This document shows positions 1-64,000 of a stretch of DNA of 64,000 nucleotides, piece after piece; position 1 is the stretch's first letter; the number at the start of each line of letters is the position of its first letter. The notes under the pieces were generated by a model that was given only the letters and a program-made list of their open reading frames with translations, was not told the origin of the DNA and ran no database searches. The stretch is from Bacillota bacterium. Lineage in GTDB: Bacteria; Bacillota; GCA-003054495; Carboxydocellales; JAJZSN01. The DNA lies in contig JAJZSN010000003.1 of assembly GCA_021849745.1 (NCBI GenBank), forward strand, positions 891 to 64,890, read 5' to 3'. Made by a program: the position numbers and the translations under genes.

Positions 1-138
1 ACAGAGCCAATCGAGTACACTGATGATTTAGATCAGGAGGAATCGCTTCCTCAAGGTGAAAAGTATCAAAAATACCAGATGAAAGACTACAAACCCATTG
101 CACATGAATACCGTGCTGATGACGGAGAAACAAAGTAA
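1..138 (+). CDS. 3' end of an unidentified ORF entering from the window edge (ends ...EYRADDGETK*)
   Basis: Frame 1 is open from nt 1 to TAA at 136-138. No recognisable motif. Absent from the ORF track because it has no start codon in the window. Confidence 0.2.
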   Translation, partial: TEPIEYTDDLDQEESLPQGEKYQKYQMKDYKPIAHEYRADDGETK

Positions 139-160
139 TGATACCACCTTGCAAACAACC

Positions 161-195
161 ACCGGTCAGGGGTTCAAATCCCCTCACCAGCTCCA
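161..195 (+). other. tRNA 3' fragment (T-arm, acceptor 3' strand and CCA); probable attachment-site remnant
   Basis: AGGGG-TTCAAAT-CCCCT (168-184) forms a canonical T-arm with the GTTCAAATC loop context. It is followed by the 7-nt acceptor strand CACCAGC, discriminator T and CCA (193-195). The upstream 80 nt cannot be folded into D and anticodon arms. Confidence 0.5.
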
Positions 196-205
196 GCGCA
201 AAAAA

Positions 206-235
206 CCGTGTAGTTTCAATGGCTACACGTTTTTT
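206..235 (+). terminator. Rho-independent terminator directly after the tRNA fragment
   Basis: Stem CGTGTAG (207-213) pairs with CTACACG (223-229). The loop is 9 nt and a T6 run follows at 230-235. Confidence 0.6.
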
Positions 236-376
236 ATTCCCAAGGATGCCGAGAAGCCGATAGACCGGAGAACCAAGGCGGCAAAAGAAAAGGATAAGAG
301 AATTATAAGGACTGTAAAGACCTTTGGGTTCTTAGATTGATTATTTGCGTATAATAATGTTATTATTAACGTCACC

Positions 377-871
377 TTGAAACGCTTGGCGGACAAAGGA
401 CAGATTGAGCGTTTCCAAAAAGGTGTTTATTATCGCGCCAAGCAAACGGTTTTCGGCAAGGCTCATCCGAGCGTAGAAACCTTGGAAGCACAGCTTTTGA
501 TAAGGCGAGGCGATGATATCATTGGCTATGAAACAGGCGTATCCCTTATGAATCAAATAGGTCTGACCACGCTTGTCCCCAAGAAGCGCGAAATCGCTAC
601 CAACGCCTATCGAAAAATTATTAATGATAAATACATCATAGCAAGGAAGCCGGTTATTACGGTTAATACCGGAAACTTCCGGTATTTGCAGTTTCTCGAC
701 GTTATAAGAGATTTACCGGAGGCTCCGGTCGATGCAGAGAATCCAAATGCCTTGCTCCATGCTTTTGCTGAAAAAAATGGGCTGGATGCGGTGAAAGCCT
801 TAACCTATGCCAGACAGCACTACCCTCAGAAGACACTTCTCAATCTGGTCGATGTGTTAGTAGAGAGGTGA
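377..871 (+). CDS. AbiEi_4/DUF6088-like antitoxin homologue, apparently missing its N-terminal ~35 aa
   Basis: LKRLADKGQIERFQKGVYYRAK resembles the wHTH end of AbiEi-type antitoxins as I recall them. The start is TTG with no SD. The stop overlaps the next ORF, as in toxin-antitoxin pairs. Confidence 0.5.
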   Translation: MKRLADKGQIERFQKGVYYRAKQTVFGKAHPSVETLEAQLLIRRGDDIIGYETGVSLMNQIGLTTLVPKKREIATNAYRKIINDKYIIARKPVITVNTGNFRYLQFLDVIRDLPEAPVDAENPNALLHAFAEKNGLDAVKALTYARQHYPQKTLLNLVDVLVER

Positions 872-876
872 ACTAT

Positions 877-1131
877 ATGAAGCTGCATGATGACAGAGAT
901 GCCTTTCAGGCACTACTGAATTCAGAATTACAATCCCGTAGGTTAGCAGCAGCAAAGCTTGCCAATGCTATCAATAAAATTGAGGGAGTACCGGTTACAT
1001 CCTATGCAAAAAGGCTGTCAGCACAATGGGTTCGGGGAGAGATTACCGGTGAAGAGATGAAAGCCGCTTTAATTACTGTACATAAGCGCCCTGTAACAAA
1101 TACACCCAATGAATTGATGAGGAGTATATAA
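877..1131 (+). CDS. Small chimeric ORF: AbiEii-toxin-like first ~17 aa joined to a VbhA-like (Fic antitoxin) motif
   Basis: MKLHDDRDAFQALLNS resembles AbiEii/AbiGii N-termini. The IEGVPVTSYAKRLSAQWVRGEITGEEMKAAL pattern resembles the VbhA antitoxin pattern (EG...GEIT.EE). GAGAGG lies 8 nt before ATG 877. Confidence 0.4.
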   Translation: MKLHDDRDAFQALLNSELQSRRLAAAKLANAINKIEGVPVTSYAKRLSAQWVRGEITGEEMKAALITVHKRPVTNTPNELMRSI

Positions 1132-1152
1132 AATCCGAAAAGGAGTAATGAT

Positions 1153-1923
1153 TTGATAACAATTACAAATACCCCAAACCTCACTGGAGTAACCATTAGC
1201 GGAGATTTTAGCGACCTCTACAATCTTGTTGAGGCATTCCATGAAATCACCATAGATGAATACTCTGAAAAACATCATAGATATATTGAGATCTCCACCC
1301 GTGTACTTGGTCTTTGCTATGACATCAGACATGCCTATCAGGGAGATAGGGCGGTTGAGCTTGTTGACAACGACATGACAGAAGACAAAATGAAGTGGCA
1401 CTCCATCATTGCACCCAAAAACAATGTATATTACAGCTGCAATTATCTTTACCCGGAAATGTTTTTCATAATGCTTGCTATGAATGAGCTTATCGAATTA
1501 CGGATAAAGGATTTAACAAAGACAAAATTCATTTACAAAGAGGCTTTGGATAAGAAGGTTATTTGGGATGAAACGATTGCACTTATACGGCTTTTCCAAG
1601 CTGAGTTTGTGAAATGCGTCAAAGATACTTTTTCAGAAGCTTCCTTTGCCAGATGGCTAAATCTAATGAACGGCAGCTATACTGGCATTGAGGATATTGC
1701 CGGCCAGTATGTTGATCTGTTGAATATCAAATACATAAACATGACTAAAGAAAAGCGGCTGAAAAACTTGTCCTCTATGGCCAAAAGAATAACAGAGTTC
1801 AGATACGACAATGACCATAAGGAAATAAAAGAAGTGGTTATGGAGGCGGCAAAGGAGCATCAATGTGAGCCGGGGGCAATAAGGTTGCGGGGGATTGATT
1901 ATCCGGATGATTTTGAATGGTGA
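1153..1923 (+). CDS. Hypothetical protein, 256 aa, no motif recognised
   Basis: Long clean ORF. AAAGGAG lies 7 nt before TTG 1153. It sits immediately upstream of the zeta-like kinase remnant. Confidence 0.6.
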   Translation: MITITNTPNLTGVTISGDFSDLYNLVEAFHEITIDEYSEKHHRYIEISTRVLGLCYDIRHAYQGDRAVELVDNDMTEDKMKWHSIIAPKNNVYYSCNYLYPEMFFIMLAMNELIELRIKDLTKTKFIYKEALDKKVIWDETIALIRLFQAEFVKCVKDTFSEASFARWLNLMNGSYTGIEDIAGQYVDLLNIKYINMTKEKRLKNLSSMAKRITEFRYDNDHKEIKEVVMEAAKEHQCEPGAIRLRGIDYPDDFEW

Positions 1924-2354
1924 ACGTCTCAGACAGAAGAAAAACTGAAACGGGATGTTAATAATCCTTTTGCTTTATTTATGGGCGGCGGGTCTGCTTC
2001 AGGTAAAAGTTTAATAAGGGATGAAATTATTATACCCTGGATAAACGAACCGGTTGTTATTATCGATAGTGATATTATAAAAAAGGAACTTCCTGAATAT
2101 AAAGTATAAGGAAAGTACCACGAGAGAGTATAATTTATACACATCAATATTTCCCTAAGACTTTTTTTAAAATTGAGCCTGAATTTGATATTATGCAAGT
2201 CTATGATAATACAATAGCTGGAAAAGCACCTCAAGTTGCTGCTAGAGCGGGGAAAGTTATAAAATCTGCAAGATCCCATAAATCAGGTCATGTTAAAGTA
2301 GAAGGACGAACCATAAGTGTAGAAGAAATAAAAAAGGTAAGGAAAAACAGATAG
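1924..2354 (+). pseudogene. Zeta-toxin-like P-loop kinase remnant (no start, internal deletion, frame change)
   Basis: Frame 1 (1924-2109) reads ...NPFALFMGGGSASGKSLIRDEII...ELPEYKV*, which includes a Walker A motif. Frame 3 up to TAG 2352-2354 reads ...FDIMQVYDNTIAGKAP...EEIKKVRKNR*. The ~150 aa between the two pieces is missing. Confidence 0.55.
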
Positions 2355-2384
2355 GGTAGCTCCAGATTTACTTTTACGTAAAAA

Positions 2385-2423
2385 ATCCATCCCAAATAGA
2401 GTAGGGATGGATTTTTGTTTTTT
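2385..2423 (+). terminator. Rho-independent terminator
   Basis: ATCCATCCC (2385-2393) pairs with GGGATGGAT (2404-2412), followed by TTTTGTTTTTT. Confidence 0.6.
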
Positions 2424-2618
2424 ATCCGTTTGTTTTGTATACATAAGATTTATAACGATAGCAGATGAAAAGGGGGATTATAGCGGGGCTTTACTTTAAC
2501 CAAAGGAATCTTCTTCAGCTCCCCAGGGTCTAACAAAACGATCTAAACGACCGTTTTAGATATAAGAATAGGAAAAACCCTCCCGGTTATACTGAAGTAT
2601 AATAAGGAGGGTTCTGCT

Positions 2619-2831
2619 ATGGGTTTGAAAAGGGTAACAAATATTAAAACTATCGGCCAGCATGGGAGCCGGGAACCTTTTGCCGGACAAGGCGGATTCC
2701 ATTCCTTGCCATGGTATGGCTATTCCCTTGGGGAAGGACGGAATTTTACCCATTTGGATGGGATGGGGGAGGAAGTTTATCAGCAACGAAAGCCGTTTCT
2801 TTATCATTATACTGACCCTAGTTTGGAGTAA
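2619..2831 (+). CDS. Possible small protein (70 aa), unknown
   Basis: AAGGAGGG ends 7 nt before ATG 2619, and the SD is buried in a hairpin at 2576-2613. No homology recognised. An antisense ORF of similar size also exists here. Confidence 0.25.
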   Translation: MGLKRVTNIKTIGQHGSREPFAGQGGFHSLPWYGYSLGEGRNFTHLDGMGEEVYQQRKPFLYHYTDPSLE

Positions 2832-2966
2832 ATAGAGGCCCGAAGGTCTCTAGAGGGAAAGGAACTAGGGGATGCACCCTTTTGAGAAAATTTTCTCCGG
2901 GGGCAGGAAAGATGTTGGTTTCTGCCGAAACAATCGGGGTAAGACCTTGATTGAGGAGGTTTGGTG

Positions 2967-3287
2967 ATGGAGATTAAAGATATGCAAAAAGCGGTGGATG
3001 ATTGGATTAGCCAGTTTGAGGAGGGTTACTGGAACCCCCAGTCTATGACCTTGCGTTTGACGGAGGAGATTGGTGAACTAGCCCGGGAGGTTAATCACCT
3101 ATACGGTCAGAAGCCCAAAAAACCGGAAGAACCGGAAGGGGATTTGGCCATGGAAATGGCGGACATTCTATTTATTATTGTCTGTTTTGCCAATTCCTTG
3201 AATATAGACCTGGAAGAAGCCTTTAAAGCCATGATGGAAAAATATCGATTGCGGGACAGTAATCGGTGGACGAGAAAAACCGAATAA
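2967..3287 (+). CDS. MazG-like nucleotide pyrophosphohydrolase (YpjD-like)
   Basis: EEIGELAREV...EMADILFIIVCFAN is the MazG EExxE/metal-binding helix pattern. GGAGG lies 7 nt before ATG 2967. The ORF-track TTG at 2961 abuts the SD. Confidence 0.8.
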   Translation: MEIKDMQKAVDDWISQFEEGYWNPQSMTLRLTEEIGELAREVNHLYGQKPKKPEEPEGDLAMEMADILFIIVCFANSLNIDLEEAFKAMMEKYRLRDSNRWTRKTE

Positions 3288-3333
3288 TCAAGAATTCCAG
3301 GGTGGAAATTCTAAATTTCTGTAGTATAATAAA

Positions 3334-3366
3334 GGGAAAAGGGGACTCTAAAGTCCCCTTTTCCCT
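3334..3366. terminator. Strong hairpin after the mazG-like gene; weak U-tract
   Basis: GGGAAAAGGGGAC and GTCCCCTTTTCCC form a 13-bp stem. There is no clean T-run downstream. Confidence 0.4.
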
Positions 3367-3729
3367 GTGTGAGGCTATCTATATCTAGTCTGCCACTAGA
3401 TATTCAGTTGGGCGAGGAAGTTGTTAACTTCCTTGCAATATTAGTATATCACAAAGGCTTATAAATAGGAGGTATCTTTCGGTAAGCAGCAATAATTTGA
3501 ATGTTACCGGCAAAAAATCCGGCCAATTGTATTGAGGGTGTTTGGACTTTTGGTGAAACATAGATAAGTGGTTGCAATTTTATCCGGTGAAAGGTTAAAG
3601 ATTAAAGGTGAACCGTTGAGGAATGGTTTTTGTACAATTGGGTCAGATTTAAGGGCTATTAACTTTCTTGTCATATTCCCTATGGAAGTTTCGTAGAATT
3701 AATTAGAATTGGACATGGGGGGGAGAAAT

Positions 3730-4470
3730 ATGAGAATACCGGTTCGCTGGACTAAGTGGGATATTAGGTTGGGGGCGGCCCTGGTGGTATTTTTGTTAAT
3801 CTGGGGTGGATATAACCTTTATATAGGTTATTCTTCTGTGGATCCCGAACAATTGCTCAGCGAGGCAATAGCCAATACCAACAAGGCAACAAGTTTCCGT
3901 TTCAAAACCGGTTCTGTGATATATGTGGACGGACGGCAGGAAACGTTAAGCAGGATTACCGGAGAAAAAAGCAAAGAAGGATTGCATATCAAAGGTGAGA
4001 TGCTAAATACCGCAGTAGATATCTATCAGATCGGAAACAAAACATATTTTAAAGATATTAAGGATGATAACTGGATTGTTATTGATGACAATAATCTTGA
4101 AAAATCTCAAATGCTGATGGCGGAGTTAAATCCCCTAGCCTATTTTACTATAAAAGATAGTTTGGAACTGAAGGTAATGGATGTAGAAAAGGTTAATGGC
4201 AGATGGTTGGTTAAGCTGGAAATGAAACCTGATTTAGACAACCCCTGGCTGGAAGTTTTATGGACTGATTTTCATTATACCGTATGGGTGGATAAGGGAA
4301 AGCGGGTAATTAGTAAAGCTGTATTAAGGGCCAGGGAAAAGACTGATGATAAAACCAAACTGGAATTAACCATAGATTTTTCGGATTATAACCGGGATTT
4401 AAAAATAACGGTTCCTAAAGTAAAAAAAGAAGTATCATCAGACAAAAAAATCTTTTTTCTCCCTGAATAG
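3730..4470 (+). CDS. Membrane-anchored hypothetical protein
   Basis: N-terminal TM helix (LGAALVVFLLIWGGYNLYI) followed by a soluble domain of about 200 aa. GGGGGGAG lies 4-5 nt before ATG 3730. The ORF-track start at 3709 has no SD. Confidence 0.65.
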   Translation: MRIPVRWTKWDIRLGAALVVFLLIWGGYNLYIGYSSVDPEQLLSEAIANTNKATSFRFKTGSVIYVDGRQETLSRITGEKSKEGLHIKGEMLNTAVDIYQIGNKTYFKDIKDDNWIVIDDNNLEKSQMLMAELNPLAYFTIKDSLELKVMDVEKVNGRWLVKLEMKPDLDNPWLEVLWTDFHYTVWVDKGKRVISKAVLRAREKTDDKTKLELTIDFSDYNRDLKITVPKVKKEVSSDKKIFFLPE

Positions 4471-4542
4471 GGAGTTTTTCTTTTTCTTAGAATTATCTCG
4501 GTCCTGTGAGGAAGACTAAAAAGTGAAAAAACCTTTGTTTAG

Positions 4543-4571
4543 GCAGGGATTTCTCAGTCGATGTCGAATAA
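4543..4571 (+). promoter_or_regulatory. Candidate sigma-H-type promoter upstream of hpt
   Basis: GCAGGGATT, an 11-nt spacer, then GTCGAATAA. The B. subtilis sigma-H consensus as I recall it is RNAGGAWWW-11/12-RNNGAATWW. There is one mismatch in the -35. Confidence 0.25.
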
Positions 4572-4657
4572 AAGTGAACAATAACGGTCAGAGTGGACTA
4601 AAAACCCGTGAAAAACCGAACATTAACATGAACTTAAGGTTAGGGGAGGATTTTTTG

Positions 4658-5209
4658 ATGCATCCTGATGGCGAACGGATTCTTTTGTCTGAGGCGGATA
4701 TTAGCGCTAAGGTTAAAGAGATAGGTGAACAAATTTCAAGGGATTATGAAGGTAAAGAGTTATTGGTTATTGGCATTCTCAAGGGAGCCCTGATTTTTAT
4801 GGGTGACCTAGTGCGGCAGATAAACGTACCGGTGAGCCTGGATTTCATGGCTGTGTCCAGTTATGGGACTTCCACCGAATCTTCCGGTGCAGTACGGATT
4901 TTAAAAGATCTGGAGAAGAGCATTGAAGGGCAGCATGTTTTGATTGTGGAGGATATCATTGATACCGGGCTTACTCTGAAATACCTCTTGGAAAACCTCC
5001 AGGCCCGCAAGCCGGCCAGTGTCAAGGTCTGTACTTTGCTGGACAAGCCGGAAAGGCGCAAAACCCAGGTGGTGGCTGATTATAACGGTTTCAGCATTCC
5101 TGATGAGTTCGTAGTGGGTTACGGCCTGGACTACGCCGAGCGGTATCGGAATATTCCCTATATAATGGTGCTTAGGAGAGAAGTGTATGAGGTCAGGGGT
5201 GGCTTATAA
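4658..5209 (+). CDS. hpt: Hypoxanthine(-guanine) phosphoribosyltransferase
   Basis: PRPP loop LIVEDIIDTGLT and DFMAVSSYG. GGGGAGGA lies upstream of ATG 4658. The 45 extra N-terminal aa in the ORF track are not Hpt-like. Confidence 0.9.
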   Translation: MHPDGERILLSEADISAKVKEIGEQISRDYEGKELLVIGILKGALIFMGDLVRQINVPVSLDFMAVSSYGTSTESSGAVRILKDLEKSIEGQHVLIVEDIIDTGLTLKYLLENLQARKPASVKVCTLLDKPERRKTQVVADYNGFSIPDEFVVGYGLDYAERYRNIPYIMVLRREVYEVRGGL

Positions 5210-5254
5210 GCTTTACTATACCATCAGGGGTGGCTTAGAAGTCTTACTATACGG
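5193..5254. repeat. 31-bp tandem direct repeat, 2 copies, overlapping the hpt stop
   Basis: Copy 1 is TCAGGGGTGGCTTATAAGCTTTACTATACCA (5193-5223). Copy 2 is TCAGGGGTGGCTTAGAAGTCTTACTATACGG (5224-5254). A third start, TCAGGTG, follows at 5255. Confidence 0.85.
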
Positions 5255-5394
5255 TCAGGTGTTAGGGGTTAGGTTTTAGGGGTGAGGGTTGGGATTGTCT
5301 TGTATGTTGGGTTCGTAGTTCGTAGTTGTTAGTTGGTGATTCATAGTTTGTAGAATAAGCTGATAGCTGACAGCTGATAGCTGATAGCTGGCAA
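5255..5394. repeat. 140-nt tract of 20 heptamers in a single phase
   Basis: TTAGGGG-type units occupy 5255-5296 and GTTCGTA-type units 5311-5352. CTGATAG/CTGACAG units occupy 5360-5394. The distance 5255 to 5311 is exactly 8x7 nt. The tract runs into the guaA SD (GGGAGG). Confidence 0.9.
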
Positions 5395-5407
5395 GGGAGG
5401 AAGCAAT

Positions 5408-6952
5408 ATGGATTTAGCAAGAGAAAGAGAACTGTTGCTGGTGCTGGATTTTGGTGGCCAGTATAGTCAGTTGATTGCGCGGAGGATTAGGGAGTGTAAG
5501 GTGTATTGTGAGATGCTGCCTTTTTCTACTTCCTTGACCAAGATTAAGGAATTGAATCCTAAGGGGATTGTGTTTTCCGGCGGGCCTTCCAGCGTTTACG
5601 GGGAGAAGGCGCCCAAGGTTGATCCGGGGGTTTTCGAGTTGGGGATTCCCATTCTGGGGATTTGTTATGGGCTGCAGTTGATGGCCCAAAACCTGGGGGG
5701 CACCGTTGAAGGGGCCGTCAACCGGGAGTATGGCAAAACCATGGTTCAGATTATTGAAGAAGATGAGATTCTTACCGGTTTAGGCCCGGAGACCCAGTGC
5801 TGGATGAGTCACGGTGATTTGGTGTCCGCCGTTCCTTCCGGGTTTATGGTAACCGCTAAGACCACCCACACTCCCGTGGCGGCCATGTGCTGCCGGGAGA
5901 AGAAGTTATACGGGGTGCAGTTCCATCCCGAAGTGGTTCACACCCCTAGGGGCAAGGAAGTGCTGGAGAAGTTTCTGTTCCAGGTCTGCGGGTGTTCCGG
6001 GGACTGGAACATGGGGTCTTTCATTGAACAATCCGTCCGGGAAATCCGGGAAAGGGTGGGGGACAAGAAGGTCCTTTGTGCTTTAAGCGGCGGGGTGGAT
6101 AGCTCTGTGGCGGCGGCTTTGGTTCATAAAGCCATCGGCGACCAGCTTACTTGTGTCTATGTTAACCATGGTTTTATGAGGAAGAATGAATCCCAGCAGG
6201 TTAGGGAAACCTTCGAGGGTAAGTTCCATATGAATCTGGATTTTGTGGATGCTGAAGAAAGGTTCCTGGGCAAGATTGCCGGGGTAACCGATCCGGAAAC
6301 TAAGCGGAAGATTATCGGTGAAGAGTTCATTCGTTTGTTCGAGGATGAGGCGGCTAAGCTTGGGCAGATTGATTACTTGGTGCAGGGAACCTTGTATCCC
6401 GATGTGGTTGAGAGCGGTACTGAGACTGCGGCGGTGATTAAGTCCCACCATAATGTGGGCGGACTGCCTGAGGATATGCAATTTGAGTTGATTGAGCCTT
6501 TGCGTTGGCTCTTTAAGGATGAGGTTCGTCTATTGGGCGAGGAACTGGGATTGCCGGAAGAGATCGTGTGGCGTCATCCCTTCCCTGGCCCTGGCTTGGC
6601 CATTCGGATCTTAGGGGAAATCACCAGAGAGAAGCTGGACACCCTGCGGGATGCAGATGCCATCATGGTGGAGGAGATTAAGAAGGCCGGGGAATACCGC
6701 AATATTTGGCAGGCTTTCGTGGTGCTGCCTTCCATGAAGAGCGTCGGGGTTATGGGTGATGAGCGGACTTATGCTTATACTGCAGTGGTACGGGCCGTCA
6801 CCAGCGATGACGGCATGACCGCCGACTGGGCCAGAATGCCTTATGATCTGATGGAGAGTATTTCTTCCAGGATTGTTAATGAGGTTAAGGGCATTAATCG
6901 GGTGGTCTATGATATCACCAGCAAGCCCCCTGGTACTATTGAGTGGGAATAA
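5408..6952 (+). CDS. guaA: GMP synthase (glutamine-hydrolysing)
   Basis: GATase1 motif GICYGLQ, ATP-pyrophosphatase motif SGGVDSS, and the C-terminal end ...PPGTIEWE. Confidence 0.97.
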
Positions 6953-7017
6953 GGCAAGAGGTGAATTTGGGTACTATTGAGCAGCGAAGGATGGCTTTGG
7001 GGGATCTTCAATTTAAA

Positions 7018-7056
7018 AGACCACTCTCCATATTAAAGGAGAATGGTCTTTTTTTT
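7018..7056. terminator. Bidirectional terminator between convergent guaA and the MACPF gene
   Basis: AGACCACTCTCC (7018-7029) pairs with GGAGAATGGTCT (7038-7049) with one mismatch. A T7 run follows on the plus strand and an A-run precedes the stem. Confidence 0.7.
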
Positions 7057-7116
7057 GAGAAACATCAGCCACCAGTTGATGAGCTTGAATGAACTAAATT
7101 ATTTGGTTTACACTAT

Positions 7117-14954: not shown

Positions 14955-17900
14955 TTGACGGTTAGAAGGGTTTTCGTGGAAAAGAAAAAGGGTTTTGATA
15001 TTGAAGCGCGGAGTTTTTTTCTTGACCTTACAGAAAACTTGGGCATCAAGGGCCTGGAAGCTGTAAGGATAATTAACCGTTATGATATTTCCGGTATTTC
15101 TGATGAGGAGTATGCTCAAGCCCGGAACACCATTTTTTCTGAACCCCCGGTGGATTTGGTTTATGATGAGATCTTGCCTGTTGATGGAGGGGACAGGGTT
15201 TTTGCCATGGAATACCTGCCTGGGCAGTATGATCAGAGGGCTGATTCGGCGGCCCAGTGTGTGCAGATTCTGACCCAGAAGGAGCGGCCCCAGATTCTTT
15301 CGGCTAAGGTGATTGTCCTTAAAGGGGATATTTCTGATGATGAGTTGGTCAGGATAAAAGCCTATTATATTAACCCGGTGGAATCCAGGGAGGCGGCCCT
15401 GGACAAGCCTGTATCCCTGGAGATGCAGACCGAGGTTCCTCCCGATGTGGAAGTCCTGGAGGGTTTTATCAACAAGAGTGATGAAGAACTGCAAAAATTT
15501 ATGGATTCCATGGGCTTTGCCATGAACTTCGAGGACTTGAAGTTCTGTCAGGAGTATTTCCGGGAGACGGAAAAGAGGGATCCCACCATCACTGAGATCA
15601 AGGCCATTGATACCTATTGGTCGGATCATTGCCGCCATACCACTTTTTTCACTGAAATTGAAGAGGTGAATATTGAGGAGGGGGCTTTTAACCGTCCGGT
15701 GAAAGCCGCTTATCAGGAATACTTGGCTTCCAGGAGCTATGTCTATGGGGATAGAGAGAAAGACGTCTGTTTGATGGATATAGCGGTGATGGGGATGAAG
15801 GAATTAAAGAAACGGGGCCTGCTGACAGACTTGGACGAGTCTGATGAGATTAACGCTTGCAGTATCGTGGTGGATGTGGATGTGGACGGCCGGTCGGAAG
15901 AGTGGCTGGTGATGTTTAAAAACGAGACCCATAACCATCCTACGGAAATAGAGCCCTTTGGCGGGGCCGCCACCTGTCTGGGGGGCGCCATCAGGGATCC
16001 TTTGTCCGGCCGGTCTTATGTGTACCAGGCCATGCGGGTTACCGGCAGCGGCGACCCCAGGACTCCCATCGAGGAGACCCTCCCCGGCAAGTTGCCCCAA
16101 AGAACCATTACCACCGGGGCCGCTTCCGGGTACAGTTCCTACGGCAATCAAATCGGTTTAGCCACCGGTCAAGTGGCGGAAGTTTATGATGAAGGCTTTG
16201 TGGCCAAACGGATGGAAATCGGGGCGGTAATCGCCGCAGCGCCGAAGCATAATGTGGTTCGGGAGATTCCCCTTCCGGGGGATATGGTCATTCTCCTAGG
16301 GGGCCGTACAGGCCGTGACGGCTGCGGCGGGGCCACCGGGTCGTCCAAGGAGCACACCGAAGAATCTCTCTTCGCTTGTGGCGCCGAGGTGCAAAAGGGT
16401 AACCCCCCTGAGGAGAGAAAGATTCAGCGGTTGTTTAGAAACCCGGAAGTTAGCACCATGATTAAAAAGTGCAACGACTTCGGAGCGGGTGGGATTTCCG
16501 TTGCCATCGGTGAGCTCACCGACGGCCTGGAAATCAACCTGGACGTGGTTCCCAAGAAATATGAAGGGCTGGACGGCACCGAGCTGGCCATCTCCGAGTC
16601 CCAGGAGCGGATGGCGGTGGTGGTGGCCCCGGAGAAGGCTGAGGCCTTCATGAGAGCGGCCCGAAAGGAGAACCTGGAAGCTACTGTGGTGGCCAAGGTG
16701 ACTGCCGAACCTCGGTTGAAGATGTTCTGGCGGGGTAAGACCATTGTGGACATCAGCCGGGACTTCCTTAATACTAACGGAGTTAAGCAGAAGACACAGG
16801 TTACTGTCCAACCTCCAGCAGAAGAAGATAACTACTTTAACACTCTGCCTGGAGGGGTGGTGGAAAACCTGCCTGATTTGAAGGCAGCTTGGTTGGCCAA
16901 CCTCCAGGATTTGAACGTTTGTAGCCAGAAGGGTATGGTGGAACGGTTTGATAGCACCATCGGTGCCGGTACAGTACTGCTGCCCTTTGGTGGTCAATAT
17001 CAGGCTACCCCGGCTGAAGGTATGGTGGCTAAGATTCCTGTGCTTTCGGGTGACACCAACACCGGTACGGTGATGACCTATGGCTATAATCCCAAATTGG
17101 CCAAGTGGAGTCCCTTCCACGGCGCTTTGTATGCCGTGGTCGAGGCGGCGGCCAAGGTGGTAGCCACCGGAGGGGATTACCGGGGCATCAGGCTTACCTT
17201 GCAAGAATACTTTGAGAAGCTGGGCAAGGATGCTGCCAAATGGGGCAAACCCTTCAGCGCCCTGCTGGGGGCCTTCTACGCCCAGAAGAAACTGGGGATT
17301 CCGGCCATCGGCGGTAAAGATAGCATGTCCGGGACTTTCAAGGACTTGAATGTTCCTCCTACACTGGTGGCTTTTGCGGTGGATACGGTGGATGTTAATA
17401 AGGTTGTTTCCCCGGAATTCAAGAAGGCTGGCAGTCAAGTGGTATTGGTTCCTATGGTGCGGGATGCCCAGGAACTGCCTGACTTTGCTATAGTGGATAG
17501 AAACTTTTCCAAGGTGACTGAGTTAATTCAGGGAGGCCAGGTTCTGGCTGCCCATACAGTGAGAATTGGCGGTTTGGCTGAAGCTGTGAGCAAGATGGCC
17601 TTTGGCAACAGAATCGGGATGGTCTTTGGTCAAGAAGTTAACTCCGGCAAACTTTTTGCCCCGGATTATGGTTCCATTGTGTTGGAGGTTAAAGAAGGGG
17701 TTGATTTGCCCCAAGCCTTCGGCAGTGTGGAATATCAGGTGTTGGGTCGGACTCAGAATAGCCCTGTGATTGCTGTTAACGGAGTGGAGATTAGACTGGA
17801 GGAGGCTCATGGCCACTGGACCAGTCCTTTGGAGAAAATCTTCCCCACCAGGGCCGGGGAAATCCAGGAACAGCCCAAGGTTATCTCCTTTGAAGGGAGA

Positions 17901-18728
17901 AATACCGCCAAACCTGCTGTTACCGTGGCTAAGCCAAGGGTATTCATGCCGGTATTCCCAGGGACCAACTGTGAGTATGACACTGCCCGGGCCTTCGAAA
18001 AAGCCGGTGGTGTGGTGGAAACTTTGGTTATTAGGAACCTGTCGGCGGCAGAGATTGAGGAATCTATAGCGGCCCTGGTCAAGGGCATTAGCCAAGCCCA
18101 AATGGTCATGCTCCCCGGCGGCTTCAGCGGCGGCGACGAGCCTGACGGTTCCGGGAAATTCATTGCTACTGCCTTTAGGAACCCTAAAGTTAAAGAGGCT
18201 GTTACCCAATTGTTGCAACAAAGGGACGGGCTGATGTTGGGTATCTGTAACGGCTTCCAGGCGCTAATCAAGCTAGGCCTGGTTCCCTACGGGGAAATTA
18301 GAGAGATTATCGAGGAGTGTCCTACCCTGACTTATAATAACATCAACCGTCACGTATCCTGCATGGTGCAGACCAAGGTGGTTTCCACCTTGTCCCCCTG
18401 GTTTAACAATGTCCGGGCCGGGGATGTGCATACCATCGCTGTCTCTCATGGTGAGGGAAGATTTGTGGCTAATGAAGCCATGGTGGAGGAAATAATTAAA
18501 AATGGTCAGGTTGCCACCCAGTATGTTGACTTTGCAGGGAATCCCACTTATGATATCGCCTTCAACCCCAATGGCTCAGTTCATGCTATTGAGGGTATCA
18601 CCAGTCCGGATGGACGGGTACTGGGTAAGATGGGCCACTCCGAACGGGTCGGTGCTAATGTGGCGGTCAATGTACCCGGTGAGAAAGATCAGAAGATATT
18701 TGAAGCGGGAGTTAGGTATTTTAAGTAA
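14955..18728 (+). CDS. purL: Phosphoribosylformylglycinamidine (FGAM) synthase, single-chain large form
   Basis: 1257 aa. The N-terminus MTVRRVFVEKKKGFDIEA is PurS-like. Two AIR-synthase-like repeats follow. The C-terminal GATase has GICNGFQ and SHGEGR. Confidence 0.97.
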   Translation: MTVRRVFVEKKKGFDIEARSFFLDLTENLGIKGLEAVRIINRYDISGISDEEYAQARNTIFSEPPVDLVYDEILPVDGGDRVFAMEYLPGQYDQRADSAAQCVQILTQKERPQILSAKVIVLKGDISDDELVRIKAYYINPVESREAALDKPVSLEMQTEVPPDVEVLEGFINKSDEELQKFMDSMGFAMNFEDLKFCQEYFRETEKRDPTITEIKAIDTYWSDHCRHTTFFTEIEEVNIEEGAFNRPVKAAYQEYLASRSYVYGDREKDVCLMDIAVMGMKELKKRGLLTDLDESDEINACSIVVDVDVDGRSEEWLVMFKNETHNHPTEIEPFGGAATCLGGAIRDPLSGRSYVYQAMRVTGSGDPRTPIEETLPGKLPQRTITTGAASGYSSYGNQIGLATGQVAEVYDEGFVAKRMEIGAVIAAAPKHNVVREIPLPGDMVILLGGRTGRDGCGGATGSSKEHTEESLFACGAEVQKGNPPEERKIQRLFRNPEVSTMIKKCNDFGAGGISVAIGELTDGLEINLDVVPKKYEGLDGTELAISESQERMAVVVAPEKAEAFMRAARKENLEATVVAKVTAEPRLKMFWRGKTIVDISRDFLNTNGVKQKTQVTVQPPAEEDNYFNTLPGGVVENLPDLKAAWLANLQDLNVCSQKGMVERFDSTIGAGTVLLPFGGQYQATPAEGMVAKIPVLSGDTNTGTVMTYGYNPKLAKWSPFHGALYAVVEAAAKVVATGGDYRGIRLTLQEYFEKLGKDAAKWGKPFSALLGAFYAQKKLGIPAIGGKDSMSGTFKDLNVPPTLVAFAVDTVDVNKVVSPEFKKAGSQVVLVPMVRDAQELPDFAIVDRNFSKVTELIQGGQVLAAHTVRIGGLAEAVSKMAFGNRIGMVFGQEVNSGKLFAPDYGSIVLEVKEGVDLPQAFGSVEYQVLGRTQNSPVIAVNGVEIRLEEAHGHWTSPLEKIFPTRAGEIQEQPKVISFEGRNTAKPAVTVAKPRVFMPVFPGTNCEYDTARAFEKAGGVVETLVIRNLSAAEIEESIAALVKGISQAQMVMLPGGFSGGDEPDGSGKFIATAFRNPKVKEAVTQLLQQRDGLMLGICNGFQALIKLGLVPYGEIREIIEECPTLTYNNINRHVSCMVQTKVVSTLSPWFNNVRAGDVHTIAVSHGEGRFVANEAMVEEIIKNGQVATQYVDFAGNPTYDIAFNPNGSVHAIEGITSPDGRVLGKMGHSERVGANVAVNVPGEKDQKIFEAGVRYFK

Positions 18729-18790
18729 GATGGACTAGTTTGAGGTCATTAATATAAATAGAAAGTTAAATGAAATAGAGATTACACATA

Positions 18791-18821
18791 AAAAAATAAC
18801 CGTGGCTTAGGTTATTTTTTT
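18791..18821 (+). terminator. Rho-independent terminator after purL
   Basis: AAAATAACC pairs with GGTTATTTT around an 8-nt loop, and a T-run follows. Confidence 0.7.
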
Positions 18822-18970
18822 ATTACCATTTAAATTATTTTTTAACATTCAAATTGCCCTAATAGTTTTTACCCTCCGAGCTTTGCATACCGTTGGGTAC
18901 AGTAATAATTGTTATAAATAAAAGGATTCCAACATATTATTGGCGAAAAAGAAAGTAGGAGGTGGATTTA

Positions 18971-20350
18971 ATGGTAGAATCGACCAAAAAGCTATCCCCC
19001 AAATGGGTCAATCAGCTGGATCAAGAGGTCAAGGTCTGGCAACAAGAGGGTATCATCAACGAAACCCAGGCCGGGGCCATCCTGAGCAGATATAACAACC
19101 TCCGCCAAAAGGACGAAGGCGGCAGACTGGTGACCATTCTGGCTATCATCGGCGCAATCCTCCTTGGTGCCGGGGTAATCATGTTCTTTGCCGCCAACTG
19201 GCAGGCAATGGCCAAGGGTTTAAAAGTCGCTATAGTACTGGGTAGTGTCATTATCGCTTATGCCGCAGGTTACTACCTGACCTTCGAGAAACAAAACTAT
19301 CCCAGGGTGGGCAGGGCGTTAATTTTCCTGGGTACGGTCCTATACGGGGCTGGGATATGGCTCATCGCCCAGATATTCCACATCAGTTCCCATTATCCCA
19401 ATGGGGTGCTCTTTTGGTTCCTAGGAATTATTCCGGTGGTTTTGGTTTGTCGGTCCCTCTCGGTTTTAATAGAAGTATCTTTGTTACTGACCCTATGGAC
19501 GGTTCTAGAGCAGACAGGGTTTGAAAATTATAATTGGTTATACCTGCCCTTATTGGCGGTTATTCTGGGGCTTGGTTATTATATAAAATCCCGTGTGGCA
19601 ACAGGCCTTACTCTGGCGGGAACGGTATTCTGGATGGTTCTTGGCGGGTTTGTTTCTTTTAAGGGGATAAGTGAAATCCAGGGTATCTGGTTTGTTTTTC
19701 TTCTGGTCATGGTTCTGGGTTGGTTAATCTATTCTATGGGGAATCTTCAGGGCATGATGGAAAAGTTTTCGTTTATGAAGATTTCTTTTCAAATAGTGGG
19801 TTTACTGGCTTTTTTCCTGTTTCTTTTCCTGGCCACCTTTGAATGGTTTGTTCCCGATTTTTATTCTTATTATGGTACAGAACGGAATTTTAATTATTCC
19901 GGCTTTTTTATGGTTACATATGGTTTGGCGGCCCTTGGGGCAACGGGGAGCGGTCTTTGGGTTTTGTTAAAAGGCAAAGGCGACTCTAGTTACCGCAGGG
20001 AAGGTTTGCTGATCTTAACGGTTTCTATTATCTTAATGGGGTTGGCCTTCTTGGCTCCTTGGTTAAGTAAAGGTGAGTATTTGGCTATTGCCAACTTACT
20101 GCTTTTTGCTGTTATAGTTACGGTAATTGTTATGGGGTATTATAATAAAGAAGCTGTGTTAATCAACTTTGGTCTGGTGTTTTTTGTCCTGGACATTATC
20201 GCCCGGTATTTCGATTTCTTTTGGGATATGTTACCCAAATCGGTATTTTTCATGGCCGGGGGGCTGCTGCTCCTGGGGGGAGGATTTCTCCTTGAACGGA
20301 ACAGGAGAAAGATTATCCGGGAAATGAGGGTGATGAATCATGAGGTCTAA
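18971..20350 (+). CDS. DUF2157-type polytopic membrane protein
   Basis: The cytoplasmic N-terminus reads ...WQQEGIINETQAGAILSRY, followed by about 12 TM helices. AGGAGG lies 8 nt before ATG 18971. Confidence 0.75.
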   Translation: MVESTKKLSPKWVNQLDQEVKVWQQEGIINETQAGAILSRYNNLRQKDEGGRLVTILAIIGAILLGAGVIMFFAANWQAMAKGLKVAIVLGSVIIAYAAGYYLTFEKQNYPRVGRALIFLGTVLYGAGIWLIAQIFHISSHYPNGVLFWFLGIIPVVLVCRSLSVLIEVSLLLTLWTVLEQTGFENYNWLYLPLLAVILGLGYYIKSRVATGLTLAGTVFWMVLGGFVSFKGISEIQGIWFVFLLVMVLGWLIYSMGNLQGMMEKFSFMKISFQIVGLLAFFLFLFLATFEWFVPDFYSYYGTERNFNYSGFFMVTYGLAALGATGSGLWVLLKGKGDSSYRREGLLILTVSIILMGLAFLAPWLSKGEYLAIANLLLFAVIVTVIVMGYYNKEAVLINFGLVFFVLDIIARYFDFFWDMLPKSVFFMAGGLLLLGGGFLLERNRRKIIREMRVMNHEV

Positions 20351-20867
20351 ATTATGGTTTACCCTGGCGGTTGGGCTGCAGATAGCTGTTCTGTTGATAA
20401 TGATAGGCATGAAGCTTTTTACTCTAACCTACGGAACCAAGGTTTTACTCCAGACCTTGCCTGTGGATCCCTGGGATATGTTCAGGGGAGATTATGTTAC
20501 CCTTAATTATGTCATCACCCAGGTGGATTTGAAGAAGGTTACGGCAGATAAAAAGGAATATAAACATAATGAAAGGGTTTACGTGGGGTTGAAGAAAGAC
20601 GGTAAGTATTGGGTGGCAAAATCGGTTTCCGGTCAGCCACCGGACGATGGCAGTCTTGCCATCAAGGGTAAGGTTAATTATTATGACGAAATGAGTAAAA
20701 TAATCTCTATAAATTATGGAATAGATAGTTATTATGTCCCTCAACATGAGGGCCGTAAGATAGAGAATGCCAGGGTTCTGGCTGATGTAGAAGTCAGTGT
20801 GGACCGTTGGGGTAATTCAGCCTTGTCTAAGCTCTTCTTAGAAGGTAAAGAGGTTCAATTTCAATAA
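20340..20867 (+). CDS. GDYXXLXY-domain membrane-anchored protein
   Basis: Literal motif FRGDYVTLNY. The gene overlaps the preceding DUF2157 gene by 11 nt, which is the usual pairing. Confidence 0.8.
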   Translation: MRSKLWFTLAVGLQIAVLLIMIGMKLFTLTYGTKVLLQTLPVDPWDMFRGDYVTLNYVITQVDLKKVTADKKEYKHNERVYVGLKKDGKYWVAKSVSGQPPDDGSLAIKGKVNYYDEMSKIISINYGIDSYYVPQHEGRKIENARVLADVEVSVDRWGNSALSKLFLEGKEVQFQ

Positions 20868-20884
20868 ATGAGAGGTTATGGAAG

Positions 20885-22882
20885 ATGGAAATACCCTTAC
20901 TTAAAGACATTTTGATAATTTTTGGACTTTCTGTGGTTGTACTTTTCATCTTTCACCGCCTAAAAATACCGACAGTGGTAGGGTTTTTGCTGACAGGTAT
21001 CATGGCCGGGCCCCATGGGTTGAGGTTGGTGGACGGGTTGCATGAGGTTGAGGTATTAGCTGAATTTGGTGTGGTTTTGCTACTTTTCACCATTGGGATG
21101 GAATTCTCTTTTGAAAGACTGGCTCAGATTAAGAAGCCTGTCTTGGTGGGCGGTTCTTTTCAGGTGTTCTTCACTATATTGGTTGCTTTTCTCCTGACCT
21201 GGGCCCTGGGGCTTCCTTTTGGTCAAGCTGTTTTTATCGGTTTTCTGGTTTCCCTCAGCAGTACAGCCATTGTGCTCAAACTCATTCAGGAGAGGGCTGA
21301 GGTTGACAGCCCTCATGGGCGAACAACTTTGGGGATTTTGATTTTCCAGGACATTATCATCGTACCCCTGATGCTTTTTACCCCTTTGCTGGCCGGCGGG
21401 ACGGGGGATATGGGACAGGCCTTGTTGATTCTCCTGGCCAAAGGGATTGGGGTAATCCTGTTGGTTGTGGTGGGTACCAGGTGGGTGGTGCCCCAATTGT
21501 TATATCAAATCGCCAAAACCCGCGATCGGGAGCTTTTTTTGTTAAGTATTGTGGCTATATGTGTAGCGGTAGCTTGGGTAACCAATGCTGCGGGGTTATC
21601 CCTGGCTTTAGGAGCGTTTTTAGCAGGGTTAATTATTTCCGAGTCGGAATATAGTCATCAGGCCTTGGGTAATGTATTACCTTTTAAGGATGTTTTCACC
21701 AGTTTTTTCTTTGTTTCCATTGGTATGTTGTTGAACCTAAATTTTCTTTTGGAGCAGTCGGTTCTTGTATTTGCTATTGCTTTGGTAGTGCTGGGCCTGA
21801 AGACCTTGATTGCCGGGATGGCGGCTATTATCCTGGGTTATCCTTTACGTATCGTTATCCTGGTAGGGCTAGCTCTTAGCCAGGTGGGGGAATTTTCCTT
21901 TATCCTGTCCAAGACCGGGGTAAAACACGGTTTGCTAAAGGGTGATGTTTATCAGATGTTCCTGGCGGTTTCGGTACTAACCATGGCCGCAACGCCATTT
22001 ATCATCGCCGCTGCCCCACGGGTTGCCCAAGGGGTAATTAGGTTACCTTTGCCGGCTAAGCTGAAAGCAGGTCAGTTACTCCTTGAAGAAGATAGGGGTG
22101 CAGACCTCAAAGATCATCTGATTATCATCGGTTTTGGCCTCAATGGTAAAAACCTGGCTAGGGCCGCTTCTGCCGCAGAAATCCCTTACTTGATTCTCGA
22201 AATGAATACTGATTCGGTTCGTTCGGGCCGAGAAAACGGCGAACCCATCATGTTCGGGGACGCCACCCAGGAAGCGGTTTTGCATCACGCTAATATCAAG
22301 GAGGGCAGGGTTGCAGTGGTGGCTATCTCCGACCCGGCGGCCACCCGGAGAATCACTGAAGTCTTGCGGCGAATCAATCCGAAGATCTATATCCTGGTAC
22401 GAACCCGTTATCTCCAGGAACTGGAGTCTTTGTATCAATTGGGTGCCGATGAAGTTATTCCCGAAGAATTTGAGACTTCGGTGGAGATTTTCACCCGGGT
22501 GTTAAAGAAATATCTTATCCCCAGGGATGAGATTGAGAGCTTTGTAGCCGAAGTACGGGCCGATGGTTATGACATGTTCCGAACCATTGCTAAAAAGTCG
22601 GCTTCTTTTTCCGATCTCAAGATACACTTGCCGGAGATTGAAATAAGTACTTTTCGTATTAATGAAAACTCCCCGGCAGCCGAGAAAACTCTGGCCCAGA
22701 TAGAACTTAGAAAAAAACACGGTGTCACCCTGCTGGCTATCCGGCGTAACGCTGAAACCCTGTTCATGCCCCATGGAGATACTAAAATCCAAGCTAACGA
22801 TGTGGTTGTTGTGGTTGGCAAAAGGAATAAGTTATCGGAAGTCAATAAACTTTTTTATGATGTCAATTTAAAGGGAAATTAG
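20885..22882 (+). CDS. CPA2-family K+/H+ antiporter with TrkA-N and TrkA-C (RCK) domains (Kef type)
   Basis: Na_H exchanger membrane core, then the IIIGFGLNG Rossmann motif, then a C-terminal TrkA-C (...LLAIRRNAETLFMPHGDTKIQANDVVVVVG). Confidence 0.9.
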   Translation: MEIPLLKDILIIFGLSVVVLFIFHRLKIPTVVGFLLTGIMAGPHGLRLVDGLHEVEVLAEFGVVLLLFTIGMEFSFERLAQIKKPVLVGGSFQVFFTILVAFLLTWALGLPFGQAVFIGFLVSLSSTAIVLKLIQERAEVDSPHGRTTLGILIFQDIIIVPLMLFTPLLAGGTGDMGQALLILLAKGIGVILLVVVGTRWVVPQLLYQIAKTRDRELFLLSIVAICVAVAWVTNAAGLSLALGAFLAGLIISESEYSHQALGNVLPFKDVFTSFFFVSIGMLLNLNFLLEQSVLVFAIALVVLGLKTLIAGMAAIILGYPLRIVILVGLALSQVGEFSFILSKTGVKHGLLKGDVYQMFLAVSVLTMAATPFIIAAAPRVAQGVIRLPLPAKLKAGQLLLEEDRGADLKDHLIIIGFGLNGKNLARAASAAEIPYLILEMNTDSVRSGRENGEPIMFGDATQEAVLHHANIKEGRVAVVAISDPAATRRITEVLRRINPKIYILVRTRYLQELESLYQLGADEVIPEEFETSVEIFTRVLKKYLIPRDEIESFVAEVRADGYDMFRTIAKKSASFSDLKIHLPEIEISTFRINENSPAAEKTLAQIELRKKHGVTLLAIRRNAETLFMPHGDTKIQANDVVVVVGKRNKLSEVNKLFYDVNLKGN

Positions 22883-22926
22883 CCCGAATAATATTAAAAG
22901 AATCCCTAAAAACGTTCGGGTTTTCG

Positions 22927-22955
22927 TTGACACCAAAAGAGCTTTTTGTTACTAT
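22927..22955 (+). promoter_or_regulatory. Sigma-A-type promoter for the riboswitch-permease transcript
   Basis: TTGACA (22927-22932), a 17-nt spacer ending in TGT, then TACTAT (22950-22955). Confidence 0.5.
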
Positions 22956-22975
22956 TTAAGTGAGGACAAGTAAAT

Positions 22976-23046
22976 ATCTCGTATAAGTTTGAGAATATGG
23001 CTCTTACGTTTCTACCGGGCAACCGTAAATTGCTCGACTACGGGGG
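22976..23046 (+). promoter_or_regulatory. Purine riboswitch aptamer, guanine/hypoxanthine class
   Basis: TATAA...AATATGG...GTTTCTACCGGGCAACCGTAAATTGCTCGACTACG matches the G-box core (L2 ATATGG, J2/3 GTTTCTACC, L3 CCGTAAAT). The specificity position in GACTAC is C. P1 pairs CTCGTA with TACGGG. Confidence 0.85.
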
Positions 23047-23218
23047 AAAACTGCTACGCCAAAGGAGAAAAACCCGGACGGATAGGATTCACTCGATTCT
23101 AAGGAGAGAAAAACCATCAGTTCGGGTATACTTTTTAGGAGGTGGTACATGGCTGGTCATTAGCCAGGTTAATTTTCCCTGTGGTTTTAAAAGACAGAAA
23201 GTGAGGAGGCTGAATTAC

Positions 23219-24583
23219 TTGTTTGAAAAGCTTTTTAAGTTGCGAGAGAACAATACTGATGTCAGAACTGAAATCATTGCAGGTTTAACCACTTTCATGA
23301 CCATGGCTTACATCCTGGCGGTCAACCCTTCTATTCTCTCAGGCACCGGGATGGATAAAAACGCAATTTTCTTCGCCACTGCCGTGGCCGCCGGTTTAAT
23401 CACTATTGCCATGGGTCTCTTTGTTAACTTCCCCATCGCGTTGGCGCCTGGTATGGGCTTGAACGCTTATTTTGCTGTTGTGGCGGCCCAGGGCACAGGT
23501 ATTATGTCCTGGCAAGTGGCCCTTGGAGCTATCTTTATTTCCGGTATTATTTTTGTTATTTTAACTGTAACTAACATACGCCAATTATTAATGGTGGCTG
23601 TTCCTAATTCCATTAAGAAGGCCATCACCGTTGGTATTGGTTTGTTTATCACTCTCATTGGACTTAAGATGTCTGGTATCACCAGTGTATTCTTGCACCT
23701 GGGTCCCAGCCTTGAGTCTATTGGGAAATCAGGTTTAGGAACCCCATTATTCTTTGAATGGGATATCAAGATGGGGGCTATCACCCACGGTGATGCTCTG
23801 CTGGCTCTTATTGGTTTGGCTATTACCGGTATCTTGATGGCCAGAAGAATAAAAGGGGCTTTGTTGTGGGGGATTTTGCTCACCACCCTCATCGGTATAC
23901 CCATGGGTATTACCAAGCTGGAAGGTTTGACCTTTGGCCTGCCCGATTTTTCTAATCTGGCAGTGGGTCAACTGGATATCATGGGCGCCATTAATTATGG
24001 AATCATCAGTGTGGTGCTGACCTTTACCTTTGTGGAGTTATTCGATGCCTTCGGAACCCTGGTGGGAACCGCCAATAAAGCCGGATTGCTTGATGAGAAG
24101 GGTAACAACCCAAAAATCGGTAAGGCCATGTTTGTAGACGCTTTCGGGGTCAGCTTCGGCTCCCTGCTGGGAACCAGTACGGTAACCGCTTATATCGAGA
24201 GTGCGGCCGGTATCGGTGAAGGCGGCCGCACCGGTTTAACCGCCGTAACCACCGGTATCTTGTTCTTATTAGCTCTGTTCCTGGCGCCTTTATTCTTGAT
24301 GATTCCTGGTGCTGCCACAGCTCCCGCCCTGATTATCGTAGGTGTGCTGATGGTGGGCGCTATCCGGGATATTGATTTCGATGATTTCACCGAGGCTATG
24401 CCTGCGTTCATGGTTATGGCCCTCATGCCTTTCACCTGGAATATCGCCAACGGAATCTCCGCCGGTATCGTATTCTATTCCATGCTGAAAACTGTTACCG
24501 GCAAGGCCAAAGAAGTTCACTGGCTTATGTGGTTGCTGACCATATTGATTGTAGGAAGATATCTTTTCTTGGGGGGGGAGTAA
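23219..24583 (+). CDS. Purine (guanine/hypoxanthine) permease, NCS2 AzgA/PbuG family
   Basis: LFEKLFKLRENNTDVRTEIIAGLTTFMTMAYILAVNP is the family's N-terminus. GAGGAGG lies upstream of TTG 23219. The preceding 74 ORF-track codons cover the riboswitch. Confidence 0.9.
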   Translation: MFEKLFKLRENNTDVRTEIIAGLTTFMTMAYILAVNPSILSGTGMDKNAIFFATAVAAGLITIAMGLFVNFPIALAPGMGLNAYFAVVAAQGTGIMSWQVALGAIFISGIIFVILTVTNIRQLLMVAVPNSIKKAITVGIGLFITLIGLKMSGITSVFLHLGPSLESIGKSGLGTPLFFEWDIKMGAITHGDALLALIGLAITGILMARRIKGALLWGILLTTLIGIPMGITKLEGLTFGLPDFSNLAVGQLDIMGAINYGIISVVLTFTFVELFDAFGTLVGTANKAGLLDEKGNNPKIGKAMFVDAFGVSFGSLLGTSTVTAYIESAAGIGEGGRTGLTAVTTGILFLLALFLAPLFLMIPGAATAPALIIVGVLMVGAIRDIDFDDFTEAMPAFMVMALMPFTWNIANGISAGIVFYSMLKTVTGKAKEVHWLMWLLTILIVGRYLFLGGE

Positions 24584-24587
24584 AAGA

Positions 24588-24763
24588 AGCTGTCAGCTGT
24601 CAGCTATCAGCTGTCAGCGGCGGGCTTGCATTTTGGGATTTTTCGGACTAGGGGCCGTTGGCCCCTGTCCAGTCTTATTATAACGTTGATAATTACCGCT
24701 TATAGCGGATTATATAGTTAATTTTTTAAGCTGACGGCTGACAGCTGATAGCTGACAGCTGAC
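24588..24763. repeat. Inverted heptamer-arm element: 27-bp perfect arms around a 118-nt loop
   Basis: The left arm (AGCTGTC)2-AGCTATC-AGCTGTC-AGC spans 24588-24618. The right arm AGCTGAC-GGCTGAC-AGCTGAT-(AGCTGAC)2 spans 24729-24763. Positions 24592-24618 are the exact reverse complement of 24737-24763. Confidence 0.95.
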
Positions 24764-24782
24764 CAACAAGGGAGGCGTGCAA

Positions 24783-26075
24783 GTGATAGATCGTTATACA
24801 CTGCCCGAGATGGGGCGGATTTGGGCTTTGGAAAATAAGTTTAGAAAATGGCTGGATATCGAGGTTGCGGCCTGTGAGGCCATGGCGGAATTGGGGAAAA
24901 TCCCTAAGGAAGCTGTTGAGGTTATTAAGGAAAAAGCTGATTTTAACGTAAAAAGAATAGAAGAAATTGAAGCTCAGACCAATCATGATGTGATCGCCTT
25001 TCTTACCTGTGTGGCTGAGTATGTGGGTGACGAGTCCAAATACATCCATCTGGGGATGACTTCCTCCGATGTAGGTGATACCGCCCTTTGTTTGCAGATG
25101 AAGGAAGCTGGAGAAGTGCTGCTGCCTAAGCTGGAAACTTTACGGGAAAAGATTAGGGAGAAGGCTAAAGAGCACAAGTATACCCCGATGATTGGCCGGA
25201 CCCATGGGATTCATGCCGAGCCAATGACCTTCGGGATGAAAATGCTCCTCTGGCTGGCTGAAACCGAAAGAAATATTGAGCGTTTAAAAAGGGCCATCGA
25301 GACCATCAGTGTGGGCAAAATCTCCGGTGCGGTGGGCACTTATGCTAATCTGGAGCCAACTGTGGAGGCTAAGGTTTGTGCTAAGTTAGGTCTTAAAGTC
25401 GCTCCCATTTCCACCCAGGTTATCCAGCGGGATCGCCATGCCGAGTACATGACTACCATGGCGGTGATAGCCAGTTCCCTTGATAAATTCGCCACTGAGA
25501 TTCGTAATCTTCAGCGGACGGATATCCGGGAAGTGGAGGAATTCTTCGGCAAGGGTCAAAAAGGTTCTTCCGCCATGCCTCATAAGCGGAATCCCATCAC
25601 CAATGAGCGGATTGCCGGTTTGGCCAGGGTGGTGCGGGGTAATGCCCAGGCGGCCCTGGAAAATGTTGCTCTGTGGCATGAAAGGGATATTACCCATTCT
25701 TCGGTGGAAAGGGTAATTGTTCCTGATAGCACCATATTGCTGGATTATATGCTTCATCTGATGATTAAGGTTATCAGCAATCTATTGGTTTATCCAGAGG
25801 CCATGTTGGAGAACATGAATAAGACCAGGGGGCTGATTTACTCTCAGCGGACTTTGCTGGCCCTGGTGGATAAGGGTATTCTCCGGGAAAGGGCTTATGA
25901 ACTGGTGCAGCGAAATGCTATGCAGGTCTGGGCCACTAAGGAAAACTTCCTTGATTTACTTTTAGCAGATTCCGATGTCATGGAATTAATTAGTGCCGAA
26001 GAACTTAAGGGTTTATTCGATCACTCATGGTATTTGCGCCATGTGGATGAGATTTTTACAAGATTTGGACTTTAG
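24783..26075 (+). CDS. purB: Adenylosuccinate lyase
   Basis: Signature [20 protein letters not shown] is a typical start. GGGAGG lies 7 nt before GTG 24783. Confidence 0.95.
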
Positions 26076-26076
26076 T

Positions 26077-26108
26077 AGCTGTCAGCTGTCAGCTATCAGC
26101 TGTCAGCT
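26077..26108. repeat. AGCTGTC/AGCTATC heptamer array directly after the purB stop
   Basis: AGCTGTC AGCTGTC AGCTATC AGCTGTC AGCT. The first 31 nt are identical to 24588-24618. Confidence 0.9.
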
Positions 26109-26136
26109 CCGGGATGAAAAGTGGGCCGGGAATAAA

Positions 26137-26164
26137 GTTGTTACTCCTTAGTTGTTAGTTTTGT
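26137..26164. repeat. GTTGTTA-type heptamers upstream of purC
   Basis: GTTGTTA CTCCTTA GTTGTTA GTTTTGT. Confidence 0.6.
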
Positions 26165-26208
26165 GATAAAAAAATGGGTCGTCTAAATACTTTTTAGGAG
26201 AGTTGGGC

Positions 26209-26922
26209 ATGGAAAAAGGGAAGCAGATTTATGAGGGGAAGGCCAAGCGGATTTATGCCACTGGGGATGCGGATGTGGTGTGGGTGGAGTATAAGGATGA
26301 TGCTACGGCTTTTAATGGGTTGAAGAAGGGGACTATCAATAATAAGGGGTCTCTTAACAACCGGATTTCGGCGGTGTTTTTCGAAATGCTGGAGAGCAAG
26401 GGGATTCCCACCCATTTTATCAAGCTCATCAATGACCGGGAGATGTTGGTCAAACACATTGACATCATCATGGTGGAAGTAGTGATGCGCAATATCGCTG
26501 CCGGTTCCCTGGCTAAGAGGTTGGGACTGGAGGAAGGGACGCCCCTTTCCCGGCCGGTCTTGGAGTTCTATTATAAGAACGATGAATTAGGGGACCCTTT
26601 GATTAATGATTATCATGCCTTGGCTATTAATATTGCCACTAGGGAACAGATGGATAAGATGGCTGAGTTGGCTTTTAAGATTAATGAGATTCTAGTGGAT
26701 TATATGGATAAACGGGATATTATTCTAGTGGACTTCAAGCTGGAGTTCGGTGTCTTCAAAGGGGAGGTCATTCTGGGGGACGAGATTTCTCCTGATACCT
26801 GTCGGTTCTGGGATAAGCATACCAAAGAAAAGTTGGACAAAGACCGTTTCCGCCGGGATTTGGGTAATGTCGAAGAAGCCTACGAGGAAATATACAAACG
26901 ATTAACCGCAACAGCTAATTAA
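26209..26922 (+). CDS. purC: SAICAR synthetase
   Basis: [16 protein letters not shown] start and the LVDFKLEFG motif. AGGAGAG lies upstream of ATG 26209. Confidence 0.95.
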
Positions 26923-26981
26923 TTGATAGAGCAGATACCGTAGTAATGCTGATTTGATGATATTTAGCGGGGGGCTAGAAA

Positions 26982-28427
26982 ATGTTAAGTAATAATAACA
27001 CTCAACCTTGGTCACAACCAGAGGGCTTACTGAGTGATGATAAACCTCATGAAGAATGCGGCGTTTTCGGTATCTACAGTTCTGACCTGGATATTGCCCG
27101 GTTAACTTATTTTGGTCTTTACGCTCTCCAGCACCGGGGCCAGGAGAGCGCAGGGATTGCCGTGTCTGACGGTAAGAACATCAAACTCCATAAAGATATG
27201 GGTTTGGTACCGGAGGTTTTTGATGATGATATCCTTAACCGATTGACGGGGAAAATGGCCATTGGTCATGTGCGTTACTCTACTACCGGTTCCAGCCTGG
27301 CCATCAATGCCCAGCCACTGGTTGTTCATTACAGCAGGGGTATGATTGGTTTGGCCCATAACGGTAATATTACCAATATTGCCGCTCTAAGAAGAACTTT
27401 GGAAGCTAACGGTTCAGTGTTTCAGTCTACCCTTGATACCGAGGTGATTGTCAATCTTATTGCTCGGTATGCTCAAAGCAGCATTGAAGATGCCATTATG
27501 AAAAGCATGATTGACCTCAAGGGTTCTTATGCCCTGCTGGTGATGACCGAGGATAAGCTTATCGGGGTGAGGGATCCTTTTGGCATCCGGCCTTTGTGTC
27601 TTGGTAAAAAGGGAGACGATTATGTCCTGGCCTCGGAATCCTGTGCCCTGGATACCATTGGGGCCGAGTTTATCCGGGACGTGGAACCCGGTGAGATTGT
27701 TATAATTGATGAAAACGGGGTTTCTTCCCTGCGTTCCACTAACCGGGCGGAGAAGAAGACCTGTGTTTTTGAATACATCTATTTTGCCCGTCCCGACAGC
27801 AATATCGATGGCTATAATGTCAACCTGGTGCGGCGGGAAATGGGCCGTCAACTGGCCAGGGAATATAAAGCAGATGTGGATTTGGTGATTTCCATCCCTG
27901 ATTCGGGGACAGCGGCGGCCCGGGGCTATGCTGAGGAGTCGGGAATCCCTTTTGAGGAAGGGTTGTTGAAAAACCGTTATATTGGCAGGACTTTCATCCA
28001 ACCTTCCCAATCTATGCGGGAACTGGCGGTTAAGCTGAAGTTGAACCCCATCGTTCCGGTTCTGAAAGGGAAAAGACTGGTGGTAGTGGATGATTCCATC
28101 GTTCGGGGCACCACCAGCGGCAGAATCATCAGGATGTTGCGGGATGCCGGAGCTAAGGAGATTCACATGCTGGTGAGTTCGCCTCCGGTTTTATACGCTT
28201 GCCATTATGGGATTGATATCTCTACCCGGGACGAGCTAATCGCTGTTCAGAAAAAGATTGATGAAATCCGTGACTATATCGGGGCTGATGGCCTGCATTA
28301 TATCAGTCTGGAAGGTTTGATTAAGTGTTTTGACAAAGGTGGCCAAAAGGGCTTCTGTACCGCCTGTTTCTGCGGCAATTATCCCATTGAGATTCCGGAA
28401 GAAGCCGGAAAATTCGTTTTCGAATAA
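26982..28427 (+). CDS. purF: Amidophosphoribosyltransferase
   Basis: A propeptide precedes the Ntn nucleophile CGVFGI. PRTase loop VVVDDSIVRGTT. C-terminal Fe-S cysteines CTACFCGNYP. Confidence 0.97.
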   Translation: MLSNNNTQPWSQPEGLLSDDKPHEECGVFGIYSSDLDIARLTYFGLYALQHRGQESAGIAVSDGKNIKLHKDMGLVPEVFDDDILNRLTGKMAIGHVRYSTTGSSLAINAQPLVVHYSRGMIGLAHNGNITNIAALRRTLEANGSVFQSTLDTEVIVNLIARYAQSSIEDAIMKSMIDLKGSYALLVMTEDKLIGVRDPFGIRPLCLGKKGDDYVLASESCALDTIGAEFIRDVEPGEIVIIDENGVSSLRSTNRAEKKTCVFEYIYFARPDSNIDGYNVNLVRREMGRQLAREYKADVDLVISIPDSGTAAARGYAEESGIPFEEGLLKNRYIGRTFIQPSQSMRELAVKLKLNPIVPVLKGKRLVVVDDSIVRGTTSGRIIRMLRDAGAKEIHMLVSSPPVLYACHYGIDISTRDELIAVQKKIDEIRDYIGADGLHYISLEGLIKCFDKGGQKGFCTACFCGNYPIEIPEEAGKFVFE

Positions 28428-28456
28428 CATTCATATTTCGGTAGGGAGGAATCGTA

Positions 28457-29503
28457 ATGTCCGAGACTAAAGGAATGACCTATGCCGATGCCGGGGTGGA
28501 TATCAGCGCCGGTAATGAAGCTGTGGTATTAATGAAAGAGCATGTCAAGAAGACCTTCCGCCCCGAGGTGCTGACCGACCTCGGGGGTTTCGGGGGTCTC
28601 TTTGCCCTTAATACGGCGAAGTATAAGCAGCCGGTGCTGGTATCCGGCACCGACGGGGTGGGTACCAAATTGAAAGTGGCCATGCTCACCGGAAAACATG
28701 ATACCATCGGGATAGATGCCGTGGCCATGTGTGTTAATGACGTTCTGGTTCAAGGGGCGGAGCCCTTGTTTTTCCTGGACTACCTGGCGGTAGGAAAATT
28801 AAAGCCCCAGATGGTGGCAGATATTGTTAAAGGGATTGCTGAAGGCTGTCAGCAAGCAGGTTGTGCCCTCATCGGGGGGGAAACCGCCGAAATGCCCGGA
28901 TTCTATAATGAAGATGAATACGATGTGGCCGGTTTTGTAGTTGGAATAGTGGACCGGGAGAAAATAATTGACGGCAGCGCCATCATTCCTGGTGATGTCG
29001 TAATTGGTATCGCCTCTTCCGGTCTCCATAGCAATGGTTATTCTCTGGCCCGGAAGGTAATGTTGGAGGCTAGTGGTTTGGGGTTGAACGACCACCATCC
29101 CAGTTTGGGCCGGACGGTGGGAGAGGAACTGCTGGAGCCTACCAGGATATATGTTAAGACCATCCTGCCTTTGTTGGAGAAGTTCAAAATCAAGGGCATG
29201 GCCCATATCACCGGCGGTGGTCTGACGGAGAATGTCCCCAGGGTGTTACCCCAGGGAACCAAGGTGGTTATCAACAGAGGAACCTGGGAGGTTAAACCAA
29301 TTTTCAAGGTAATGCAGGAAATTGGTAAGATTGAGGAGAAAGAAATGTATCGTACCTTTAATATGGGTGTGGGCATGGCGCTAATCGTACCCCAGGCCCA
29401 GGCCGATAAGGTTCTGGAACACTTGACCACCCAAGGGGAAAAAGCCTGGGCCATCGGCCAGGTGGAAGCCCAAATGGGGGAACCGGTGGTGGAGTATATC
29501 TAA
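28457..29503 (+). CDS. purM: AIR synthetase
   Basis: [11 protein letters not shown], and AHITGGG in the C-terminal domain. Confidence 0.97.
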
Positions 29504-29508
29504 TAAGA

Positions 29509-29526
29509 AGCTGTCAGCTGACAGCT
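29509..29526. repeat. Perfect 18-bp palindrome made of one AGCTGTC/GCTGACA pair
   Basis: AGCTGTCAGCTGACAGCT lies 5 nt after the purM stop and 8 nt before the purN SD. Confidence 0.9.
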
Positions 29527-29545
29527 CGACCGGAGGTAATACAGT

Positions 29546-30157
29546 ATGAGCCTAAATCTCGGTATTCTGGCTTCGGGCAGCGGGTCTAACTTGCAGGCTA
29601 TTGTAGATGCTTGCGAGAGGGGGGACGTGGTGGCCCGGGTTAAGGTGGTCATCAGTGACAAGGCCGGGGCCTATGCTCTGGAAAGGGCTAGGGCCAAGGG
29701 CATTGCGGCTGTACATATCAATCCCAAAGAGTTTAGCGGGAAAGAGTTCTTTGAAGCGGAGATTGTCAGGGTTTTACAGCTGCATGAGGTTGAACTGGTT
29801 TGTTTGGCGGGATATATGCGTTTGGTTGGGGACAAGTTATTGGGGGCCTTCCCACAGCGGGTGATGAATATTCACCCGGCTCTTTTGCCGGCTTTTCCGG
29901 GCCTACATGGACAGCAGCAGGCCTTTGATTACGGGGTTAGGTTTTCAGGTTGCACTGTTCATTTTGTTGACCATGGCATGGATACCGGACCTATAATTCT
30001 CCAGGCGGTGGTTCCTGTGCTGACCGATGATACGGCTGAGTCCCTGGCGGCCAGGATTTTGGAACAGGAGCATAAGATTTACCCCCAGGCCATACAGCTT
30101 TATGCTGAGGGCAGGCTGAGGGTTGTGGGGCGGAAAGTTATTGTAGCTGGTAGCTGA
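29546..30157 (+). CDS. purN: GAR formyltransferase
   Basis: NIHPALLPAFPG and the VHFVDHGMDTGPII motif. Confidence 0.95.
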   Translation: MSLNLGILASGSGSNLQAIVDACERGDVVARVKVVISDKAGAYALERARAKGIAAVHINPKEFSGKEFFEAEIVRVLQLHEVELVCLAGYMRLVGDKLLGAFPQRVMNIHPALLPAFPGLHGQQQAFDYGVRFSGCTVHFVDHGMDTGPIILQAVVPVLTDDTAESLAARILEQEHKIYPQAIQLYAEGRLRVVGRKVIVAGS

Positions 30158-30212
30158 TAGTTTGTAGCTTTTAGCTGGTTCATAGTTCGTAGTTTGTAGT
30201 TCTTAGTTGGAG
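30143..30212. repeat. Ten in-phase heptamers, from the GTAGCTG type to the GTTCGTA type, spanning the purN stop to the purH SD
   Basis: GTAGCTG GTAGCTG ATAGTTT GTAGCTT TTAGCTG GTTCATA GTTCGTA GTTTGTA GTTCTTA GTTGGAG. The last 5 purN codons and TGA (30155-30157) lie inside the array. Confidence 0.9.
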
Positions 30213-30222
30213 GAGGATGAAG

Positions 30223-31773
30223 ATGAAAGTTAAAAGGGCGTTGATTAGTGTTTCTAACAAAGCCGGGGTGGTGGAATTTGCCAGGGGGTTGGCCGACCTG
30301 GGGGTTGAGTTAATATCCACCGGTGGGACATTCAAAACCATTAAAGAAGCCGGTGTTCCGGTTAAATATGTGACTGAAGTAACCGGTTTTCCTGAAATCC
30401 TCGATGGGCGGGTGAAGACCCTCAACCCTAAGATTCATGGGGGGATTTTGGCACGGAGGGTTCCTGAGCACCTTAAACAATTAGAAGAGCATGGAATCGG
30501 GACCATTGATTTGGTGGCCGTTAATTTATATCCTTTTAAAGAGACCATCAGCAAACCCAATGTTACCTTGGAGGACGCCATAGAGAACATTGATATCGGC
30601 GGCCCGGCCATGGTTCGGGCTTCGGCCAAGAACTATGAAGGGGTTGTGATTGTGGTTAACCCCAACAGTTATGGGCAAATCCTGGACTACCTGAAGAGTT
30701 CCGGAGATGTGCCTAATGATGTACGCTTGAAACTTTCTGCCGAAGCTTTTGGTCATACCGCTGAATATGATAGCTTGATTACCGGCTATCTTAGCAGTTT
30801 GGCCGGGGAAGAGGAGAAAGAAATTTTCCCTGAAACCTTGAAACCGGTATTTTCCAAGGTTCAGGATCTGCGTTACGGAGAAAATCCCCATCAGAAAGCG
30901 GTATTCTACCGGGACAACTATGTTACCGGGGCTTGTGTAGGTAATGCCCGGCAGTTGCACGGTAAGGAGCTATCCTTCAACAATATTATGGACATTAACT
31001 CTGCTTTCGAACTGGTGCGGGAGTTCCAAGACCCTGCGGCAGTCATAATAAAACATAACAATCCCTGCGGTACCGCCTGGGCCGCCAATCTTCACGAGGC
31101 CTACGTCAAAGCCTTCACCGCTGACGAGGTATCTGCCTTCGGAGGTATCGTGGGTTTAAACCGGCCTGTAGACGGGGCTACGGCCGGAGAAATTAACAAA
31201 ACCTTTATTGAAGCGGTTATTGCTCCAGGCTATACACCCGAGGCCCTGGAGATTCTCAAGAAAAAGGAAAACTTGCGCATCCTGGAGACCGGGGCTATGG
31301 AGGCCAACCTGGGTGCCGACTGGGATATGAAAAAGGTCAACGGGGGATTGCTGATTCAGGAAGTGGACCGGGGCGAGGTTAAGCCGGAGGAACTCAAAGT
31401 AGTTTCTGAGAAGCAGCCCACTCCTGAGCAATTAAAGGAACTTCTTTTTGCCTGGAAAGTAGTTAAACATGTCAAATCCAATGCCATCGTGGTAACCAAA
31501 GACGGCCGGACCATCGGGGTCGGGGCCGGCCAGATGAACCGGGTGGGTTCAGCCAAGATTGCTTTTGAACAAGCCGGTGAGAAAGCCCAGGGTGCTGTCC
31601 TGGCATCCGATGCCTTCTTCCCCTTCCGGGACACCATCGACGAAGCGGCCAAGGCCGGAATCACCGCCATCATCCAACCCGGCGGCTCCATGCGGGACGA
31701 AGAGTCCATCCAAGCTGCCAATGAACACGGCCTGGTAATGATTTTCACCGGTATGAGGCATTTTAAGCATTAA
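30223..31773 (+). CDS. purH: AICAR transformylase / IMP cyclohydrolase
   Basis: MGS-like N-terminal domain ([10 protein letters not shown]) and AICARFT domain. GGAGGAGG ends 6 nt before ATG 30223. Confidence 0.97.
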
Positions 31774-31891
31774 TTAGCTGGTAGTTGGTAGCTGATAGCT
31801 GGTAGCCTTGAAAGACAACTTAAGGGTTCGGATAATGACCAAAGAGTTATCATTCAGGCTACAAGCTACAAGCTACCAGCTACAAGCTCCA
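31774..31891. repeat. Imperfect inverted heptamer arms (AGCTGGT type versus AGCTACA type) around a 48-nt loop
   Basis: The left arm spans 31774-31808 and the right arm 31857-31891. My hand alignment gives about 28 of 33 positions pairable, including one G-U. Confidence 0.85.
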
Positions 31892-31906
31892 ACAGGAGGG
31901 AAATAC

Positions 31907-33172
31907 ATGAAAGTACTAGTCATCGGCGGCGGGGGCCGGGAACATGCCCTGGTCTGGAAGTTGAAACAGAGTCCTAAAGTCACTGAAGTTTATTGTGCGC
32001 CGGGGAATGCGGGGATTGCCCAGATGGCTACCTGTGTTAATGTCGGTGCTGAAGATATTGACGGGTTGTTAAAGGTGGCCCTGGAAAAGGGGATTGACTT
32101 GACGGTGGTTGGCCCGGAAGCGCCTTTGATTGCCGGTTTGGGTGAAAAGTTCCGGGAAGCCGGGCTGAAGGTCTTCGGACCCAGACGAAGAGCGGCTGAA
32201 ATAGAGGGCAGCAAGGCCCTGGCCAAGGAAATCATGATTAAGTACAATATCCCCACTGCCAAGTACGCCAAGTTTACCGAGGCCGGGGCGGCCATCGATT
32301 ACATCAAGACCAACGGGGCTCCCATCGTAGTTAAGGCCGACGGCCTGGCCGCCGGTAAGGGAGTGATTGTGGCCATGGATGAGGAAACGGCCATTAATGC
32401 GGTGAAGGATATCATGGAATCCAAGGTCTTTGGCGAGTCAGGCAATATAGTGGTCATCGAGGAGTACCTGGAGGGAGAAGAGGTCAGTATCTTAGCTTTC
32501 ACCGATGGGGAAACGGTGGTGCCCATGGTGCCTTCCCAGGATCATAAAAGGGTTTTTGACGGAGATGAAGGACCTAACACCGGTGGGATGGGAGCCTATT
32601 CCCCGGCCCCGGTGTATACCCCGGAGCTCCATGAAACGGCCCTGCGGGACATCTTGATTCCCACCATCAAGGGTATGGCTGCAGAAGGCCGCCATTACGA
32701 GGGGGTTATCTATGCCGGGTTAATGGTGACCAAAGACGGCCCCAAGGTACTGGAGTACAACGCCCGTTTTGGTGATCCTGAAACCCAGGCGGTGTTGGTG
32801 CGGTTGGGGACTGACTTGGTGGAAATTATCGAGGCTATTTTGGATAAAAGGCTGGCCGAGGTGGATATCAAGTGGAGCAACCAGGCGGCGGTCTGTGTGG
32901 TGATGGCTTCCAGCGGTTACCCTGGTGATTTTGCCAAGGGTAAGGTGATTAAAGGGCTGGAGGAGGCTAATAAAGTGGGTATTGTGTTTCATGCCGGGAC
33001 CAAGGGCCAGGGTGATGAGATAGTGACCTCCGGTGGCCGAGTGCTGGGAGTGACGGCCCTTGGGGACAGTATTAAGGATGCTATTGACAATGCTTACCGG
33101 GCTGTGGGTAAAATCAGTTTTGAGGGTATGCAATATCGGAAGGATATAGGTTATAGGTCTTTGAACAGGTAA
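31907..33172 (+). CDS. purD: GAR synthetase
   Basis: MKVLVIGGGGREHALVWKL start and an ATP-grasp body. AGGAGGG lies 6 nt before ATG 31907. The 33 upstream ORF-track codons are repeat sequence. Confidence 0.97.
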   Translation: MKVLVIGGGGREHALVWKLKQSPKVTEVYCAPGNAGIAQMATCVNVGAEDIDGLLKVALEKGIDLTVVGPEAPLIAGLGEKFREAGLKVFGPRRRAAEIEGSKALAKEIMIKYNIPTAKYAKFTEAGAAIDYIKTNGAPIVVKADGLAAGKGVIVAMDEETAINAVKDIMESKVFGESGNIVVIEEYLEGEEVSILAFTDGETVVPMVPSQDHKRVFDGDEGPNTGGMGAYSPAPVYTPELHETALRDILIPTIKGMAAEGRHYEGVIYAGLMVTKDGPKVLEYNARFGDPETQAVLVRLGTDLVEIIEAILDKRLAEVDIKWSNQAAVCVVMASSGYPGDFAKGKVIKGLEEANKVGIVFHAGTKGQGDEIVTSGGRVLGVTALGDSIKDAIDNAYRAVGKISFEGMQYRKDIGYRSLNR

Positions 33173-33185
33173 TTTAGGTTGAAAA

Positions 33186-33216
33186 GCTGTCTTTCGTATT
33201 ATGAAAGGCAGTTTTT
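33186..33216 (+). terminator. Rho-independent terminator after purD
   Basis: GCTGTCTTTC pairs with GAAAGGCAG (one G-U), followed by T5. Confidence 0.65.
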
Positions 33217-33395
33217 ATTTAAATCCGATTAAGTGGGTTAAGCAGTTGGAGGTAAATTTTTGCCCTTTAGCCTATGTTTTCATCACTTTCACCAAAGTCT
33301 TGTTGAATTAGCTGAAATTATATAATATATTCTAATTATGTTTGCGGATGAAGCAGAATGGTTTTTTGTTATAACATAAAAAATAAAAATAAGAG

Positions 33396-34220
33396 ATGGA
33401 GGATATTATGGTTGTAATGCAACGCTGCTGGTACTTACATGTTCGGGATTGCGGTCCGGAGGGATTTTTGGCTGAGGCTAATTATACCGACACTTTTATA
33501 GACCAATCTCTGATTCTGGAAGTTGAACGAAAAACATTAGTAATAAAAAGCGCTCAGCTGGAGGTGCGTCGGGGAAAACCTGAGGTAGCATCGGCCTCAG
33601 TTGGTAACCTCGTGGGTATAACAGCCTATTTTGGTTCCGGAAGAAAACTTCGGGAAGCTTTGGGAGCAGCTCCGGCCCTTTTGGACATGGCGTCTCAAGC
33701 CCTTACTGCCGTCATTCAGGCAGAAATTTTTTTCTATCAGGAGCGTGGTTTTGCCACTGCCGCTGAATATGAAGATTTTTGGGACAAAACTTATCAAAAT
33801 GCCTGTGTCCTCTATAGTAACCTGGACCGGGTGGAACAGCGCTTTATGGACTATGTCAAAGACCATCAACCGGGGCGCAACCTTTTCCATCGTTATCTGA
33901 CGACGTCTTTGGATATTTCGGGGGAAAAGTCGCAAATCTGTGGTCATCTAATGGATTCCTTTCATGAAATGACTTTATCCCTGAACCTTGATCAGGATTA
34001 TCAGATTCAGAAAGCTTCGGCTTCTATGCTGCGCTGTCCGGATGCTGTATGCCGTGAGGCTTTGGCAAGGGTACCTGGCCTGGAGGGAATGGATCTAACC
34101 ACGGGAGAGCTGAAACGCTACCACGAAAAATGCGGCGGGTCCACTGGTTGCACCCATATTGGCCAACTGGTACAGGAAGCCGCCTATACCCTGGACATTT
34201 ACCAAAAAAATAAGCAATGA
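33396..34220 (+). CDS. DUF2889-like protein
   Basis: The ...CGGSTGCTHIGQLVQEA motif and the overall pattern resemble DUF2889 as I recall it. ATG 33408 is an alternative start. Confidence 0.55.
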   Translation: MEDIMVVMQRCWYLHVRDCGPEGFLAEANYTDTFIDQSLILEVERKTLVIKSAQLEVRRGKPEVASASVGNLVGITAYFGSGRKLREALGAAPALLDMASQALTAVIQAEIFFYQERGFATAAEYEDFWDKTYQNACVLYSNLDRVEQRFMDYVKDHQPGRNLFHRYLTTSLDISGEKSQICGHLMDSFHEMTLSLNLDQDYQIQKASASMLRCPDAVCREALARVPGLEGMDLTTGELKRYHEKCGGSTGCTHIGQLVQEAAYTLDIYQKNKQ

Positions 34221-34367
34221 TTAAATGTTAGATTGGTTAATAGGTCCGCAGCCTGTAGTTGCGGACCTAAAAATTGGCATATTAATTATTAAATTTTGCA
34301 GGTTTTTATGTTGGATAGAGAGAATTATGGCTAAATTATAGTTAACACAGGAAGGCAGGGTCAATAT

Positions 34368-35531
34368 ATGAAGGAAGAGTTAAACCAGAGGATTTTAAAA
34401 CTCCAAAGTCGGATGCAAGAAAAGGGTATTGACGGAGCGTTAATAGTTTACGCTATAGATGTATTCTATTATGCAGGTACCCGCCAAAATTCAATGTTAT
34501 TGGTACCTGCCGCTGGCAGTCCGGTTCTTTTTGTCAGAAAAAGCCTAACCAGGGCCCTTCAGGAGAGTCCCCTCAAGGATATTCGACCTTTCCCCTCAAG
34601 CAAGGAAATGGCAGATTTTATGGGGGATAATATACGCATCGTCGGCCTTACTTTTGACGTAGTACCTGTACAGCAATACCAGTACTTTACAAGGCTTTTC
34701 CCAGGGAAAGAATTTGTTGATATTTCTCAAATCAATCGGGAAATCAGATCTGTGAAATCTCCTTGGGAGATCGAGCAGATGAAAAAAGCAGCCGACATCC
34801 AGTGCCGTCTCTTTGCCCAGATACCGGAATTCCTAAAACCCGGGATGAGTGAAATTGAGCTTGCAGCAGAAGTTGAATACAGATCTCGTAAATTGGGCAC
34901 CGAAGGATACATACGGCTGCGGGCTTTTAACCAGGAACTATTTTGGGGAGTTATTTCGGCAGGAGCCAACTCCACTGCTCCGGGGTTTTTTGACGGTCCT
35001 GTTTCCGGTCAAGGGCTGTCCAAGGCGTTTCCTCAGGGGGCATCTCAGTCAATCATTAAAAAAAACGTACCGGTTATCGTTGATTATGTTTGTATCATCT
35101 ATGGTTATCTTATTGACATGACCAGAATTTTCGTAATAGGCACTCTGGAACAGGAGTTAGAGAGAGCTTATGCCACTTCTTTGGAGATTCAGGATTATTT
35201 ATTTAAGAATCTTACTCCTGGCCGCTTGGGGTCGGAATTATTTTATGGAGCCAGTAAAATAGCTGAGGAGGCAGGTTTTGGTGCAAATTTCATGGGTGCT
35301 CCGGGAGACCAGGCAAAATTTGTGGGTCACGGGGTAGGCCTAGAGCTGGATGAATTACCCGTCCTGGCCCAAGGGCTTGATACTCCTATGCTGTTAAATC
35401 AGACTATTGCCCTTGAGCCCAAGTTTGTTTTCCCTGGACGGGGAGCCGTGGGCATAGAAAATACTGTTGCCGTTAGCGAGAAGGGCGCTATCAGGATAAC
35501 TGAAATGGATGATGCCATCGTTTATATATGA
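34368..35531 (+). CDS. M24-family Xaa-Pro peptidase (creatinase-N plus pita-bread fold)
   Basis: VDYVCIIYGYLIDMTR..., HGVGLELDE... and ALEPKF... carry the metal ligands of the M24B family. Confidence 0.85.
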   Translation: MKEELNQRILKLQSRMQEKGIDGALIVYAIDVFYYAGTRQNSMLLVPAAGSPVLFVRKSLTRALQESPLKDIRPFPSSKEMADFMGDNIRIVGLTFDVVPVQQYQYFTRLFPGKEFVDISQINREIRSVKSPWEIEQMKKAADIQCRLFAQIPEFLKPGMSEIELAAEVEYRSRKLGTEGYIRLRAFNQELFWGVISAGANSTAPGFFDGPVSGQGLSKAFPQGASQSIIKKNVPVIVDYVCIIYGYLIDMTRIFVIGTLEQELERAYATSLEIQDYLFKNLTPGRLGSELFYGASKIAEEAGFGANFMGAPGDQAKFVGHGVGLELDELPVLAQGLDTPMLLNQTIALEPKFVFPGRGAVGIENTVAVSEKGAIRITEMDDAIVYI

Positions 35532-35670
35532 TTTATCAGAAGTTGAAGAAACTTTTACCTACGGTTGTTAATAATTATCCAAGGTTGCTTTGATTGTGTA
35601 TATGCACCTATTCGTGTATACTATTAGAAGTAGATTAATATCTGACAGGCGAAGGGGGAATAGGTATTAG

Positions 35671-36897
35671 ATGAATTATATGGTTTTTGAAGTCGGAATA
35701 GCACTAATGTTAATTGCAATTGCTTCTTTACTTGCGGGAAAATTAAAATTTTCCATTATTCCTTTTCTAATTTTAACCGGAATGATAGTCGGTCCACATG
35801 CACCAACCATCGGAATTTTTGATTTTAAGTTTGTAGAGAGTCAGTATATTATAGATTTTCTCGGACGGATGGGGGTTCTCTTTCTTCTCTTTTATCTAGG
35901 TCTGGAATTTTCAGTTCAAAAGTTGATTAATTCCGGTCGTAACATTGTTTTTGGAGGCAGCGTTTATGTTCTGATAAATTTCTCGATTGGATTTGCCTAT
36001 GGATTATTGATGGATTTCCCGCTTTATGAAACTTTAATCATTGCTGGTATGGTGTCTGTATCTTCTAGTGCCATCGTGGCTAAGGTTTTGGTTGATTTGC
36101 GACGTACCGGGAACTCTGAAACGGAACTAATATTAGGTATGATTTTGTTTGATGATATCTTTCTTGCCGTATTCTTATCCATCATGTCAGGAGTACTTCT
36201 TGGCGGCGCAACAACTATGGGAGGAATACTTCTTTCTATAGCCATCTCTATGGGTTATATGCTTTTGTTTTTCGTTATTGCCAGGAAAGGCACTCCTATT
36301 TTAAACAAGCTTTTAAATATCACTGGAAATGAAGTTTTTATAATTGTCGTGTTTTCCTCATTATTTTTCATTGCCGGTTTCTCGGAAATTTTACATGTAG
36401 CAGAAGCTATTGGGGCACTACTATTCGGTCTCGCTTTATCAGAAACTGAACATAGCAAAAGGATTGAAAACCTTGTTGTTCCGTTTAGGGATTTCTTTGG
36501 TGCCGTATTCTTTTTTAGCTTTGGTTTAAGCATTGACCCCCTAACCCTGGGCGATGCTGCGTGGATAGCCATTGGAGCCGTAGTGTTAACCATCTTGGCT
36601 AATGTTATATCCGGAATGATAGCCGGTCGAAAGGCAGGATTGTCACACAAGGCTTCTACCAATATCGGGCTTACCATCATGGCAAGAGGAGAATTCACCA
36701 TTATTGTGGTAAACTTGGGTCTTGCCGGCGGGCTAATGCCAATATTAAAACCTTTCTCTGCTCTCTATGTCTTGATGTTGGCTATTTTGGGACCCTTATT
36801 AACGAAAGAATCCAAGCATATATATAATGGTTTAAATAGAATTTTCCAATGGAAAAAGCAGCAGGAAAAATGTAAAAGTAAGGATGGTGCTGGATAG
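35671..36897 (+). CDS. CPA2 cation/H+ antiporter membrane subunit (KhtU-like)
   Basis: About 12 TM helices of Na_H exchanger type. It lacks RCK domains. Confidence 0.85.
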   Translation: MNYMVFEVGIALMLIAIASLLAGKLKFSIIPFLILTGMIVGPHAPTIGIFDFKFVESQYIIDFLGRMGVLFLLFYLGLEFSVQKLINSGRNIVFGGSVYVLINFSIGFAYGLLMDFPLYETLIIAGMVSVSSSAIVAKVLVDLRRTGNSETELILGMILFDDIFLAVFLSIMSGVLLGGATTMGGILLSIAISMGYMLLFFVIARKGTPILNKLLNITGNEVFIIVVFSSLFFIAGFSEILHVAEAIGALLFGLALSETEHSKRIENLVVPFRDFFGAVFFFSFGLSIDPLTLGDAAWIAIGAVVLTILANVISGMIAGRKAGLSHKASTNIGLTIMARGEFTIIVVNLGLAGGLMPILKPFSALYVLMLAILGPLLTKESKHIYNGLNRIFQWKKQQEKCKSKDGAG

Positions 36898-36964
36898 CAC
36901 TATTGGTTAGAAGCTTCATTTTTTATTAGGCCCATATAAAAAGATAAATTGGAGGAAGGGAAAA

Positions 36965-37453
36965 ATGAGTATAATTAGAGAATCTGATCTGCCCGGTATC
37001 GGTAAAAAATTTCAGATTGAAGCGAAATCGGGAGATAAGATGATCATTGTCATTCATGATAACGGTATAAGAGAGCTGTATCATTTTGAAGATGACGATC
37101 CGGATGAAAGTATCTCTTTGGTAACCTTGGAGGATGAAGAAGCCAGGCAGGTAGCCGCTATTATTGGTGGAATGACCTATAAACCCAAAGCATTGGAAAA
37201 CATTGAAGTATCCCTTGACGATTTAATTATTGAATGGTTAAAAATTAAGTCACACTTCAAATGTGTTGATAAATCCATTGCTGAATTACAGGTTCGCAAA
37301 AGAACAGGCGCAACTATCCTTGCCATTGTGGAAAAGCATGGTCAGAAAATCAATCCAGGTCCGGAGGATCGACTTTCGGCGGAAACGACCCTTGTTATTG
37401 CTGGGGAAAGAAAGCAGATTAAATCACTTAAAGATCTTTTGTTGCATGGTTAA
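36965..37453 (+). CDS. Antiporter regulatory subunit with TrkA-C domain (KhtT-like)
   Basis: [13 protein letters not shown]... N-terminal domain plus a C-terminal TrkA-C (...[35 protein letters not shown]). Confidence 0.75.
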
Positions 37454-37545
37454 TCCAAAGGTGAGACAGTTCGCGATTTGCAAAGAATTGAAATCCCGCT
37501 ATGTTAGCAATATAAAGCAGCATAGAGCAACTTGGGGGGAAGACC

Positions 37546-37851
37546 ATGACATACCAATCTAAGCTGAAGGACCAATTTGTAGACGGCTTGTTTGAGGCCA
37601 TACTGACTTTAAAGACCCCGGAAGAGTGCTATCGTTTCTTTGAGGATATTGCAACCATCGCGGAAATCAAGGCTTTGGCTCAGCGGCTGGAAGTGGCCAA
37701 GATGTTGGAAAAGGATCTTACCTATACCGCTATTGCAGAAGAGACGGGTGCCAGTACAGCTACCATTAGCAGGGTTAAGCGGGCCTTAAATTACGGTGCG
37801 GATGGTTATAAGCTGGTACTGAAAAGATTGCCGGAAAAAGAAGCTAAATAA
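37546..37851 (+). CDS. yerC: YerC/YecD-family TrpR-like protein
   Basis: LKTPEECYRFFEDIATIAEIKALAQRLEVAKML...TGASTATISRVKRAL. Confidence 0.85.
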   Translation: MTYQSKLKDQFVDGLFEAILTLKTPEECYRFFEDIATIAEIKALAQRLEVAKMLEKDLTYTAIAEETGASTATISRVKRALNYGADGYKLVLKRLPEKEAK

Positions 37852-37862
37852 TAAATAAAAGC

Positions 37863-37899
37863 AAATAACCATAATATGCAAGCTATGGTTATTTTTTTT
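37863..37899 (+). terminator. Rho-independent terminator after yerC
   Basis: The 11-bp stem AAATAACCATA/TATGGTTATTT is followed by a T-run extending to 37899. Confidence 0.75.
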
Positions 37900-37908
37900 G
37901 TCGGATGA

Positions 37909-37938
37909 TTGACATTTCTTAAAAACCTATGATACTAT
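37909..37938 (+). promoter_or_regulatory. Sigma-A promoter for hisZ (extended -10)
   Basis: TTGACA (37909-37914), then TGATACTAT with the -10 at 37933-37938. Confidence 0.5.
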
Positions 37939-37993
37939 GATTTTACGTTAATGCTTTACTGTACTAAAGAAAAATGACAAAGGATGATGAAGT

Positions 37994-39184
37994 ATGTCGA
38001 ACTACAACTTACAGACTCAGATTCCTACGGGAGTCAGGGATATTTTACCTGAAGAGGCTTGGCGTAAACGCCTGCTAGAGGACAAGTTTTACCGGGTATT
38101 CAGGAGTTGGGGATACCAAGAAGTCCTTACTCCTACCTTTGAATATTATCAGGCCATGGTTACCGGGGGGGATGCCAAACAAGAGGATAACATGTATAAG
38201 TTCTTGGACCGAAAAGGACAGATTCTCTCCTTAAGACCTGACATGACTACACCAATTGCCAGGTTAGTAGCCACTAGATTGAAAGAGGTGCCTTTACCTT
38301 TACGCCTTTGCTACCTGTCTAATGTATTCAGTCACGAAGACCCTCAGGTGGGACGGCAAAGAGAATACTTTCAAGCCGGGGTGGAATTGTTGGGAACCAC
38401 GGGGGGAGAGGCTGATGCTGAGGTAATTGCCGTGGCGGTGGAAGCCTTAAAGGCTTCCGGTCTCCAGGAGTTCCAGATACATATCGGGCAGATAGAGGTT
38501 TTCAACGGTCTGATGGAGGAACTTGGAATTAGCCAGGAGGTTAAGGAAAAGATAAAAGCAGCTATCGGAAACAAAAATTTTGTAGGGGTAGAAGAGTACC
38601 TCGAAGGTTCTAATCTCTCTCGAGAGCGGAGAGAAGAGCTGGTTCGTTTAATAACCTTCCATGGTGGCAAAGAAGTAATTGAGGAAGGGTATCGGGTGGC
38701 GGGTAATAATCGGGCAAGGGCAGCCCTTGATAACTTAGCAGAAGTCTACGATACGTTGGAGAGTTATGGTGTTGCCGGGAATGTAGCCATCAATTTAGGA
38801 GTGCTTAGGGGATTTGATTATTATACCGGCTTGGTTTTTGAAGGATATAGCTCTGCTCTGGGCTTTCCCATCTGTGGTGGTGGACGTTACGATGGTTTGG
38901 TAGGGCAGTTTGGATATCCCTGCCCGGCTACCGGATTTGCCATCGGGGTTGACAGAGTGTTGTTAGCCTTGGGTAAACAAGGGGACGAGAGTAGCCAGGT
39001 TATTGACTATTTGATTGTTTACGAGGAATCAACGAAAAGTAAGGCTCTGGCTAAGGCACGGGAATTACGGGAACAAGGTCTGGTGGTAGAAACCGAAATC
39101 ATGGGCCGGACGGCAGAGGAAATTCAAGAGTACGTTAAAATGAATGGTATTAGGGAAGTTTTAGCTATAAATAATAATTTTTAG
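37994..39184 (+). CDS. hisZ: ATP phosphoribosyltransferase regulatory subunit
   Basis: HisRS-like catalytic-core paralogue (GVRDILPEEA..., RPDMTTPIAR..., CGGGRYD) without an anticodon-binding function. It is paired with a short-form hisG. Confidence 0.9.
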   Translation: MSNYNLQTQIPTGVRDILPEEAWRKRLLEDKFYRVFRSWGYQEVLTPTFEYYQAMVTGGDAKQEDNMYKFLDRKGQILSLRPDMTTPIARLVATRLKEVPLPLRLCYLSNVFSHEDPQVGRQREYFQAGVELLGTTGGEADAEVIAVAVEALKASGLQEFQIHIGQIEVFNGLMEELGISQEVKEKIKAAIGNKNFVGVEEYLEGSNLSRERREELVRLITFHGGKEVIEEGYRVAGNNRARAALDNLAEVYDTLESYGVAGNVAINLGVLRGFDYYTGLVFEGYSSALGFPICGGGRYDGLVGQFGYPCPATGFAIGVDRVLLALGKQGDESSQVIDYLIVYEESTKSKALAKARELREQGLVVETEIMGRTAEEIQEYVKMNGIREVLAINNNF

Positions 39185-39221
39185 ATAAAATTGGTACTGG
39201 AATGAAAACTTTGGATTACTT

Positions 39222-39250
39222 GGAGGAGTTTGTCGTTGAATGTCGAATTA
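39222..39250 (+). promoter_or_regulatory. Candidate sigma-H-type promoter upstream of agrB
   Basis: GGAGGAGTT, an 11-nt spacer, then GTCGAATTA. The -10 nonamer is almost identical to the one at 4563-4571. Confidence 0.25.
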
Positions 39251-39291
39251 TAATGTAATCTAGTAAAATAATTCCAATGGGGGCGGTTGGG

Positions 39292-39918
39292 ATGCTGGAA
39301 CGCTGGATAGCTAATAAAGCCACGGTTATGGCTCAAGAATTGGGCTATGATGATGATAAGCGGGAAGTGTTGCAGTACTCCATGACTATTCTGTCCACAA
39401 CCATTCTGGGTTTCCTGGCAATAGGTCTTGTGGGAGCTTTGGTTGGTGTGGCTGGACTGGCTTTAACTGCCGGACTCTCGGCTGGGATTCTTCGAGCCTA
39501 TTCTGGTGGCGCCCATGCCACTTCACCGATACGATGTAATGTGGTTGGAGTAATTATTTTTATCGGCATTGGTTTGGTAGCCAAGTATCTAAATGGGTGG
39601 GTAGAACCACTATGGTTGGTTATTCCTATTGCCTTATTAGGTTTTGGTTCGATTTATCTTTATGCTCCGGCTGAGGCTCCGGGTAAACCCATTCAGTCCA
39701 TGCTTAAAAGGGCTACTTTTCGTAGGATTTCTTTTAGCTTAATGGGGTTTTGGACCGGTATAGCCGGTTTTTTGGCGGTGAATTCCATGGCCCTGGATGG
39801 CTTTCTTGTGGCTAGCGCACTGGGGATTTGTTGGCAGAGTATATCTTTAACTCCTGCGGGTCATGGTTTGATAGGATTCCTGGATAAAGGTTTACAGTTT
39901 GGTAATAAAATATCATAA
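39292..39918 (+). CDS. agrB: AgrB-family autoinducer-prepeptide processing membrane protease
   Basis: AYSGGAHATSPIRC has His and Cys 7 residues apart, as in S. aureus AgrB H77/C84. There are multiple TM helices. Confidence 0.85.
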   Translation: MLERWIANKATVMAQELGYDDDKREVLQYSMTILSTTILGFLAIGLVGALVGVAGLALTAGLSAGILRAYSGGAHATSPIRCNVVGVIIFIGIGLVAKYLNGWVEPLWLVIPIALLGFGSIYLYAPAEAPGKPIQSMLKRATFRRISFSLMGFWTGIAGFLAVNSMALDGFLVASALGICWQSISLTPAGHGLIGFLDKGLQFGNKIS

Positions 39919-39988
39919 CCCCGTCACCCACGGTTTACATACTATCCTTGTTTCTATTGCTAAGCGAGTATTAAAAGGGGGAATTCTT

Positions 39989-40111
39989 GTGTTAACAAAA
40001 ATTGCTAATCGTTTGATGGCCTCAGCCCTGTTCGCTTTTGCTTTGTTTGATATCGGTATTGCCAGCGGTGTTATAACCTACCAACCGGAGGTGCCCAAAA
40101 GTCTAAGATAG
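39989..40111 (+). CDS. agrD: AgrD-type autoinducing-peptide precursor (40 aa)
   Basis: Amphipathic leader, then ...IGIASGVITYQPEVPKSLR. This aligns with C. perfringens AgrD ...TSACLWFTHQPEEPKSLRDE. AAAGGGGG lies 7 nt before GTG 39989. The ORF-track version begins too early. Confidence 0.75.
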   Translation: MLTKIANRLMASALFAFALFDIGIASGVITYQPEVPKSLR

Positions 40112-40147
40112 TATATTAAATTGAAATGGTGACGGGGTTAATAAAAT

Positions 40148-40639
40148 TTGGAGGTTTTAGTGTTGGATTTTCGCACAATTTTATTAATTTATTTTCCGGT
40201 AATGAGTTTAGCTGCTTATTCAGGTTTAGCCCTTCTAGGCATAAGAATAAAACTTGTCCCTGCTGTTTTGGCGGGCATAACTGCAGGAACCATGGACTAT
40301 TTCGTTAGGATGACCTACGTACCTTTAGGAATTCCTCCTCTTTTGGATTTGCCACTTATGGTACTAATTTTAGCAATAGTTTTAAAGTTTTTTACTAAAG
40401 AAAGTTGGATGGCAGTAACAGGAGGTAGTATTTTAAGCTACATTCTTATTTCTGTCGGTGATTTAGTTATTTTCCCAATGACATTAAGCATTTTAGGTAT
40501 TACAATAGAACAACTGGTTAAAGATATTTGGCTTGCCCTGATGGCGGGTTACGCAAATTCTTTATTGCTTATTATATCTAGTTTATTATCATTTTTTTAC
40601 AAGTTCAAAATAATAGATTTATCTAGTATGAGAAAGTAA
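40148..40639 (+). CDS. Polytopic membrane protein (about 5 TM), candidate detached AgrC sensor module
   Basis: Entirely hydrophobic helices with no soluble domain. It lies between agrD and the AgrC-like kinase. GTG 40160 (GGAGG 5 nt upstream) is an alternative start. Confidence 0.7.
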   Translation: MEVLVLDFRTILLIYFPVMSLAAYSGLALLGIRIKLVPAVLAGITAGTMDYFVRMTYVPLGIPPLLDLPLMVLILAIVLKFFTKESWMAVTGGSILSYILISVGDLVIFPMTLSILGITIEQLVKDIWLALMAGYANSLLLIISSLLSFFYKFKIIDLSSMRK

Positions 40640-40665
40640 ACGTTTGTAAAATTAGGTGGTGGCTC

Positions 40666-41541
40666 ATGGGAAATATTGATAAGATAAATAAAAAAGCATT
40701 AATCCTGGTTAATGTTATATTAGGCCAGACTTTATTGGTGGTATTTATTGTTACTTATAATAGGTTATGGATTGCCGATGAAATGATGAGAAGGGCGCCG
40801 GATGTCCTTATTACCGCAGTGTTTACTGTTGCAACCGTTATTCTAACGGCATTAGGGGTCTGGTTAATAAGGACTATTATGGAGATGGCTGCTAAAGAAG
40901 TTCAGGCTGAAGCCAACGAAGCCCGGTTAGAAGAAAGCTTGGAATTCATCGAAGTCCTGCGTTCGCACCGTCATGACTACCTTAACCATCTGCAGGTTAT
41001 ATCGGGATTACTGGATTTAGGGATGAATGACAGAGCCAAACAATATATCTGGGAATTGGCTAAAGATATTAAAGAAGAAAAAGGACTCCAATTGGCTGAC
41101 CATGCGGAAATCAATGCCCTCTTGGTCAAAAAATGGGCTCTTGCCGAGGTTAATAAGGTGGCTGTGTCTTTGGAAGTCACTGCAGATTTAAGAAGTATGA
41201 CCATACCTTCCTATGATTTAACCAGAATTCTTGGCAACCTTATTGAAAACGCCATTCAGGCTACCACTCAAGTGGATGAAAGCCAGAGAAAAGTTGAAGT
41301 TGGAATCCATGAGGATCCTACAAAATGGATATTTATTGTATTTAATCAGTTACCCATTATTCCCCTTGAAATGCAACAGAGGGTTTTTGAGAGGGGTTTT
41401 TCCACTAAAGGAACTGAGGGTAGGGGTCTAGGTTTGGATATAGTTTGCAATTTGTTGGAGAAATATAATGGAACCATTGATTTGGTGAGTAAGGACGGTC
41501 TTGGCACCGTTTTCACGGCGAAAATACCTAAGAAGCAATGA
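40666..41541 (+). CDS. AgrC-like (HPK10) histidine kinase with only 2 TM helices
   Basis: H-box LRSHRHDYLNHLQ (compare AgrC FRHDYVN). N-box ILGNLIENAIQA. G-box FSTKGTEGRGLGLDIV. Confidence 0.85.
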   Translation: MGNIDKINKKALILVNVILGQTLLVVFIVTYNRLWIADEMMRRAPDVLITAVFTVATVILTALGVWLIRTIMEMAAKEVQAEANEARLEESLEFIEVLRSHRHDYLNHLQVISGLLDLGMNDRAKQYIWELAKDIKEEKGLQLADHAEINALLVKKWALAEVNKVAVSLEVTADLRSMTIPSYDLTRILGNLIENAIQATTQVDESQRKVEVGIHEDPTKWIFIVFNQLPIIPLEMQQRVFERGFSTKGTEGRGLGLDIVCNLLEKYNGTIDLVSKDGLGTVFTAKIPKKQ

Positions 41542-41546
41542 TGCTT

Positions 41547-41575
41547 AAAAAGCCCTTCTAAGGGCTTTTTGTTTT
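41547..41575 (+). terminator. Rho-independent terminator closing the agr cassette
   Basis: AAAGCCCT pairs with AGGGCTTT around a 4-nt loop, followed by TTGTTTT. Confidence 0.8.
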
Positions 41576-41590
41576 AATACTTTTGTTCTA

Positions 41591-41620
41591 TTGACATAGG
41601 TAAAGAGGGTGTGCTAAAAT
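41591..41620 (+). promoter_or_regulatory. Sigma-A-type promoter for hisG and downstream genes
   Basis: TTGACA (41591-41596), an 18-nt spacer, then TAAAAT (41615-41620). Confidence 0.5.
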
Positions 41621-41667
41621 TTTATCATGCTAATGCTTTAACGAATTAAAGTGATGGAGGATTGTTT

Positions 41668-42333
41668 ATGGTTGGTCAAGATTATTTAACTATGGCATTG
41701 CCTAAAGGGACGTTATTTAAGCCGACTCTGAAGTTATTGAAGTTAGCAGGGTTTGATACCGGGGAAATGGAGCAGGATAGTAGAAAATTGCTTTTTGTGG
41801 ATGAGGCCCATAAGGTGAAATACATCATTTGTCGGCCTACTGACATACCTACCTTTGTGGAGTATGGGTCGGCAGACCTTGGTTTTGTAGGCAAGGACAC
41901 CATAGTAGAGCAGAAGAAGGATGTTTATGAACTGCTGGATTTGAAGTACGGCTACTGCCGTTTTGTGGTGGCGGTGCCCCAGGGGACTCATGAGGAGAAG
42001 ACTTGGGAGCAATTGGCCCATACCAGGGTGGCTACTAAATTTCCCAAGGTGGCAGAGGAGTTTTTCCGGGAAAAGGGACTGCAGATGGAGATTATTAAGT
42101 TGCACGGAAACATTGAGCTTGCGCCAATTGTGGGGTTGTCTGAAATGATTGTGGATATCGTGTCTTCCGGGAGGACTTTGAGGGAGAATAATCTGGTGAT
42201 TAAAGATGAGATATTCAAGTCTACCACCAGGCTGATTGCTAACCGGGTGAGCCACCGGATGAAGTCGGGGCGCATAAATCCGGTTATCGACGGGGTCAGG
42301 GGTTTGATTGAACAGGGGGTTGAGTTGGAATGA
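41668..42333 (+). CDS. hisG: ATP phosphoribosyltransferase, short form
   Basis: [10 protein letters not shown] start and the [14 protein letters not shown] motif. GGAGG lies 7 nt before ATG 41668. Confidence 0.95.
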
Positions 42334-43616
42334 TTAAGGTTTTAAAATCAGGGGATCAAGGGGTGAACGCTTTAATCAATAAGCAGTATGAGGATGAAGC
42401 TGTTTATGAGGAGCGGGTCAGGGCCATCCTGGCGGACGTAAAGGCCAGGGGGGATGAAGCGGTGCTGGAGTACACCGCTCGTTTTGATAAGGCGCAACTG
42501 ACAGCGGAGACCTTGCGGGTATCCCCTGAGGAGATAGAAGAGGCCTATAGCCAGGTGGATGAGGAGTTCTTGGCGGCCCTGCGGGTAGCTAAGGAGAATA
42601 TCACCGCTTTTCATGCTAAACAACTGGGTAAATCCTGGTTGGAGCCCGATGAGGACGGCAATGTGTTGGGCCAGTTGGTGCGGCCTCTGGAGCGAGTGGG
42701 CATCTACGTGCCGGGGGGGACGGCTTCTTATCCTTCTTCGGTGCTGATGAACGCCCTGCCGGCCAAGGTGGCGGGAGTGAAGGAGATCGTGATGTGCGCC
42801 CCTCCGGGAGAGGGCGGGAATATCAGCCCACTTTCCATCGTGGCGGCCAAGGAGGCCGGGGTGACAGAGATTTATAAGCTTGGGGGTGCCCAGGCTGTTG
42901 CGGCTTTAGCCTATGGGACCCGAACCATTAGGAAGGTGGATTTGATTTCTGGGCCTGGCAATATCTATGTGACCCTGGCCAAGAAACAGGTCTATGGTCA
43001 GGTGAATATTGACATGCTGGCCGGGCCCAGTGAGATTCTGATTATCGCTGATGAGACGGCCAAGGCCAAATATGTGGCTGCTGATCTCCTGTCTCAGGCG
43101 GAGCATGATGTGTTGGCCTCAGCCATTCTGGTGACTCCTTCGATGAAACTGGCGGAGGCGGTGAAGGAGGAAGTGGCGGCCCAGGTGGCCAGGCTGAGCA
43201 GGAAGGAGATTATGACCGCTTCTTTGCGGGATTACAGCGGGATTATCGTTACTGAAACTCTGGCTGAGGCCATTGAGTTGGCCAACCGGTATGCGCCGGA
43301 ACACCTGGAGCTGGTGGTGACTAATCCTTTTGAGGAATTGGGTAAGATTAAAAATGCCGGGGCCATCTTTCTGGGCAGCTACTCACCGGAGCCGGTGGGG
43401 GATTACCTGGCCGGGCCCAACCACGTGCTGCCTACCGGGGGTACCGCCCGGTTCTATTCTCCCCTTAATGTGGATACCTTTATGAAGAAATCCAGTGTAA
43501 TTGCTTATTCTCGGCAGGGAATTAATAAATATGGGCAACAGATTATTAAGCTGGCTACGGTGGAAGGGTTGGATGCCCACGCCAATGCGGTGAAAGTCCG
43601 GTTGGAGGATCAGTAA
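42330..43616 (+). CDS. hisD: Histidinol dehydrogenase
   Basis: 428 aa with ...LLSQAEHD..., ...APEHLEL... and ...[13 protein letters not shown].... There is a 4-nt overlap with hisG. Confidence 0.97.
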
Positions 43617-43617
43617 C

Positions 43618-44156
43618 ATGGCCGGCGGGGCGGTCCGGGAGTTGACCAGGTGCCCATGAAAGCCGATTTTGCCTGGGATGTGGAGGGTTTGCAGGCCGCT
43701 GCGGGGCGGGATGTGACCCGGGTGGTATTTCTCTGTTCCCCCAATAACCCCACAGGCGGGTGCCTTGACCGGGCTGCGTTGGAAGGGATTTTGGCGGCTG
43801 TGGCGGCCCTGGAAAACCGGGAGTATTTCAGGCCTCAGCTAGAGGCAATTATAGCGGGGCGTCAATGGTTGAGCGAAGAGTTAATCGGGATTGAGAGTGT
43901 GGAGGTTTTTCCTTCTAAAGCGAATTTCATTCTCTTCCGGGTGCCGGGCTGTGCCGGAGAAGTTTTCCGTAGGCTGGCAGAGGAGGGTGTTTTTATAAGG
44001 TATTTTAATGAGGCGCCGGGTTTGGAAAAATGTTTGCGAATTAGTGTCGGAAAAAAAGAGGATAATTCAGCTTTTGTAGAGAAAATTAGAAATATCTTAG
44101 GGCAGCTATCAGCTGTCAGCTATCAGCTAAAAAATAGGCGGGAAAGAAAGCGGTGA
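43618..44156 (+). pseudogene. hisC: Histidinol-phosphate aminotransferase remnant
   Basis: A 13-codon N-terminal stub (43618-43659) is in a different frame from the 168-aa ORF. That ORF joins ...VVFLCSPNNPTGG...LAAV directly to ...AALENREYF...PSKANFILFRV.... The DEAY and SK(PLP-Lys) segments are absent, as are about 140 N-terminal aa. Confidence 0.8.
44104..44128. repeat. AGCTATC/AGCTGTC heptamer array translated as the tail of the hisC remnant
   Basis: AGCTATC AGCTGTC AGCTATC AGCT encodes ...QLSAVSYQL.... Confidence 0.85.
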
Positions 44157-44163
44157 GAGCGAA

Positions 44164-44751
44164 GTGCGGATTAGTAAGGTGGAAAGAAAGACAACTGAGA
44201 CGGAGATTAGTCTGAGTTTGAACCTGGATGGTAATAAAGGTGGGAAAATCGTCACTGGGGTTGGGTTTCTTGATCATATGCTGAATTTGTGGGCCAGGCA
44301 CGGGGATTTTGATTTGGAAGTTGCTGCCAAGGGGGATGTGGGGGTTGATGATCACCACACCACTGAGGATGTGGGGATTTGTTTAGGTCTGGCCTTCCGG
44401 GAAGCTCTGGGTACCAAAGAGGGGATTCAGCGGTATGGCAATAGTTTTGTACCGATGGATGAGGCTTTGGTTCAGGCGGTGGTGGATATCAGCGGGCGGG
44501 CGTATCTGGCTTTGGACGGGGAGATTCCCCGGAGCAAGGTGGGAACCTTTGATACCGAGCTGGTTGAAGAATTCTTACGAGCTTTTGCTCATAATGCCGG
44601 TGTTAACCTGCATATTAGAATATTGGCAGGCCGAAACACCCACCATATCATTGAGGCGGTATTTAAAGCTCTGGGCAGGGCTTTGAGGGAAGCTGCCGCA
44701 CTGGATCCAAGGGTTAAGGGCGTACCTTCTACCAAGGGTCTCTTGCAATAG
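44164..44751 (+). CDS. hisB: Imidazoleglycerol-phosphate dehydratase
   Basis: [16 protein letters not shown] start. DDHHTTED and HHIIEA metal motifs. Confidence 0.95.
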
Positions 44752-44763
44752 GGGGGTTAGAGA

Positions 44764-45378
44764 TTGATTGCCATAATTGATTATGGGATGGGTAACCTGC
44801 GCAGTGTGCAAAAAGGTTTTGAGAAGGTGGGTTATGAGGCTAAAATCGTCCAGGATCGCGGTGAGGTGCTGGCGGCCCGGGGTGTAATTTTACCGGGGGT
44901 AGGGGCTTTTAAGGATGCTATGGATAACCTGCGGGATGCTGATCTTATTGATCCTATCCAACAGGTGGTGGCCAAGGGGACACCTTTTCTGGGTATTTGC
45001 CTGGGGATGCATTTACTTTTTGAAACCGGTGAGGAATGGGGAATTCATGAGGGTTTAGGTCTTCTGAAGGGTACGGTGCGTAAACTGCCTGGCGGGGTCA
45101 AAGTGCCTCATATGGGTTGGAATCAGATTGAAGTGGTTCATGAAAGCCCCATTATTCAGGGGATACCCCACGGAGCGGATTTTTATTTTGTCCATTCCTA
45201 TTACGTTGATCCCGCAGATGAAAAAGTAATCACTACCCAGACTGATTATGGGATTAAGTTTACTTCCATTGTATCCCAGGGCAATGTTTTTGGTATCCAG
45301 TTTCATCCTGAGAAAAGCAGCGCCTTAGGGCTGCAGATATTAAAGAATTTTGGGGAGTTGATTGAGAAATGTTGTTGA
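44764..45378 (+). CDS. hisH: Imidazole glycerol phosphate synthase, glutaminase subunit
   Basis: IAIIDYGMGNLRSV start, the GICLGMH nucleophile, and FHPEKS. Confidence 0.95.
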   Translation: MIAIIDYGMGNLRSVQKGFEKVGYEAKIVQDRGEVLAARGVILPGVGAFKDAMDNLRDADLIDPIQQVVAKGTPFLGICLGMHLLFETGEEWGIHEGLGLLKGTVRKLPGGVKVPHMGWNQIEVVHESPIIQGIPHGADFYFVHSYYVDPADEKVITTQTDYGIKFTSIVSQGNVFGIQFHPEKSSALGLQILKNFGELIEKCC

Positions 45379-46085
45379 TTCCGGCCATCGATTTACGGGG
45401 TGGGAAATGTGTGCGGTTGGTTGAAGGCAAGGTTGAGAATGAAACCATTTATTCCCATGAACCCGTGGAACAGGCTCTCAAATGGCAGGACAAGGGGGCC
45501 CGGATGCTGCACCTGGTGGATTTGGACGGGGCATTTGCCGGTCGGCCCAAGAACCTGGATGTAATTAAGGAGATTGTTCGGGCAGTGGATATCCCGGTTC
45601 AACTAGGCGGCGGAATACGAACCCTTGAGACTATCGAAATGCTCCTGGAGATGGGGATAAACCGGGTTATCCTGGGCAGTATCGCCATCTATAAGCCGGA
45701 TTTGGTAAAAGAGGCCTGCAGCCGGTATGCTGACCGGGTAGTGGTAGGCATTGACGCCAAGGACGGCCTGGTGGCCATCGAGGGTTGGGAATCAACTGTT
45801 GATAAAACTACTGTGGATCTGGCTCTAGAGATGAAAGAAGCCGGCGTTAAACGGATTATTTTTACCGACACCAGGCGGGACGGCACTTTAAAGGGTCCCA
45901 ACGTGGAGTCAACCAAAGAACTGGCCGAGAAAACCGGCCTTAAAGTAGTGGCCTCCGGCGGGGTATCCTCTCTGGACGACATCAAGGCTCTCAAGGAAAT
46001 CGAACCCCTAGGCGTAGACAGCGTCATCCTGGGCAAAGCCCTCTACACCGGAGCAGTGGATCTGGAGGAGGCGCTTAGGATTTAG
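45369..46085 (+). CDS. hisA: ProFAR isomerase
   Basis: LIPAIDLRGGKCVRL start and the later (beta/alpha)8 motif ...IASGGVSSLDDI.... There is a 10-nt overlap with hisH. Confidence 0.95.
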   Translation: MLLIPAIDLRGGKCVRLVEGKVENETIYSHEPVEQALKWQDKGARMLHLVDLDGAFAGRPKNLDVIKEIVRAVDIPVQLGGGIRTLETIEMLLEMGINRVILGSIAIYKPDLVKEACSRYADRVVVGIDAKDGLVAIEGWESTVDKTTVDLALEMKEAGVKRIIFTDTRRDGTLKGPNVESTKELAEKTGLKVVASGGVSSLDDIKALKEIEPLGVDSVILGKALYTGAVDLEEALRI

Positions 46086-46204
46086 CTGTCAGCTATCAGC
46101 TATCAGCTGTCAGCCGATGGGGTATGCTTATCCCGTCAAATAAACTCCAGACATGTATTATAGCTATAAGCTACTGGCTATTAGCTAGAAAGCCAGCTAT
46201 AAGG
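46084..46204. repeat. Two heptamer arrays after hisA: AGCTGTC type (46084-46114) and AGCTATA/AGCTACT type (46161-46204)
   Basis: The first array begins inside the hisA TAG stop codon. The second contains the hairpin CTGGCT...AGCCAG. Confidence 0.85.
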
Positions 46205-46515
46205 TTTTCTCTTGCATGCATAGGTTGGGGTGTTTTGTGGAGCAACTTTTCATAAACGTGCGAGAGACAGCCCGTCGGATGCCGAGACATTACCCTAAAA
46301 GGGCGTATAGGTGCAGTCACCTCTCATTGAAGACGGCGGGGAACAAACCGGGTAGCTCTCGTGAAGCCTGAAAAGTTGAGCTAGTGAGGCTTCGAAGAAC
46401 AAAGTGATGAGGTAGCCTCACTTGTGCCGCGATACTTAAGGTGCATACTTGTAGGCGAACAAAATACCCCAACCGCCCGTACCAAAACCCCAAAGTAAAC
46501 AAGGAGCGAAAGCTT

Positions 46516-47277
46516 ATGCTAACCAAACGCATTATCCCCTGCCTGGACGTCACCGGCGGCCGGGTGGTTAAAGGGACTAATTTTGTTAATTTAAGAGATG
46601 CCGGGGATCCGGTGGAACTGGCGGCGGTTTATGATGCCGCCGGGGCCGACGAACTGGTTTTTCTGGACATTACCGCTTCTTCCGACGGGCGGGCCACCAT
46701 GTTAGATGTGGTCCGACGTACTGCCGAGGAAGTGTTTATCCCCTTTACCGTGGGCGGGGGTATCCGGACCATTGAGGATATCCGCCAGATGCTGAAGGCG
46801 GGGGCGGATAAGGTTTCCCTTAATACTTCGGCTGTACAGAACCCGGAGGTAATCGGTCAAGGGGCGTCCAAGTTCGGTTCCCAGTGTATTGTGGTGGCCA
46901 TTGATGCCCGGTCAACCGGAACGCCCGGCAAGTGGGAGGTCTATATCCACGGAGGGCGGACTCCTACCGGTATAGACGTTCTGGAGTGGGCCAGGAAGGT
47001 AGAGGAACTGGGAGCAGGGGAAATCCTGCTGACCAGCATGGACAGGGACGGCACCAAGGACGGCTACGACCTACCCTTAACCAAAGCGGTAGCGGAAGCG
47101 GTGAACATCCCGGTTATTGCCTCCGGGGGTGTGGGCAACTTAGAGCATATTGCCCAGGGATTAACCGAAGGTAAGGCCGATGCTGCTTTGGCCGCTTCGA
47201 TTTTCCATTTTGGCGAATACACCATCCGGGAGACTAAGGATTACCTGGCATCCCGGAATGTGAAGGTCAGGATGTAA
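46516..47277 (+). CDS. hisF: Imidazole glycerol phosphate synthase, cyclase subunit
   Basis: [12 protein letters not shown] start. AAGGAG lies 9 nt before ATG 46516. The 25 upstream ORF-track codons are not HisF-like. Confidence 0.97.
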
Positions 47278-47296
47278 GGTTGGGTAATATTTGCGG

Positions 47297-47379
47297 TCAG
47301 GGGTTAGGTTTTAGGGGTAAGGGTGGGGTATTCTTGGATGAAGGGTTCATAGTTCGTAGTTTATAGTTCGTAGATTAGG
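47297..47379. repeat. TTAGGGG-type then GTTCGTA-type heptamer tract; paralogue of 5255-5352
   Basis: CGGTCAGGGGTTAGGTTTTAGGGGTAAGGGTGGGGTATTCTTGGATGAAGGGTTCATAGTTCGTAGTTTATAGTTCGTAG aligns with 5252-5345 apart from one heptamer indel and scattered substitutions. Confidence 0.85.
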
Positions 47380-47584
47380 GAATTCACGAAAGACTTACCC
47401 GACTAATGGTTGGCATGCATAGCAGAACCGACCTTTTTGCACTGCACACCAGCACAAGGAAGGCTAAGGCTTGCTATCACCAGCCTAAGCCTTCCTAGCC
47501 CGAAGTGAGCTTAGTAGCACTGTGCCCGGAGCATGGGAGTGCGTTCAATTATCAACACCCCGCCCCAGTCAAAGATTCGTACAA

Positions 47585-47619
47585 AGCTAACGACTGACGA
47601 CTAACAGAATAAGAATACG
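47585..47619. repeat. AGCTAAC/GACTGAC heptamers running into the hisI SD
   Basis: AGCTAAC GACTGAC GACTAAC AGAATAA GAATACG, followed by AGGGAGA and ATG 47631. Confidence 0.7.
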
Positions 47620-47630
47620 AGGGAGACAAG

Positions 47631-48257
47631 ATGGAATTTCTAAATACCTTAAAATTTAACGCCCATGGGCTGATTCCGGCTATCGTTCAGGATTATGCCA
47701 ATAACGAAGTTCTGATGATGGCTTATATGAATCGGGAGGCTGTGGAAAAGACGCTGGAGACGGGGAAAACCTGGTTTTGGAGCCGAAGCAGGCAGAAGTT
47801 GTGGAATAAAGGGGAGACTTCCGGTCATTGGCAATTGGTTAAGTCCATGGCCTATGATTGTGATGCCGATGCACTGCTAATTAAGGTGGAGCAGTTGGGG
47901 GTTGCTTGTCATACCGGCAACCGGACGTGTTTTCACAATCATATTGAAACTGTCCAGGGTGAGAAAACCGTTCCTGTAGACAGCACTATACTTGATACTG
48001 TTTATCAGGTTATTTTAAGCCGGAAAGCAGAACGGCCGGAAGGTAGTTATACCACTTATCTTTTTGATAAGGGCATTGATAAGATTCTTAAAAAAGTAGG
48101 CGAAGAAGCTGCCGAGGTAATTATTGCTTCCAAGGGTGCTAATAGGGATGAGGTTGTTTATGAAGCTGCCGATTTATTTTTCCATACTTTAGTTATGTTG
48201 GGCTTCCACGATATTACCCCGGAGGAAGTATACAGGGAATTGGCTAAACGCAGGTAA
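47631..48257 (+). CDS. hisI: Bifunctional phosphoribosyl-AMP cyclohydrolase / phosphoribosyl-ATP pyrophosphatase
   Basis: The HisI part reads ...[17 protein letters not shown]...CHTG. The HisE part reads ...YTTYLF...[10 protein letters not shown].... Confidence 0.95.
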
Positions 48258-48289
48258 AATAGAGGCAATACTCTAGGAATAATAGAGTG

Positions 48290-48318
48290 TTGACACTTAT
48301 GGGGGCCTAAGGTAAAAT
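48290..48318 (+). promoter_or_regulatory. Sigma-A-type promoter for the HD-GYP gene
   Basis: TTGACA (48290-48295), a 17-nt spacer, then TAAAAT (48313-48318). Confidence 0.5.
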
Positions 48319-48378
48319 TTAATTAGTATAATCGAAAGTAATAATGTTCCCGAACTATATTACATAATGGAGGTACTC

Positions 48379-49476
48379 ATGGATTTCTTTGGATCCGGTA
48401 AAGAGTTAATCTTTCTTAACGAGGTCATACGGGAACTAAGCTCAAGCTATCATTTTGATGATAATATTAATGCTCTTTTAATTAATGCGGCTACGGCTAC
48501 CATCAGTGAAGCCGGTTGTCTACTTACTGTAAATAATAACTATAAAAAGGGACGAATCACCGTTTTTGAAGTCTCGGCAACTTATGGAGGGATTAATCAT
48601 CGATGTCTGGACTTCTTAGCAAAAGAGAGTTTCTTTATTCAAAGTTTTCTTGAGAATCCTGTGAGTAGAATAGTGGACGGTGTTGAAAAACACTTTCTGC
48701 CTCTTAAATTAATGGATCCCTTATTACGTTCTATGTTAGTTGTTCCTATTGTTTTGGACAAGCGAGTTTTGGGCCTATTGATTTTGCTTCACCGACATCA
48801 AGGAAGGGAAGAACATTTACCCCAGTTTACGGAAAGGGATAGCCAATTGATGGGTATTTTGGCCCATCAGGCAGCCCTAATGATAGAGAACAACTATTTG
48901 AAGATGGAAAACCAGCGCCGCAGTTTATATCTCAAAACCATCACTGCTTTAAGTCAAGCTATAGAAGCCAAGGACATTTACACCAGAGGTCATTCGGAGC
49001 GAGTAGCAGCCCTGGCCACAGGGTTGGGTGCAGAGTTAAAATTATCTCCGGACGAAATAGCCAACATAAATTATGGGGCTTTGCTCCATGATGTAGGTAA
49101 AATTGGTATCAGTGAAGCTATTCTTAATAAAGAGGGTCGTTTGGATCCGGAAGAATACGAAATTATGAAAAAGCACCCTGAAATTGGCGCCAATATTTTG
49201 AGTGAAGTGGATTTTCTTGAGGATGCCCTGGATGTGGTGACACACCATCATGAGCGTATTGACGGGTCAGGCTACCCAAAGGCTCTGGTTCAAAAGGAGA
49301 TTCCCTTGGCGGCCAGGATTGTGGGGATTGCCGATGCTTGGGATGCTATGACTTCAGACCGGGCTTACCGGCAGGCTATGCCGGAAAATATGGCAGTAAA
49401 TCAGCTGCGCAGAGGGGCGGGTACTCAGTTTGATGCCTACCTTGTGGAAAGATTTCTTTGGATGGTACTTAGCTAG
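48379..49476 (+). CDS. GAF-domain / HD-GYP-domain protein (c-di-GMP phosphodiesterase type)
   Basis: HSERVA...LHDVGK...HHERIDGSGYP. GGAGG lies 7 nt before ATG 48379. Confidence 0.9.
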   Translation: MDFFGSGKELIFLNEVIRELSSSYHFDDNINALLINAATATISEAGCLLTVNNNYKKGRITVFEVSATYGGINHRCLDFLAKESFFIQSFLENPVSRIVDGVEKHFLPLKLMDPLLRSMLVVPIVLDKRVLGLLILLHRHQGREEHLPQFTERDSQLMGILAHQAALMIENNYLKMENQRRSLYLKTITALSQAIEAKDIYTRGHSERVAALATGLGAELKLSPDEIANINYGALLHDVGKIGISEAILNKEGRLDPEEYEIMKKHPEIGANILSEVDFLEDALDVVTHHHERIDGSGYPKALVQKEIPLAARIVGIADAWDAMTSDRAYRQAMPENMAVNQLRRGAGTQFDAYLVERFLWMVLS

Positions 49477-49478
49477 AA

Positions 49479-49630
49479 GTTAGAGGTTGGAGGTTCGAGG
49501 TTAGAAGGGTTTGGCTGGCAATGATTATTCTTTGAGATAGAATATATATAACTACGATATGCAATTCAGATGTACCCCTTGGGGGTTTTTTTATTAATCT
49601 AACCCCAAACTTCCAACCTCTAACCTCTAA
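49479..49630. repeat. Inverted heptamer arms of GTTNGAG type around a loop that contains a terminator-like hairpin
   Basis: The left arm GTTAGAG GTTGGAG GTTCGAG GTTAGAA GGGTTTG spans 49479-49513. The right arm CTAACCC CAAACTT CCAACCT CTAACCT CTAA spans 49599-49630. Positions 49479-49495 pair with 49608-49624 (17 bp, one G-U). Confidence 0.9.
49574..49592 (+). terminator. Short GC hairpin plus T7 inside the loop of the 49479-49630 element
   Basis: ACCCC-TTG-GGGGT followed by TTTTTTT. The stem is only 5 bp. Confidence 0.4.
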
Positions 49631-49647
49631 AAGGGAGGATTTTTTTA

Positions 49648-51831
49648 ATGTTAGGATTAGACAAGCTTAATTCGGCCCAGCAAGAGGCGGTTAGATGTAT
49701 AGACGGACCCCTTTTGGTTCTGGCTGGGGCGGGTAGTGGTAAGACCAGGGTATTGACCCATAGAATTGCTTATCTCTTGCACCAGGGGGTAGATCCCAGG
49801 AACATTATGGCCATTACCTTTACCAATAAGGCTGCCGGGGAGATGAAGGAGCGGGTGGAAAACCTCCTGGGTAGGGACAGCCGGGATATCTGGGTAATGA
49901 CTTTCCATTCAGCGTGTGTGCGAATTTTGCGTCAGGATATCGGTCATCTTGGTTATGACCGGAATTTTGTGATTTATGATAGCAGTGATGCCCAGACGGT
50001 GGTTAAAGAGTGTTTGAAGCAGTTAAATATGGATGATAAGCAGTACCCGCCACGGGCGGTGGCTGCCGCCATCAGTGATGCCAAGAACAAGCTGTTGAAT
50101 CCCGGGCAATACCGGAAGCAGGCTTATGATTTTTATACTCAGCGGGCTGCCGAAGTTTATCAACTTTACCAGAGTAAGCTGAAGCAGAATAACGCCTTGG
50201 ATTTTGATGATTTGATTATGTTGACGGTGCGGTTATTTAAAGAGCAGCCGCAGACTTTAGGCTACTACCAGCAGCGGTTTAAATATATTCTGGTGGACGA
50301 GTACCAGGATACCAATCATGCCCAGTATACCCTGGTCAATTTGTTGGCGGGCCGTCACCGCAATCTTTGTGTGGTGGGGGATGCCGACCAGAGTATCTAT
50401 AAGTTCCGGGGGGCGGATATTCAGAATATCCTGGATTTTGAAAAGGACTACCCCGAGGCCAGGGTTATCATGCTGGAGCAGAATTACCGTTCTACCCAGC
50501 GGATTCTGGATGCAGCCAATAGTGTTATCAAGCTTAATATGGGCCGCAAGGATAAAAAATTATGGACTGAAAACGGAGAGGGTATTCCCGTGGTGCGGTT
50601 CAGGGCCAATGACCAGCGGGAAGAAATAGCTTTTGTCGCCGACCGGATTAAGAAACTGATGGAGCGGGAGAAGAAAGGGTATAAGGATTTTGCGGTGCTT
50701 TACCGGACCAATGCCATGTCCCGGGCGGTTGAGGAAGTCTTCATGATGGCCCGGATTCCTTACACCATAGTCGGGGGCCTGAAGTTCTATGAGCGTAAGG
50801 AAATTAAAGATATTCTTGCTTACCTGCGGTTTATCCTTAATCCTGCCGACAGTGTTTCTTTACGGAGGATTATTAATGTCCCCAAGCGGGGTATCGGGGA
50901 TACTTCCTTTGGTAAAATTGTTGACTTTGCCATAGATAAAGGGATTACCGTCTATGAGGCTATGGGGCAGGTGGAGACCATTCCCGGTCTGACGGCCAGA
51001 ACCACCAAGCCGGTGAAAGAGTTTACGGCCTTGGCGGAAAAGCTGCAGGAGGCCAGGGAACAGTTGATTGTTACCCAACTTATTGACATGGTGCTAAGGC
51101 AGTCGGGTTATCAAGCTGAATTGGAGCAGGAAAAAACGGTGGAAGCTCAGACCCGGCTGGAGAACTTAAAGGAATTCCGTACCGTAACCAAGGAATTTGA
51201 TGAGACCGCCGAGGAGAAGACCCTTGAGGAGTTTCTGGCGGGGATTTCCCTTAAATCGGACTTAGATAACCTGGAGGAAGGGGATGATGCAGTGGTCCTC
51301 ATGACCCTGCACAGCGCCAAGGGGTTGGAGTTTCCGGTGGTGTTCATGGTGGGCATGGAGGAGATGATTTTCCCCCATTCCAGGTCTATGATGGACGAGG
51401 CTGAATTGGAGGAGGAGCGGCGTCTGTGCTATGTGGGCATTACCCGGGCCAGGGAGCGGTTGTACATGACCCACGCCTGGCAGCGGACCCTTTACGGTAA
51501 TGCCCAATATAACCCGGCTTCCCGGTTCCTGGAGGAGATTCCGGAGGATTTGATAACTACCCATGACCCCTTGGACGGGGCGGCTGAGCCGGCGGTTAAA
51601 AAGGGTGTATTTCCTGCCGGAGGTTCTGTCCAACCGAAGGCGGCCGGGGTTAAAGAGCCTGCTGCAACGGGGCAATATGCCTTGGGGGACAAGGTGGAGC
51701 ACGCTAAGTTCGGTCAGGGGGTAATTGTCAGTGTGAAGGGTTCGGGCGATGATGCCGAACTTAGTATAGCTTTCCCCGGCGCCGGGGTGAAGATGTTTAT
51801 TGCTAAGTATGCACCGCTGAGGAAGGCATAG
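49648..51831 (+). CDS. pcrA: ATP-dependent DNA helicase PcrA (UvrD/Rep family)
   Basis: GAGSGKT, DEYQDTN, VGDADQSIY and TLHSAKGLEF motifs. 727 aa. Confidence 0.97.
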   Translation: MLGLDKLNSAQQEAVRCIDGPLLVLAGAGSGKTRVLTHRIAYLLHQGVDPRNIMAITFTNKAAGEMKERVENLLGRDSRDIWVMTFHSACVRILRQDIGHLGYDRNFVIYDSSDAQTVVKECLKQLNMDDKQYPPRAVAAAISDAKNKLLNPGQYRKQAYDFYTQRAAEVYQLYQSKLKQNNALDFDDLIMLTVRLFKEQPQTLGYYQQRFKYILVDEYQDTNHAQYTLVNLLAGRHRNLCVVGDADQSIYKFRGADIQNILDFEKDYPEARVIMLEQNYRSTQRILDAANSVIKLNMGRKDKKLWTENGEGIPVVRFRANDQREEIAFVADRIKKLMEREKKGYKDFAVLYRTNAMSRAVEEVFMMARIPYTIVGGLKFYERKEIKDILAYLRFILNPADSVSLRRIINVPKRGIGDTSFGKIVDFAIDKGITVYEAMGQVETIPGLTARTTKPVKEFTALAEKLQEAREQLIVTQLIDMVLRQSGYQAELEQEKTVEAQTRLENLKEFRTVTKEFDETAEEKTLEEFLAGISLKSDLDNLEEGDDAVVLMTLHSAKGLEFPVVFMVGMEEMIFPHSRSMMDEAELEEERRLCYVGITRARERLYMTHAWQRTLYGNAQYNPASRFLEEIPEDLITTHDPLDGAAEPAVKKGVFPAGGSVQPKAAGVKEPAATGQYALGDKVEHAKFGQGVIVSVKGSGDDAELSIAFPGAGVKMFIAKYAPLRKA

Positions 51832-51832
51832 C

Positions 51833-52024
51833 AGCTGTCAGCTATCAGCTATCAGCTGTCAGCAGGCGGGCTGAACTTTTTGGTCGTTTTGCGGAGGGAT
51901 TATTTCTGGAACTACAAAGTGAGTATACGGAATTTTATTCTAAATTTAACGTAATCTTTTAAAATTTTTAAGCTAACAGCTGACAGCTGACAGCTGATAG
52001 CTAAAAAAACAGCTGATAGCTACT
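51833..52024. repeat. Inverted heptamer-arm element, sibling of 24588-24763
   Basis: The left arm AGCTGTC AGCTATC AGCTATC AGCTGTC AGC spans 51833-51863. The right arm AGCTAAC (AGCTGAC)2 AGCTGAT AGCT...AGCTGAT AGCTACT spans 51971-52024. Positions 51847-51863 are the exact complement of 51986-52002 (17 bp). Confidence 0.9.
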
Positions 52025-52043
52025 AAAGGGGAGGCTTTAAGAA

Positions 52044-53684
52044 ATGAAGCCAATTTACGTTATCGGTCACTTGAATCCGGATACCGATTCCATTTGTTCG
52101 GCTATCGCCTACGCCCATCTGAAGGCTGCGTTGACCGGGGAGGAAGTGGTGGCGGCCCGGGCTGGTAAGATTAATCAGGAGACCAGGTTTGTGCTGGATT
52201 ATTTTGGGGTGGAAGAACCTTTCTACATAAGAGATGTGAAAGCCAGGGTAGGGGATATGCTGACCGGGGAGGCTCCGGTGGCTATGTTGCCCTGCACACC
52301 TTTGAGGGAAGTAGGCATTCTAACCAGAAACCATAATGCCAAAACCATCCCGATTGTGGATGAGGACAATCATTTGCTGGGTATTATAACTTTGGGGGAT
52401 ATTGCCCAGAAGTATATGGAGGAACTGGGCCTGGAAAATCTGGGCCAGATGCATGTAACTGTGGATAATATCCTGCGGACTCTCAACGGGCGGTTGGTGG
52501 TAGCCCAGGAGAAGACCGGGGAGTTAAAGGGCAATGTGATTATCGGGGCCATGGATTCCACCACCCTGGAGCGGTTCGTAAAGAAAGGGGATGTAGTGCT
52601 GCTGGGTGACCGGGAGCGGGCCCAGTTGGCAGCCATCAAGGCCGGGGCCGCTTGCCTTATTATCACAGGCAGCCACACTACCACGGATAAGGTGCGTCAG
52701 GAAGCCAAGAAAGCCGGAGTGGTGATTATTAGCGTGCCTCATGATACCTTTGCCACCGCCCGGTTGATTAACATGAGCACCCCGGTGGAGGCCATGATGC
52801 AGACGGAAAATATAGTATCCTTTGAGGCGGATGACCTGGTGGATGAGGCCCGCAAGGTGATGTTGGAGACGAGGTTTCGTAATTACCCAGTAGTGGACGA
52901 TGATAATCATCTGTTGGGGGTGGTTTCCCGGTATCATTTGCTCGCTTTAATGAGGAAAAAGGTCATACTGGTGGATCATAATGAAAAAAGCCAGGCAGTG
53001 CCTGGGCTGGAGCAAGCGGAAATCCTGGAGGTCATCGATCATCATCGTTTAGGGGATGTGACTACAGGGGAGCCTATTTATTTCCGTAATGAGCCGGTAG
53101 GTTGTACGGCTACCATCGTTACTTCTATGTATAATGAGCAGGGGGTAGAGATTCCTTCTAAAATAGCAGGTTTATTGCTGGGGGCCATTCTTTCCGACAC
53201 AGTAATCTTTAAATCTCCTACCTGTACCCCCAGGGACCGGGTGGCGGCCCAGCAACTGGCGGCCATTGCCGGGGTGGAGGCGGAAGAATTTAGCCGGGAG
53301 ATGTATAAGGCCGGGACATCTTTAGCAGGCCGTACCCCTAAGGAAATCATCTTTGAAGATTTTAAGGAGTTTCACATGGGGGACTTGTATGTGGGTATCG
53401 GCCAGGTAGAGACCATGGATTCGGGGTCGGTAGCCCAATTAATGGATGAACTATTGCAGGAAATGGGAACCATTAAGGAGAATAAGGGCTATGATCTGGT
53501 TCTGCTGATGGTCACCGACATCCTCCAGGAAGGAACTGAACTGCTGGTGGTTGGCGACCGGGTTGAAGTGGTGGAAAAGGCTTTTAGCGCCAAGTTGGAT
53601 GGCGGCAAGACCTTCTTGCCCGGGGTCATGTCCCGCAAGAAACAGGTGGTTCCGCCGTTGAGTAGGTTTCTGGCGGGGAAATAG
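52044..53684 (+). CDS. Family II (DHH) inorganic pyrophosphatase with inserted CBS/DRTGG regulatory domains
   Basis: HLNPDTDS, VDHNE and IDHHRLGD DHH motifs. There are two CBS-like segments and a C-terminal DHHA2 domain. Confidence 0.9.
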   Translation: MKPIYVIGHLNPDTDSICSAIAYAHLKAALTGEEVVAARAGKINQETRFVLDYFGVEEPFYIRDVKARVGDMLTGEAPVAMLPCTPLREVGILTRNHNAKTIPIVDEDNHLLGIITLGDIAQKYMEELGLENLGQMHVTVDNILRTLNGRLVVAQEKTGELKGNVIIGAMDSTTLERFVKKGDVVLLGDRERAQLAAIKAGAACLIITGSHTTTDKVRQEAKKAGVVIISVPHDTFATARLINMSTPVEAMMQTENIVSFEADDLVDEARKVMLETRFRNYPVVDDDNHLLGVVSRYHLLALMRKKVILVDHNEKSQAVPGLEQAEILEVIDHHRLGDVTTGEPIYFRNEPVGCTATIVTSMYNEQGVEIPSKIAGLLLGAILSDTVIFKSPTCTPRDRVAAQQLAAIAGVEAEEFSREMYKAGTSLAGRTPKEIIFEDFKEFHMGDLYVGIGQVETMDSGSVAQLMDELLQEMGTIKENKGYDLVLLMVTDILQEGTELLVVGDRVEVVEKAFSAKLDGGKTFLPGVMSRKKQVVPPLSRFLAGK

Positions 53685-53696
53685 CTGGAGGTTCAT

Positions 53697-54545
53697 ATGG
53701 ATTCAAGGCTCCTGGTGGTGATATTTTTCACCACGGTTATCCATTGGTTTAATACGGTAAATTATTCGGTACGTTTAGCCGGGGTGCGGACGCAGCGGTT
53801 GGCCCTGGCTTTTTCCCTTTGGAATGTATTATGGCTGGTTTCCAGTACTGCCAATACCATTCAGGCGCCTCTGATGGGTAAAATCGTGGATGAGAGTATT
53901 AACAAACTGCCAAACCTGGACCATAACCAATTAACCTCCCTACCTTTGTATCAACAAACCCTGGAGATTCTTAATTCCGAGTTCAGGCTGGTTTTGTTGG
54001 CAGCTTTGGTAGGGACTATTTTGGGGTCTCTGTCTATACCCAGCTTTGTAAGGATATTTGCTAAAGGAATCATTGCTTTTGAACAGGCCGGCTCTATTCC
54101 CCGATTGATCAAAATGGTCTTTTCACCGGTGAAAATAAAGGGTTTGGCTAAGAATATCAGTCTTCCCCGGACCAGGGTCATAGGGGAGGTTGGAAAAAAA
54201 GGGATACCCAAGCGTTTAATTGTCCTAAACACCCTGACCACCGGAATTTTTACCACAGGAGTGTTGTCGGCTATGTTTGCGGGGGCCATCAATCCTGAGT
54301 TGCGGGCTACGGCTGTTACTCTGTCCTCCATTGTTAATGGAGGAGCTCAGATTTTATCTGCCACCCTGGTAGACCCTAAGGTGGCTTCCATTGTGGACCA
54401 GGCTTTGCGGGGTATCCGTTCGGAAGAGGATGTCAAAAACCTGACTATGTACCTGGCTTTTAGCCGAATTGCCGGGGCTTTGCTGGCCCAGGTCTTTTTC
54501 GTGCCGGCGGCCTGGATTATTGTTTATGTGGCTAGAATTATCTAA
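53697..54545 (+). CDS. amj: Amj-family lipid II flippase (DUF2837)
   Basis: The N-terminus ...TTVIHWFNTVNYSVRLAGVRTQRLALAFSLWNVLWLVSSTANTIQAPL resembles B. subtilis Amj (YdaH) as I recall it. It is a polytopic protein of about 280 aa. Confidence 0.7.
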   Translation: MDSRLLVVIFFTTVIHWFNTVNYSVRLAGVRTQRLALAFSLWNVLWLVSSTANTIQAPLMGKIVDESINKLPNLDHNQLTSLPLYQQTLEILNSEFRLVLLAALVGTILGSLSIPSFVRIFAKGIIAFEQAGSIPRLIKMVFSPVKIKGLAKNISLPRTRVIGEVGKKGIPKRLIVLNTLTTGIFTTGVLSAMFAGAINPELRATAVTLSSIVNGGAQILSATLVDPKVASIVDQALRGIRSEEDVKNLTMYLAFSRIAGALLAQVFFVPAAWIIVYVARII

Positions 54546-54557
54546 ACCATTTCCTGA

Positions 54558-57351
<2,794 letters not shown>

Positions 57352-57416
57352 AGTTAAACTACCTTTCTGAGGGCGTTATTACTTTTATTATATCCAATAA
57401 GTATAATTTCCACTAA

Positions 57417-58482
57417 AAAATTAGGGCTGTTGCAATTGAATCCGACCCCGCCTGCTGCTCTACTTTGAGAAAAAATGAACCCGAACTAAAGATAATTGAA
57501 GATAGAATTGAAAATGTTTCGTCTGAGATAATATTACAGACAGCTAATTTAAAGCCTCTTGAGGCTGCTTTAGTTATAGGAGGACCACCATGCCAACCCT
57601 TTAGTTTAGCCGGTAATCGAAAAGGTTTAGAAGACCCTAGGGGATATTTAATAAAAGAGTTCATCAGAGTAGTGAGGGAAACATTGCCTGTTGGTTTTGT
57701 TTTTGAGAATGTCCGGGGTTTACTTAATTGGGACAAAGGAAAAGCGATTGATTTAATTATCGAAGAACTATCAAAACCAATAGCACATGATGGATTGATA
57801 TATAAATATACATTAGCAAAACCTACCGTACTAAATGCAGTAGATTTTGGTGTTCCGCAAAACCGTGAACGTGTTTTTATTGTCGGTAATAGATTAGGGA
57901 AAAGCTTTACTTTTCCCAATCCAACTCATTTTTCTATTGAGCAAGTGAATCTATTTGGTATTCAGCCATACAAGACGGTTTGGGATGCTATTAAGGATTT
58001 ACCTGTTCCAGAAGAACCTTCCGAGGTTGCTAGACGTGTTTCGAAAAAAATAAAGCAGAGGATTGTTAATCATGGATACTAAAAATTCAGTTCCTAACCA
58101 TCAATTAACTGCCCATGCGTCTACAACTGTTGAAAAAATTAAGAAGGTACCTATTGGATCAAAGCTTTCAAATATTCAAAAGACCTTTGGTTCAACTTAT
58201 CGCCGTCTCGACCCTAACAAACCTTCTCTCACTGTTGCCAGAAGTGGTTACAGAGATTTTATTCACCCTTTTGAGGATAGAATGCTTACTGTGCGTGAGC
58301 TTGCGTGTTTACAAAGTTTCCCTACGAATTGGGAGTTTGTCGGAGTACGTTTAGATTCATATAGTTCAAAAAGAAACACTACTATGACTCAATTTGGCCA
58401 AGTTGGTAATGCTGTTCCACCCGATTTAGCTGAGGCGGTAGCAAAAGCTCTTATGAAACAAATTTTTGAGGGTGATAGATAA
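57417..58482 (+). pseudogene. C5-cytosine DNA methyltransferase lacking motif I and split in the variable region
   Basis: The frame opens after TAA 57414-57416 as KIRAVAIESDPACCSTL... (post-motif-I region). Motifs present are GGPPCQPFS (IV), ENV (VI) and QNRERVFIVG (VIII). After a frame change at about 58054-58082 come RMLTVRELACLQSFP (IX) and GNAVPP (X). No FxGxG-coding sequence lies upstream. Confidence 0.8.
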
Positions 58483-59191
58483 TGCCGAAAGTTCCGAAAG
58501 AGGTTACTATAGAGAGTTATACTTTAAGATCCACATTTTTCTTAGGAAAATTAGAATCTCTTGGATTTTTTCAGTTATTTGAAGATATTAAAAAGATTGG
58601 TGCGGAGCATGGTCCTGCTTATTCTTGGGAAAACCGAGGTGAGTGGGGTATAGCTGAAGATGCCTGGGAAAAAGTACTAGCCAACCATATTGACCCTTTA
58701 CTTGTTTTTGTACATCCAAATATTTTGCTGATTCATCCTTGTTTTCTGCGCTATTATAGATCAATAGCACAACTCCCCCAGAAAGGCATCCAGCGATTAT
58801 CTGGTTTATCTGGGGTAGAAAAAATTGAGAAAGGTCGAGGATTAATTCCCGAAGAAAAGTTACCGTTTGTACTTAAAACGGTTAATCATAGGTAATACGT
58901 TCGTTGATTTTACGATCATTACTCAAAAATGATGAGGTTATTGCGTTTACTGATAAAAAGAATAAATCATCCACCCTTATTGATTGGGAAGGTCTTGATC
59001 CTGTAGCGGAGATCAATGAAATACGATCGATTACAACTAAAAATGGCTCAATTATTGTTTTTTCTTCGGAGCCTGATATCAAACTTCTTAATAAAGAAGG
59101 GGAAGTTTTAGGAGGGGTTGAAATTAAGGCCGGTTTAGACCCAGCCGGGGCATTAGAAAAGGTCTTTGGAGGATTCGTAGTTCAAAGTTAA
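58482..59191 (+). pseudogene. Type II restriction endonuclease-like gene, frameshifted and probably 3'-truncated
   Basis: The start overlaps the methyltransferase stop (ATAATG). Two ORFs (58482-58895 and 58904-59191) meet at a 1-nt frame change near 58886-58895. The PD-(D/E)xK-like motif is SSEPD...VEIKAG. Confidence 0.55.
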
Positions 59192-59260
59192 AGATTTAGG
59201 CGGTGTGAATCTTAGATTTAGTAGAGAGACTATTTTTACTAATTATCGAAGGAGAGGTAA

Positions 59261-59634
59261 GATGAGAAAGGTTTTTAAATTACTTGTTACCTTACTACTG
59301 CTACTTGCTATGGGTTTGACGGGGTGTGCTAAGGTGGCCAAAGAGGAGCCTAAAGGGTGAAACTTTGATGATGGCTAAAGAAAAGGAGGCTTATACCCTG
59401 GTTGATGAAGCTACTTACCTGACCAATGAGAATAATTTACAAGTGCTGGTTCAAGGGGATAAATCCCTTCTTAACCCTTACGGGGTGATTGGCGTTAAGT
59501 CCGCTAAGAATCCTAAAGTAGTGGATAGCTTCATCAGTTTTATAACCGGTGAGGAAGGTCAGAAGGTCATCGGTAACTACGGTAAAGATAAGTATGGTAA
59601 AGCAATATTCACACCTGAAGCTAAGAAGAGATAG
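59261..59634 (+). pseudogene. Tungstate/molybdate-type ABC substrate-binding lipoprotein with a large internal deletion
   Basis: MRKVFKLLVTLLLLLAMGLTGC signal/lipobox ORF stops at 59359. An out-of-frame ORF encodes only the C-terminal ~90 aa (...KEAYTLVDEATYL...GDKSLLNPYGVI...GQKVIGNYGKDKYG...), which looks TupA-like. Confidence 0.65.
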
Positions 59635-59678
59635 GAGTCAAGGTTATAGACCGTTATGAGCGCTTGGAGATATATGGG

Positions 59679-59713
59679 TTAGTCCTCTTTTACAGTAAAA
59701 GAGGACTAATTTT
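59679..59713 (+). terminator. Rho-independent terminator
   Basis: The 13-bp stem TTAGTCCTCTTTT/AAAAGAGGACTAA has a 5-nt loop and is followed by TTTT. Confidence 0.8.
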
Positions 59714-59723
59714 CAAAAACCTA

Positions 59724-59752
59724 TTGACAATGACTATCAATGTCACTATAAT
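59724..59752 (+). promoter_or_regulatory. Consensus sigma-A promoter of the iron ABC operon
   Basis: TTGACA (59724-59729), a 17-nt spacer, then TATAAT (59747-59752). Confidence 0.7.
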
Positions 59753-59769
59753 TGGTATCAAGACAAAGT

Positions 59770-59784
59770 TGATAATAATTATCA
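59770..59784. promoter_or_regulatory. Fur box (7-1-7)
   Basis: TGATAATAATTATCA matches TGATAATNATTATCA at every position. A second, weaker site TGACAATGACTATCA (59725-59739, 12 of 14) overlaps the -35/spacer. Confidence 0.7.
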
Positions 59785-59856
59785 GACGGGAGGATGATGA
59801 TTTAAAGCTTGAAGGGTAAATCCCTTATTAATAAAAATTAGAGAGGTGGAAAAACA

Positions 59857-61278
59857 TTGAAAACTGCATTGTTGGGAAGTAAAGATACCATAAATAAATT
59901 AATGGCGTTATTATTGGTTTTTGGTTTAATTTTTGGAGCTTTCCCCATAATTCCGGGGCAAGCCACAGCTGATGCCAATGAAAACATTAAAGTCGTTATT
60001 AACGGAAAGGCTGCAAAATTTGATGTAGCTCCTAAGTCAATCCAAGGCACCACTTTGGTTCCCTTCCGGGGTGTTGCGGAAAACCTGGGTGGTAAAGCTG
60101 TTTGGGAAGAAAAATCCCGTTCGGTAACCGTAACCAAAGGTTCAATAGTATTAAAACTGACCATTGGTAGTAAGACTGCTTACATAAATGGTGAGAAAAC
60201 CAGTTTAGCTGTGGCACCTCAATTAGTTAACAACCGCACCTTAGTACCCCTACGTTTTATCAGTGAAGGCTTTGGTTATGACGTAAATTGGAATGGTACA
60301 ACTAAAACCGTTACCATCAGTGAAAAGAAAAATACCCCGGTAAAAAAAGGGGGAATAGTTAACATCTATACTTCCCGTCATTATGGCGTAGAACCGGTAT
60401 TCGCTGAGTTTACCAAAGAAACAGGTATTAAAGTGCGGTTTACCACCGGTGGTGATGCTGTATTGCGGGAAAGGCTTAAAGCTGAAGGTAAAAACACTCC
60501 TGCCGATATTTACATGGCGGTAGATGCAGGTAACCTTTGGTTAGCCGCTCAGGATGGCCTGTTACAATCAGTTAACAGCACAACCCTTAAAAATAATGTC
60601 CCTGAAAACGTGCGGGATGACAAAAATCGTTGGTTTGGTTTCACCAAGCGGGTGCGGACTATTATGTATAACCCCGCTAAGGTTAAAGCTTCAGAGGTAA
60701 CCTCTTATGAAGACCTGGCAGATCCTAAGTGGAAGGGCAAACTGATTTTACGCCCCGGCACCCATGTTTACAACCAATCTCTGGTTGCCAATCTTATTGC
60801 CACTTACGGACCTGAAAAAACTGAAAAGATTCTTAAAGGCTGGATGGCCAATGAGCCAAAATTCATTGACAGTGACAGCAGAATTTTAGAAACCCTTGCC
60901 GCCGGTGGCGGAGATGTTGCCATCACCAACCATTATTACTTAGGTCGTTTAGTGGAAAAGGATTCTTCCTTCCCAATCAAAGTACAATGGGCGGATCAAG
61001 ATGGTAAGGGAGTTCATGCCAATATCAGTGGCGCCGGGGTGACAACCCATGCTGAAAACAAAGAAAATGCCATCATTTTATTAGAATGGTTAAGCAGTCC
61101 CAAGGGACAAAAGTTATTTGCCGATACTAACCATGAGTATCCAACTAATCCCAATGTTGCCCCTCATGAGGTTATTGCCAAGTTTGGGAAATTTAAGGAA
61201 GACAGTTTGGATAAAGGCGAGTTCGGCCGCTTACAGGCAGAAGCTGTTAAATTAATGGAGAAGGTTGGCTATAAATAA
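59857..61278 (+). CDS. Fe(3+) ABC substrate-binding protein (FbpA/AfuA type) fused to an N-terminal copper-amine-oxidase-N-like stalk domain
   Basis: Signal peptide. Next, VVINGKAAKFDVAPKSIQGTTLVPFRGVAENLG...NNRTLVPLRFISEGFG is the CuAO-N1 repeat pattern. Then IVNIYTSRHYGVEPVFAEFTKETGIKV... is the iron SBP. Confidence 0.85.
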   Translation: MKTALLGSKDTINKLMALLLVFGLIFGAFPIIPGQATADANENIKVVINGKAAKFDVAPKSIQGTTLVPFRGVAENLGGKAVWEEKSRSVTVTKGSIVLKLTIGSKTAYINGEKTSLAVAPQLVNNRTLVPLRFISEGFGYDVNWNGTTKTVTISEKKNTPVKKGGIVNIYTSRHYGVEPVFAEFTKETGIKVRFTTGGDAVLRERLKAEGKNTPADIYMAVDAGNLWLAAQDGLLQSVNSTTLKNNVPENVRDDKNRWFGFTKRVRTIMYNPAKVKASEVTSYEDLADPKWKGKLILRPGTHVYNQSLVANLIATYGPEKTEKILKGWMANEPKFIDSDSRILETLAAGGGDVAITNHYYLGRLVEKDSSFPIKVQWADQDGKGVHANISGAGVTTHAENKENAIILLEWLSSPKGQKLFADTNHEYPTNPNVAPHEVIAKFGKFKEDSLDKGEFGRLQAEAVKLMEKVGYK

Positions 61279-61284
61279 AATTAG

Positions 61285-62964
61285 TTGAGGTTATATGAAG
61301 CTATGAAAAATTATACTTCGGTAGTTAATAAACTTCTACCCGGGCGGGGGAGGCTCTTAAGCCTTCCTGCCCTTCCCTTTTTGATTGCGGTTTTAATAAT
61401 TGCTCCCATTTTAGTGGTTGCATCAACTCTTTTGACTCCCACCTGGGATATTTGGCAGCACCTTTGGGAAAATTTGTTGCCCGAAATGATGCGCAATACA
61501 GCCCTTCTCTTAATAGGAGTAGGGGTAGGTACTTTTGTTATAGGGGCCGGTTTGGCCTGGCTGGTGGTGGCGTATCGCTTCCCCGGCCAATCGGTGTTTG
61601 AATGGCTTTTGATTTTACCTCTGGTTATTCCTACATATATAATGGGCTTTATCTATATGTCCACCTTTGATTTTGCCGGTCCGGTGCAGACCTTTTTACG
61701 GCAATGGCTGGGCAGTTCGGATTGGTTCCCGGAGATTCGCTCCGGGGCAGGGGCCGTTTTAGTGATGACCTTGGCTCTTTATCCTTATGTTTATATGTTG
61801 GCCAAAGCAGGGTTTCAGGGGCTTTCCTCCACTGCTTATGAAGCGGCCCGGGTTATGGGTATGGGACCAGGCAAATTTCTCCTGAGAATTGCTCTGCCTC
61901 TTGCCAGGCCCGCTATAGCCGGGGGGGTAGCCTTGGCCCTCATGGAAACCTTGGCTGATTTTGCCACTGTACGGTATTTCAACTTTCCTACCCTTTCGGA
62001 GGGGGTGGTGAGGGTTTGGAATGGTATGATGGATTTGGATGCGGCCCGGGAATTAGCGGGCTTGCTGGCTATGGTGGCTTTGGTATTAATCTTGTTTGAA
62101 ACCACCCTAAGGGGACGGTCTCGTTACTATCAGACTGGAGGTAAATCCCCCGGGATACCCCGAACCCAACTGGTTGGATGGCGTAAATGGGGGGCAACGG
62201 CTTTATGTACAATGGTGGTGGCTGTGGCCTTTGGTCTACCTGTGTTGCAGTTGGTGTTGTGGGCATCGGAAGAAATTACCGCTATGCCTGAAGGAACTAT
62301 CGAGGTTTATACGGCCTTGATTATGAACAGCATCCTACTGGCCGGTTTGGCATCCTTATTTGCTGTAATTGCTGCTTTGGTAATGGCCAGCGGTGTGCGT
62401 ATCACCGGTGGAAAATTGGTAAAATTCCTGGCCAGGGCCGCCACCATAGGTTATGCTATGCCGGGGGCGGTGATTGCGGTAGGGATTTTGTTAACAGTAA
62501 CCACCCTGGATAACAGCCTCAACACCCTAATAGAACAATATTGGGAAGGTGGTCTTGGGCTGTTGATAACCGGTTCAATCATCGGCCTGGTGTACGGGTA
62601 TGTGGTGCGTTACATGGCTGTTGCATATAACAGTATCGATGCCGGTATGGAGAAGATGACCCCTAATCTCACCCTGGCTGCTCGGATCTTGCGGGCCAGC
62701 CGGTGGCGGATCATGTGGCGGATTCACTTACCTTTGGTGGCGCCTGGAATTTTCGCCGGAGCGGCCCTGGTTTTTGTGGATGTAATGAAGGAATTACCCA
62801 TAACCGTTATGTTGAGGCCCTTTGGATATGACACCTTGGCGGTTTGGGTCTGGCAAATGGCTGCGGAATCCATGTGGTCCGGCGCTGCTTTACCTGCCTT
62901 AACCATCCTGCTGGTGGGCTTAATACCAGTGATTTATTTGACTCGGATTTCAGCCGGTAAATAA
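61285..62964 (+). CDS. Fe(3+) ABC transporter permease (duplicated 2x6 TM, FbpB type)
   Basis: 559 aa with two EAA-type loops (...YEAARVMGMGPGKFLLRIALPLARPA... and ...LAARILRASRWRIMWRIHLPLVAP...). Confidence 0.9.
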   Translation: MRLYEAMKNYTSVVNKLLPGRGRLLSLPALPFLIAVLIIAPILVVASTLLTPTWDIWQHLWENLLPEMMRNTALLLIGVGVGTFVIGAGLAWLVVAYRFPGQSVFEWLLILPLVIPTYIMGFIYMSTFDFAGPVQTFLRQWLGSSDWFPEIRSGAGAVLVMTLALYPYVYMLAKAGFQGLSSTAYEAARVMGMGPGKFLLRIALPLARPAIAGGVALALMETLADFATVRYFNFPTLSEGVVRVWNGMMDLDAARELAGLLAMVALVLILFETTLRGRSRYYQTGGKSPGIPRTQLVGWRKWGATALCTMVVAVAFGLPVLQLVLWASEEITAMPEGTIEVYTALIMNSILLAGLASLFAVIAALVMASGVRITGGKLVKFLARAATIGYAMPGAVIAVGILLTVTTLDNSLNTLIEQYWEGGLGLLITGSIIGLVYGYVVRYMAVAYNSIDAGMEKMTPNLTLAARILRASRWRIMWRIHLPLVAPGIFAGAALVFVDVMKELPITVMLRPFGYDTLAVWVWQMAAESMWSGAALPALTILLVGLIPVIYLTRISAGK

Positions 62965-62997
62965 GATAACTTACTTTTCAACAGGAGGCTAGGACAA

Positions 62998-64000
62998 ATG
63001 GCGGTTCTTCAAGATAAAGGTTCTTCCAGGGTGGAATTACACAATGTATCACGGTTTTTCGGAGATGTTAAGGCGGTAAACGAGGTTTCTTTTAGCATTG
63101 AAGAGGGAGAATTCTTCTCTTTGCTAGGACCTTCAGGGTGTGGTAAAACCACCACCCTTAGGTTGATTGCAGGACTGGACCGTCCTGATGCCGGCACCAT
63201 TACCATCGGTCAGGAAGGGGTGGCCGGAGAGAAGGTTTGGGTAGGCCCGGAGAAAAGGGGTATTGGTATAGTTTTTCAAGACTACGCCTTATTTCCCCAT
63301 ATGACGGTAGAACAAAACATAGCCTTTGGCTTAGATGGCCTCAACAAGGAAGAGGCTCGCCAAAGAACTGAAGAGATGTTAACAGTGGTAGGGTTGGTAG
63401 GCCTGGGGAAGCGTTATCCTCATGAGATCTCAGGAGGACAGTGCCAGCGGGTGGCGTTAGCCAGATCCCTCGCTCCGTTGCCTAAAGTAATTCTTTTGGA
63501 TGAGCCATTTTCCAACCTGGATGCCGACCTGCGGGAAGAATTGCGTAATGAAACAAGGCGCATTCTTAAGGAAAGAGGTACCACCACCATTTTGGTTACC
63601 CACGATCAGGAGGAGGCTTTTTCCTTGTCGGATCGGGTGGGGGTACTTAACCTTGGTAGATTGGAACAGATTGGCACTCCGGCGGAAATCTATCATCACC
63701 CCAGTACTCGTTTTGTGGCTGATTTTGTGGGTAAAGCAGATTTCGTGGCCGGTTCGGTAGAGGGAGGAGTGGTAGTTTCTGATATCGGCTCCTTTCCGTT
63801 GAATGGTGAAAAAATAAATGACAGTAATGCTGTAGAGATTATGATTCGGCCCGATGATGTTGATTTCGTGGAAGATGGGGGAGGTAATGCCACCATTGTT
63901 GAGGCTCGTTTTCTGGGAGCTTCCATAATGTATATAATGCAGCTTAGTAACGGAAAGGTGCTTCATTCTTTAAAGCCCTCTACTAAAGCTATTCCCACGG
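62998..64000 (+). CDS. Fe(3+)/polyamine-type ABC transporter ATP-binding protein, 3'-partial (runs off the window)
   Basis: This ORF is not in the ORF track because it has no stop in the window. AGGAGG lies 9 nt before ATG 62998. Walker A GPSGCGKTT, signature ISGGQCQRVALAR, Walker B ILLDEPFSNLD. Confidence 0.9.
   Translation, partial: MAVLQDKGSSRVELHNVSRFFGDVKAVNEVSFSIEEGEFFSLLGPSGCGKTTTLRLIAGLDRPDAGTITIGQEGVAGEKVWVGPEKRGIGIVFQDYALFPHMTVEQNIAFGLDGLNKEEARQRTEEMLTVVGLVGLGKRYPHEISGGQCQRVALARSLAPLPKVILLDEPFSNLDADLREELRNETRRILKERGTTTILVTHDQEEAFSLSDRVGVLNLGRLEQIGTPAEIYHHPSTRFVADFVGKADFVAGSVEGGVVVSDIGSFPLNGEKINDSNAVEIMIRPDDVDFVEDGGGNATIVEARFLGASIMYIMQLSNGKVLHSLKPSTKAIPT

Follow-up and report, generated by a model that had tools for sequence, protein, structure and literature searches.

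The window analyzed here, a stretch of 64,000 nucleotides of Bacillota DNA, contains real and non-random tandem heptamer arrays, which together form an STRR-like family of heptanucleotide repeats with a strongly intergenic location (Table 1). We propose with moderate confidence that these arrays are the arms of ORF-less "intervening-sequence (IVS)-type" hairpin cassettes, co-transcribed and selfish or neutral. The original prediction, made from the sequence alone, was partly supported in its overall interpretation.

TRF returned about 19 period-7 rows in the window where arrays had been predicted. A self-match scan detected 13 runs with period 7; periods 4-6 and 8-12 yielded none. With a relaxed caller, 16 arrays were found at period 7 versus 0-4 at other periods, and 20 locally shuffled windows yielded a mean of about 0.4 period-7 arrays per window. 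Homogeneous arrays hold about 4-6 units each, rather than the 2-12 claimed earlier, and six of the eight AGCT-type arrays identified by pattern search are exactly 31 nt long (four units plus AGC). The number of array-bearing gaps, previously put at "at least 13", is 10 solid and two marginal (10594-10607, with two units, and 29509-29526, a palindrome of 1 + 1 unit). The lead-in TATGAGGTCAGGGG is common to 10594-10607 and 5184-5200. A weak GTTGTTA-like run at 26137-26164 is also marginal. Two candidates were rejected as non-family: the weak period-7 TRF row at 59281-59310 falls within the coding sequence of a lipoprotein signal peptide, and the weak relaxed-caller match at 3586-3607, outside the AT-rich patches, is an A-rich repeat. 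The AT-rich patches of the window contain no family member, as predicted. No Rfam family matches the heptamer arrays. Intergenic heptamer repeats, inverted pairs included, had already been published from Xanthomonas (GGGAATC; PMC4692102), Beggiatoaceae (TAACTGA; PMC4679880), and Geobacter (PMC2700814).

Table 1 Heptamer arrays and associated features in the window
Positions	Strand	Feature	Context	Basis
5193-5259	+	31-nt tandem repeat, 2.2 copies	Overlaps hpt stop (5207-5209), leads into heptamer arrays	TRF, sequence
5253-5353	+	Composite module: TTAGGGG/TTAGGTT-type array, linker, GTTCGTA-type array		TRF
5358-5390	+	Solo AGCTGAY array, 3′-arm type, 4.7 units	Ends 17 nt before guaA ATG	
10594-10607	+	Two units, GTCAGGG GTTAGGG; marginal member		Sequence
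24588-24618	+	5′ arm, AGCTRTC x4 + AGC, 31 nt	Starts 4 nt past stop of xanthine/uracil permease gene	
24619-24729	+	111-nt loop with GC-rich hairpin and promoter-like site (24686-24713)		Fold, scan
24730-24763	+	3′ arm, AGCTGAY	Ends 13 nt before purB start, just upstream of Shine-Dalgarno site	
26077-26108	+	Solo AGCTRTC array	Starts 1 nt past purB stop	
29509-29526	+	Mini-palindrome AGCTGTCAGCTGACAGCT, 7-bp hairpin	Between purM stop and purN Shine-Dalgarno site	
30143-30208	+	TAGCTGG/TAGCTGA array, then GTTCRTA array	Fill purN-purH gap; purN stop codon inside array	
31775-31806	+	5′ arm, TAGCTGG type	Starts 1 nt past purH stop	
31855-31892	+	3′ arm, AGCTACA type	Ends 14 nt before likely purD start (about 31907)	
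44103-44129	+	Solo AGCTRTC array, 3.9 units	Directly past end of hisC homology, in truncated hisC ORF tail	
46084-46114	+	AGCTRTC array, 31 nt	Overlaps hisA stop codon	
46161-46204	+	Degenerate TAGCTAT-type period-7 array	Poor complement of 46084-46114	TRF, fold
47295-47377	+	Second TTAGGGG + GTTCRTA composite module	Starts 17 nt past hisF stop	
47585-47619	+	Degenerate ACGACTR run	Precedes hisIE Shine-Dalgarno site; imperfect pairing with 47296-47330 (z -2.0)	
49471-49505	+	5′ arm, GTTAGAG/GTTGGAG	Overlaps stop of GAF/HD-domain gene	
49598-49630	+	3′ arm, CTCTAAC/CTCCAAC	Ends 17 nt before pcrA ATG	
51832-51863	+	5′ arm, AGCTRTC	Starts immediately past pcrA stop	
51971-52024	+	3′ arm, AGCTGAY, plus two more units past A-run	Ends 19 nt before ATG of CBS-domain pyrophosphatase gene	

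The arrays called by the relaxed caller lie in non-coding DNA (13% of the window) or in the final ≤15 nt of an ORF in 15 of 16 cases; the sole exception is 44103-44129. The predicted absence from intact coding sequences needs a correction, in that three arrays enter the 3′ ends of ORFs: those of purN and of the response-regulator gene, and the tail of the hisC fragment. The 5′ arms start at -15 to +4 nt relative to the upstream stop and the 3′ arms end 8-41 nt ahead of the next start.

Many arrays are reverse-complementary pairs that span the gap from the stop codon to just before the next Shine-Dalgarno site. Complementary units had been noticed earlier, but their role as arms of long hairpins had been missed. 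Folding revealed four such pairs in the window, with stems of 29-36 bp and z scores of -4.1 to -10.3. The arms at 24588-24618 and 24730-24763 form 28 Watson-Crick and two G.U pairs (-60 kcal/mol), and the fold of the whole gap has an MFE of -97.4 kcal/mol (z -10.3). The corresponding values are -59.7 kcal/mol (z -9.4; 28 Watson-Crick and one G.U pairs) for 31775-31806 with 31855-31892, -55 kcal/mol (z -4.1) for 49471-49505 with 49598-49630, and -70.2 kcal/mol (z -6.5; 34 Watson-Crick and two G.U pairs) for 51832-51863 with 51971-52024. The GAF/HD-domain gene whose stop the 49471 arm overlaps has, in NCBIfam, a weak match to a response-regulator c-di-GMP phosphodiesterase. A terminator scan placed a canonical terminator-like hairpin (49574-49586) followed by a seven-T run in the loop of this pair, so both arms would be on one transcript only with read-through. 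Several other arrays stand alone and show no structure (z about 0), and the 5253-5353 module has no complementary partner nearby and no stable fold (z +0.3). The stems display no excess of G.U pairs or stability on the sense strand (83 versus 86 G.U pairs; Wilcoxon p = 0.41), and hence offer no specific argument for RNA-level selection.

The 31-mer at 24588 is repeated exactly at 26077, and that at 46084 recurs unchanged at 51833; the 95-nt composite module is present twice (5253-5353 and 47288-47384), with 83% identity including the linker. These duplicates suggest duplicative spread of the putatively mobile elements within the window. The loops of the paired window elements have no mutual similarity, the flanks when read showed no target-site duplication, and a search for a conserved motif at the boundaries found none, so that these data do not demonstrate a simple copy-paste element.

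Array-free Thermincola-like relatives have gaps of 14-60 nt at the corresponding operon junctions; measured HSP-to-HSP in L118-L120, the gaps are 16-64 nt at nearly all of the same pur junctions, and the purE-purB junction of L120 reads TAAGGAGGATTCAAAATG. The window arrays are thus insertions. Sister lineages carry unrelated units (AGAGTGG) in the same gaps, and period-7 arrays are absent from 66 more distant purB loci (L132-L197, mostly Bacillaceae, about 1 Mb).

Such arrays are associated with genes for the protein of 23S-rRNA intervening sequences (IVP; PF05635/TIGR02436), an Avd-like pentameric four-helix bundle, a link missing from the earlier account. In the pur operon of a relative (L123), a 125-aa ORF that matches PF05635 (2.5e-41) and TIGR02436 (9e-40) sits between the AGAGTGG and ACTCTCC arms of a pair located just upstream of purB. 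AGCTNTC arms bracket IVP ORFs at three loci (L017, L062, and L074), and the IVP ORF directly abuts a detected AGCTNTC-type array at L059 and L051. TTAGGGG/TTAGGTT arms enclose the IVP ORF of L399, complementary CCCCTAA-type repeats directly follow that of L513, and a nested or duplicated element lies inside the IVP 5′ end in L074. When 80 loci from many phyla were selected on the protein only, a period-7 array lay within 250 nt of the IVP gene in 63, and on both sides in 37 of these; the 80 loci were those that best matched an Acidobacteria-type query, and the proportion (79%) may not hold for distant IVPs. Other periods occurred at 7/80 (period 8) or ≤1/80, apart from the period-14 harmonic. 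A significant inverted repeat brackets 60 of 77 IVP ORFs (median stem 31 bp), the 5′ array starts at -2 nt (median) relative to the stop of the upstream ORF, and the IVP ORF is co-oriented with its upstream neighbor in 64 of 72 cases ("++" versus "--", 47 versus 2). IVP genes lying between cas genes have also been described (PMC3936711). Every window copy lacks the gene, and no IVP gene or detectable remnant was found in the window (best E = 8.8).

A restriction of the family to Firmicutes or to the window did not hold. The exact AGCTGTC/AGCTATC 24-mer was found in >117 contigs (Acidobacteriota, Planctomycetota, Chloroflexota, Bacteroidota, Nitrospirota, and others), and the TTAGGGG/TTAGGTT 19-mer in at least 120 metagenome contigs.

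Here, we propose how the elements may have arisen. A full cassette runs from the host stop through ~31 nt of tandem heptamers, the IVP gene, and the reverse-complementary array to the Shine-Dalgarno site of the next gene, co-directional within host transcription units. In this Thermincola-like Firmicute, cassettes would have inserted into stop-to-Shine-Dalgarno gaps, originally of 14-60 nt, within the pur and his operons and on either side of pcrA. In a read-through transcript, the two arms may form a dsRNA stem of ~30 bp. If rRNA IVSs are taken as the model, RNase III probably processes the elements in this organism, and its cleavage would remove the insert or uncouple the cistrons on its two sides with little burden on the host. 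Decayed or rearranged halves may account for the solo arrays and for the G/T-rich composite modules.

The cassettes resemble the 23S rRNA IVSs with S23p/IVP ORFs of Coxiella burnetii, Leptospira, Haemophilus, and Brucella (PMC4990558) in the ~28-31 bp stem formed by terminal inverted repeats, the tandem heptamers at the 5′ end, the sense orientation of the insert within the host transcript, the dispensable and decaying ORF, and the PF05635 protein in the loop of full-length relatives (L123, many phyla). In the Coxiella IVS, which contains an ORF of the IVP family (S23p), the terminal stem measures 28 bp and is accompanied by 3-4 tandem copies of the heptamer GACAGAT, differing by one base from the GACAGCT of the window, and RNase III cleavage was mapped to the start of its first repeat (PMC4990558). 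The rRNA IVSs sit in helix 25 or 45, whereas the window inserts sit between protein-coding cistrons, are all ORF-less, and comprise several coexisting unit families; cleavage of their stems by RNase III is predicted.

Other repeats share part of these features. The Xanthomonas GGGAATC and Nostoc GGGGA(C/T)T heptamers (Rehm et al. 2015, PMC4692102) are likewise tandem, 89-93% intergenic, near the end of the 5′ neighboring ORF, mostly between co-oriented genes, and convergently inverted in at least 70 pairs per genome, and their G-quadruplex potential is matched by the G-rich TTAGGGG subfamily. They differ in unit sequence and reach at least 14 units, whereas window-type arrays are held at about 4.5, and none of 120 GGGAATC loci has an IVP gene. 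Cyanobacterial STRRs (Calothrix/Anabaena), as cited in PMC4692102, are also short tandem heptamers of few unit types between operon genes; they have other units, belong to another phylum, and were described as direct arrays rather than stop-to-Shine-Dalgarno hairpin arms. The TAACTGA repeats of marine Beggiatoaceae, Cyanobacteria, and Bacteroidetes (MacGregor 2015, PMC4679880) consist of 2-6 heptamers just upstream of start codons, share the CTGA core of AGCTGAY, and have a cross-phylum distribution that suggests horizontal spread; unlike the paired window arrays, they are almost all direct (indirect in 1/170 sets), and they replace the Shine-Dalgarno site, which the window arrays leave in place.

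Ordinary long simple-sequence repeats (STRR/LSSR), generated in place by polymerase slippage as neutral filler in which IVP genes merely land or survive, are an unlikely explanation, even if the likeliest of the alternatives. Among the long SSRs of prokaryotes, heptamers are the class most over-represented according to Mrazek 2007, as cited in PMC4679880 and PMC4692102, and heptamer copy number varies among Coxiella strains (PMC4990558). The IVP-free GGGAATC loci indicate that heptamer arrays, taken as a class, do not always go with IVP genes, and the unconserved loops and unseen target-site duplication also fit slippage. However, slippage predicts monotonic lengths, whereas the copy number peaks sharply at 4.5 units and 31 nt recurs exactly in the window; it also leaves unexplained the matched reverse-complementary arms with compensating A/G variants, the identical units across phyla, the duplicated composite module, and the stop-codon-starting arrays at 63 of the 80 IVP loci. 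The least probable alternative is that the arrays are cis-regulatory sites for an RNA-binding protein or the ribosome, after stops and before Shine-Dalgarno sites, which would define a post-transcriptional purine and histidine regulon; such a role was proposed for TAACTGA in Beggiatoaceae (PMC4679880). Although the proximity of 3′-type arms to starts, the solo arrays at hpt-guaA and purB-purC, the AGCTNTC hexamer conserved across phyla with one free position, AGY in 50 of 63 units in 5′-arm orientation, and, from reading the units, a CTGA core common to TAACTGA, MTYCTGA, and AGCTGAN agree with regulation, close relatives run the same operons array-free or, in sister lineages, with unrelated units. 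Canonical Shine-Dalgarno sites are kept beside the arrays, unrelated genes are flanked too (pcrA and the pyrophosphatase gene; ribosomal protein genes in other phyla), and the window encodes no candidate binding protein.

We also consider it doubtful, ranking between these two, that the arrays are REPIN/MITE-like elements acting at the DNA level, as ssDNA hairpins or cruciforms copied by a trans-acting enzyme in a possibly IVP-dependent, REPIN/RAYT-like manner, with RNA processing incidental. REP/BIME/REPIN elements and MITEs are dispersed intergenic hairpin repeats of operon spacers with possible roles in mRNA stabilization or processing, and RAYT genes are flanked by REPs much as IVP genes are flanked by the heptamer repeats. 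Nearly all pairs in the stems are Watson-Crick, and stability is equal for the two strands, as fits complementarity made or kept in DNA, and the identical 31-mers and doubled module within 64 kb and the nested or duplicated element of L074 point the same way. However, the window arms consist of tandem heptamers and not of one unique palindrome, the loops are unrelated, and the elements lack a conserved core, fixed termini, and target-site duplication. RAYT is an HUH enzyme, whereas the gene flanked in heptamer cassettes encodes a four-helix bundle protein without known catalytic activity, for which no PADLOC or other functional match was obtained; no transposase, RAYT, or reverse-transcriptase gene was found among the annotated subset of window ORFs. 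The strict co-orientation of IVP with host transcription is easier to explain at the RNA or expression level.

We regard the elements as, most likely, passengers that are selfish or neutral, and any use as mRNA stabilizers or processing sites would be secondary. The IVS-type reading would join two poorly understood features of bacterial genomes, heptamer arrays and the hairpin inserts that carry IVP genes.

Tandem Repeats Finder (TRF) returned ~19 period-7 rows in the window, coinciding with the arrays of the original prediction. A lag self-match scan gave 13 runs of period 7 and none of periods 4–6 and 8–12, and a permissive caller found 16 arrays of period 7 and 0–4 of other periods, with a mean of ~0.4 arrays in 20 locally shuffled windows. 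The tandem 7-nt arrays are thus real. Their units are AGCTRTC, GTTCGTA, GTTAGAG, and TAGCTGG, with G-runs only in a TTAGGGG subfamily. As in the STRR/LSSR class, head-to-tail 7-nt units occur above chance and are mostly intergenic, and as a heptamer-repeat family the window repeats add a new member to a known class. STRRs have been known since ~1990, and we know of no accepted function or origin for heptanucleotide repeats.

The extent of the arrays is more limited than originally predicted. Instead of at least 13 gaps, ten solid and two marginal gaps were counted, and the predicted runs of up to 12 units were not found, as homogeneous arrays are only ~4–6 units long. In a pattern search of the window, six of the eight AGCT-type arrays had a length of exactly 31 nt, or four units and a trailing AGC. 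Of the 16 arrays, 15 are confined to non-coding DNA (13% of the window) or the last ≤15 nt of an ORF, and one is within the tail of the truncated hisC ORF. Three arrays enter ORF ends; the purN stop codon is inside an array, and the end of the GAF/HD-domain gene upstream of pcrA (RR gene) and the tail of the hisC fragment are also covered by arrays. One weak TRF row, which is the coding sequence of a lipoprotein signal peptide, was removed from the family. The coordinates are collected in the table.

Coordinates and folding energies of array elements and neighboring features in the window (xan, xanthine/uracil permease gene)
Feature	Position (nt)	MFE (kcal/mol)	z	Remark
xan–purB gap fold		-97.4	-10.3	
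purH–purD gap fold		-59.7	-9.4	
pcrA–ppaC gap fold		-70.2	-6.5	
RR–pcrA gap fold		-55.0	-4.1	
31-nt tandem repeat	5193–5259			2.2 copies, small hairpin per copy
TTAGGGG + GTTCGTA composite, two copies	5246–5356; 47288–47384			
TATGAGGTCAGGGG, lead-in of the 31-nt repeat, seen again	10585–10600			
Marginal gap	10594–10607			two units
Marginal gap	29509–29526			palindrome of 1 + 1 unit
Purine riboswitch RF00167	22959–23060			79.8 bits, upstream of xan
Listed start of xan ORF	22997			within the aptamer
Promoter/terminator consensus matches in loops	24686–24713; 31808–31836; 49574–49586			last: canonical terminator-like hairpin, RR–pcrA loop
miRNA-precursor model matches	31777–31887; 49471–49632			27 and 23 bits
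AT-rich block between hisZ and hisG	39185–41575			three ORFs
hisC fragment	43650–44156			168-aa ORF, aligned to profile positions 248–349 of 349
Array in hisC-fragment tail	44103–44129			
hisA–hisF gap	46086–46515			430 nt
hisF–hisIE gap	47278–47630			353 nt
Inverted repeat in the hisA–hisF/hisF–hisIE gaps	46223–46238/46459–46474			
Perfect hairpin in the hisA–hisF/hisF–hisIE gaps	47457–47496			
Excluded TRF row	59281–59310			

The key feature of the arrays is that they are the arms of hairpins. The AGCTRTC arrays start –2 to +4 nt from a stop codon, except for that in the hisC-fragment tail, and their reverse complements, the AGCTGAY arrays, end 13–41 nt before the next start, directly upstream of the Shine–Dalgarno site. 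Both arms are present in four gaps, where they form duplexes of 29 to 36 bp with nearly all Watson–Crick pairs. The A/G variants are matched between the arms, as in the xan–purB pair with ATC opposite GAT, and the loops of the paired elements are 45–111 nt. Solo arrays are found at purB–purC, hisC–hisB, and hpt–guaA, and the other unpaired arrays are G/T-rich composites. The two TTAGGGG + GTTCGTA composites are 83% identical including their non-repeat linker, and the composite was therefore copied as a module.

The window carries hpt, guaA, a single-chain purL, the purB-C-F-M-N-H-D run, and the xanthine/uracil permease gene preceded by a purine riboswitch, but no tRNA, tmRNA, or rRNA gene. Since the listed permease start is within the aptamer, the gene must in fact start further downstream. 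The histidine genes are ordered hisZ, an AT-rich insert, hisG-D, the hisC fragment, and hisB-H-A-F-IE, and the RR gene, which weakly matches a response-regulator c-di-GMP phosphodiesterase, is followed by pcrA and the gene of a CBS-domain Mn-pyrophosphatase. The AT-rich block, which splits the histidine operon, contains no heptamer arrays. The hisC fragment begins 34 nt downstream of hisD, and its tail is an AGCTRTC array; the genome must have a full-length hisC at another site, or another aminotransferase must do the hisC step. The hisA–hisF and hisF–hisIE gaps are unusually long and hold, beyond the arrays, ~200–300 nt of structured sequence with a common motif, GCATGCATAG, and no Rfam match. 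The last codons and stop of hpt come from the 31-nt tandem repeat.

The pur operon gene order is conserved in Thermincola-like relatives, and the nearest relatives of the window purB are from Thermincola MAGs (83% amino-acid identity). Neither an exact protein record nor, in the metagenome scan, a close relative was found. Cistrons are spaced by 14–60 nt in array-free relatives, such as at the purE–purB (TAAGGAGGATTCAAAATG) and purB–purC (TAAAGGAGGAAAAGTGATG) junctions of locus L120. Comparison with these spacers indicates that the window arrays are insertions. Four related loci (L120, L123, L124, and L126) have period-7 arrays of quite different units, e.g., AGAGTGG/ACTCTCC and AGTTGCT/AACTAGC; some of those in L123 and L124 share their gaps with window arrays, and L120 has a single array, in the purN–purH gap. 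No period-7 arrays were found in 66 more distant purB loci, mostly from Bacillaceae (~1 Mb in total). The purB–purC gap of L123 (9300–9550) contains a different inverted repeat, with CGCGGAT-containing units of period ~10–11 nt, and AACTAGG heptamers between it and the Shine–Dalgarno site. In five loci (L121, L123, L125, L127, and L131), purH aligns with the 518-aa window protein only at residues 6 to ~200, immediately before purD, and appears to be shortened or split.

The arrays are not local to the window. The 24-mer AGCTGTCAGCTATCAGCTGTCAGC is found without mismatch in >117 contigs from Acidobacteriota, Planctomycetota, Chloroflexota, Bacteroidota, Nitrospirota, Bacillota, and others, and a TTAGGGG/TTAGGTT 19-mer in at least 120 metagenome contigs. 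The 24-mer-bearing loci have ~36 period-7 arrays per 100 kb, mainly of AGCTNTC units, and complementary pairs with loops of 25 to 150 nt are common. In two Acidobacteriota MAGs (L005 and L045), complementary arrays in successive gaps flank ribosomal protein genes (S4-like and L6-like), and thus highly expressed operons are also colonized there. Other cargo genes between paired arrays were rejected, as the large "loops" are ordinary host genes (e.g., rpsD and rplF) between arrays of neighboring gaps.

A link to the 23S-rRNA-intervening-sequence (IVS) protein (IVP; PF05635/TIGR02436, S23p, Avd-like) came from L123, where a 125-aa ORF lies inside an arm pair just upstream of purB. This ORF matches PF05635, TIGR02436 ("four helix bundle protein"), and, below threshold, the DGR protein Avd, and is homologous to PDB entries 2GSC and 2RLD, both of them five-chain depositions. 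When AGCT-24-mer loci were searched with the L123 protein, IVP ORFs were found inside the arm pairs of L017, L062, and L074 and immediately beside a detected array in L059 and L051; L199, L214, and L399 also have one in the loop. The arms around the L399 ORF are TTAGGGG/TTAGGTT arrays, and complementary CCCCTAA-type repeats directly follow the IVP ORF of L513. Two unit families of the window, the AGCT and TTAGGGG types, are therefore documented beside IVP genes elsewhere. In L074, a Stellaceae MAG, the IVP 5' end (ATGCAGAACTTTCG...) and an AGCTGTC array occur in two tandem copies (5570–5700), a pattern suggestive of nested insertion, or of duplication mediated by the array, in the IVP cassette.

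A sample of 80 IVP loci was picked on the protein alone from at least 589 matches and is biased toward relatives of the Acidobacteria-type query. In this query-biased sample, a period-7 array lies ≤250 nt from the ORF in 63 of the 80 loci, and on both sides in 37; period 8 was found in 7/80 and other periods in ≤1/80, except for the period-14 harmonic. The arms are usually reverse complements of each other, with units that vary by lineage. A significant inverted repeat with a median stem of 31 bp brackets 60 of 77 IVP ORFs, and array lengths show a sharp peak at 4.5 units. Relative to the stop of the upstream host ORF, the median start of the 5' array is –2 nt, and the IVP ORF has the orientation of its upstream neighbor in 64/72 cases ("++" versus "--," 47 versus 2). 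IVP cassettes thus sit in sense orientation within host transcription units, from stop codon to Shine–Dalgarno site, and the window arrays have the same architecture as the IVP-flanking arms and, in two families, the same sequence. Neither an IVP gene nor a remnant was found in the window by HMM search of the six-frame translation, and an IVP pseudogene in the loops was rejected (best E-value, 8.8). Across phyla, IVP sequence co-varied weakly with arm type (49% versus 44–45% identity), with the query bias as a confounder, and membership of IVP in a defense system was rejected, as there was no PADLOC match. AGY is conserved in 50 of 63 units read in the 5'-arm orientation. Together with the fixed length of ~4.5 units, this hints at sequence-specific recognition, for which, speculatively, a pentameric IVP is one candidate; the IVP-family protein of Xanthomonas is described as a homopentamer (PMC4990558).

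The 23S rRNA IVS of Coxiella burnetii contains an S23p ORF, a member of the IVP family, together with a 28-bp terminal inverted-repeat stem and, just upstream of the ORF, 3–4 tandem GACAGAT heptamers in strain-variable number; both in vitro assays and RACE place the RNase III cut at the start of the first repeat (PMC4990558). GACAGAT is one base apart from GACAGCT of the window. The window elements share with IVSs the terminal inverted repeats, whose stems reach the ~20–30 bp or more of that class, and the tandem heptamers in the stem region, as in Coxiella (PMC4990558). They differ in having no S23p/IVP ORF in the loop, which is present in L123 and others, and in lying between protein-coding genes rather than at a helix of 23S (or 16S) rRNA. 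They can be described as ORF-less IVS-type hairpins in intercistronic gaps of Firmicute biosynthetic operons, new as a variant. One paper, whose passage on the family makes no mention of repeats, reports IVP genes situated between cas genes (PMC3936711). Heptamers are the most over-represented long simple-sequence repeat according to a 2007 survey cited in PMC4679880, and no IVP link was described for the heptamers of Xanthomonas (GGGAATC, including 70–75 convergent pairs; PMC4692102), Beggiatoaceae (TAACTGA; PMC4679880), or Geobacter (PMC2700814). A general association of IVP genes with heptamer arms appears to be undescribed; a non-exhaustive full-text literature search found no paper tying PF05635 genes in general to heptamer arrays.

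The hairpins were also set against other element classes. Convergent pairs near the upstream ORF end between co-oriented genes are shared with the Xanthomonas GGGAATC type (PMC4692102), but the window units are other than GGGNATC, with the G-runs of the TTAGGGG subfamily as the only potential G-quadruplex formers, and an IVP link was rejected for that published family, with no IVP gene in 120 GGGAATC loci and a working positive control. MITEs have a conserved internal sequence, fixed termini, and target-site duplications. In the window elements, no significant similarity was detected among the loops of five pairs, inspection of the flanks showed no target-site duplication, and 208 AGCT-type arrays revealed no conserved flank, terminus, or boundary motif; a MITE with a conserved core was thus rejected. 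REP/BIME/REPIN elements combine a unique imperfect palindrome of ~20–40 nt with a RAYT, whereas the window arms are tandem heptamers, and no RAYT-like gene was noticed among the annotated window ORFs. CRISPR repeats are 24–47 nt with unique spacers alike in length, whereas the units here are 7 nt and contiguous. As for catalogued RNA families, the purine riboswitch was the only Rfam match in the window at the gathering score; permissive scans of the hairpins gave only eukaryotic miRNA-precursor models far below threshold, a chance reflection of the long-hairpin shape.

Possible functions of the hairpins in transcription or RNA were weighed as well. Promoter and terminator consensus matches do occur in loops, including one canonical terminator-like hairpin, but their overall counts equal the shuffle expectation, and the loops were rejected as promoter or terminator carriers. 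Strand-specific selection at the RNA level was rejected on the equal fold stability and G·U counts of sense and antisense, both in the window pairs and in 37 IVP elements; with no sense-strand bias, the complementarity may be generated on DNA. A universal arm polarity, with the G/T-rich arm first to avoid Rho loading, was rejected by the IVP elements (15 versus 17), and this polarity is kept within families (GGGAATC, 54/59; AGCT, 38/43).

Here, we propose a mechanism for the window arrays, which are inserted, paired, hairpin-forming arms. On a read-through operon mRNA, the arms would pair into a dsRNA stem of ~30 bp. RNase III would probably cleave this stem as in rRNA IVSs, as the stem length and the Coxiella data suggest, and such cleavage would let essential operons tolerate the insert. 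Copies that lack the ORF may be decayed or non-autonomous derivatives, and the elements are probably selfish or neutral. Several observations are contrary to a simple IVS account: the lack of strand bias, the unrelated loops, the lack of fixed termini and target-site duplications, the GGGAATC loci without IVP, the terminator-like hairpin inside one loop, and the query-biased IVP sample.

A wider reading, which we regard as rather unlikely, would join heptamer-array hairpins and the Avd-like IVP into a single widespread cross-phylum system. The IVP pentamer would recognize arrays of 4.5–5 units, perhaps with one AGY-containing unit per subunit, and would be required for making, copying, or maintaining them. 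ORF-less hairpins, including all those in the window, would be non-autonomous dependants of IVP, similar to REPINs and RAYT. Spread might proceed through an RNA intermediate, which would explain the strict sense orientation and the kinship with Avd, a reverse-transcriptase partner.

If this joint reading is true, cyanobacterial STRRs, rRNA IVSs, and the orphan family of "S23 ribosomal proteins" would share one explanation. Apart from this wider reading, the link of IVP genes to heptamer arms suggests that two long-standing orphan genome features may be parts of one thing, and in a Firmicute the ORF-less arms fill operon spacers. If the link holds, it would provide a concrete testable mechanism, in which RNase III-processed intercistronic hairpins are selfish cassettes riding host transcripts, and the "association" of IVP genes with cas operons would be reread as insertions. 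Mis-annotated gene ends would be flagged, since the stops and C-terminal tails of purN, hisA, and other genes are supplied by arrays, and operon mRNA processing in poorly studied anaerobes would become more accessible to study.

Follow-up and report, generated by a model that had tools for sequence, protein, structure and literature searches.

A heptamer repeat tract between hpt and guaA in a Thermincolia-class bacterium is a mosaic of abutting, independently phased arrays

INTRODUCTION

The spacer between hpt and guaA in a Thermincolia-class Bacillota genome is filled with consecutive heptamers whose sequence changes along the way. Why should unlike units follow one another at the same spacing, and what might such a tract do ahead of guaA? 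Bacterial tandem repeats of heptamers date back to 1990, when Mazel et al. reportedly described heptanucleotide STRR sequences in heterocystous cyanobacteria (cited in PMC4692102), and it has been clear since 2007 that heptamers outnumber repeats of other unit lengths. Heptamer repeats are a known bacterial kind, and one that is still unexplained. A preliminary description of the tract held that its sub-arrays keep a single 7-nt phase, that a constraint acts on periodicity itself, and that either replication slippage with unit conversion or a ligand of 7-nt periodicity might be responsible. Here, we analyze the tract within the whole 64-kb stretch of DNA that contains it (the window, to which all positions refer) and compare the window with related genomes.

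RESULTS

Composition of the hpt-guaA spacer

On recount, the 20 heptamers beginning at 5255 have the letters first listed for them, and they lie, as had been proposed, between hpt (stop codon at 5207-5209) and guaA (ATG at 5408), with both genes identified by Pfam on orthologues. Lag-7 identity over 5255-5394 was 0.61, compared to 0.30 +/- 0.04 with a maximum of 0.43 in 2000 shuffles. Identity was 0.52 at lag 14 and 0.46 at lag 21, and the remaining lags were unremarkable. Tandem Repeats Finder split the tract into three parts, 5253-5288, 5311-5353 and 5358-5390, with 5.1, 6.1 and 4.7 copies, respectively, and we call the corresponding sub-arrays C, B and A' (Table 1). The units of C read GGTCAGG, TGTTAGG, GGTTAGG, TTTTAGG, GGTGAGG and GTTGGG, or TAGGGGT/TAGGTTT when anchored on TAG. 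Sub-array B is degenerate in its middle (GTTGTTA, GTTGGTG and ATTCATA). Sub-array A' has the reverse-complement units of the CTRTCAG arrays that follow other stop codons of the window, and its 3' end abuts the guaA ribosome-binding site (GGGAGG at 5395-5400). At the other edge of the spacer, a 31-nt tandem duplication begins within the final hpt codons, includes the hpt stop codon and extends with a partial third copy into the first heptamer array.

The tract as a whole shows no predicted folding beyond that of shuffles. Its minimum free energy (MFE) was -49.4 kcal/mol, compared to -49.8 kcal/mol for shuffles, and a single long structured RNA was rejected on that basis (z +0.13). No partner array of the TACGAAC or CCTAACC type for the arms of the tract was found on the plus strand near hpt or guaA, and no terminator-like site was predicted in the hpt-guaA spacer. 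Finally, TTAGGGG invites a telomere-like reading, which was rejected on the grounds that the arrays are intergenic and lie internally.

Table 1. Heptamer arrays and neighboring features, in window coordinates
Feature	Position	Strand	Remarks
31-nt tandem duplication, 2.2 copies, TCAGGGGTGGCTTAKAAGYYTTACTATACSR	5193..5259	+	Tandem Repeats Finder score 99
Sub-array C, G/T-rich, 5-6 units	5253..5292	+	Tandem Repeats Finder, sequence
Linker C to B, non-periodic, ATTGTCTTGTATGTTGGG	5293..5310	+	Lag-7 identity zero; homologous to linker 47324-47344 (alignment)
Sub-array B, GTTCGTA family (TAG-anchored TAGTTCG), 6 units	5311..5352	+	Tandem Repeats Finder, sequence
Junction GAATAAG, B/A'	5353..5359	+	Kept in L001; AGAATAAG again at 47606-47613 before hisI
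Sub-array A', CTGAYAG (= YAGCTGA), 5 units	5360..5394	+	Tandem Repeats Finder, sequence
Third, short copy, TATGAGGTCAGGGGTTAGGGGTA	10582..10605	+	
Inverted pair (AGCTGTC)x4 / 118-nt loop / (AGCTGAC)x5	24588..24763	+	Permease stop codon to purB ribosome-binding site
Unpaired CTRTCAG array straight after purB stop codon	26077..26108	+	Orthologous array kept in L125
TAGCTGG-type array abutting TAGTTCG-type, 11-nt step	30143..30208	+	Last purN codons to purH ribosome-binding site
Inverted pair (TAGCTGG)x4 / (GCTACAA, CCAGCTA)x4, purH-purD	31775..31892	+	Stem 33 positions, 28 Watson-Crick
CAGCTRT array, end of hisC remnant, before hisB	44103..44129	+	Same unit and number in L129
CTRTCAG array over hisA stop codon, then degenerate AGCTA-type array 46161-46187	46084..46187	+	
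Paralogue after hisF: C 47295-47323, linker 47324-47344, B 47345-47377	47295..47377	+	
Array CTAACGA CTGACGA CTAACAG before hisI, proximal to the ribosome-binding site	47588..47610	+	
Inverted pair (TAGAGGT)x4.5 / (CCTCTAA)x4.5	49474..49630	+	Encloses intrinsic-terminator-like hairpin 49574-49586, then T run
Inverted pair (CAGCTRT)x4.5 / (AGCTGAY)x4.5, pcrA to DHH-family gene	51832..52022	+	23/24 Watson-Crick

The common phase of the three sub-arrays

The single 7-nt phase first proposed for the three sub-arrays was not confirmed: Tandem Repeats Finder treats them as separate, and the lag-7 track drops to zero at both junctions. Sevens cut from one origin make everything look in register, and register between unlike units needs a landmark. 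The only feature common to the three units (TAGGGGT, TAGTTCG and TAGCTGA) is YAG, and the YAG anchors fall in phases 6, 3 and 2 modulo 7. In the original frame, unit likeness was 2.1, 1.3 and 1.5 of 7, no better than in other rotations, and the best rotations were 4, 3 and 6. Moreover, the other copies do not conserve phase between sub-arrays, an outcome that the preliminary description had itself named as refuting its reading. Between the first and second arrays, the offset is 3 in the copy after hisF and 4 in the hpt-guaA copy, the two arrays between purN and purH are joined by a step of 11 nt, and the C and B arrays at hisF-hisI in relative L129 abut without a linker. With different TAG phases within the tract and a different offset at hisF, there is no constraint on phase; the idea that periodicity itself is held to one phase finds no support in paralogues and orthologues that join their arrays at different offsets. 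We conclude that the common phase is an artifact of framing and that the tract is an unpaired, unstructured mosaic in which three heptanucleotide tandem arrays abut, each with a phase of its own.

Copies of the composite

A second copy of the composite had been noted after hisF, and alignment bears it out: 5261-5341 and 47296-47376 are identical in 69 of 79 columns with three gaps of 1-2 nt, or 87% identical over 81 nt. At its 5' end, the hpt-guaA copy carries an additional unit. The C+B composite is common to the window and L129 at hisF-hisI and is therefore ancestral there, so the hisF paralogue predates the C part of the tract between hpt and guaA. In the window, an insert of about 200 nt that is specific to it separates B from the array before hisI, the units of which are the reverse complement of the TAGTCGT type. 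Within the third, short copy, the 16 nt at 10586-10601 are those of the 3' end of hpt (5185-5200), and GGTCAGGGG is found in three places: the hpt end, position 10586 and the start of the hisF-hisI array.

Period-7 arrays across the window

The window contains 18 period-7 arrays, compared to none in 20 shuffles. The excess is specific to period 7, as each of periods 4-6 and 8-12 gave 0-1 arrays. All arrays are intergenic or overlap only the last codons of a gene, none lies within a real coding region, and 9 of the 28 co-directional spacers of at least 40 nt carry them. Both spacer edges are used, directly after a stop codon and directly before the next ribosome-binding site. The arrays span a narrow range of lengths (4-6.6 units). 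The unit families in the window are CTRTCAG, CTGAYAG, GTTCRTA, GGTTAGG/TAGAGGT, TAGCTGG and ACGACTR, and units are linked by mutation (TAGCTGA, TAGCTGG, TAGTTGG and TAGTTCG). YAG is weakly enriched, being present in 52% of the other arrays and in 38% of random heptamers. The sole Rfam match was a purine riboswitch at another place in the window, and a search of 46050-47650 gave no match even at E<=1.

Inverted pairs

About half of the arrays are reverse-complement pairs that could form stems of 24-33 bp. Paired-stem positions number 24-33 and are 85-100% Watson-Crick, variant units are matched across arms, and the arms enclose loops of 47-118 nt. The 5' arms begin 0-5 nt past stop codons, and the 3' arms finish just before GGAGG-type sites. 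In the pair at 24588..24763, the stem is Watson-Crick at 27 of 27 positions and the MFE is -98.1 kcal/mol (z -8.0). The G/T-rich arm is 5' in 8 of 8 non-palindromic pairs, an orientation that carries little weight because the layout is identical on both strands and only three unit families are involved.

Mismatches in the stems were compared on the sense strand, a wobble-asymmetry test that is confounded by strand-biased deamination. Three Thermincolia lineages gave 14 G.U versus 5 A.C mismatches, which hints at RNA-level constraint in that clade. Among other phyla, 25 co-directional inverted pairs gave 26 G.U versus 40 A.C, and the lack of a G.U excess there argues against general selection on sense RNA.

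Comparison with related genomes

The window comes from a Thermincolia-class genome, and the closest GuaA (96%) is found in a Thermincolia MAG. Exact look-ups of the GuaA and PurH proteins of the window gave no match, and relatives were found via homologue searches and cluster members. No sequencing run contained a useful share of the window (at most 0.07 of words), and no RNA run was found. In the orthologous hpt-guaA spacer of GCA_054636335.1 (L001), five clean units of B are followed by GAATAAG and 3.5 units of A', and both sub-array C and the 31-nt duplication are absent. In a relative with 84% GuaA identity, the spacer is 69 nt long and free of arrays.

Elsewhere, arrays persist as their units turn over. 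In six spacers, all three lineages have arrays but with the units replaced, and orthologous arrays differ between species by 1-2 units. The purH-purD pairs, for example, are built of TAGCTGG, GTTCRTA or GKTTAGG according to lineage, and the layout of one array after the stop codon and its complement before the ribosome-binding site is found again at the orthologous spacers of three lineages, with units that differ between them. By contrast, unit and copy number are both conserved at about 85% coding identity in the hisD-hisB array and the CTRTCAG arrays after purB. In the HD-pcrA spacer, pairs surround a terminator; L131 has a pair of different units around its own terminator where the window has the pair at 49474..49630. 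The loop between the permease gene and purB is orthologous between lineages (GGGGCCGTWGGCCCC hairpin) while the arms differ. Pairs also come and go: the DHH-amj spacer is 12 nt in the window versus 92 nt with a pair in L129, and the pair in the pcrA-DHH spacer of the window is absent in L129. Non-complementary or single arms were found at hisD-hisB in L129 and at pcrA-DHH in L131.

Length polymorphism among strains was among the checks suggested at the outset. Compared to the 99.9%-identical GCA_027321445.1, no indels were found in about 14 arrays despite 41 substitutions in 30.4 kb, the hpt-guaA spacer lying outside the contigs compared. Thus, copy number does not change between these strains, and the arrays are not hypermutable.

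Occurrence beyond the clade

CAGCTRT arrays occur at at least 120 species-representative loci in many phyla. TAGTTCR arrays occur on at least 120 metagenome contigs, where 19 were sense and 18 antisense to the flanking genes. Both kinds are also present in viral contigs. A literature search for the unit strings gave no relevant match.

DISCUSSION

What kind of repeat fills the hpt-guaA spacer is the easier part of the question. The arrays are very probably heptameric simple sequence repeats (SSRs), a class that is over-represented in bacteria and sometimes inverted (PMC4692102, PMC4679880). Like STRR, they consist of tandem 7-nt copies in many dispersed intergenic arrays per genome, with several unit families and an excess of period 7. 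STRR hosts are cyanobacterial, however, and the STRR1-3 units (CCCCAGT, TTGGTCA and CAACAGT) are absent from the window; here, the host is a Thermincolia-class Bacillota, the units are others, and the arrays are short and often stand as inverted pairs at spacer edges. Mrazek et al. in 2007 found an excess of heptameric long SSRs between prokaryotic genes and proposed polymerase slippage (PMC4692102). That work, as summarized there, is a statistical survey without lineage comparisons, spacer-edge placement or unit turnover. The GGGAATC/GGGGAYT repeats of Xanthomonas and Nostoc are likewise intergenic, mostly of about four units and in some cases paired in inverted orientation on opposite strands, but they belong to one G-rich family examined for G-quadruplex formation, whereas at least five families, mostly not G-rich, occur here (PMC4692102). 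The TAACTGA repeats of Beggiatoaceae, cyanobacteria and Bacteroidetes also form heptamer arrays with a unit common to distant phyla. They comprise 2-6 units near start codons and are suspected of a post-transcriptional role, but they are dominated by one unit in direct orientation (one inverted set of 170) and replace the ribosome-binding site, whereas GGAGG sites come after the arrays here (PMC4679880). REP/BIME elements of enterobacteria and pseudomonads share dispersal within operons, proximity to stop codons, inversion and mRNA hairpins. The REP unit, however, is an imperfect palindrome of about 35 nt (20-40 nt for such units generally) with a GTAG head and an RAYT link, whereas hairpins here come only from two separate tandem heptamer arrays set 47-118 nt apart, single B- and C-type arrays are not palindromic, and no RAYT was noticed in the window.

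How the arrays arose and why they turn over is harder to say. We lean slightly toward a near-neutral account at the level of DNA. Slipped-strand mispairing may create arrays and alter their size, ectopic recombination seeded by array homology and by microhomology such as GGTCAGGGG could reshuffle them among spacers, and hairpin-templated copying might create complementary arms or keep them matched. Replication slippage with unit conversion, as proposed in the preliminary description, fits the excess of period 7 alone, the mutationally connected units, the differences of 1-2 units between species and the composites copied between loci. Several observations count against near-neutrality: about 14 arrays are free of indels, some arrays are conserved, six spacers keep arrays in all lineages, stems pair almost without flaw (27/27 and 23/24), variant units are matched across arms, and G.U mismatches exceed A.C in Thermincolia. 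Moreover, the narrow range of lengths counts against simple slippage, because slippage would spread lengths more widely. As for the hpt-guaA tract, it most likely serves passively, as the spacer between the two cistrons and the 5' leader of guaA, and any effect on expression would be incidental.

Some of these observations can be read as signs of function. Complementary arrays might pair in the polycistronic transcript as RNA hairpin "brackets," looping out the spacer and setting a stem of 24-33 bp immediately past the stop codon and ahead of the ribosome-binding site that follows. RNase III cleaves intercistronic sites of phage T7, and a bracket could similarly be cut to separate or insulate cistrons, or it could, in the manner of a REP element, shield the upstream 3' end and stall terminating ribosomes. 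The strength of the stems, the tight fit of the arms against stop codons and GGAGG-type sites, the layout shared by three lineages despite different units, the G.U excess on the sense strand and the narrow array length all speak for brackets. So does the 7-bp SSR of Haemophilus influenzae hmw1A/hmw2A, a heptanucleotide repeat in a 5' region that affects hmw1A expression through 5'-UTR structure and RNase III; the Haemophilus repeat is hypervariable and serves an adhesin, however, whereas the arrays here do not vary between near-identical strains and adjoin housekeeping genes (PMC8262952, PMC12721329). Other phyla show no G.U excess, several spacers have single or non-complementary arms, and hairpin-templated mutation could match arms without selection. 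The hpt-guaA tract itself has neither a partner array nor a significant fold, and on the bracket reading it and other orphan arms would be decayed or nascent halves. We consider functional brackets possible but doubtful. A stricter version, in which paired arrays are a selected, sequence-agnostic bracket and only arm complementarity matters, with a terminator or promoter often in the loop, seems to us unlikely. If only complementarity matters, lineages would be free to swap unit sequences as long as the stem is kept.

Could the period be read by a protein instead? The HutP hexamer reportedly recognizes UAG-N4-UAG-N4-UAG (Kumarevel et al. in 2005), and each cold-shock protein covers about 7 nt. 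On the sense strand, the three sub-arrays and most 5' arms have the HutP format, YAG plus four variable bases at an exact 7-nt spacing. A ligand whose subunits each contact one unit of single-stranded RNA or DNA, with a fixed TAG and a variable N4, would explain unit turnover. CspB binds heptamer repeats with one protein per unit (reviewed in PMC4679880). The 7-nt-periodic ligand of the preliminary description nevertheless gains little, as unrelated units stand at orthologous positions, 3' arms read CTA rather than TAG, CAGCTGT arms lack UAG, YAG enrichment is weak, and TAGTTCR arrays have no sense-strand preference (19 versus 18). There is also no predicted terminator or antiterminator in the hpt-guaA spacer for a HutP-type protein to act upon, and we regard a ligand as improbable. 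A miniature mobile element, MITE-like or mobilized by a REP-type transposase with heptamer arrays as terminal inverted repeats and insertion sites that lie between stop codons and ribosome-binding sites, would account for inverted arms around inserts of 47-118 nt, for presence and absence at DHH-amj and pcrA-DHH, for the 81-nt composite copied between loci, for arrays in viral contigs and for GTAG, the conserved REP head, within GTTCGTA and TAGCTGG-type units. The loops of same-family pairs are non-homologous, however, being unique within the window and unrelated in L131; the permease-purB loop is orthologous even where its arms differ; single arms are common; no target-site duplication was noticed on reading the spacers; and no transposase adjoins any array. 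A MITE was rejected for having no internal sequence common to its copies, and we give mobility very little credence. Sub-array C might instead form a G-quadruplex that tunes expression from the guaA leader or in DNA, a role proposed for GGGAATC and GGGGAYT repeats, given GGGG-N10-GGGG-N3-GGG-N2-GGG in both copies (5265-5292 and 47299-47327) and the quadruplexes formed by G-rich heptamer repeats of Xanthomonas and Nostoc (PMC4692102). Its first loop would span 10 nt, a quadruplex would concern one sub-array of three, and the closest relative lacks C in its orthologous spacer, so C is not needed for guaA; we regard a quadruplex role as highly improbable. Finally, a tandem SSR directly 5' of a ribosome-binding site recalls phase variation, in which frequent copy-number change would switch guaA as heptamer SSRs control hmw1A in Haemophilus (PMC8262952, PMC12721329). 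With only 4-6 units, housekeeping biosynthetic genes as neighbors and no indels in about 14 arrays across 41 substitutions (the hpt-guaA spacer lying outside that comparison), a contingency locus is scarcely credible.

One lesson of the tract is that "register" between unlike repeat units is meaningless without a common landmark. The window with three related uncultured genomes makes a compact comparative system for such repeats, which, to judge from the searchable literature, were previously undescribed in this phylum. The same pur and his operon spacers carry arrays in every lineage, some conserved, some with units replaced and many as complementary pairs. The set makes two live explanations testable, neutral slippage with hairpin-templated copying and selected RNA stems. 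If the bracket reading is true, unit turnover with kept pairing would amount to covariation of whole arrays, and heptamer repeats, long unexplained, would have a function.

The hpt-guaA tract is a mosaic of three arrays

The heptamer tract between hpt and guaA is real but is something other than what was inferred from it. When 5255-5394 is cut in sevens, the twenty heptamers listed in the preliminary description are recovered letter for letter, and they fill most of a 198-nt spacer between two genes identified by the Pfam domains of their orthologues. The 7-nt periodicity also held, as identity at lag 7 was 0.61 over 140 nt versus 0.30 ± 0.04 (maximum, 0.43) in 2000 shuffles, with harmonics of 0.52 at lag 14 and 0.46 at lag 21; the remaining lags showed no signal. 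Tandem Repeats Finder resolved three separate arrays, and the per-base lag-7 track fell to zero at both junctions such that the periodicity is discontinuous. A sequence cut in sevens from one origin is always in register with itself, and thus a claim of phase requires a landmark common to the units. The sole feature common to the three units (TAGGGGT/TAGGTTT, TAGTTCG, and TAGCTGA) is YAG, and the YAG anchors fall at phases 6, 3, and 2 modulo 7. Moreover, the likeness of the three consensus units in the original frame (2.1, 1.3, and 1.5 of 7) was not above that of arbitrary rotations, and the best rotations were 4, 3, and 6. Other copies sit at other offsets: the first-to-second array offset is 3 in the copy after hisF versus 4 here, two arrays meet with an 11-nt step at 30143-30208, and the G-rich and GTTCRTA arrays adjoin with zero linker in L129, a locus of the relative GCA_054636335.1. 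Thus, the single phase said to run through changing units is absent both here and between sub-arrays elsewhere, the outcome that the preliminary description itself had named as refuting its claim, and the constraint on periodicity itself that had been inferred from it is not supported. We conclude that the tract is a mosaic in which three arrays, all drawn from a population of heptanucleotide simple-sequence repeats (SSRs), lie side by side.

The proposed copy after hisF is genuine, as 69 of 79 aligned columns were identical with three gaps of 1 to 2 nt, and the hpt-guaA copy has one extra 5' unit. A third, short dispersed copy lies in a divergent spacer, and a 16-nt stretch of it matches the hpt 3' end (5185-5200) exactly. 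The hpt-guaA spacer of GCA_054636335.1 (L001) is 125 nt and contains five GTTCRTA units, the same GAATAAG junction, and 3.5 CTGAYAG units, without the G-rich array and without the 31-nt duplication of the window; that of GCA_027420795.1 is 69 nt with zero repeats. The window and L129 both carry the G-rich and GTTCRTA composite at hisF-hisI, which is thus older at that locus, and the G-rich part of the hpt-guaA copy is new in the window's lineage. GGTCAGGGG recurs at three sites, namely, the hpt end, the head of the hisF-hisI array, and the 10586 fragment. This distribution suggests that microhomology and homology between arrays seeded recombination, of which the 31-nt duplication may be a by-product.

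Features of the window
Feature	Position	Strand	Remarks
hpt stop codon	5207-5209		
Three arrays of the hpt-guaA tract	5253-5288, 5311-5353, 5358-5390		G-rich, GTTCGTA, CTGAYAG
GGGAGG; guaA ATG	5395-5400; 5408		
Paralogous segments	5261-5341, 47296-47376		hpt-guaA; after hisF
Third fragment	10582-10605	+	TATGAGGTCAGGGGTTAGGGGTA; hpt-identical part, 10586-10601
Period-9 inverted arrays	14822-14908		CACGGAGAA x2.8 facing TTCTCCGTG x2; divergent LysR-type gene/purL
Promoter-like site	22927-22955		5' of riboswitch
Purine riboswitch aptamer	22959-23060	+	Rfam RF00167, 79.8 bits; heads xanthine/uracil permease gene, then purB-C-F-M-N-H-D
Palindromic seed	29510-29530		AGCTGTCAGCTGACAGCT; 42-nt purM-purN spacer
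TAGCTGG/TAGTTCG junction	30143-30208		
agr-like cassette	39277-41541		AgrB, small ORF, SpoB_a/HATPase_c_5 sensor kinase; between HisS-like gene and hisG
hisC remnant	43617-44163		ORF 43650-44156, weak match to Aminotran_1_2
Conserved ~85-nt block	~46300-46385		GGGCGTATAGGTGCAGTCACCTCTC...AAGCCTGAAAAGTTG; hisA-hisF spacer (430 nt)
16-bp inverted repeat	46223-46238, 46459-46474		Encloses the block
Window-specific insert	47380-47575		~200 nt, hisF-hisI spacer; 17-bp hairpin 47457-47496

Arrays and inverted pairs in the window

The window holds 18 period-7 arrays versus 0 in 20 shuffles, and periods 4 to 6 and 8 to 12 gave 0 to 1 arrays each by the same criteria. The arrays all lie between genes, overlapping at most the final codons of one, and range from 4 to 6.6 units. 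They occur in 9 of the 28 co-directional spacers of at least 40 nt, chiefly within the pur and his operons and near pcrA. The gene-sense unit families are CTRTCAG, CTGAYAG, GTTCRTA, and ACGACTR, together with the paired GGTTAGG/TAGAGGT with CCTCTAA and TAGCTGG with CCAGCTA/GCTACAA. CTRTCAG is the PvuII palindrome CAGCTG extended by one base, and CTGAYAG is the complement of CTRTCAG. The minimal palindromic seed between purM and purN, absent from both relatives, may represent a CTRTCAG/CTGAYAG pair that is either nascent or collapsed, and the period-9 arrays may serve as an operator or form a hairpin.

In five spacers, arrays form reverse-complement pairs in which one array lies 0 to 5 nt past a stop codon and the other ends directly before the next ribosome-binding site. 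The stems are ungapped over 24 to 33 positions with 85 to 100% Watson-Crick pairing, and the loops are 47 to 118 nt. RNA folding of the spacer between the permease gene (perm) and purB gave -98.1 kcal/mol (z, -8.0), and the hisF-hisI spacer gave a z of -1.3. The hpt-guaA tract folded no better than its shuffles (-49.4 versus -49.8 kcal/mol; z, +0.13), and no complementary partner array was found nearby. The arms of this mosaic are therefore unpaired; by usual site, two are of the stop-codon type and one is of the ribosome-binding-site type.

Comparison with relatives

The window GuaA shares 96% identity with its counterpart in the "Thermincolia bacterium" MAG GCA_054636335.1, 76% with that of Carboxydocella, and 73% with that of Thermincola. 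Five sets of relatives were compared: GCA_027321445.1 (L128 and L132; 99.985% and 99.66% identical to the window), GCA_054636335.1 (L001, L125, and L129; ~82-89% nucleotide identity in genes), a JGI metagenome contig (L127 and L131; ~80% similarity), GCA_027420795.1 (L003; GuaA, 84%), and GCA_016841045.1 (L253; HisIE, 68%). The first differed by 41 substitutions and 0 indels over 30.4 kb and ~14 arrays, a comparison that lies outside the hpt-guaA spacer, and thus the arrays are not hypermutable.

Across lineages, some arrays retain both their unit and their copy number, such as CAGCTRT x3.5 preceding hisB and the CTRTCAG array that follows purB, and some spacers keep their layout with units replaced. 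The purH-purD arms are TAGCTGG/GCTACAA in the window, GTTCRTA/AACTRYG in GCA_054636335.1, and GKTTAGG/AACCTAR in the JGI contig. Between HD and pcrA, the window has TAGAGGT/CCTCTAA around an intrinsic terminator, the JGI contig has GGTTAGG/CCTAACC around its own terminator, and GCA_054636335.1 has a 2.5-unit remnant and a terminator. The perm-purB spacer has a CTRTCAG pair in the window and other arrays in GCA_054636335.1 (TAGTCGT and a GTTCRTA/AACTAYG hairpin), and the loop holds an orthologous GGGGCCGTWGGCCCC hairpin in both despite the differing arms. Arrays are also gained or lost, as the DHH-amj spacer is 12 nt in the window but 92 nt in L129, where it contains a pair, and the pair that the window carries between pcrA and DHH has no counterpart of any kind in L129. 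The hisD-hisB arms of L129 are non-complementary. In the distant L253, the his operon is compact and array-free with hisC intact (355 aa; 6191-7258), and two heptamer arrays lie elsewhere.

In L125 (9794-9859), a (TAGTTCA)x7 array overlaps the 3' end of purN by ~24 nt, and three units are translated as a C-terminal tail before the array's in-frame TAG stops the protein. The decayed hisC between hisD and hisB is shorter in two relatives (L129, 6628-6910; L131, 6766-7045), and conservation between the window and L129 is unusually high over its last ~100 nt. The hisA-hisF block is ~85% conserved with L129 (8900-9000) in a spacer otherwise turned over; it had no Rfam match even at an E value of ≤1 and may be an undescribed structured RNA. 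The hisF-hisI insert has no second copy in the window and is absent from L129 and L131. The agr-like cassette is kept in all relatives.

Arrays beyond the clade

An exact search of species-representative genomes for 3.5 CAGCTRT units gave at least 120 stretches, and the matches listed include Acidobacteriota, Cyanobacteriota (Moorena, Trichodesmium, and Microcoleus), Bacteroidota, Planctomycetota, Chloroflexota, Gemmatimonadota, Vibrio, Patescibacteria, and others. Most of the 8-kb CAGCTRT loci listed hold further heptamer arrays of other units. TAGTTCR matched at least 120 metagenome contigs, and CAGCTRT and TAGTTCR matched 40 and 17 stretches, respectively, of IMG/VR viral contigs. As raw occurrences, identical CAGCTRT and TAGTTCR units are arrayed in very distant phyla and viral contigs (L005-L124 and L133-L310), and the longest arrays reach 59 units in Moorena. 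A reverse-complement partner lies within 400 nt of 16 to 21% of all arrays, and 240 foreign loci hold 72 inverted pairs. Relative to flanking long ORFs in the metagenome set, 19 arrays were sense, 18 antisense, 15 divergent, and 13 convergent; the near equality of sense and antisense indicates that transcript-sense bias is absent.

Discussion

Heptameric SSRs are over-represented in many bacteria, with polymerase slippage as the proposed cause and "no detailed literature" on function (PMC4692102). Those of Xanthomonas, mostly of four units and sometimes inverted pairs, occupy the spacers of the same gene pairs in related species with variable sequence and length (PMC4692102). TAACTGA repeats lie near start codons in Beggiatoaceae, cyanobacteria, and Bacteroidetes, with S1, Csp, or CsrA as proposed binders (PMC4679880). 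Deletion of heptamer repeats in Nostoc changed reporter regulation by a mechanism left open there (10.1101/2022.06.06.494920), and the 7-bp SSR of Haemophilus hmw1A acts via an RNase III-targeted 5' UTR (PMC12721329). Our literature search found no mention of the unit strings or of heptamer repeats in Thermincola and its relatives, and heptanucleotide SSRs appear so far undescribed in this lineage.

In the main rival to a DNA-level mechanism, the paired arrays would be RNA stems under selection, a reading supported by array placement, the persistence of pairs through unit turnover, the narrow array length, and the near-perfect pairing. RNA tolerates G·U pairs but not A·C pairs, and sense-strand mismatches in twelve stems of three Thermincolia lineages were 14 G·U versus 5 A·C (one-sided binomial, ~0.03). 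Wobble support is not general, however, as 25 co-directional pairs from other phyla had 26 G·U versus 40 A·C. Thus, a signal of RNA-level selection is at best local to the Thermincolia lineages, and C-to-T bias on the coding strand confounds it. Moreover, selected stems would leave the hpt-guaA tract, with neither partner nor fold, unexplained. We consider a periodic ligand, a MITE, a quadruplex, and phase variation less likely. A DNA-level mechanism is the most economical: slippage would create and resize arrays, ectopic recombination would carry arrays and their flanks from spacer to spacer, and hairpin-templated copying would bring the arms into match.

Follow-up and report, generated by a model that had tools for sequence, protein, structure and literature searches.

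Opposed heptanucleotide repeat arrays between a permease gene and purB, and a lineage-specific family of intergenic repeats in a Firmicute

The REP/BIME sequences of enterobacteria are small, dispersed, intergenic and co-transcribed elements with inverted termini, whose hairpins can be cut by RNase III or can be protective. STRR heptanucleotide sequences of heterocystous cyanobacteria were reportedly described by Mazel et al. in 1990, and structured nif intergenic regions, it is said, by Jackman and Mulligan in 1995. STRRs are said to consist of tandem 7-nt units, with several unit families per genome, to be dispersed in intergenic DNA near start codons and within operons, and to form hairpins from opposed copies; the arrays reported here are alike in all of these respects. 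Heptamer repeats near start codons were described for Nostoc PCC 7120 (bioRxiv 10.1101/2022.06.06.494920). TAACTGA direct repeats are found in marine Beggiatoaceae, some Cyanobacteria and Bacteroidetes (MacGregor 2015, PMC4679880). Among long simple sequence repeats with units of 5-11 nt, heptanucleotides were the most abundant and the repeat-rich genomes were phylogenetically scattered, according to the account of Mrazek et al. (2007) given in PMC4679880. The Correia elements of Neisseria are small, dispersed and intergenic, have inverted termini and are co-transcribed with the flanking genes; their hairpins can be cut by RNase III or can protect the transcript, and they may carry promoter-like sequence (PMC2649163).

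The present analysis concerns the spacer between a permease gene and purB in a 64-kb stretch of DNA, the whole of which is called the window. Judged from purB, the host is an uncultured Thermincolia bacterium. The window purB is 97% identical in amino acids and 88.6% in nucleotides to that of the MAG GCA_054636335.1 (loci L121 and L145), 93% and 82.7% identical to that of a JGI contig (L123 and L146), and about 82% identical in amino acids to that of Thermincola. Other relatives (L124 and L126) stand at about 82-83% identity. The features that frame the spacer are as follows.

22959-23060, + strand: purine riboswitch aptamer (Rfam RF00167, 79.8 bits, E = 1.2e-12)
23219-24583, + strand: gene for a xanthine/uracil-family permease (Pfam PF00860, E = 1.5e-41)
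24783-26075, + strand: purB, adenylosuccinate lyase (TIGR00928, E = 5e-172)

The riboswitch, the sole one of the locus, lies 5' of the permease gene, and a promoter-like TTGACA-17-TACTAT (22927-22955) is located upstream of it. The permease gene starts with TTG after GAGGAGG and ends with a TAA stop at 24581-24583. The start of purB is the GTG at 24783 (MIDRY...), and its product of 430 aa matches a database protein of equal length with 100% identity from end to end. Past the spacer, the gene order is purB, purC, purF, purM, purN, purH and purD, with a canonical hairpin-plus-T terminator 3' of purD. L121 and L123 likewise carry one riboswitch per locus, 5' of the permease gene. Because there is no other riboswitch and the two relatives are alike, a single riboswitch-controlled transcript is the most economical reading, and it is plausible that the permease gene and purB-purD are co-transcribed on it. 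In the window and in L121, purE is absent between the permease gene and purB, and it was found nowhere in the 64 kb of the window or the 21 kb of L121; in L123-L126 it is located between the permease gene (or purL) and purB. An assembly artefact as the reason for the missing purE was rejected, as L121 is an independent MAG and is equally purE-less there.

The spacer itself contains four features.

24588-24618, + strand: left array, AGCTGTC x 4.4 (RTCAGCT units), with the perfect 27-nt arm at 24592-24618
24645-24670, + strand: inner GC-rich hairpin, GGAC-U-AGGGGCC GUU GGCCCCU GUCC, within the loop
24686-24713, + strand: TTGATA-16-GATTAT, weakly promoter-like, in the 3' half of the loop, which is AT-rich
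24729-24763, + strand: right array, AGCTGAC x 5, with the perfect 27-nt arm at 24737-24763

As the original prediction stated, the arm at 24592-24618 (GTCAGCTGTCAGCTATCAGCTGTCAGC) is the exact reverse complement of 24737-24763, the loop between the 27-nt arms measures 118 nt, and the order stop - arm - loop - arm' - SD is seen in the sequence. Some of its distances had to be corrected. The left arm, given as 5 nt past the permease TAA, is an array that begins at 4 nt and a perfect arm that begins at 8 nt; the distance from the right arm to GGGAGG (SD at 24770-24775) is 6 nt and not 7 nt. The inner GC hairpin does have 11 bp, with one bulged base, and lies at 24645-24670 instead of 24653-24678. 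If mismatches are tolerated, arms of 36 nt with 89% complementarity result (24592-24627 / 24728-24763). The RNA fold that had been proposed as a check, run on 24575-24795, gave the uninterrupted 27-bp stem with a predicted energy of -99.5 kcal/mol, as compared to -63.8 +/- 4.5 kcal/mol for shuffled sequences (z = -7.9), and left the purB SD unpaired. Formation of an mRNA hairpin from the 27-nt arms is likely.

Both arms are tandem heptamer arrays of period 7, with 4.4 and 5.0 copies and 85-91% matches (TRF). A 13-mer from the arm has 33 matches in the window at up to two mismatches, where 0.47 are expected, so that the matches are not due to chance. An identical third copy of the 27-mer lies at 26081-26107, directly after the purB stop codon; the perfect complementarity of the arms is therefore explained by the identity of the copies. 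Since its CAGCTG core is palindromic, the left array alone also folds on itself, into a predicted local hairpin of 10 bp (-17.5 kcal/mol), and the RTCAGCT arrays each self-fold with predicted energies of -17.5 to -18.2 kcal/mol.

Local folding of this kind would be the most that could be expected if the two arms were located on separate transcripts, the left one in the permease 3' UTR and the right one in the purB 5' UTR, with a terminator behind the permease gene and a promoter of its own for the pur genes. The inner hairpin (-21 kcal/mol, z = -4.3) is the sole part of the spacer that is conserved in the closest relative, L121, where the changes preserve base pairing (A-U to G-C in the inner stem), and the promoter-like site follows downstream. 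Two comparable elements between a regulator gene and pcrA, one in the window and one in L146, have arrays that enclose hairpins with T-runs, which look like genuine terminators; with a hairpin and T-run in the loop, the arms of those elements, and possibly those at 24588-24763 too, may sit on different transcripts. The inner hairpin shares the GC-rich stem-loop with an intrinsic terminator, but not the U-tract: it is followed by AGTCTTATTAT in the window and by TTATCCCGGG in L121, and the terminator scan did not call it. Promoter-like sites in the region are no more numerous than in shuffled sequences (12 versus 13.4 expected), so that the promoter in the loop is a possibility only, and the promoter and terminator scans are not discriminating here. 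There is no second riboswitch or recognisable purine control before purB, and relatives have purE-purB directly behind the riboswitch or the permease gene. Separate transcripts are considered unlikely.

The permease-purB spacer is one of many in the window that carry heptamer arrays. The others are listed below.

5253-5393, + strand: hpt-guaA spacer, arrays GGTTAGG, GTTCGTA and AGCTGAT in succession, reaching the SD
26077-26108, + strand: third copy of the AGCTGTC-type array, beginning at the purB stop codon
29510-29527, + strand: 18-nt palindrome AGCTGTCAGCTGACAGCT made of two opposed units, purM-purN spacer
30143-30208, + strand: arrays GTAGCTG and GTTCGTA, across the purN stop codon and on into the purH SD
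31775-31892, + strand: inverted pair TAGCTGG / GCTACAA, purH-purD (predicted fold -60 kcal/mol, z = -8.6)
44103-44130, + strand: RTCAGCT array, past a hisC remnant and upstream of hisB, conserved in L145
46082-46116, + strand: RTCAGCT array at the hisA stop codon
47295-47377, + strand: composite GGTTAGG and GTTCRTA arrays after hisF (family D8)
49474-49630, + strand: inverted pair TAGAGGT / AACCTCT, between a gene for an HD-GYP-type regulator and pcrA
51831-52004, + strand: second RTCAGCT / AGCTGAY inverted pair, between pcrA and an inorganic pyrophosphatase gene

In total, 15 period-7 arrays were found in the window versus 0.2 in composition-matched random sequences; for periods 5, 6 and 8-11 the window showed no excess over shuffles. 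Every array is intergenic, within about 8 kb of intergenic DNA out of 64 kb, and has genes of the same strand on both sides, in a window whose genes are nearly all on one strand; many arrays belong to the pur and his operons. Between array edge and stop codon there are 0-5 nt, and between array edge and SD 0-8 nt. Array-bearing spacers are hpt-guaA, nearly all of those within purB-C-F-M-N-H-D, hisC'-hisB, hisA-hisF, hisF-hisIE, regulator-pcrA and pcrA-pyrophosphatase. Arrays related to 24592-24618 are located at 5357, 29510, 44103, 46082, 51831 and 51970, and further heptamers are GGTTAGG, GTTCGTA, GTAGCTG/TAGCTGG, GCTACAA, and TAGAGGT with its complement. The array at 26077-26108 repeats 24588-24618 directly over 31 nt and has the opposite orientation to 24737-24763; the module at 47295-47377 is 72% identical to that at 5266-5337. 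Four inverted pairs (24588/24763, 31775/31892, 49474/49630 and 51831/52004) have the layout stop - array - loop - array' - SD, and all four fold into long predicted stems. The pair at 49474-49630 encloses a terminator-like hairpin, ACCCCTTGGGGGT, followed by T7. The predicted folds are better on the sense than on the antisense strand in six of seven hairpins, which is weak evidence for selection at the RNA level because of the strong regional GC skew. Two long spacers of the his operon contained no known RNA family in an Rfam E-value search and showed no similarity to each other in pairwise alignment.

With at least three head-to-tail 7-nt units, an excess of period 7, an intergenic position near starts and a patchy occurrence among lineages, the element belongs to the class of dispersed intergenic heptanucleotide repeats (STRR / LSSR / TAACTGA). 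Its units (RTCAGCT, TAGCTGG, TAGTTCG, TAGGGGT and TAGAGGT) differ from those described before (CCCCAGT, TTGGTCA, CAACAGT and TAACTGA); no unit matches a named family, and the arrays thus belong to the same class but not to the same named family. Here arrays of this class, with units of no named family, occur in a Firmicute. As opposed to the cyanobacterial STRRs, the host belongs to the class Thermincolia, the units are different and mostly share a TAG anchor, and the polarity of the inverted pairs is fixed. The TAACTGA repeats form arrays of 2-6 heptamers immediately upstream of start codons and are patchy, lineage-specific and missing from close relatives (PMC4679880), which agrees with the present arrays, and TAACTGA is one mismatch away from TAGCTGA, the reverse complement of the window unit ATCAGCT. 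However, nearly all BOGUAY sets repeat one heptamer directly, in a single orientation, and they cover part of the ribosome-binding region in SD-less genes (PMC4679880), whereas the window clade has many units, common inverted pairs and canonical SDs just outside the arrays.

A scan for (RTCAGCT)4 with one genome per species found at least 120 loci. The matches listed include Acidobacteriota, Gemmatimonadota, Chloroflexota, Planctomycetota and Bacteroidota, the filamentous cyanobacteria Moorena, Trichodesmium and Microcoleus, as well as Vibrio, Pseudoalteromonas and a Peptococcaceae MAG. Among the matches listed, 851 kb hold 388 period-7 arrays with many units; the (RTCAGCT)4 matches thus come from heptamer-rich genomes. 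Most of these arrays are single, and inverted pairs were present at three loci among the matches listed; those of L012 and L020 lie between same-strand genes and adjoin the stop and start codons. This scatter over many phyla matches the survey of Mrazek et al. as far as it is recounted in PMC4679880, where that work deals with statistics and polymerase slippage and stop-to-SD hairpin elements are not described.

Within the Thermincolia, the density of arrays differs sharply between close and more distant genomes. The three close genomes (the window, L121 with L145, and L123 with L146) have 38 period-7 arrays in 147 kb, whereas loci of about 19 kb contain one array in L124, none in L125 (Thermincola ferriacetica) and one in L126. 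In L124-L126 the purE-purB and purB-purC spacers measure 12-70 nt and are without such hairpins. Judged by the abundance in the close genomes and the compact spacers further out, the heptamer repeats are a recent, lineage-specific invasion of originally compact gaps. Orthologous spacers that are filled in one genome and empty in another directly show such invasion, and with it the turnover of the arrays.

PPase-amj spacer: 12 nt in the window and 11 nt in L146; 92 nt with a hairpin element in L145
purM-purN spacer: 14 nt in L121; 42 nt with the 18-nt palindrome in the window
hisF-hisIE spacer: 20 nt in L146; 173 nt in L145 and 353 nt in the window

The palindrome at 29510-29527 falls within about 28 nt that L121 does not have. 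Where the PPase-amj spacer is empty, the stop codon together with the next 4 nt already spells TAGCTGG, which in L145 is the expanded unit; the filled site in L145 shows a possible 2-nt GG duplication, with an ambiguous junction. Both ends of a short contig from a relative are breaks at arrays, and it should be kept in mind for annotation that assemblies break at heptamer arrays.

Filled and empty sites such as PPase-amj, purM-purN and hisF-hisI would also be expected of a MITE-like, non-autonomous element with heptamer-array termini that is tolerated only between stop codon and SD, any effect on RNA being a by-product. Its terminal inverted repeats would be 27 nt when perfect and 36 nt at 89%; distant loci share identical 27-mers as well as a composite module of 72 nt, and the element at 51831-52004 has the same arms and about 20-30 subterminal nucleotides. 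The inverted pairs are all of one polarity and strand-symmetric, as the ends of an element should be, and the contig breaks mentioned above fit as well. However, no target-site duplication is clear (the flanks at 24588-24763 are AAGA and CAAC), the elements at 24588-24763 and 51831-52004 are alike only in the arms and the 20-30 nt inside each arm and share no conserved internal core, their loops being unrelated sequences, and many arrays are single and unpaired. The TAGCTGG at the empty PPase-amj stop suggests local seeding and slippage rather than insertion. Family scans of the window proteins revealed no candidate for a transposase or a repeat-binding protein, and none of the arrays in the window has a transposase linked to it. 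A metagenome scan with the subterminal motif CAGCTGTCAGC(N)GGCGGGCT returned 18 matches, all of them by chance, in DNA of 55-72% GC without arrays, and no extra copies of the element. In the Correia elements the core is conserved, the 26-bp ends are defined and a TA target is duplicated (PMC2649163), whereas the window elements have tandem-heptamer termini, no conserved core and no evident duplication. A mobile element of this type is a possible, although not a favoured, explanation.

At the permease-purB site itself, the comparison of the window with L121 reveals replacement rather than simple presence or absence. The coding flanks and the central GC hairpin are conserved and the remainder of the spacer is replaced: L121 has TTAGTCG units after the stop codon and, just 5' of the purB SD, units of TAGTTCT/CTATGAA type that form a local hairpin of about 24 bp. 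The 27-bp long-range duplex is absent from this orthologous spacer. The array of RTCAGCT type in the purB-purC spacer is kept in L121 at roughly background divergence, and there it is likewise placed at the purB stop codon.

These observations bear on the original proposal that the stem is a dedicated RNase III site for intercistronic processing or insulation, selected at this position. The length of the duplex stands: the predicted stem of 27 bp is uninterrupted, exceeds the approximately 20 bp that are called for in principle and is set exactly between stop codon and SD, and co-transcription from the riboswitch promoter is plausible. The dedication does not stand as well, for the arms are generic copies of a dispersed repeat, with the third identical copy 1.3 kb away, the duplex is not conserved in L121 in spite of 88.6% nucleotide identity in purB, and the same operon is hairpin-free in three more distant relatives. 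A processing site selected here is, on balance, improbable.

A different picture emerges for the purH-purD spacer, in which all three array-rich genomes have an inverted pair. The spacers are similar in length (133, 132 and 123 nt) and each genome uses its own set of units (TAGCTGG; TAGTTCA/G; TAGGGGT/TAGGTTT), with predicted folds at z = -8.6, -7.0 and -4.0. Judged by these folds, the hairpin architecture is conserved with wholesale replacement of the sequence. Pairs with swapped sequence are the best evidence that a hairpin is favoured there, or that it is installed as a unit.

The inverted pairs have a fixed polarity. RTCAGCT comes first and AGCTGAY second in all five RTCAGCT pairs (two from the window, and one from each of three other phyla among the matches listed). 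In the non-palindromic pairs of the Thermincolia genomes, the TAG-containing array is the 5' arm in eight of eight cases, from five independent spacers. The polarity is unchanged by reverse complementation and is thus a property of the element, not of gene direction; the opposite polarity would yield an equally stable stem. TAG (or CAG) is constant in 29 of the 38 arrays of the Thermincolia clade while the other four positions vary; enrichment of TAG is not a general feature of the heptamer arrays of other phyla. Arrays often begin at a stop codon or supply it, as for purB and purN in three of three genomes each. TAG units linked to stop codons could have arisen by slippage seeded at stop codons, or it is possible that only stop-containing units are tolerated near the end of a gene; neither covers the RTCAGCT arrays, whose sense strand is free of stop codons. 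A role of TAG units as back-up stops in three frames was rejected, since it fits the 5' arms of TAG type and the arrays that supply a gene's stop codon but not the stop-less RTCAGCT arrays.

A plain hairpin model predicts neither the fixed polarity nor the invariant TAG. In one reading, an oligomeric protein that binds RNA or DNA would recognise YAG at 7-nt intervals, with the arrays as its periodic sites and the complementary arms as anti-sites that mask them. The TAG/CAG of the 29 arrays and its display on the 5' arm of every inverted pair agree with such a reader, and Bacillus HutP, which binds NAG triplets with 4-nt spacing, offers a parallel. On the other side, no candidate protein was found in the window, and the TAG anchor is not common to the heptamer arrays of other phyla; the reading is highly doubtful. 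Its widest form, in which the arrays are a genome-wide post-transcriptional code, with an oligomeric RNA-binding protein, HutP- or TRAP-like in its logic, reading UAG/CAG every 7 nt and the 3' arms masking the sites in read-through RNA, is just as speculative. If it were true, array-flanked hairpins would set termination, processing or translation of dozens of operons at once, and the fixed, strand-symmetric polarity of the inverted pairs in three phyla would stem from such machinery, or else from a dedicated recombinase by which the elements are installed.

The arms are opposed copies of (RTCAGCT)4 from a lineage-specific, fast-evolving repeat family, and the explanation that we prefer, with moderate confidence, is that inverted copies of this family make intercistronic mRNA hairpins with a modulatory role. 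In operons whose counterparts in related genera are compact, heptamer arrays have colonised the short gaps from stop codon to SD, and two opposed arrays of one unit result in a MITE-like hairpin element. We infer that the riboswitch-controlled transcript most likely runs from the permease gene through purB-purD. On that transcript the left array would fold on itself first. The GC hairpin, coming next, is probably a leaky stop or pause, or a structure that stabilises the 3' end of the permease segment. In read-through RNA the right array would pair with the left one to form the 27-bp duplex, which ends 6 nt before a free SD. If folded in this way in vivo, the duplex would block 3'-5' and 5'-3' exonucleases, would halt ribosomes that pass the permease stop codon and would probably be cut by an RNase specific for double strands. 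In sum, the stability and translation of the permease cistron would become independent of those of the pur cistrons; the Correia elements behave in this way (PMC2649163), and so do the REP elements. Because the duplex is missing in the nearest relative and the operon is compact in distant ones, the duplex probably has a modulatory effect that is not essential and that comes second to the spread of the repeat.

A single striking hairpin has thus turned out to be part of a genome-wide phenomenon, in a Firmicute lineage whose gaps are overrun by heptanucleotide arrays in parallel to those of some cyanobacteria and giant sulfur bacteria. For annotation this implies caution, as long perfect stems in such genomes are repeat copies and not conserved processing sites. 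What the comparison of three genomes adds, and what those other systems lacked, is a hairpin architecture preserved at one spacer with an exchanged repeat unit. The filled and empty sites, the one polarity of all inverted pairs and the TAG that is common to the units are concrete handles, which bear on whether such repeats are selfish DNA, products of slippage or regulatory RNA structures.

The gene purE stands immediately 5' of purB in four relatives, namely the array-rich relative known from a JGI contig (L123, 9383-9904) and the more distant relatives L124 (8418-8939), L125 (Thermincola ferriacetica; 8056-8577) and L126 (8464-8988). It is missing from this position in the window (24584-24782) and in the closest relative, MAG GCA_054636335.1 (L121, 9811-10000), and neither L121 nor any part of the 64-kb window gave a purE match with tblastn. 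Either the gene now lies elsewhere, or the purine-synthesis step concerned has disappeared. In the window purB is flanked on both sides by an identical 31-nt direct repeat (24588-24618 and 26077-26107). Positions 26081-26107 of the second copy are the perfect complement of the right arm (24737-24763) of the 27-bp permease-purB hairpin. Deletion, duplication or inversion of purB could result from these repeats.

Between hisZ and hisG stands an agr-like quorum-sensing cluster (39277-41541), with an AgrB family protein, small ORFs and a GHKL histidine kinase, and relatives have this synteny too. Between hisD and hisB (43650-44156), hisC is reduced to its C-terminal third (profile positions 248-349 of 349), the reading frame of which continues through an RTCAGCT array (heptamer arrays being tandem 7-nt units in spacers). 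Still less of hisC is left in the closest relative (L145) and in the JGI contig relative (L146), where the gaps are about 280 nt; across the clade the gene has the look of a remnant in decay. Two unusually long non-coding stretches within the his operon, 46116-46515 (about 400 nt) and 47378-47630 (about 250 nt), lie 3' of heptamer arrays. They are mutually unrelated, and neither has an Rfam match at E ≤ 1. On visual inspection, L145 (6780-7003) shares with the first stretch a block, approximately AAGGGCGTAWAGGTGCAGTCACCTCTC...AAGACGG...AAGCCTGAAAAGTTG and TACCCCAACCGCCC, which may represent a structured RNA of unknown kind or what is left of a gene.

In all three genomes the regulator-pcrA spacer retains a terminator-like hairpin with a T-run (window 49574-49595; L145 9788-10000; L146 9770-10000). 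In the window and L146 this hairpin lies between inverted heptamer arrays, built of different units; the L145 spacer has a short left array only. Contig L122 of the close relative (5.4 kb, assembled from a sequencing run) has both of its ends inside heptamer arrays (1-31 and 5337-5370), and assemblers evidently break at these repeats.

RTCAGCT arrays occur at at least 120 loci (L001-L120) in many bacterial phyla, as found in a scan of one genome per species for (RTCAGCT)4. Among the matches listed, arrays reach 125 nt, in Pseudoalteromonas, and in every inverted pair seen RTCAGCT comes first and AGCTGAY second.

Example RTCAGCT loci from the genome scan
L012, 4895-5072
L020, 2621-2837
L070, 3668-3778
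L073, 1-125

In the window, a tandem duplication of a 31-nt unit (TCAGGGGTGGCTTAKAAG..TTACTATAC; 5193-5254) spans the 3' end of hpt (ORF end 5209), directly 5' of three heptamer arrays. A 72-nt composite module, consisting of a GGTTAGG array, a 15-nt spacer and a GTTCRTA array, is present at two distant spacers (5266-5337 and 47300-47371) with 72% identity, which indicates that whole modules, besides single units, are copied between loci.

Follow-up and report, generated by a model that had tools for sequence, protein, structure and literature searches.

The agrBDCA system of Staphylococcus aureus comprises an AgrB peptidase with a His/Cys dyad, a short AgrD precursor in which a five-residue ring precedes an E-V-P-K tail, a polytopic receptor kinase and the response regulator AgrA, and its peptide ring and sensor co-diverge rapidly. 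Incomplete agr loci are common in clostridia. Agr system 1 of C. autoethanogenum consists of agrD1-agrC1-agrB1 beside a spo0E-like gene and lacks agrA, and its authors propose that the regulator is encoded elsewhere (PMC8748961). C. difficile Agr1 (agrB1D1 only), which is linked to sporulation, and agrBD of C. perfringens lack a receptor kinase, the signal being read by components encoded elsewhere (PMC10602386, PMC11210211, PMC2706048). How such loci read their signals is an open question, as in the promotion of C. difficile sporulation by AgrD1 (PMC11210211). In C. thermocellum, agrD lies outside any agr operon with no AgrB/AgrC candidates identified; its precursor has an S-x4-Y-x-P layout, and the product was confirmed by LC-MS/MS to be a lactone pentapeptide (PMC5322536). 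As for histidine biosynthesis, the searched passages of the HisR regulon study of Firmicutes (PMC9413887) place hisR directly before the his operon in 20 of the 20 Peptococcaceae genomes analysed there and give the HisR operator consensus as a 20-bp palindrome, cacTTTAnnnnnnTAAAgtg.

Here we describe an agr-type cassette within the his locus of a 64-kb stretch of DNA (the window) from an uncultured Thermincolia lineage; all features lie on the forward strand. The cassette occupies the 2.4 kb between hisZ (37994..39184; Pfam tRNA-synt_His, 4.5e-86; NCBIfam hisZ model above its cut-off) and hisG (41668..42333; PF01634, 8.7e-56), the first gene of a hisG-hisIE unit. In order, it contains agrB (39277/39292..39918; PF04647, 9e-35, profile positions 8-185 of 185), a 40-codon agrD (39989..40111; TIGR04223, 33.1 bits against a cut-off of 19), a gene for a membrane protein of ~158-163 aa with about five hydrophobic segments and no family match (40148/40160..40639), a gene for a 291-aa kinase (40666..41541; Pfam SPOB_a 2.9e-19, HATPase_c 2.3e-18, HATPase_c_5 1.8e-14) and an intrinsic terminator with an 11-bp stem followed by a T run (41546..41575). 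Domain searches confirmed the four-gene anatomy given by the initial annotation, and both its cassette terminator and its TTGACA-N18-TAAAAT hisG promoter (41591-41620) were recovered. We consider it probable that the cassette is an autonomous peptide-signalling module (promoter, four genes and terminator) at a permissive intergenic spot in the his locus, with a split AgrC-like receptor, a lactone peptide and an off-locus regulator, and that it has been inherited vertically and has left his regulation intact.

The AgrB translation contains GGAHATSPIRC, in which the His and Cys of the presumptive peptidase dyad are seven residues apart. Relatives begin at MLERW, which suggests ATG 39292 as the real agrB start. 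AgrD has the layout ...DIGIA|SGVIT|YQPEVPKSLR, and the precursor pattern S/T-x4-Y-[QE]-P-x-[VL]-P is conserved in nine homologues. The ring position is Ser or Thr in all nine and Cys in none, in contrast to the Cys nucleophile of S. aureus. The Ala|Ser-x4|Tyr-x-Pro layout is shared with the C. thermocellum precursor, whose product LC-MS/MS identified as a Ser-lactone ring (PMC5322536), although in the window the producer and receptor genes are adjacent. From the motif and this precedent, the mature product is predicted to be the Ser-lactone cyclic pentapeptide SGVIT, which AgrB would process from the 40-aa AgrD and which would then be exported.

In the RNA, agrD is enclosed by a long-range stem with its 5' arm, UAACCCCGUCACC, at 39916..39928 (inverted repeat I1) and its 3' arm, GGUGACGGGGUUA, at 40128..40140 (inverted repeat and fold). 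Both the MFE and the centroid fold contain the stem (z = -2.1), and analogous agrD stems of differing sequence occur in L005, L006, L009, L011, L013, L014 and L036. Its role is probably one of processing or stabilisation, raising AgrD output over that of the other products.

The membrane protein, which likely starts at GTG 40160 or TTG 40163, had no match in Pfam, NCBIfam or the PDB; a PDB sequence search with its profile found nothing, and no full-length AgrC sequence was matched either. Its family comprises 82 clusters at 50% identity, nearly all of 150-185 aa. About 78 of the 82 stand alone, and four (P0039, P0051, P0095 and P0098) form the N-termini of 428-458-aa kinases with the same RHDFxNH H-box; in Desulfolucanica intricata, one fused form lies inside an agrB-agrD-kinase cassette. 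The window kinase combines two hydrophobic segments with a SpoOB-type DHp domain, whose H-box is SHRHDYLNHLQVISGL, and with a GHKL ATPase domain. Among solved structures, the S. aureus AgrC kinase module 6e52 matches it best (E 1.8e-20), and the DHp domain of the window kinase matches Spo0B (1ixm and 1f51) at ~2e-6; the match of this domain to Pfam SPOB_a sets it apart from the S. aureus system. The DcuS/MalK subfamily model scored higher on the kinase module (104 bits) than the Staphylococcus AgrC model (71 bits), which aligned from model position 134 on (134-393). Joining the two window proteins extended this alignment to 48-393 with a gain of 7 bits only. By sequence, the membrane protein is only weakly tied to the AgrC sensor, so that the case for a split receptor is carried mainly by the fusions. 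Five hydrophobic segments in the membrane protein and two in the kinase correspond to the seven of the fused proteins.

We interpret the two proteins as a split AgrC-like receptor with a detached sensor subunit. S. aureus has a single-polypeptide receptor, whereas in the window a 163-aa and a 291-aa protein are encoded by separate ORFs, and each ORF has a start codon and a ribosome-binding site to itself. The SGVIT peptide would be sensed by a five-helix sensor in physical association with a kinase of two membrane helices, which together would restore the seven-helix AgrC architecture. Unlike C. difficile Agr1 and C. perfringens agrBD, the cassette retains a receptor kinase, in two pieces. As in S. 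aureus, ring and sensor co-diverge rapidly; the membrane protein is the fastest-evolving cassette protein, and in Orenia one kinase is accompanied by four sensor paralogues. No description of a split AgrC was found in the literature searched, which did not include the Firmicutes agr survey of Wuster and Babu (2008). A receptor naturally divided into sensing and kinase subunits makes signal recognition and kinase activation genetically separable, and the cassette family offers a tractable case of how incomplete agr loci read their signals, in which sensor subunits could be swapped. For annotation, it is now possible to recognise receptor subunits in the "hypothetical" membrane proteins of roughly 160 aa beside short SPOB_a kinases.

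Two adjacent genes in place of one could also be the product of a stop codon or frameshift in agrC, in which case the cassette would be a non-functional remnant. Gene decay is known in this locus, as the adjacent hisC has been reduced to a deletion remnant, and agrB is in two ORFs in L011. However, the stand-alone form at roughly 150-185 aa is the rule in the family, the kinase gene begins at a start codon of its own behind a separate ribosome-binding site (aggtggtgg), and the two receptor genes overlap by 14 nt in L006. The H, N and G2 motifs are invariant and dN/dS is 0.07-0.22, and decay is extremely unlikely as an explanation of the split.

In order to find a response regulator, phmmer searches with CheY, AgrA, Spo0F and PhoB were run against all six-frame ORFs of the 64 kb, with nothing better than E ~1; an iterated LytTR-domain profile (jackhmmer) likewise had no match in the window. 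The statement in the initial annotation that neither the cassette nor the window holds a LytTR/AgrA gene therefore stands. No LytTR ORF occurs in 22 related cassette loci, and a regulator adjoins the cassette in none of these, save that L057, L077 and L090 have, 2-3 kb upstream, a kinase/NtrC-like pair that is self-contained. In the sister kinase clade, a LytTR regulator is nearby in 53 of 68 loci. Judged from these loci, the absence of agrA is a trait of the cassette family. The acetogen operons without AgrA (PMC8748961) similarly combine producer, peptide and receptor kinase and have no response regulator, but they carry a single agrC in another gene order and without a his link. In contrast to S. 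aureus, neither RNAIII nor an AgrA-box promoter was recognised, and inspection by eye near the cassette revealed no divergent transcript or direct-repeat boxes of the AgrA-type P2/P3 kind; the only conserved upstream element was AGGA-N-GTCGAAT. The kinase would autophosphorylate on the H-box histidine and pass the phosphate to a regulator encoded elsewhere, for which our guess at the most likely candidate is an unlinked LytTR-type protein.

The conserved element is a putative cassette promoter, AGGAGTT-N11-GTCGAAT (39224..39248), found by motif conservation. It is sigma-H-like, unlike that of S. aureus agr, and its -10 region holds a perfect Spo0A box, TGTCGAA (39241-39247). The published consensus is AGGAWWT at -35, a spacer and (R)NNGAAT at -10, with TGTCGAA as the Spo0A box (PMC6849360, PMC3485338). 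The cassette promoter has one -35 mismatch and a perfect Spo0A box against this consensus, which derives from Bacillus and Clostridioides and is applied here to an uncultured Thermincolia host. A looser sigma-H regular expression occurred upstream of 15% of control genes, and because of this background it was dropped in favor of the stricter GTCGAA[AT] motif and a large background set. AGG-N4-N11/12-GTCGAA[AT] precedes cassette transcription units in six independent lineages; 13 of its 18 matches in 0.59 Mb of cassette loci are so placed, and there are 9 matches in 3.28 Mb of other loci. With transcription starting here, the cassette would be expressed in step with the transition state or the initiation of sporulation.

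Both the promoter motif and the lack of a regulator point towards control linked to sporulation. Pursued further, they would have a kinase without a dedicated regulator feeding cell density into sporulation initiation by (de)phosphorylation of Spo0F/Spo0A, with the sigma-H/Spo0A-box promoter closing a feedback loop. Thermincola, Carboxydocellales and Orenia, the host lineages given for the loci, are spore-formers. Such a route is consistent with the lack of an adjoining regulator in the 22 loci outside the kinase/NtrC-like pairs of L057, L077 and L090, with the perfect TGTCGAA box in six lineages and with the DHp match to 1ixm and 1f51. However, the SpoOB-type DHp domain is common to the DcuS/CitA family and not Spo0-specific, the kinases known to act on Spo0F/Spo0A have HisKA-type DHp domains, and the nearest kinases beyond the cassette family are those linked to LytTR in 53 of 68 loci. 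Precedents in its favor are the promotion of early C. difficile sporulation by Agr peptides through an unknown route and the existence of a phosphorelay in Desulfotomaculum (PMC11210211), as well as the spo0E-like gene adjoining the acetogen operons (PMC8748961). On balance we hold this route to be rather unlikely. The same doubt attaches to the wider and previously undescribed system that it would imply: a two-subunit autoinducer receptor, with an exchangeable five-helix sensor on a minimal two-helix kinase, that reports density directly to Spo0F/Spo0A instead of AgrA, with transcription gated by sigma-H and Spo0A~P and the agrD mRNA excised or stabilised by the stem.

A gene for a YerC/YecD-type histidine repressor of the TrpR family, hisR (37546..37851; Pfam Trp_repressor, 2.4e-33; NCBIfam TIGR02531 yecD_yerC, 150 bits against a cut-off of 42), lies directly upstream of hisZ. 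A promoter scan and operator search placed a TTGACA ... TACTAT promoter followed by the HisR operator core CTTTACTGTACTAAAG (37954-37969) ahead of hisZ (37909..37969), and the TTGACA-N18-TAAAAT promoter, with an extended -10 TG, followed by the core CTTTAACGAATTAAAG (41636-41651) ahead of hisG (41591..41651). These two positions, 37954 and 41636, are the only perfect CTTTA-N6-TAAAG cores in the 64 kb; when one mismatch was allowed, there were 4 matches against 3.65 expected in the window. The locus thus has both hallmarks of a HisR-regulated his operon, the hisR gene and palindromic operators in the his promoters, in common with the arrangement in the passages of PMC9413887 noted above. It differs in that the window, related Thermincolia and Desulfitobacteriia have the his locus divided into hisZ and hisG-IE units with an operator each, a division not described in the searched passages of that paper. 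An Rfam scan of the window detected neither a T-box nor a his leader, only a purine riboswitch at 22959-23060, so RNA-based his control is not in play.

The initial annotation had proposed that the cassette, with its fresh hisG promoter, uncoupled hisZ from hisG-IE. The same hisG promoter and operator precede hisG in the cassette carriers L005, L009, L011, L013 and L014, but they are also present in the cassette-free L093 and L095, with near-matches in L094, L098 and L113 (Thermincola genomes without the cassette), and the separate hisG promoter cannot be ascribed to the insertion. Since the promoter and operator precede hisG in cassette-free Thermincola and both window promoters carry the HisR core, hisZ and hisG are separate transcription units that are probably still co-regulated. 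The cassette probably does not disturb histidine regulation, as hisZ and hisG each retain an operator. The locus is a caution that an interrupted operon is not necessarily deregulated when both halves keep their HisR operators.

A locus search with hisZ alone returned only distant Epulonipiscium matches, and relatives were found by exact-protein look-ups and by scans based on alignments. In many of them hisZ and hisG are indeed neighbors, as the initial annotation had supposed: the ancestral adjacency is seen in Heliobacteria, Carboxydothermus and some Desulfotomaculum and Thermincola, with gaps from overlap to ~450 bp, and the cassette interrupts this pair. The synteny comparison that the annotation had itself proposed told against recent acquisition, since agrB, agrD, the membrane protein and the kinase occupy the same hisZ|hisG junction in five other Thermincolia genomes (L005, L009, L011, L013 and L014). 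Identities to the window for hisZ, hisG, kinase and membrane protein are 92, 96, 88 and 79 in L011, 81, 93, 68 and 52 in L005, and 52, 71, 37 and 26 in L009, the cassette proteins falling in the same genome order as their flanks. Between the window and L011, dS of the kinase (0.84) is comparable to that of hisZ (1.05) and hisG (0.95), and dN/dS ranges from 0.068 in the kinase through 0.217 in the membrane protein to 0.229 in AgrD. Cassette GC follows that of each host genome. On these comparisons, the cassette has diverged together with its flanks under purifying selection and is an old feature, inherited vertically within the clade of the window. A single ancestral insertion is not proven, because the kinase tree joins the window clade to L006, which is not his-linked, before the L009 clade.

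A late horizontal acquisition that broke the operon, gave hisG a new promoter and uncoupled hisZ from hisG-IE is therefore quite unlikely. Its points of support are the adjacent or overlapping hisZ and hisG of many relatives, the patchy distribution in Thermincolia (the junction is empty of the cassette in Thermincola ferriacetica L094 and L098) and a GC3 of 0.28-0.44 in cassette genes against 0.46-0.64 in his genes; set against them, besides the shared junction, co-divergence, similar dS and host-tracking GC, are the hisG promoter and operator of cassette-free relatives, the operators at both promoters, and the failure to find boundary repeats or mobility genes. No convincing boundary repeats or target-site duplications were seen around the cassette. 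The hisZ-agrB spacer had been suspected of containing a copy of the hisZ 5' end, but the two have only ATGTCGAA in common and the idea was rejected. The 400-bp hisZ-hisG spacers of Thermincola, considered as cassette remnants, contain a small reverse-strand ORF and the hisG promoter, and inspection by eye showed no trace of a cassette in them.

Composition, on which the initial annotation had also drawn, is mixed. Against a window gene mean GC of 0.463 +/- 0.052, the membrane protein gene (0.33) is a true outlier and the kinase gene is lower (0.40), but agrB (0.46) is at the native level, so that "AT-richer" holds for part of the cassette. Heptamer arrays are absent from the cassette as claimed; however, they are missing across all of 34.8-44.1 kb, including hisR, hisZ, hisG and hisD, and because these genes are equally array-free, their absence is non-discriminating as a sign of acquisition.

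Long residence beside hisZ might instead reflect a functional link that couples quorum signalling to histidine biosynthesis, for instance by read-through from the HisR-controlled hisZ promoter into agrB. No terminator separates hisZ from agrB in the window or L011, and a phylogenetically distinct cassette sits at another his junction (hisR|hisZ) in Thermincola ferriacetica bin18 (L099). However, a terminator-like hairpin follows hisZ in L005, L009 and L013 and a weak one follows hisR in L099, every cassette has its own promoter and terminator, and members of the family occur at other sites: L006 has its cassette next to alaS, and L015, L016, L036, L037 and L152 have theirs in further contexts. 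We regard such a link as very unlikely and favor the autonomous module at a permissive site, for the hisZ|hisG junction also receives unrelated cargo: PFK, an HsdM fragment and an HD-domain protein in Desulfosporosinus, Crp, an arylsulfotransferase and an MFS transporter in Desulfitobacterium, and a TetR gene in L011.

The hisZ gene (37994-39184) and hisG (start at 41668) are separated by 2.4 kb that carries agrB (PF04647, 9e-35), a 40-aa agrD (TIGR04223, 33.1 bits; cut-off, 19), a gene for a very hydrophobic membrane protein of ~160 aa without a family match and, as the fourth gene, a 291-aa histidine kinase that combines a DHp domain of the SpoOB type with a GHKL ATPase domain. A strong terminator (41546-41575) lies 3' of these genes and is followed by a near-consensus promoter (41591-41620) ahead of hisG. 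The cassette that the initial annotation described between hisZ and hisG, with its terminator and the promoter behind it, is confirmed by these assignments, although its reading as a recent insertion that uncoupled hisZ from hisG is not supported. The cassette is instead a member of a widespread, undescribed agr variant, which on sequence grounds appears to be characterized by the absence of a regulator gene, a lactone signal, a two-gene receptor, a sigma-H/Spo0A-box promoter and a stem bracketing agrD.

The AT-richness noted in the initial annotation is mainly that of the gene for the membrane protein (GC 0.33, GC3 0.28); the GC of agrB equals the window mean. The order hisR-hisZ-agrB-agrD-membrane protein-kinase-hisG is shared by five other genomes or metagenome contigs (L005, L011, L009, L013 and the Carboxydocellales MAG L014), which were reached by exact-protein look-ups and alignment-guided scans. 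The window kinase sequence is also present in MAG GCA_027321445.1, and the membrane protein has its closest named relative in a 'Thermincolia bacterium'. Identities to the window (%) for hisZ, hisG, kinase and membrane protein are 92, 96, 88 and 79 in L011, 81, 93, 68 and 52 in L005, and 52, 71, 37 and 26 in L009, and thus fall in one common order for flanks and cassette. Synonymous divergence from L011 is similar for the kinase (0.84), hisZ (1.05) and hisG (0.95), and the GC of the cassette tracks that of its host, up and down, across loci. Because relatives have the same arrangement at this junction, with congruent identities, similar synonymous divergence and host-like GC, a finding that the initial annotation had itself named as refuting its reading, the cassette is not recent in the window genome. 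Purifying selection acts on all cassette genes, with dN/dS of 0.07 for the kinase and 0.22 for both AgrD and the membrane protein. In L011, the closest relative, agrB is represented by two overlapping ORFs (9135-9760), reflecting a frameshift or an assembly error.

The gene just upstream of hisZ encodes a YerC/YecD TrpR-family protein, identified with the HisR histidine repressor of PMC9413887, for which the operator consensus in Firmicutes is cacTTTAnnnnnnTAAAgtg (PMC9413887). Exactly two perfect CTTTA-N6-TAAAG operator cores occur in the window, each 16 nt after a -10 element, one belonging to the hisZ promoter and the other to the hisG promoter. The hisG promoter and operator are found in relatives carrying the cassette and also in cassette-free Thermincola-type genomes, where the hisZ-hisG gap is 70-450 bp; the two-unit, HisR-controlled his locus is therefore older than the cassette, and the cassette did not cause the split. 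Given an operator at both promoters, hisZ and hisG are separate transcripts that most likely have retained co-regulation. In Thermincola without the cassette (L094 6552-6979, L095 6588-6988, L098 6534-6979 and L113 6579-6979), the spacer of ~400 bp contains a small conserved reverse-strand ORF, Cys-rich and zinc-ribbon-like, upstream of the hisG promoter. Further along the window his locus, the hisC position (43650-44156) holds a 168-aa remnant lacking residues 1-131 and ~168-256 relative to the full-length HisC of L009, and in L005 and L011 this position is just a ~280-bp gap. A functional hisC must be located elsewhere in the window genome, or the histidine pathway is incomplete.

Genes have been gained repeatedly at the hisZ-hisG junction. 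In Desulfosporosinus and Desulfitobacterium (L119, L122-L141, L151) it holds 1.4-4.3 kb of unrelated genes, for example a phosphofructokinase, an HsdM N-terminal fragment, an HD-domain protein, or Crp with an arylsulfotransferase and an MFS transporter, and hisG retained the HisR operator core in all three cargo loci checked (L122, L133 and L151). An extra TetR gene lies 3' of the kinase in L011, where it is divergently oriented and accompanied by a 195-aa gene of unknown function (11549-13005, between kinase and hisG). A neighbor-joining kinase tree united the window clade, L006, the L009 clade and L018 with 100% bootstrap support. The L006 cassette sits beside alaS without his linkage. Outside this clade falls the cassette of Thermincola ferriacetica BM5_bin.18 (L099 3019-7648), a phylogenetically distinct four-gene agr cassette with its own promoter and terminator, located between hisR and hisZ. 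It represents a second, independent association with the his locus, so that within Thermincolia this three-gene neighborhood has received at least two distinct cassettes; that the cassettes at the hisZ-hisG junction stem from one ancient insertion is not proven. Repeated settlement beside his genes might be taken to mean that the cassette is functionally coupled to histidine, which we consider unlikely, with L006 beside alaS and unrelated cargo at the same junction elsewhere. The recurrence is most simply read as reflecting a site, 5' of promoters with HisR operators, that is permissive for insertion.

The initial annotation noted the lack of a LytTR/AgrA gene, and this was borne out across the window: phmmer searches of all six-frame ORFs with four receiver/AgrA seeds gave a best E of about 1, and an iterated LytTR profile gave zero matches; at other loci these queries picked up regulators readily. 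None of 22 cassette-family loci encodes a LytTR protein within 8-10 kb on each side. The only receivers near them, at three related loci, are NtrC-like and lie 2-3 kb upstream, each with its own kinase. The sister clade is made up of short SPOB_a kinases, largely those of Lachnospiraceae, and 53 of 68 loci share a conserved cluster in the order kinase-NfeD-FloA-LytTR regulator. Agr operons with a receptor kinase and without AgrA have been documented in acetogenic clostridia (PMC8748961). Thus, the absence of agrA is a family trait and not a local loss. The partner of the kinase is most likely an unlinked LytTR regulator, in line with the gene linkage in the sister clade; a realistic alternative is that the kinase signals directly to Spo0F or Spo0A. 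The sister-clade cluster (range L019-L092; for example, L031 7944-10929 of Butyrivibrio sp. FCS014) joins a two-component system with membrane-microdomain genes, including the flotillin FloA.

When 1.84 billion representative proteins were searched with a membrane-protein profile, 82 clusters matched, nearly all of them stand-alone proteins of 150-185 aa. In four clusters, the match covers the N-terminal 140-155 residues of 428-458-aa proteins, in which the sensor part is followed by two further hydrophobic segments and a SPOB_a/GHKL kinase module. Three of these fusions (P0051, P0095 and P0098) have an RHDFxNH H-box, and P0039 has no histidine at the H-box position. One fusion, WP_159426232.1 of Desulfolucanica intricata (annotated as a sensor kinase), is encoded directly 3' of agrB and a 42-codon agrD, and a regulator is absent there too. 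Alignment to the NCBIfam Staphylococcus AgrC model begins at model position 134 for the window kinase by itself, reaches back collinearly to position 48 once membrane protein and kinase are joined, and begins at positions 28-42 for the natural fusions. Hydropathy indicates ~5 + 2 hydrophobic segments in the separate proteins and seven in the fusions, and among solved structures the kinase family best matches the kinase module of S. aureus AgrC (6e52, 1.8e-20). From this homology, we conclude that the membrane protein and the kinase are probably two halves of an AgrC-like receptor that would associate physically. In Orenia metallireducens (L037 8001-12273; NZ_PVNB01000005.1), one short kinase is followed by four tandem sensor-type paralogues (106-167 aa) and then by agrB and agrD, an arrangement suggesting that one kinase could serve several alternative sensor subunits.

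Within the cassette, the membrane protein evolves fastest, and the ring of AgrD is hypervariable in sequence (GVIT, GALT, GIAS, VLFG, GYFG, GSNG, GFSA, GWSG), as would be expected if the two were sensor and signal. In all nine AgrD homologues examined, the residue five positions ahead of an invariant Tyr-x-Pro is Ser or Thr; Cys never occurs there. In C. thermocellum, a precursor laid out in this way gives rise to a Ser-lactone cyclic pentapeptide, as LC-MS/MS confirmed (PMC5322536), and by this analogy the window product is predicted to be a cyclo-SGVIT lactone.

The hisZ-agrB spacer (92-107 nt) contains AGGAGTT-N11-GTCGAAT at 39224-39248. Six independent lineages have the pattern AGG-N4-N11/12-GTCGAA[AT] ahead of their cassette transcription units, namely the window and L009 clades, Orenia L037, L099, L015 (at both units) and L006 (at both of its divergent units). 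Cassette-unit sites account for 13 of the 18 matches in 0.59 Mb of cassette loci, compared with nine matches in 3.28 Mb of other loci. The pattern fits the sigma-H consensus, which is that of Bacillus (AGGAATT-N14-CGAAT; PMC6849360). Most copies also include the Spo0A box TGTCGAA (PMC3485338), of which the whole window has four sites only. This conservation ties the module to probable transition-phase or sporulation-initiation regulation, with sigma-H and Spo0A as the putative factors.

A perfect 13-bp stem (39916-39928 with 40128-40140), recovered in MFE and centroid folds alike, closes a 200-nt domain holding the entire agrD. Stems of different sequence occur at the same position in L005, L011, L009, L013, L014, L006 and L036, with duplex z-scores of -2 to -3.6, and L009 and L014 differ by one A-U to U-A exchange and one G-U to A-U change. 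No such stem was detectable around agrD in L099, L015, L016, L037 or the fused-receptor locus L152. We interpret the stem as a candidate processing or stabilizing element that may raise agrD expression over that of the other genes.

The tandem heptamer arrays said to be missing from the cassette are real and are absent from it, although this is not cassette-specific, as the whole of 34.8-44.1 kb is without them. They consist of 4-6 copies each and lie between genes of the pur and his operons (5253-5390, 24588-24763, 26077-26108, 30143-30208, 31775-31892, 44103-44129, 46084-46187, 47295-47373, 49474-49630 and 51832-52002). Two arrays in reverse-complement phase, (AGCTGTC)n ... (AGCTGAC)n, often flank a ~110-nt spacer located between a stop codon and the next ribosome-binding site, and such pairs could form long hairpins. 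A purine riboswitch aptamer (RF00167, 79.8 bits) is located at 22959-23060, upstream of a permease-type gene (22997-24583).
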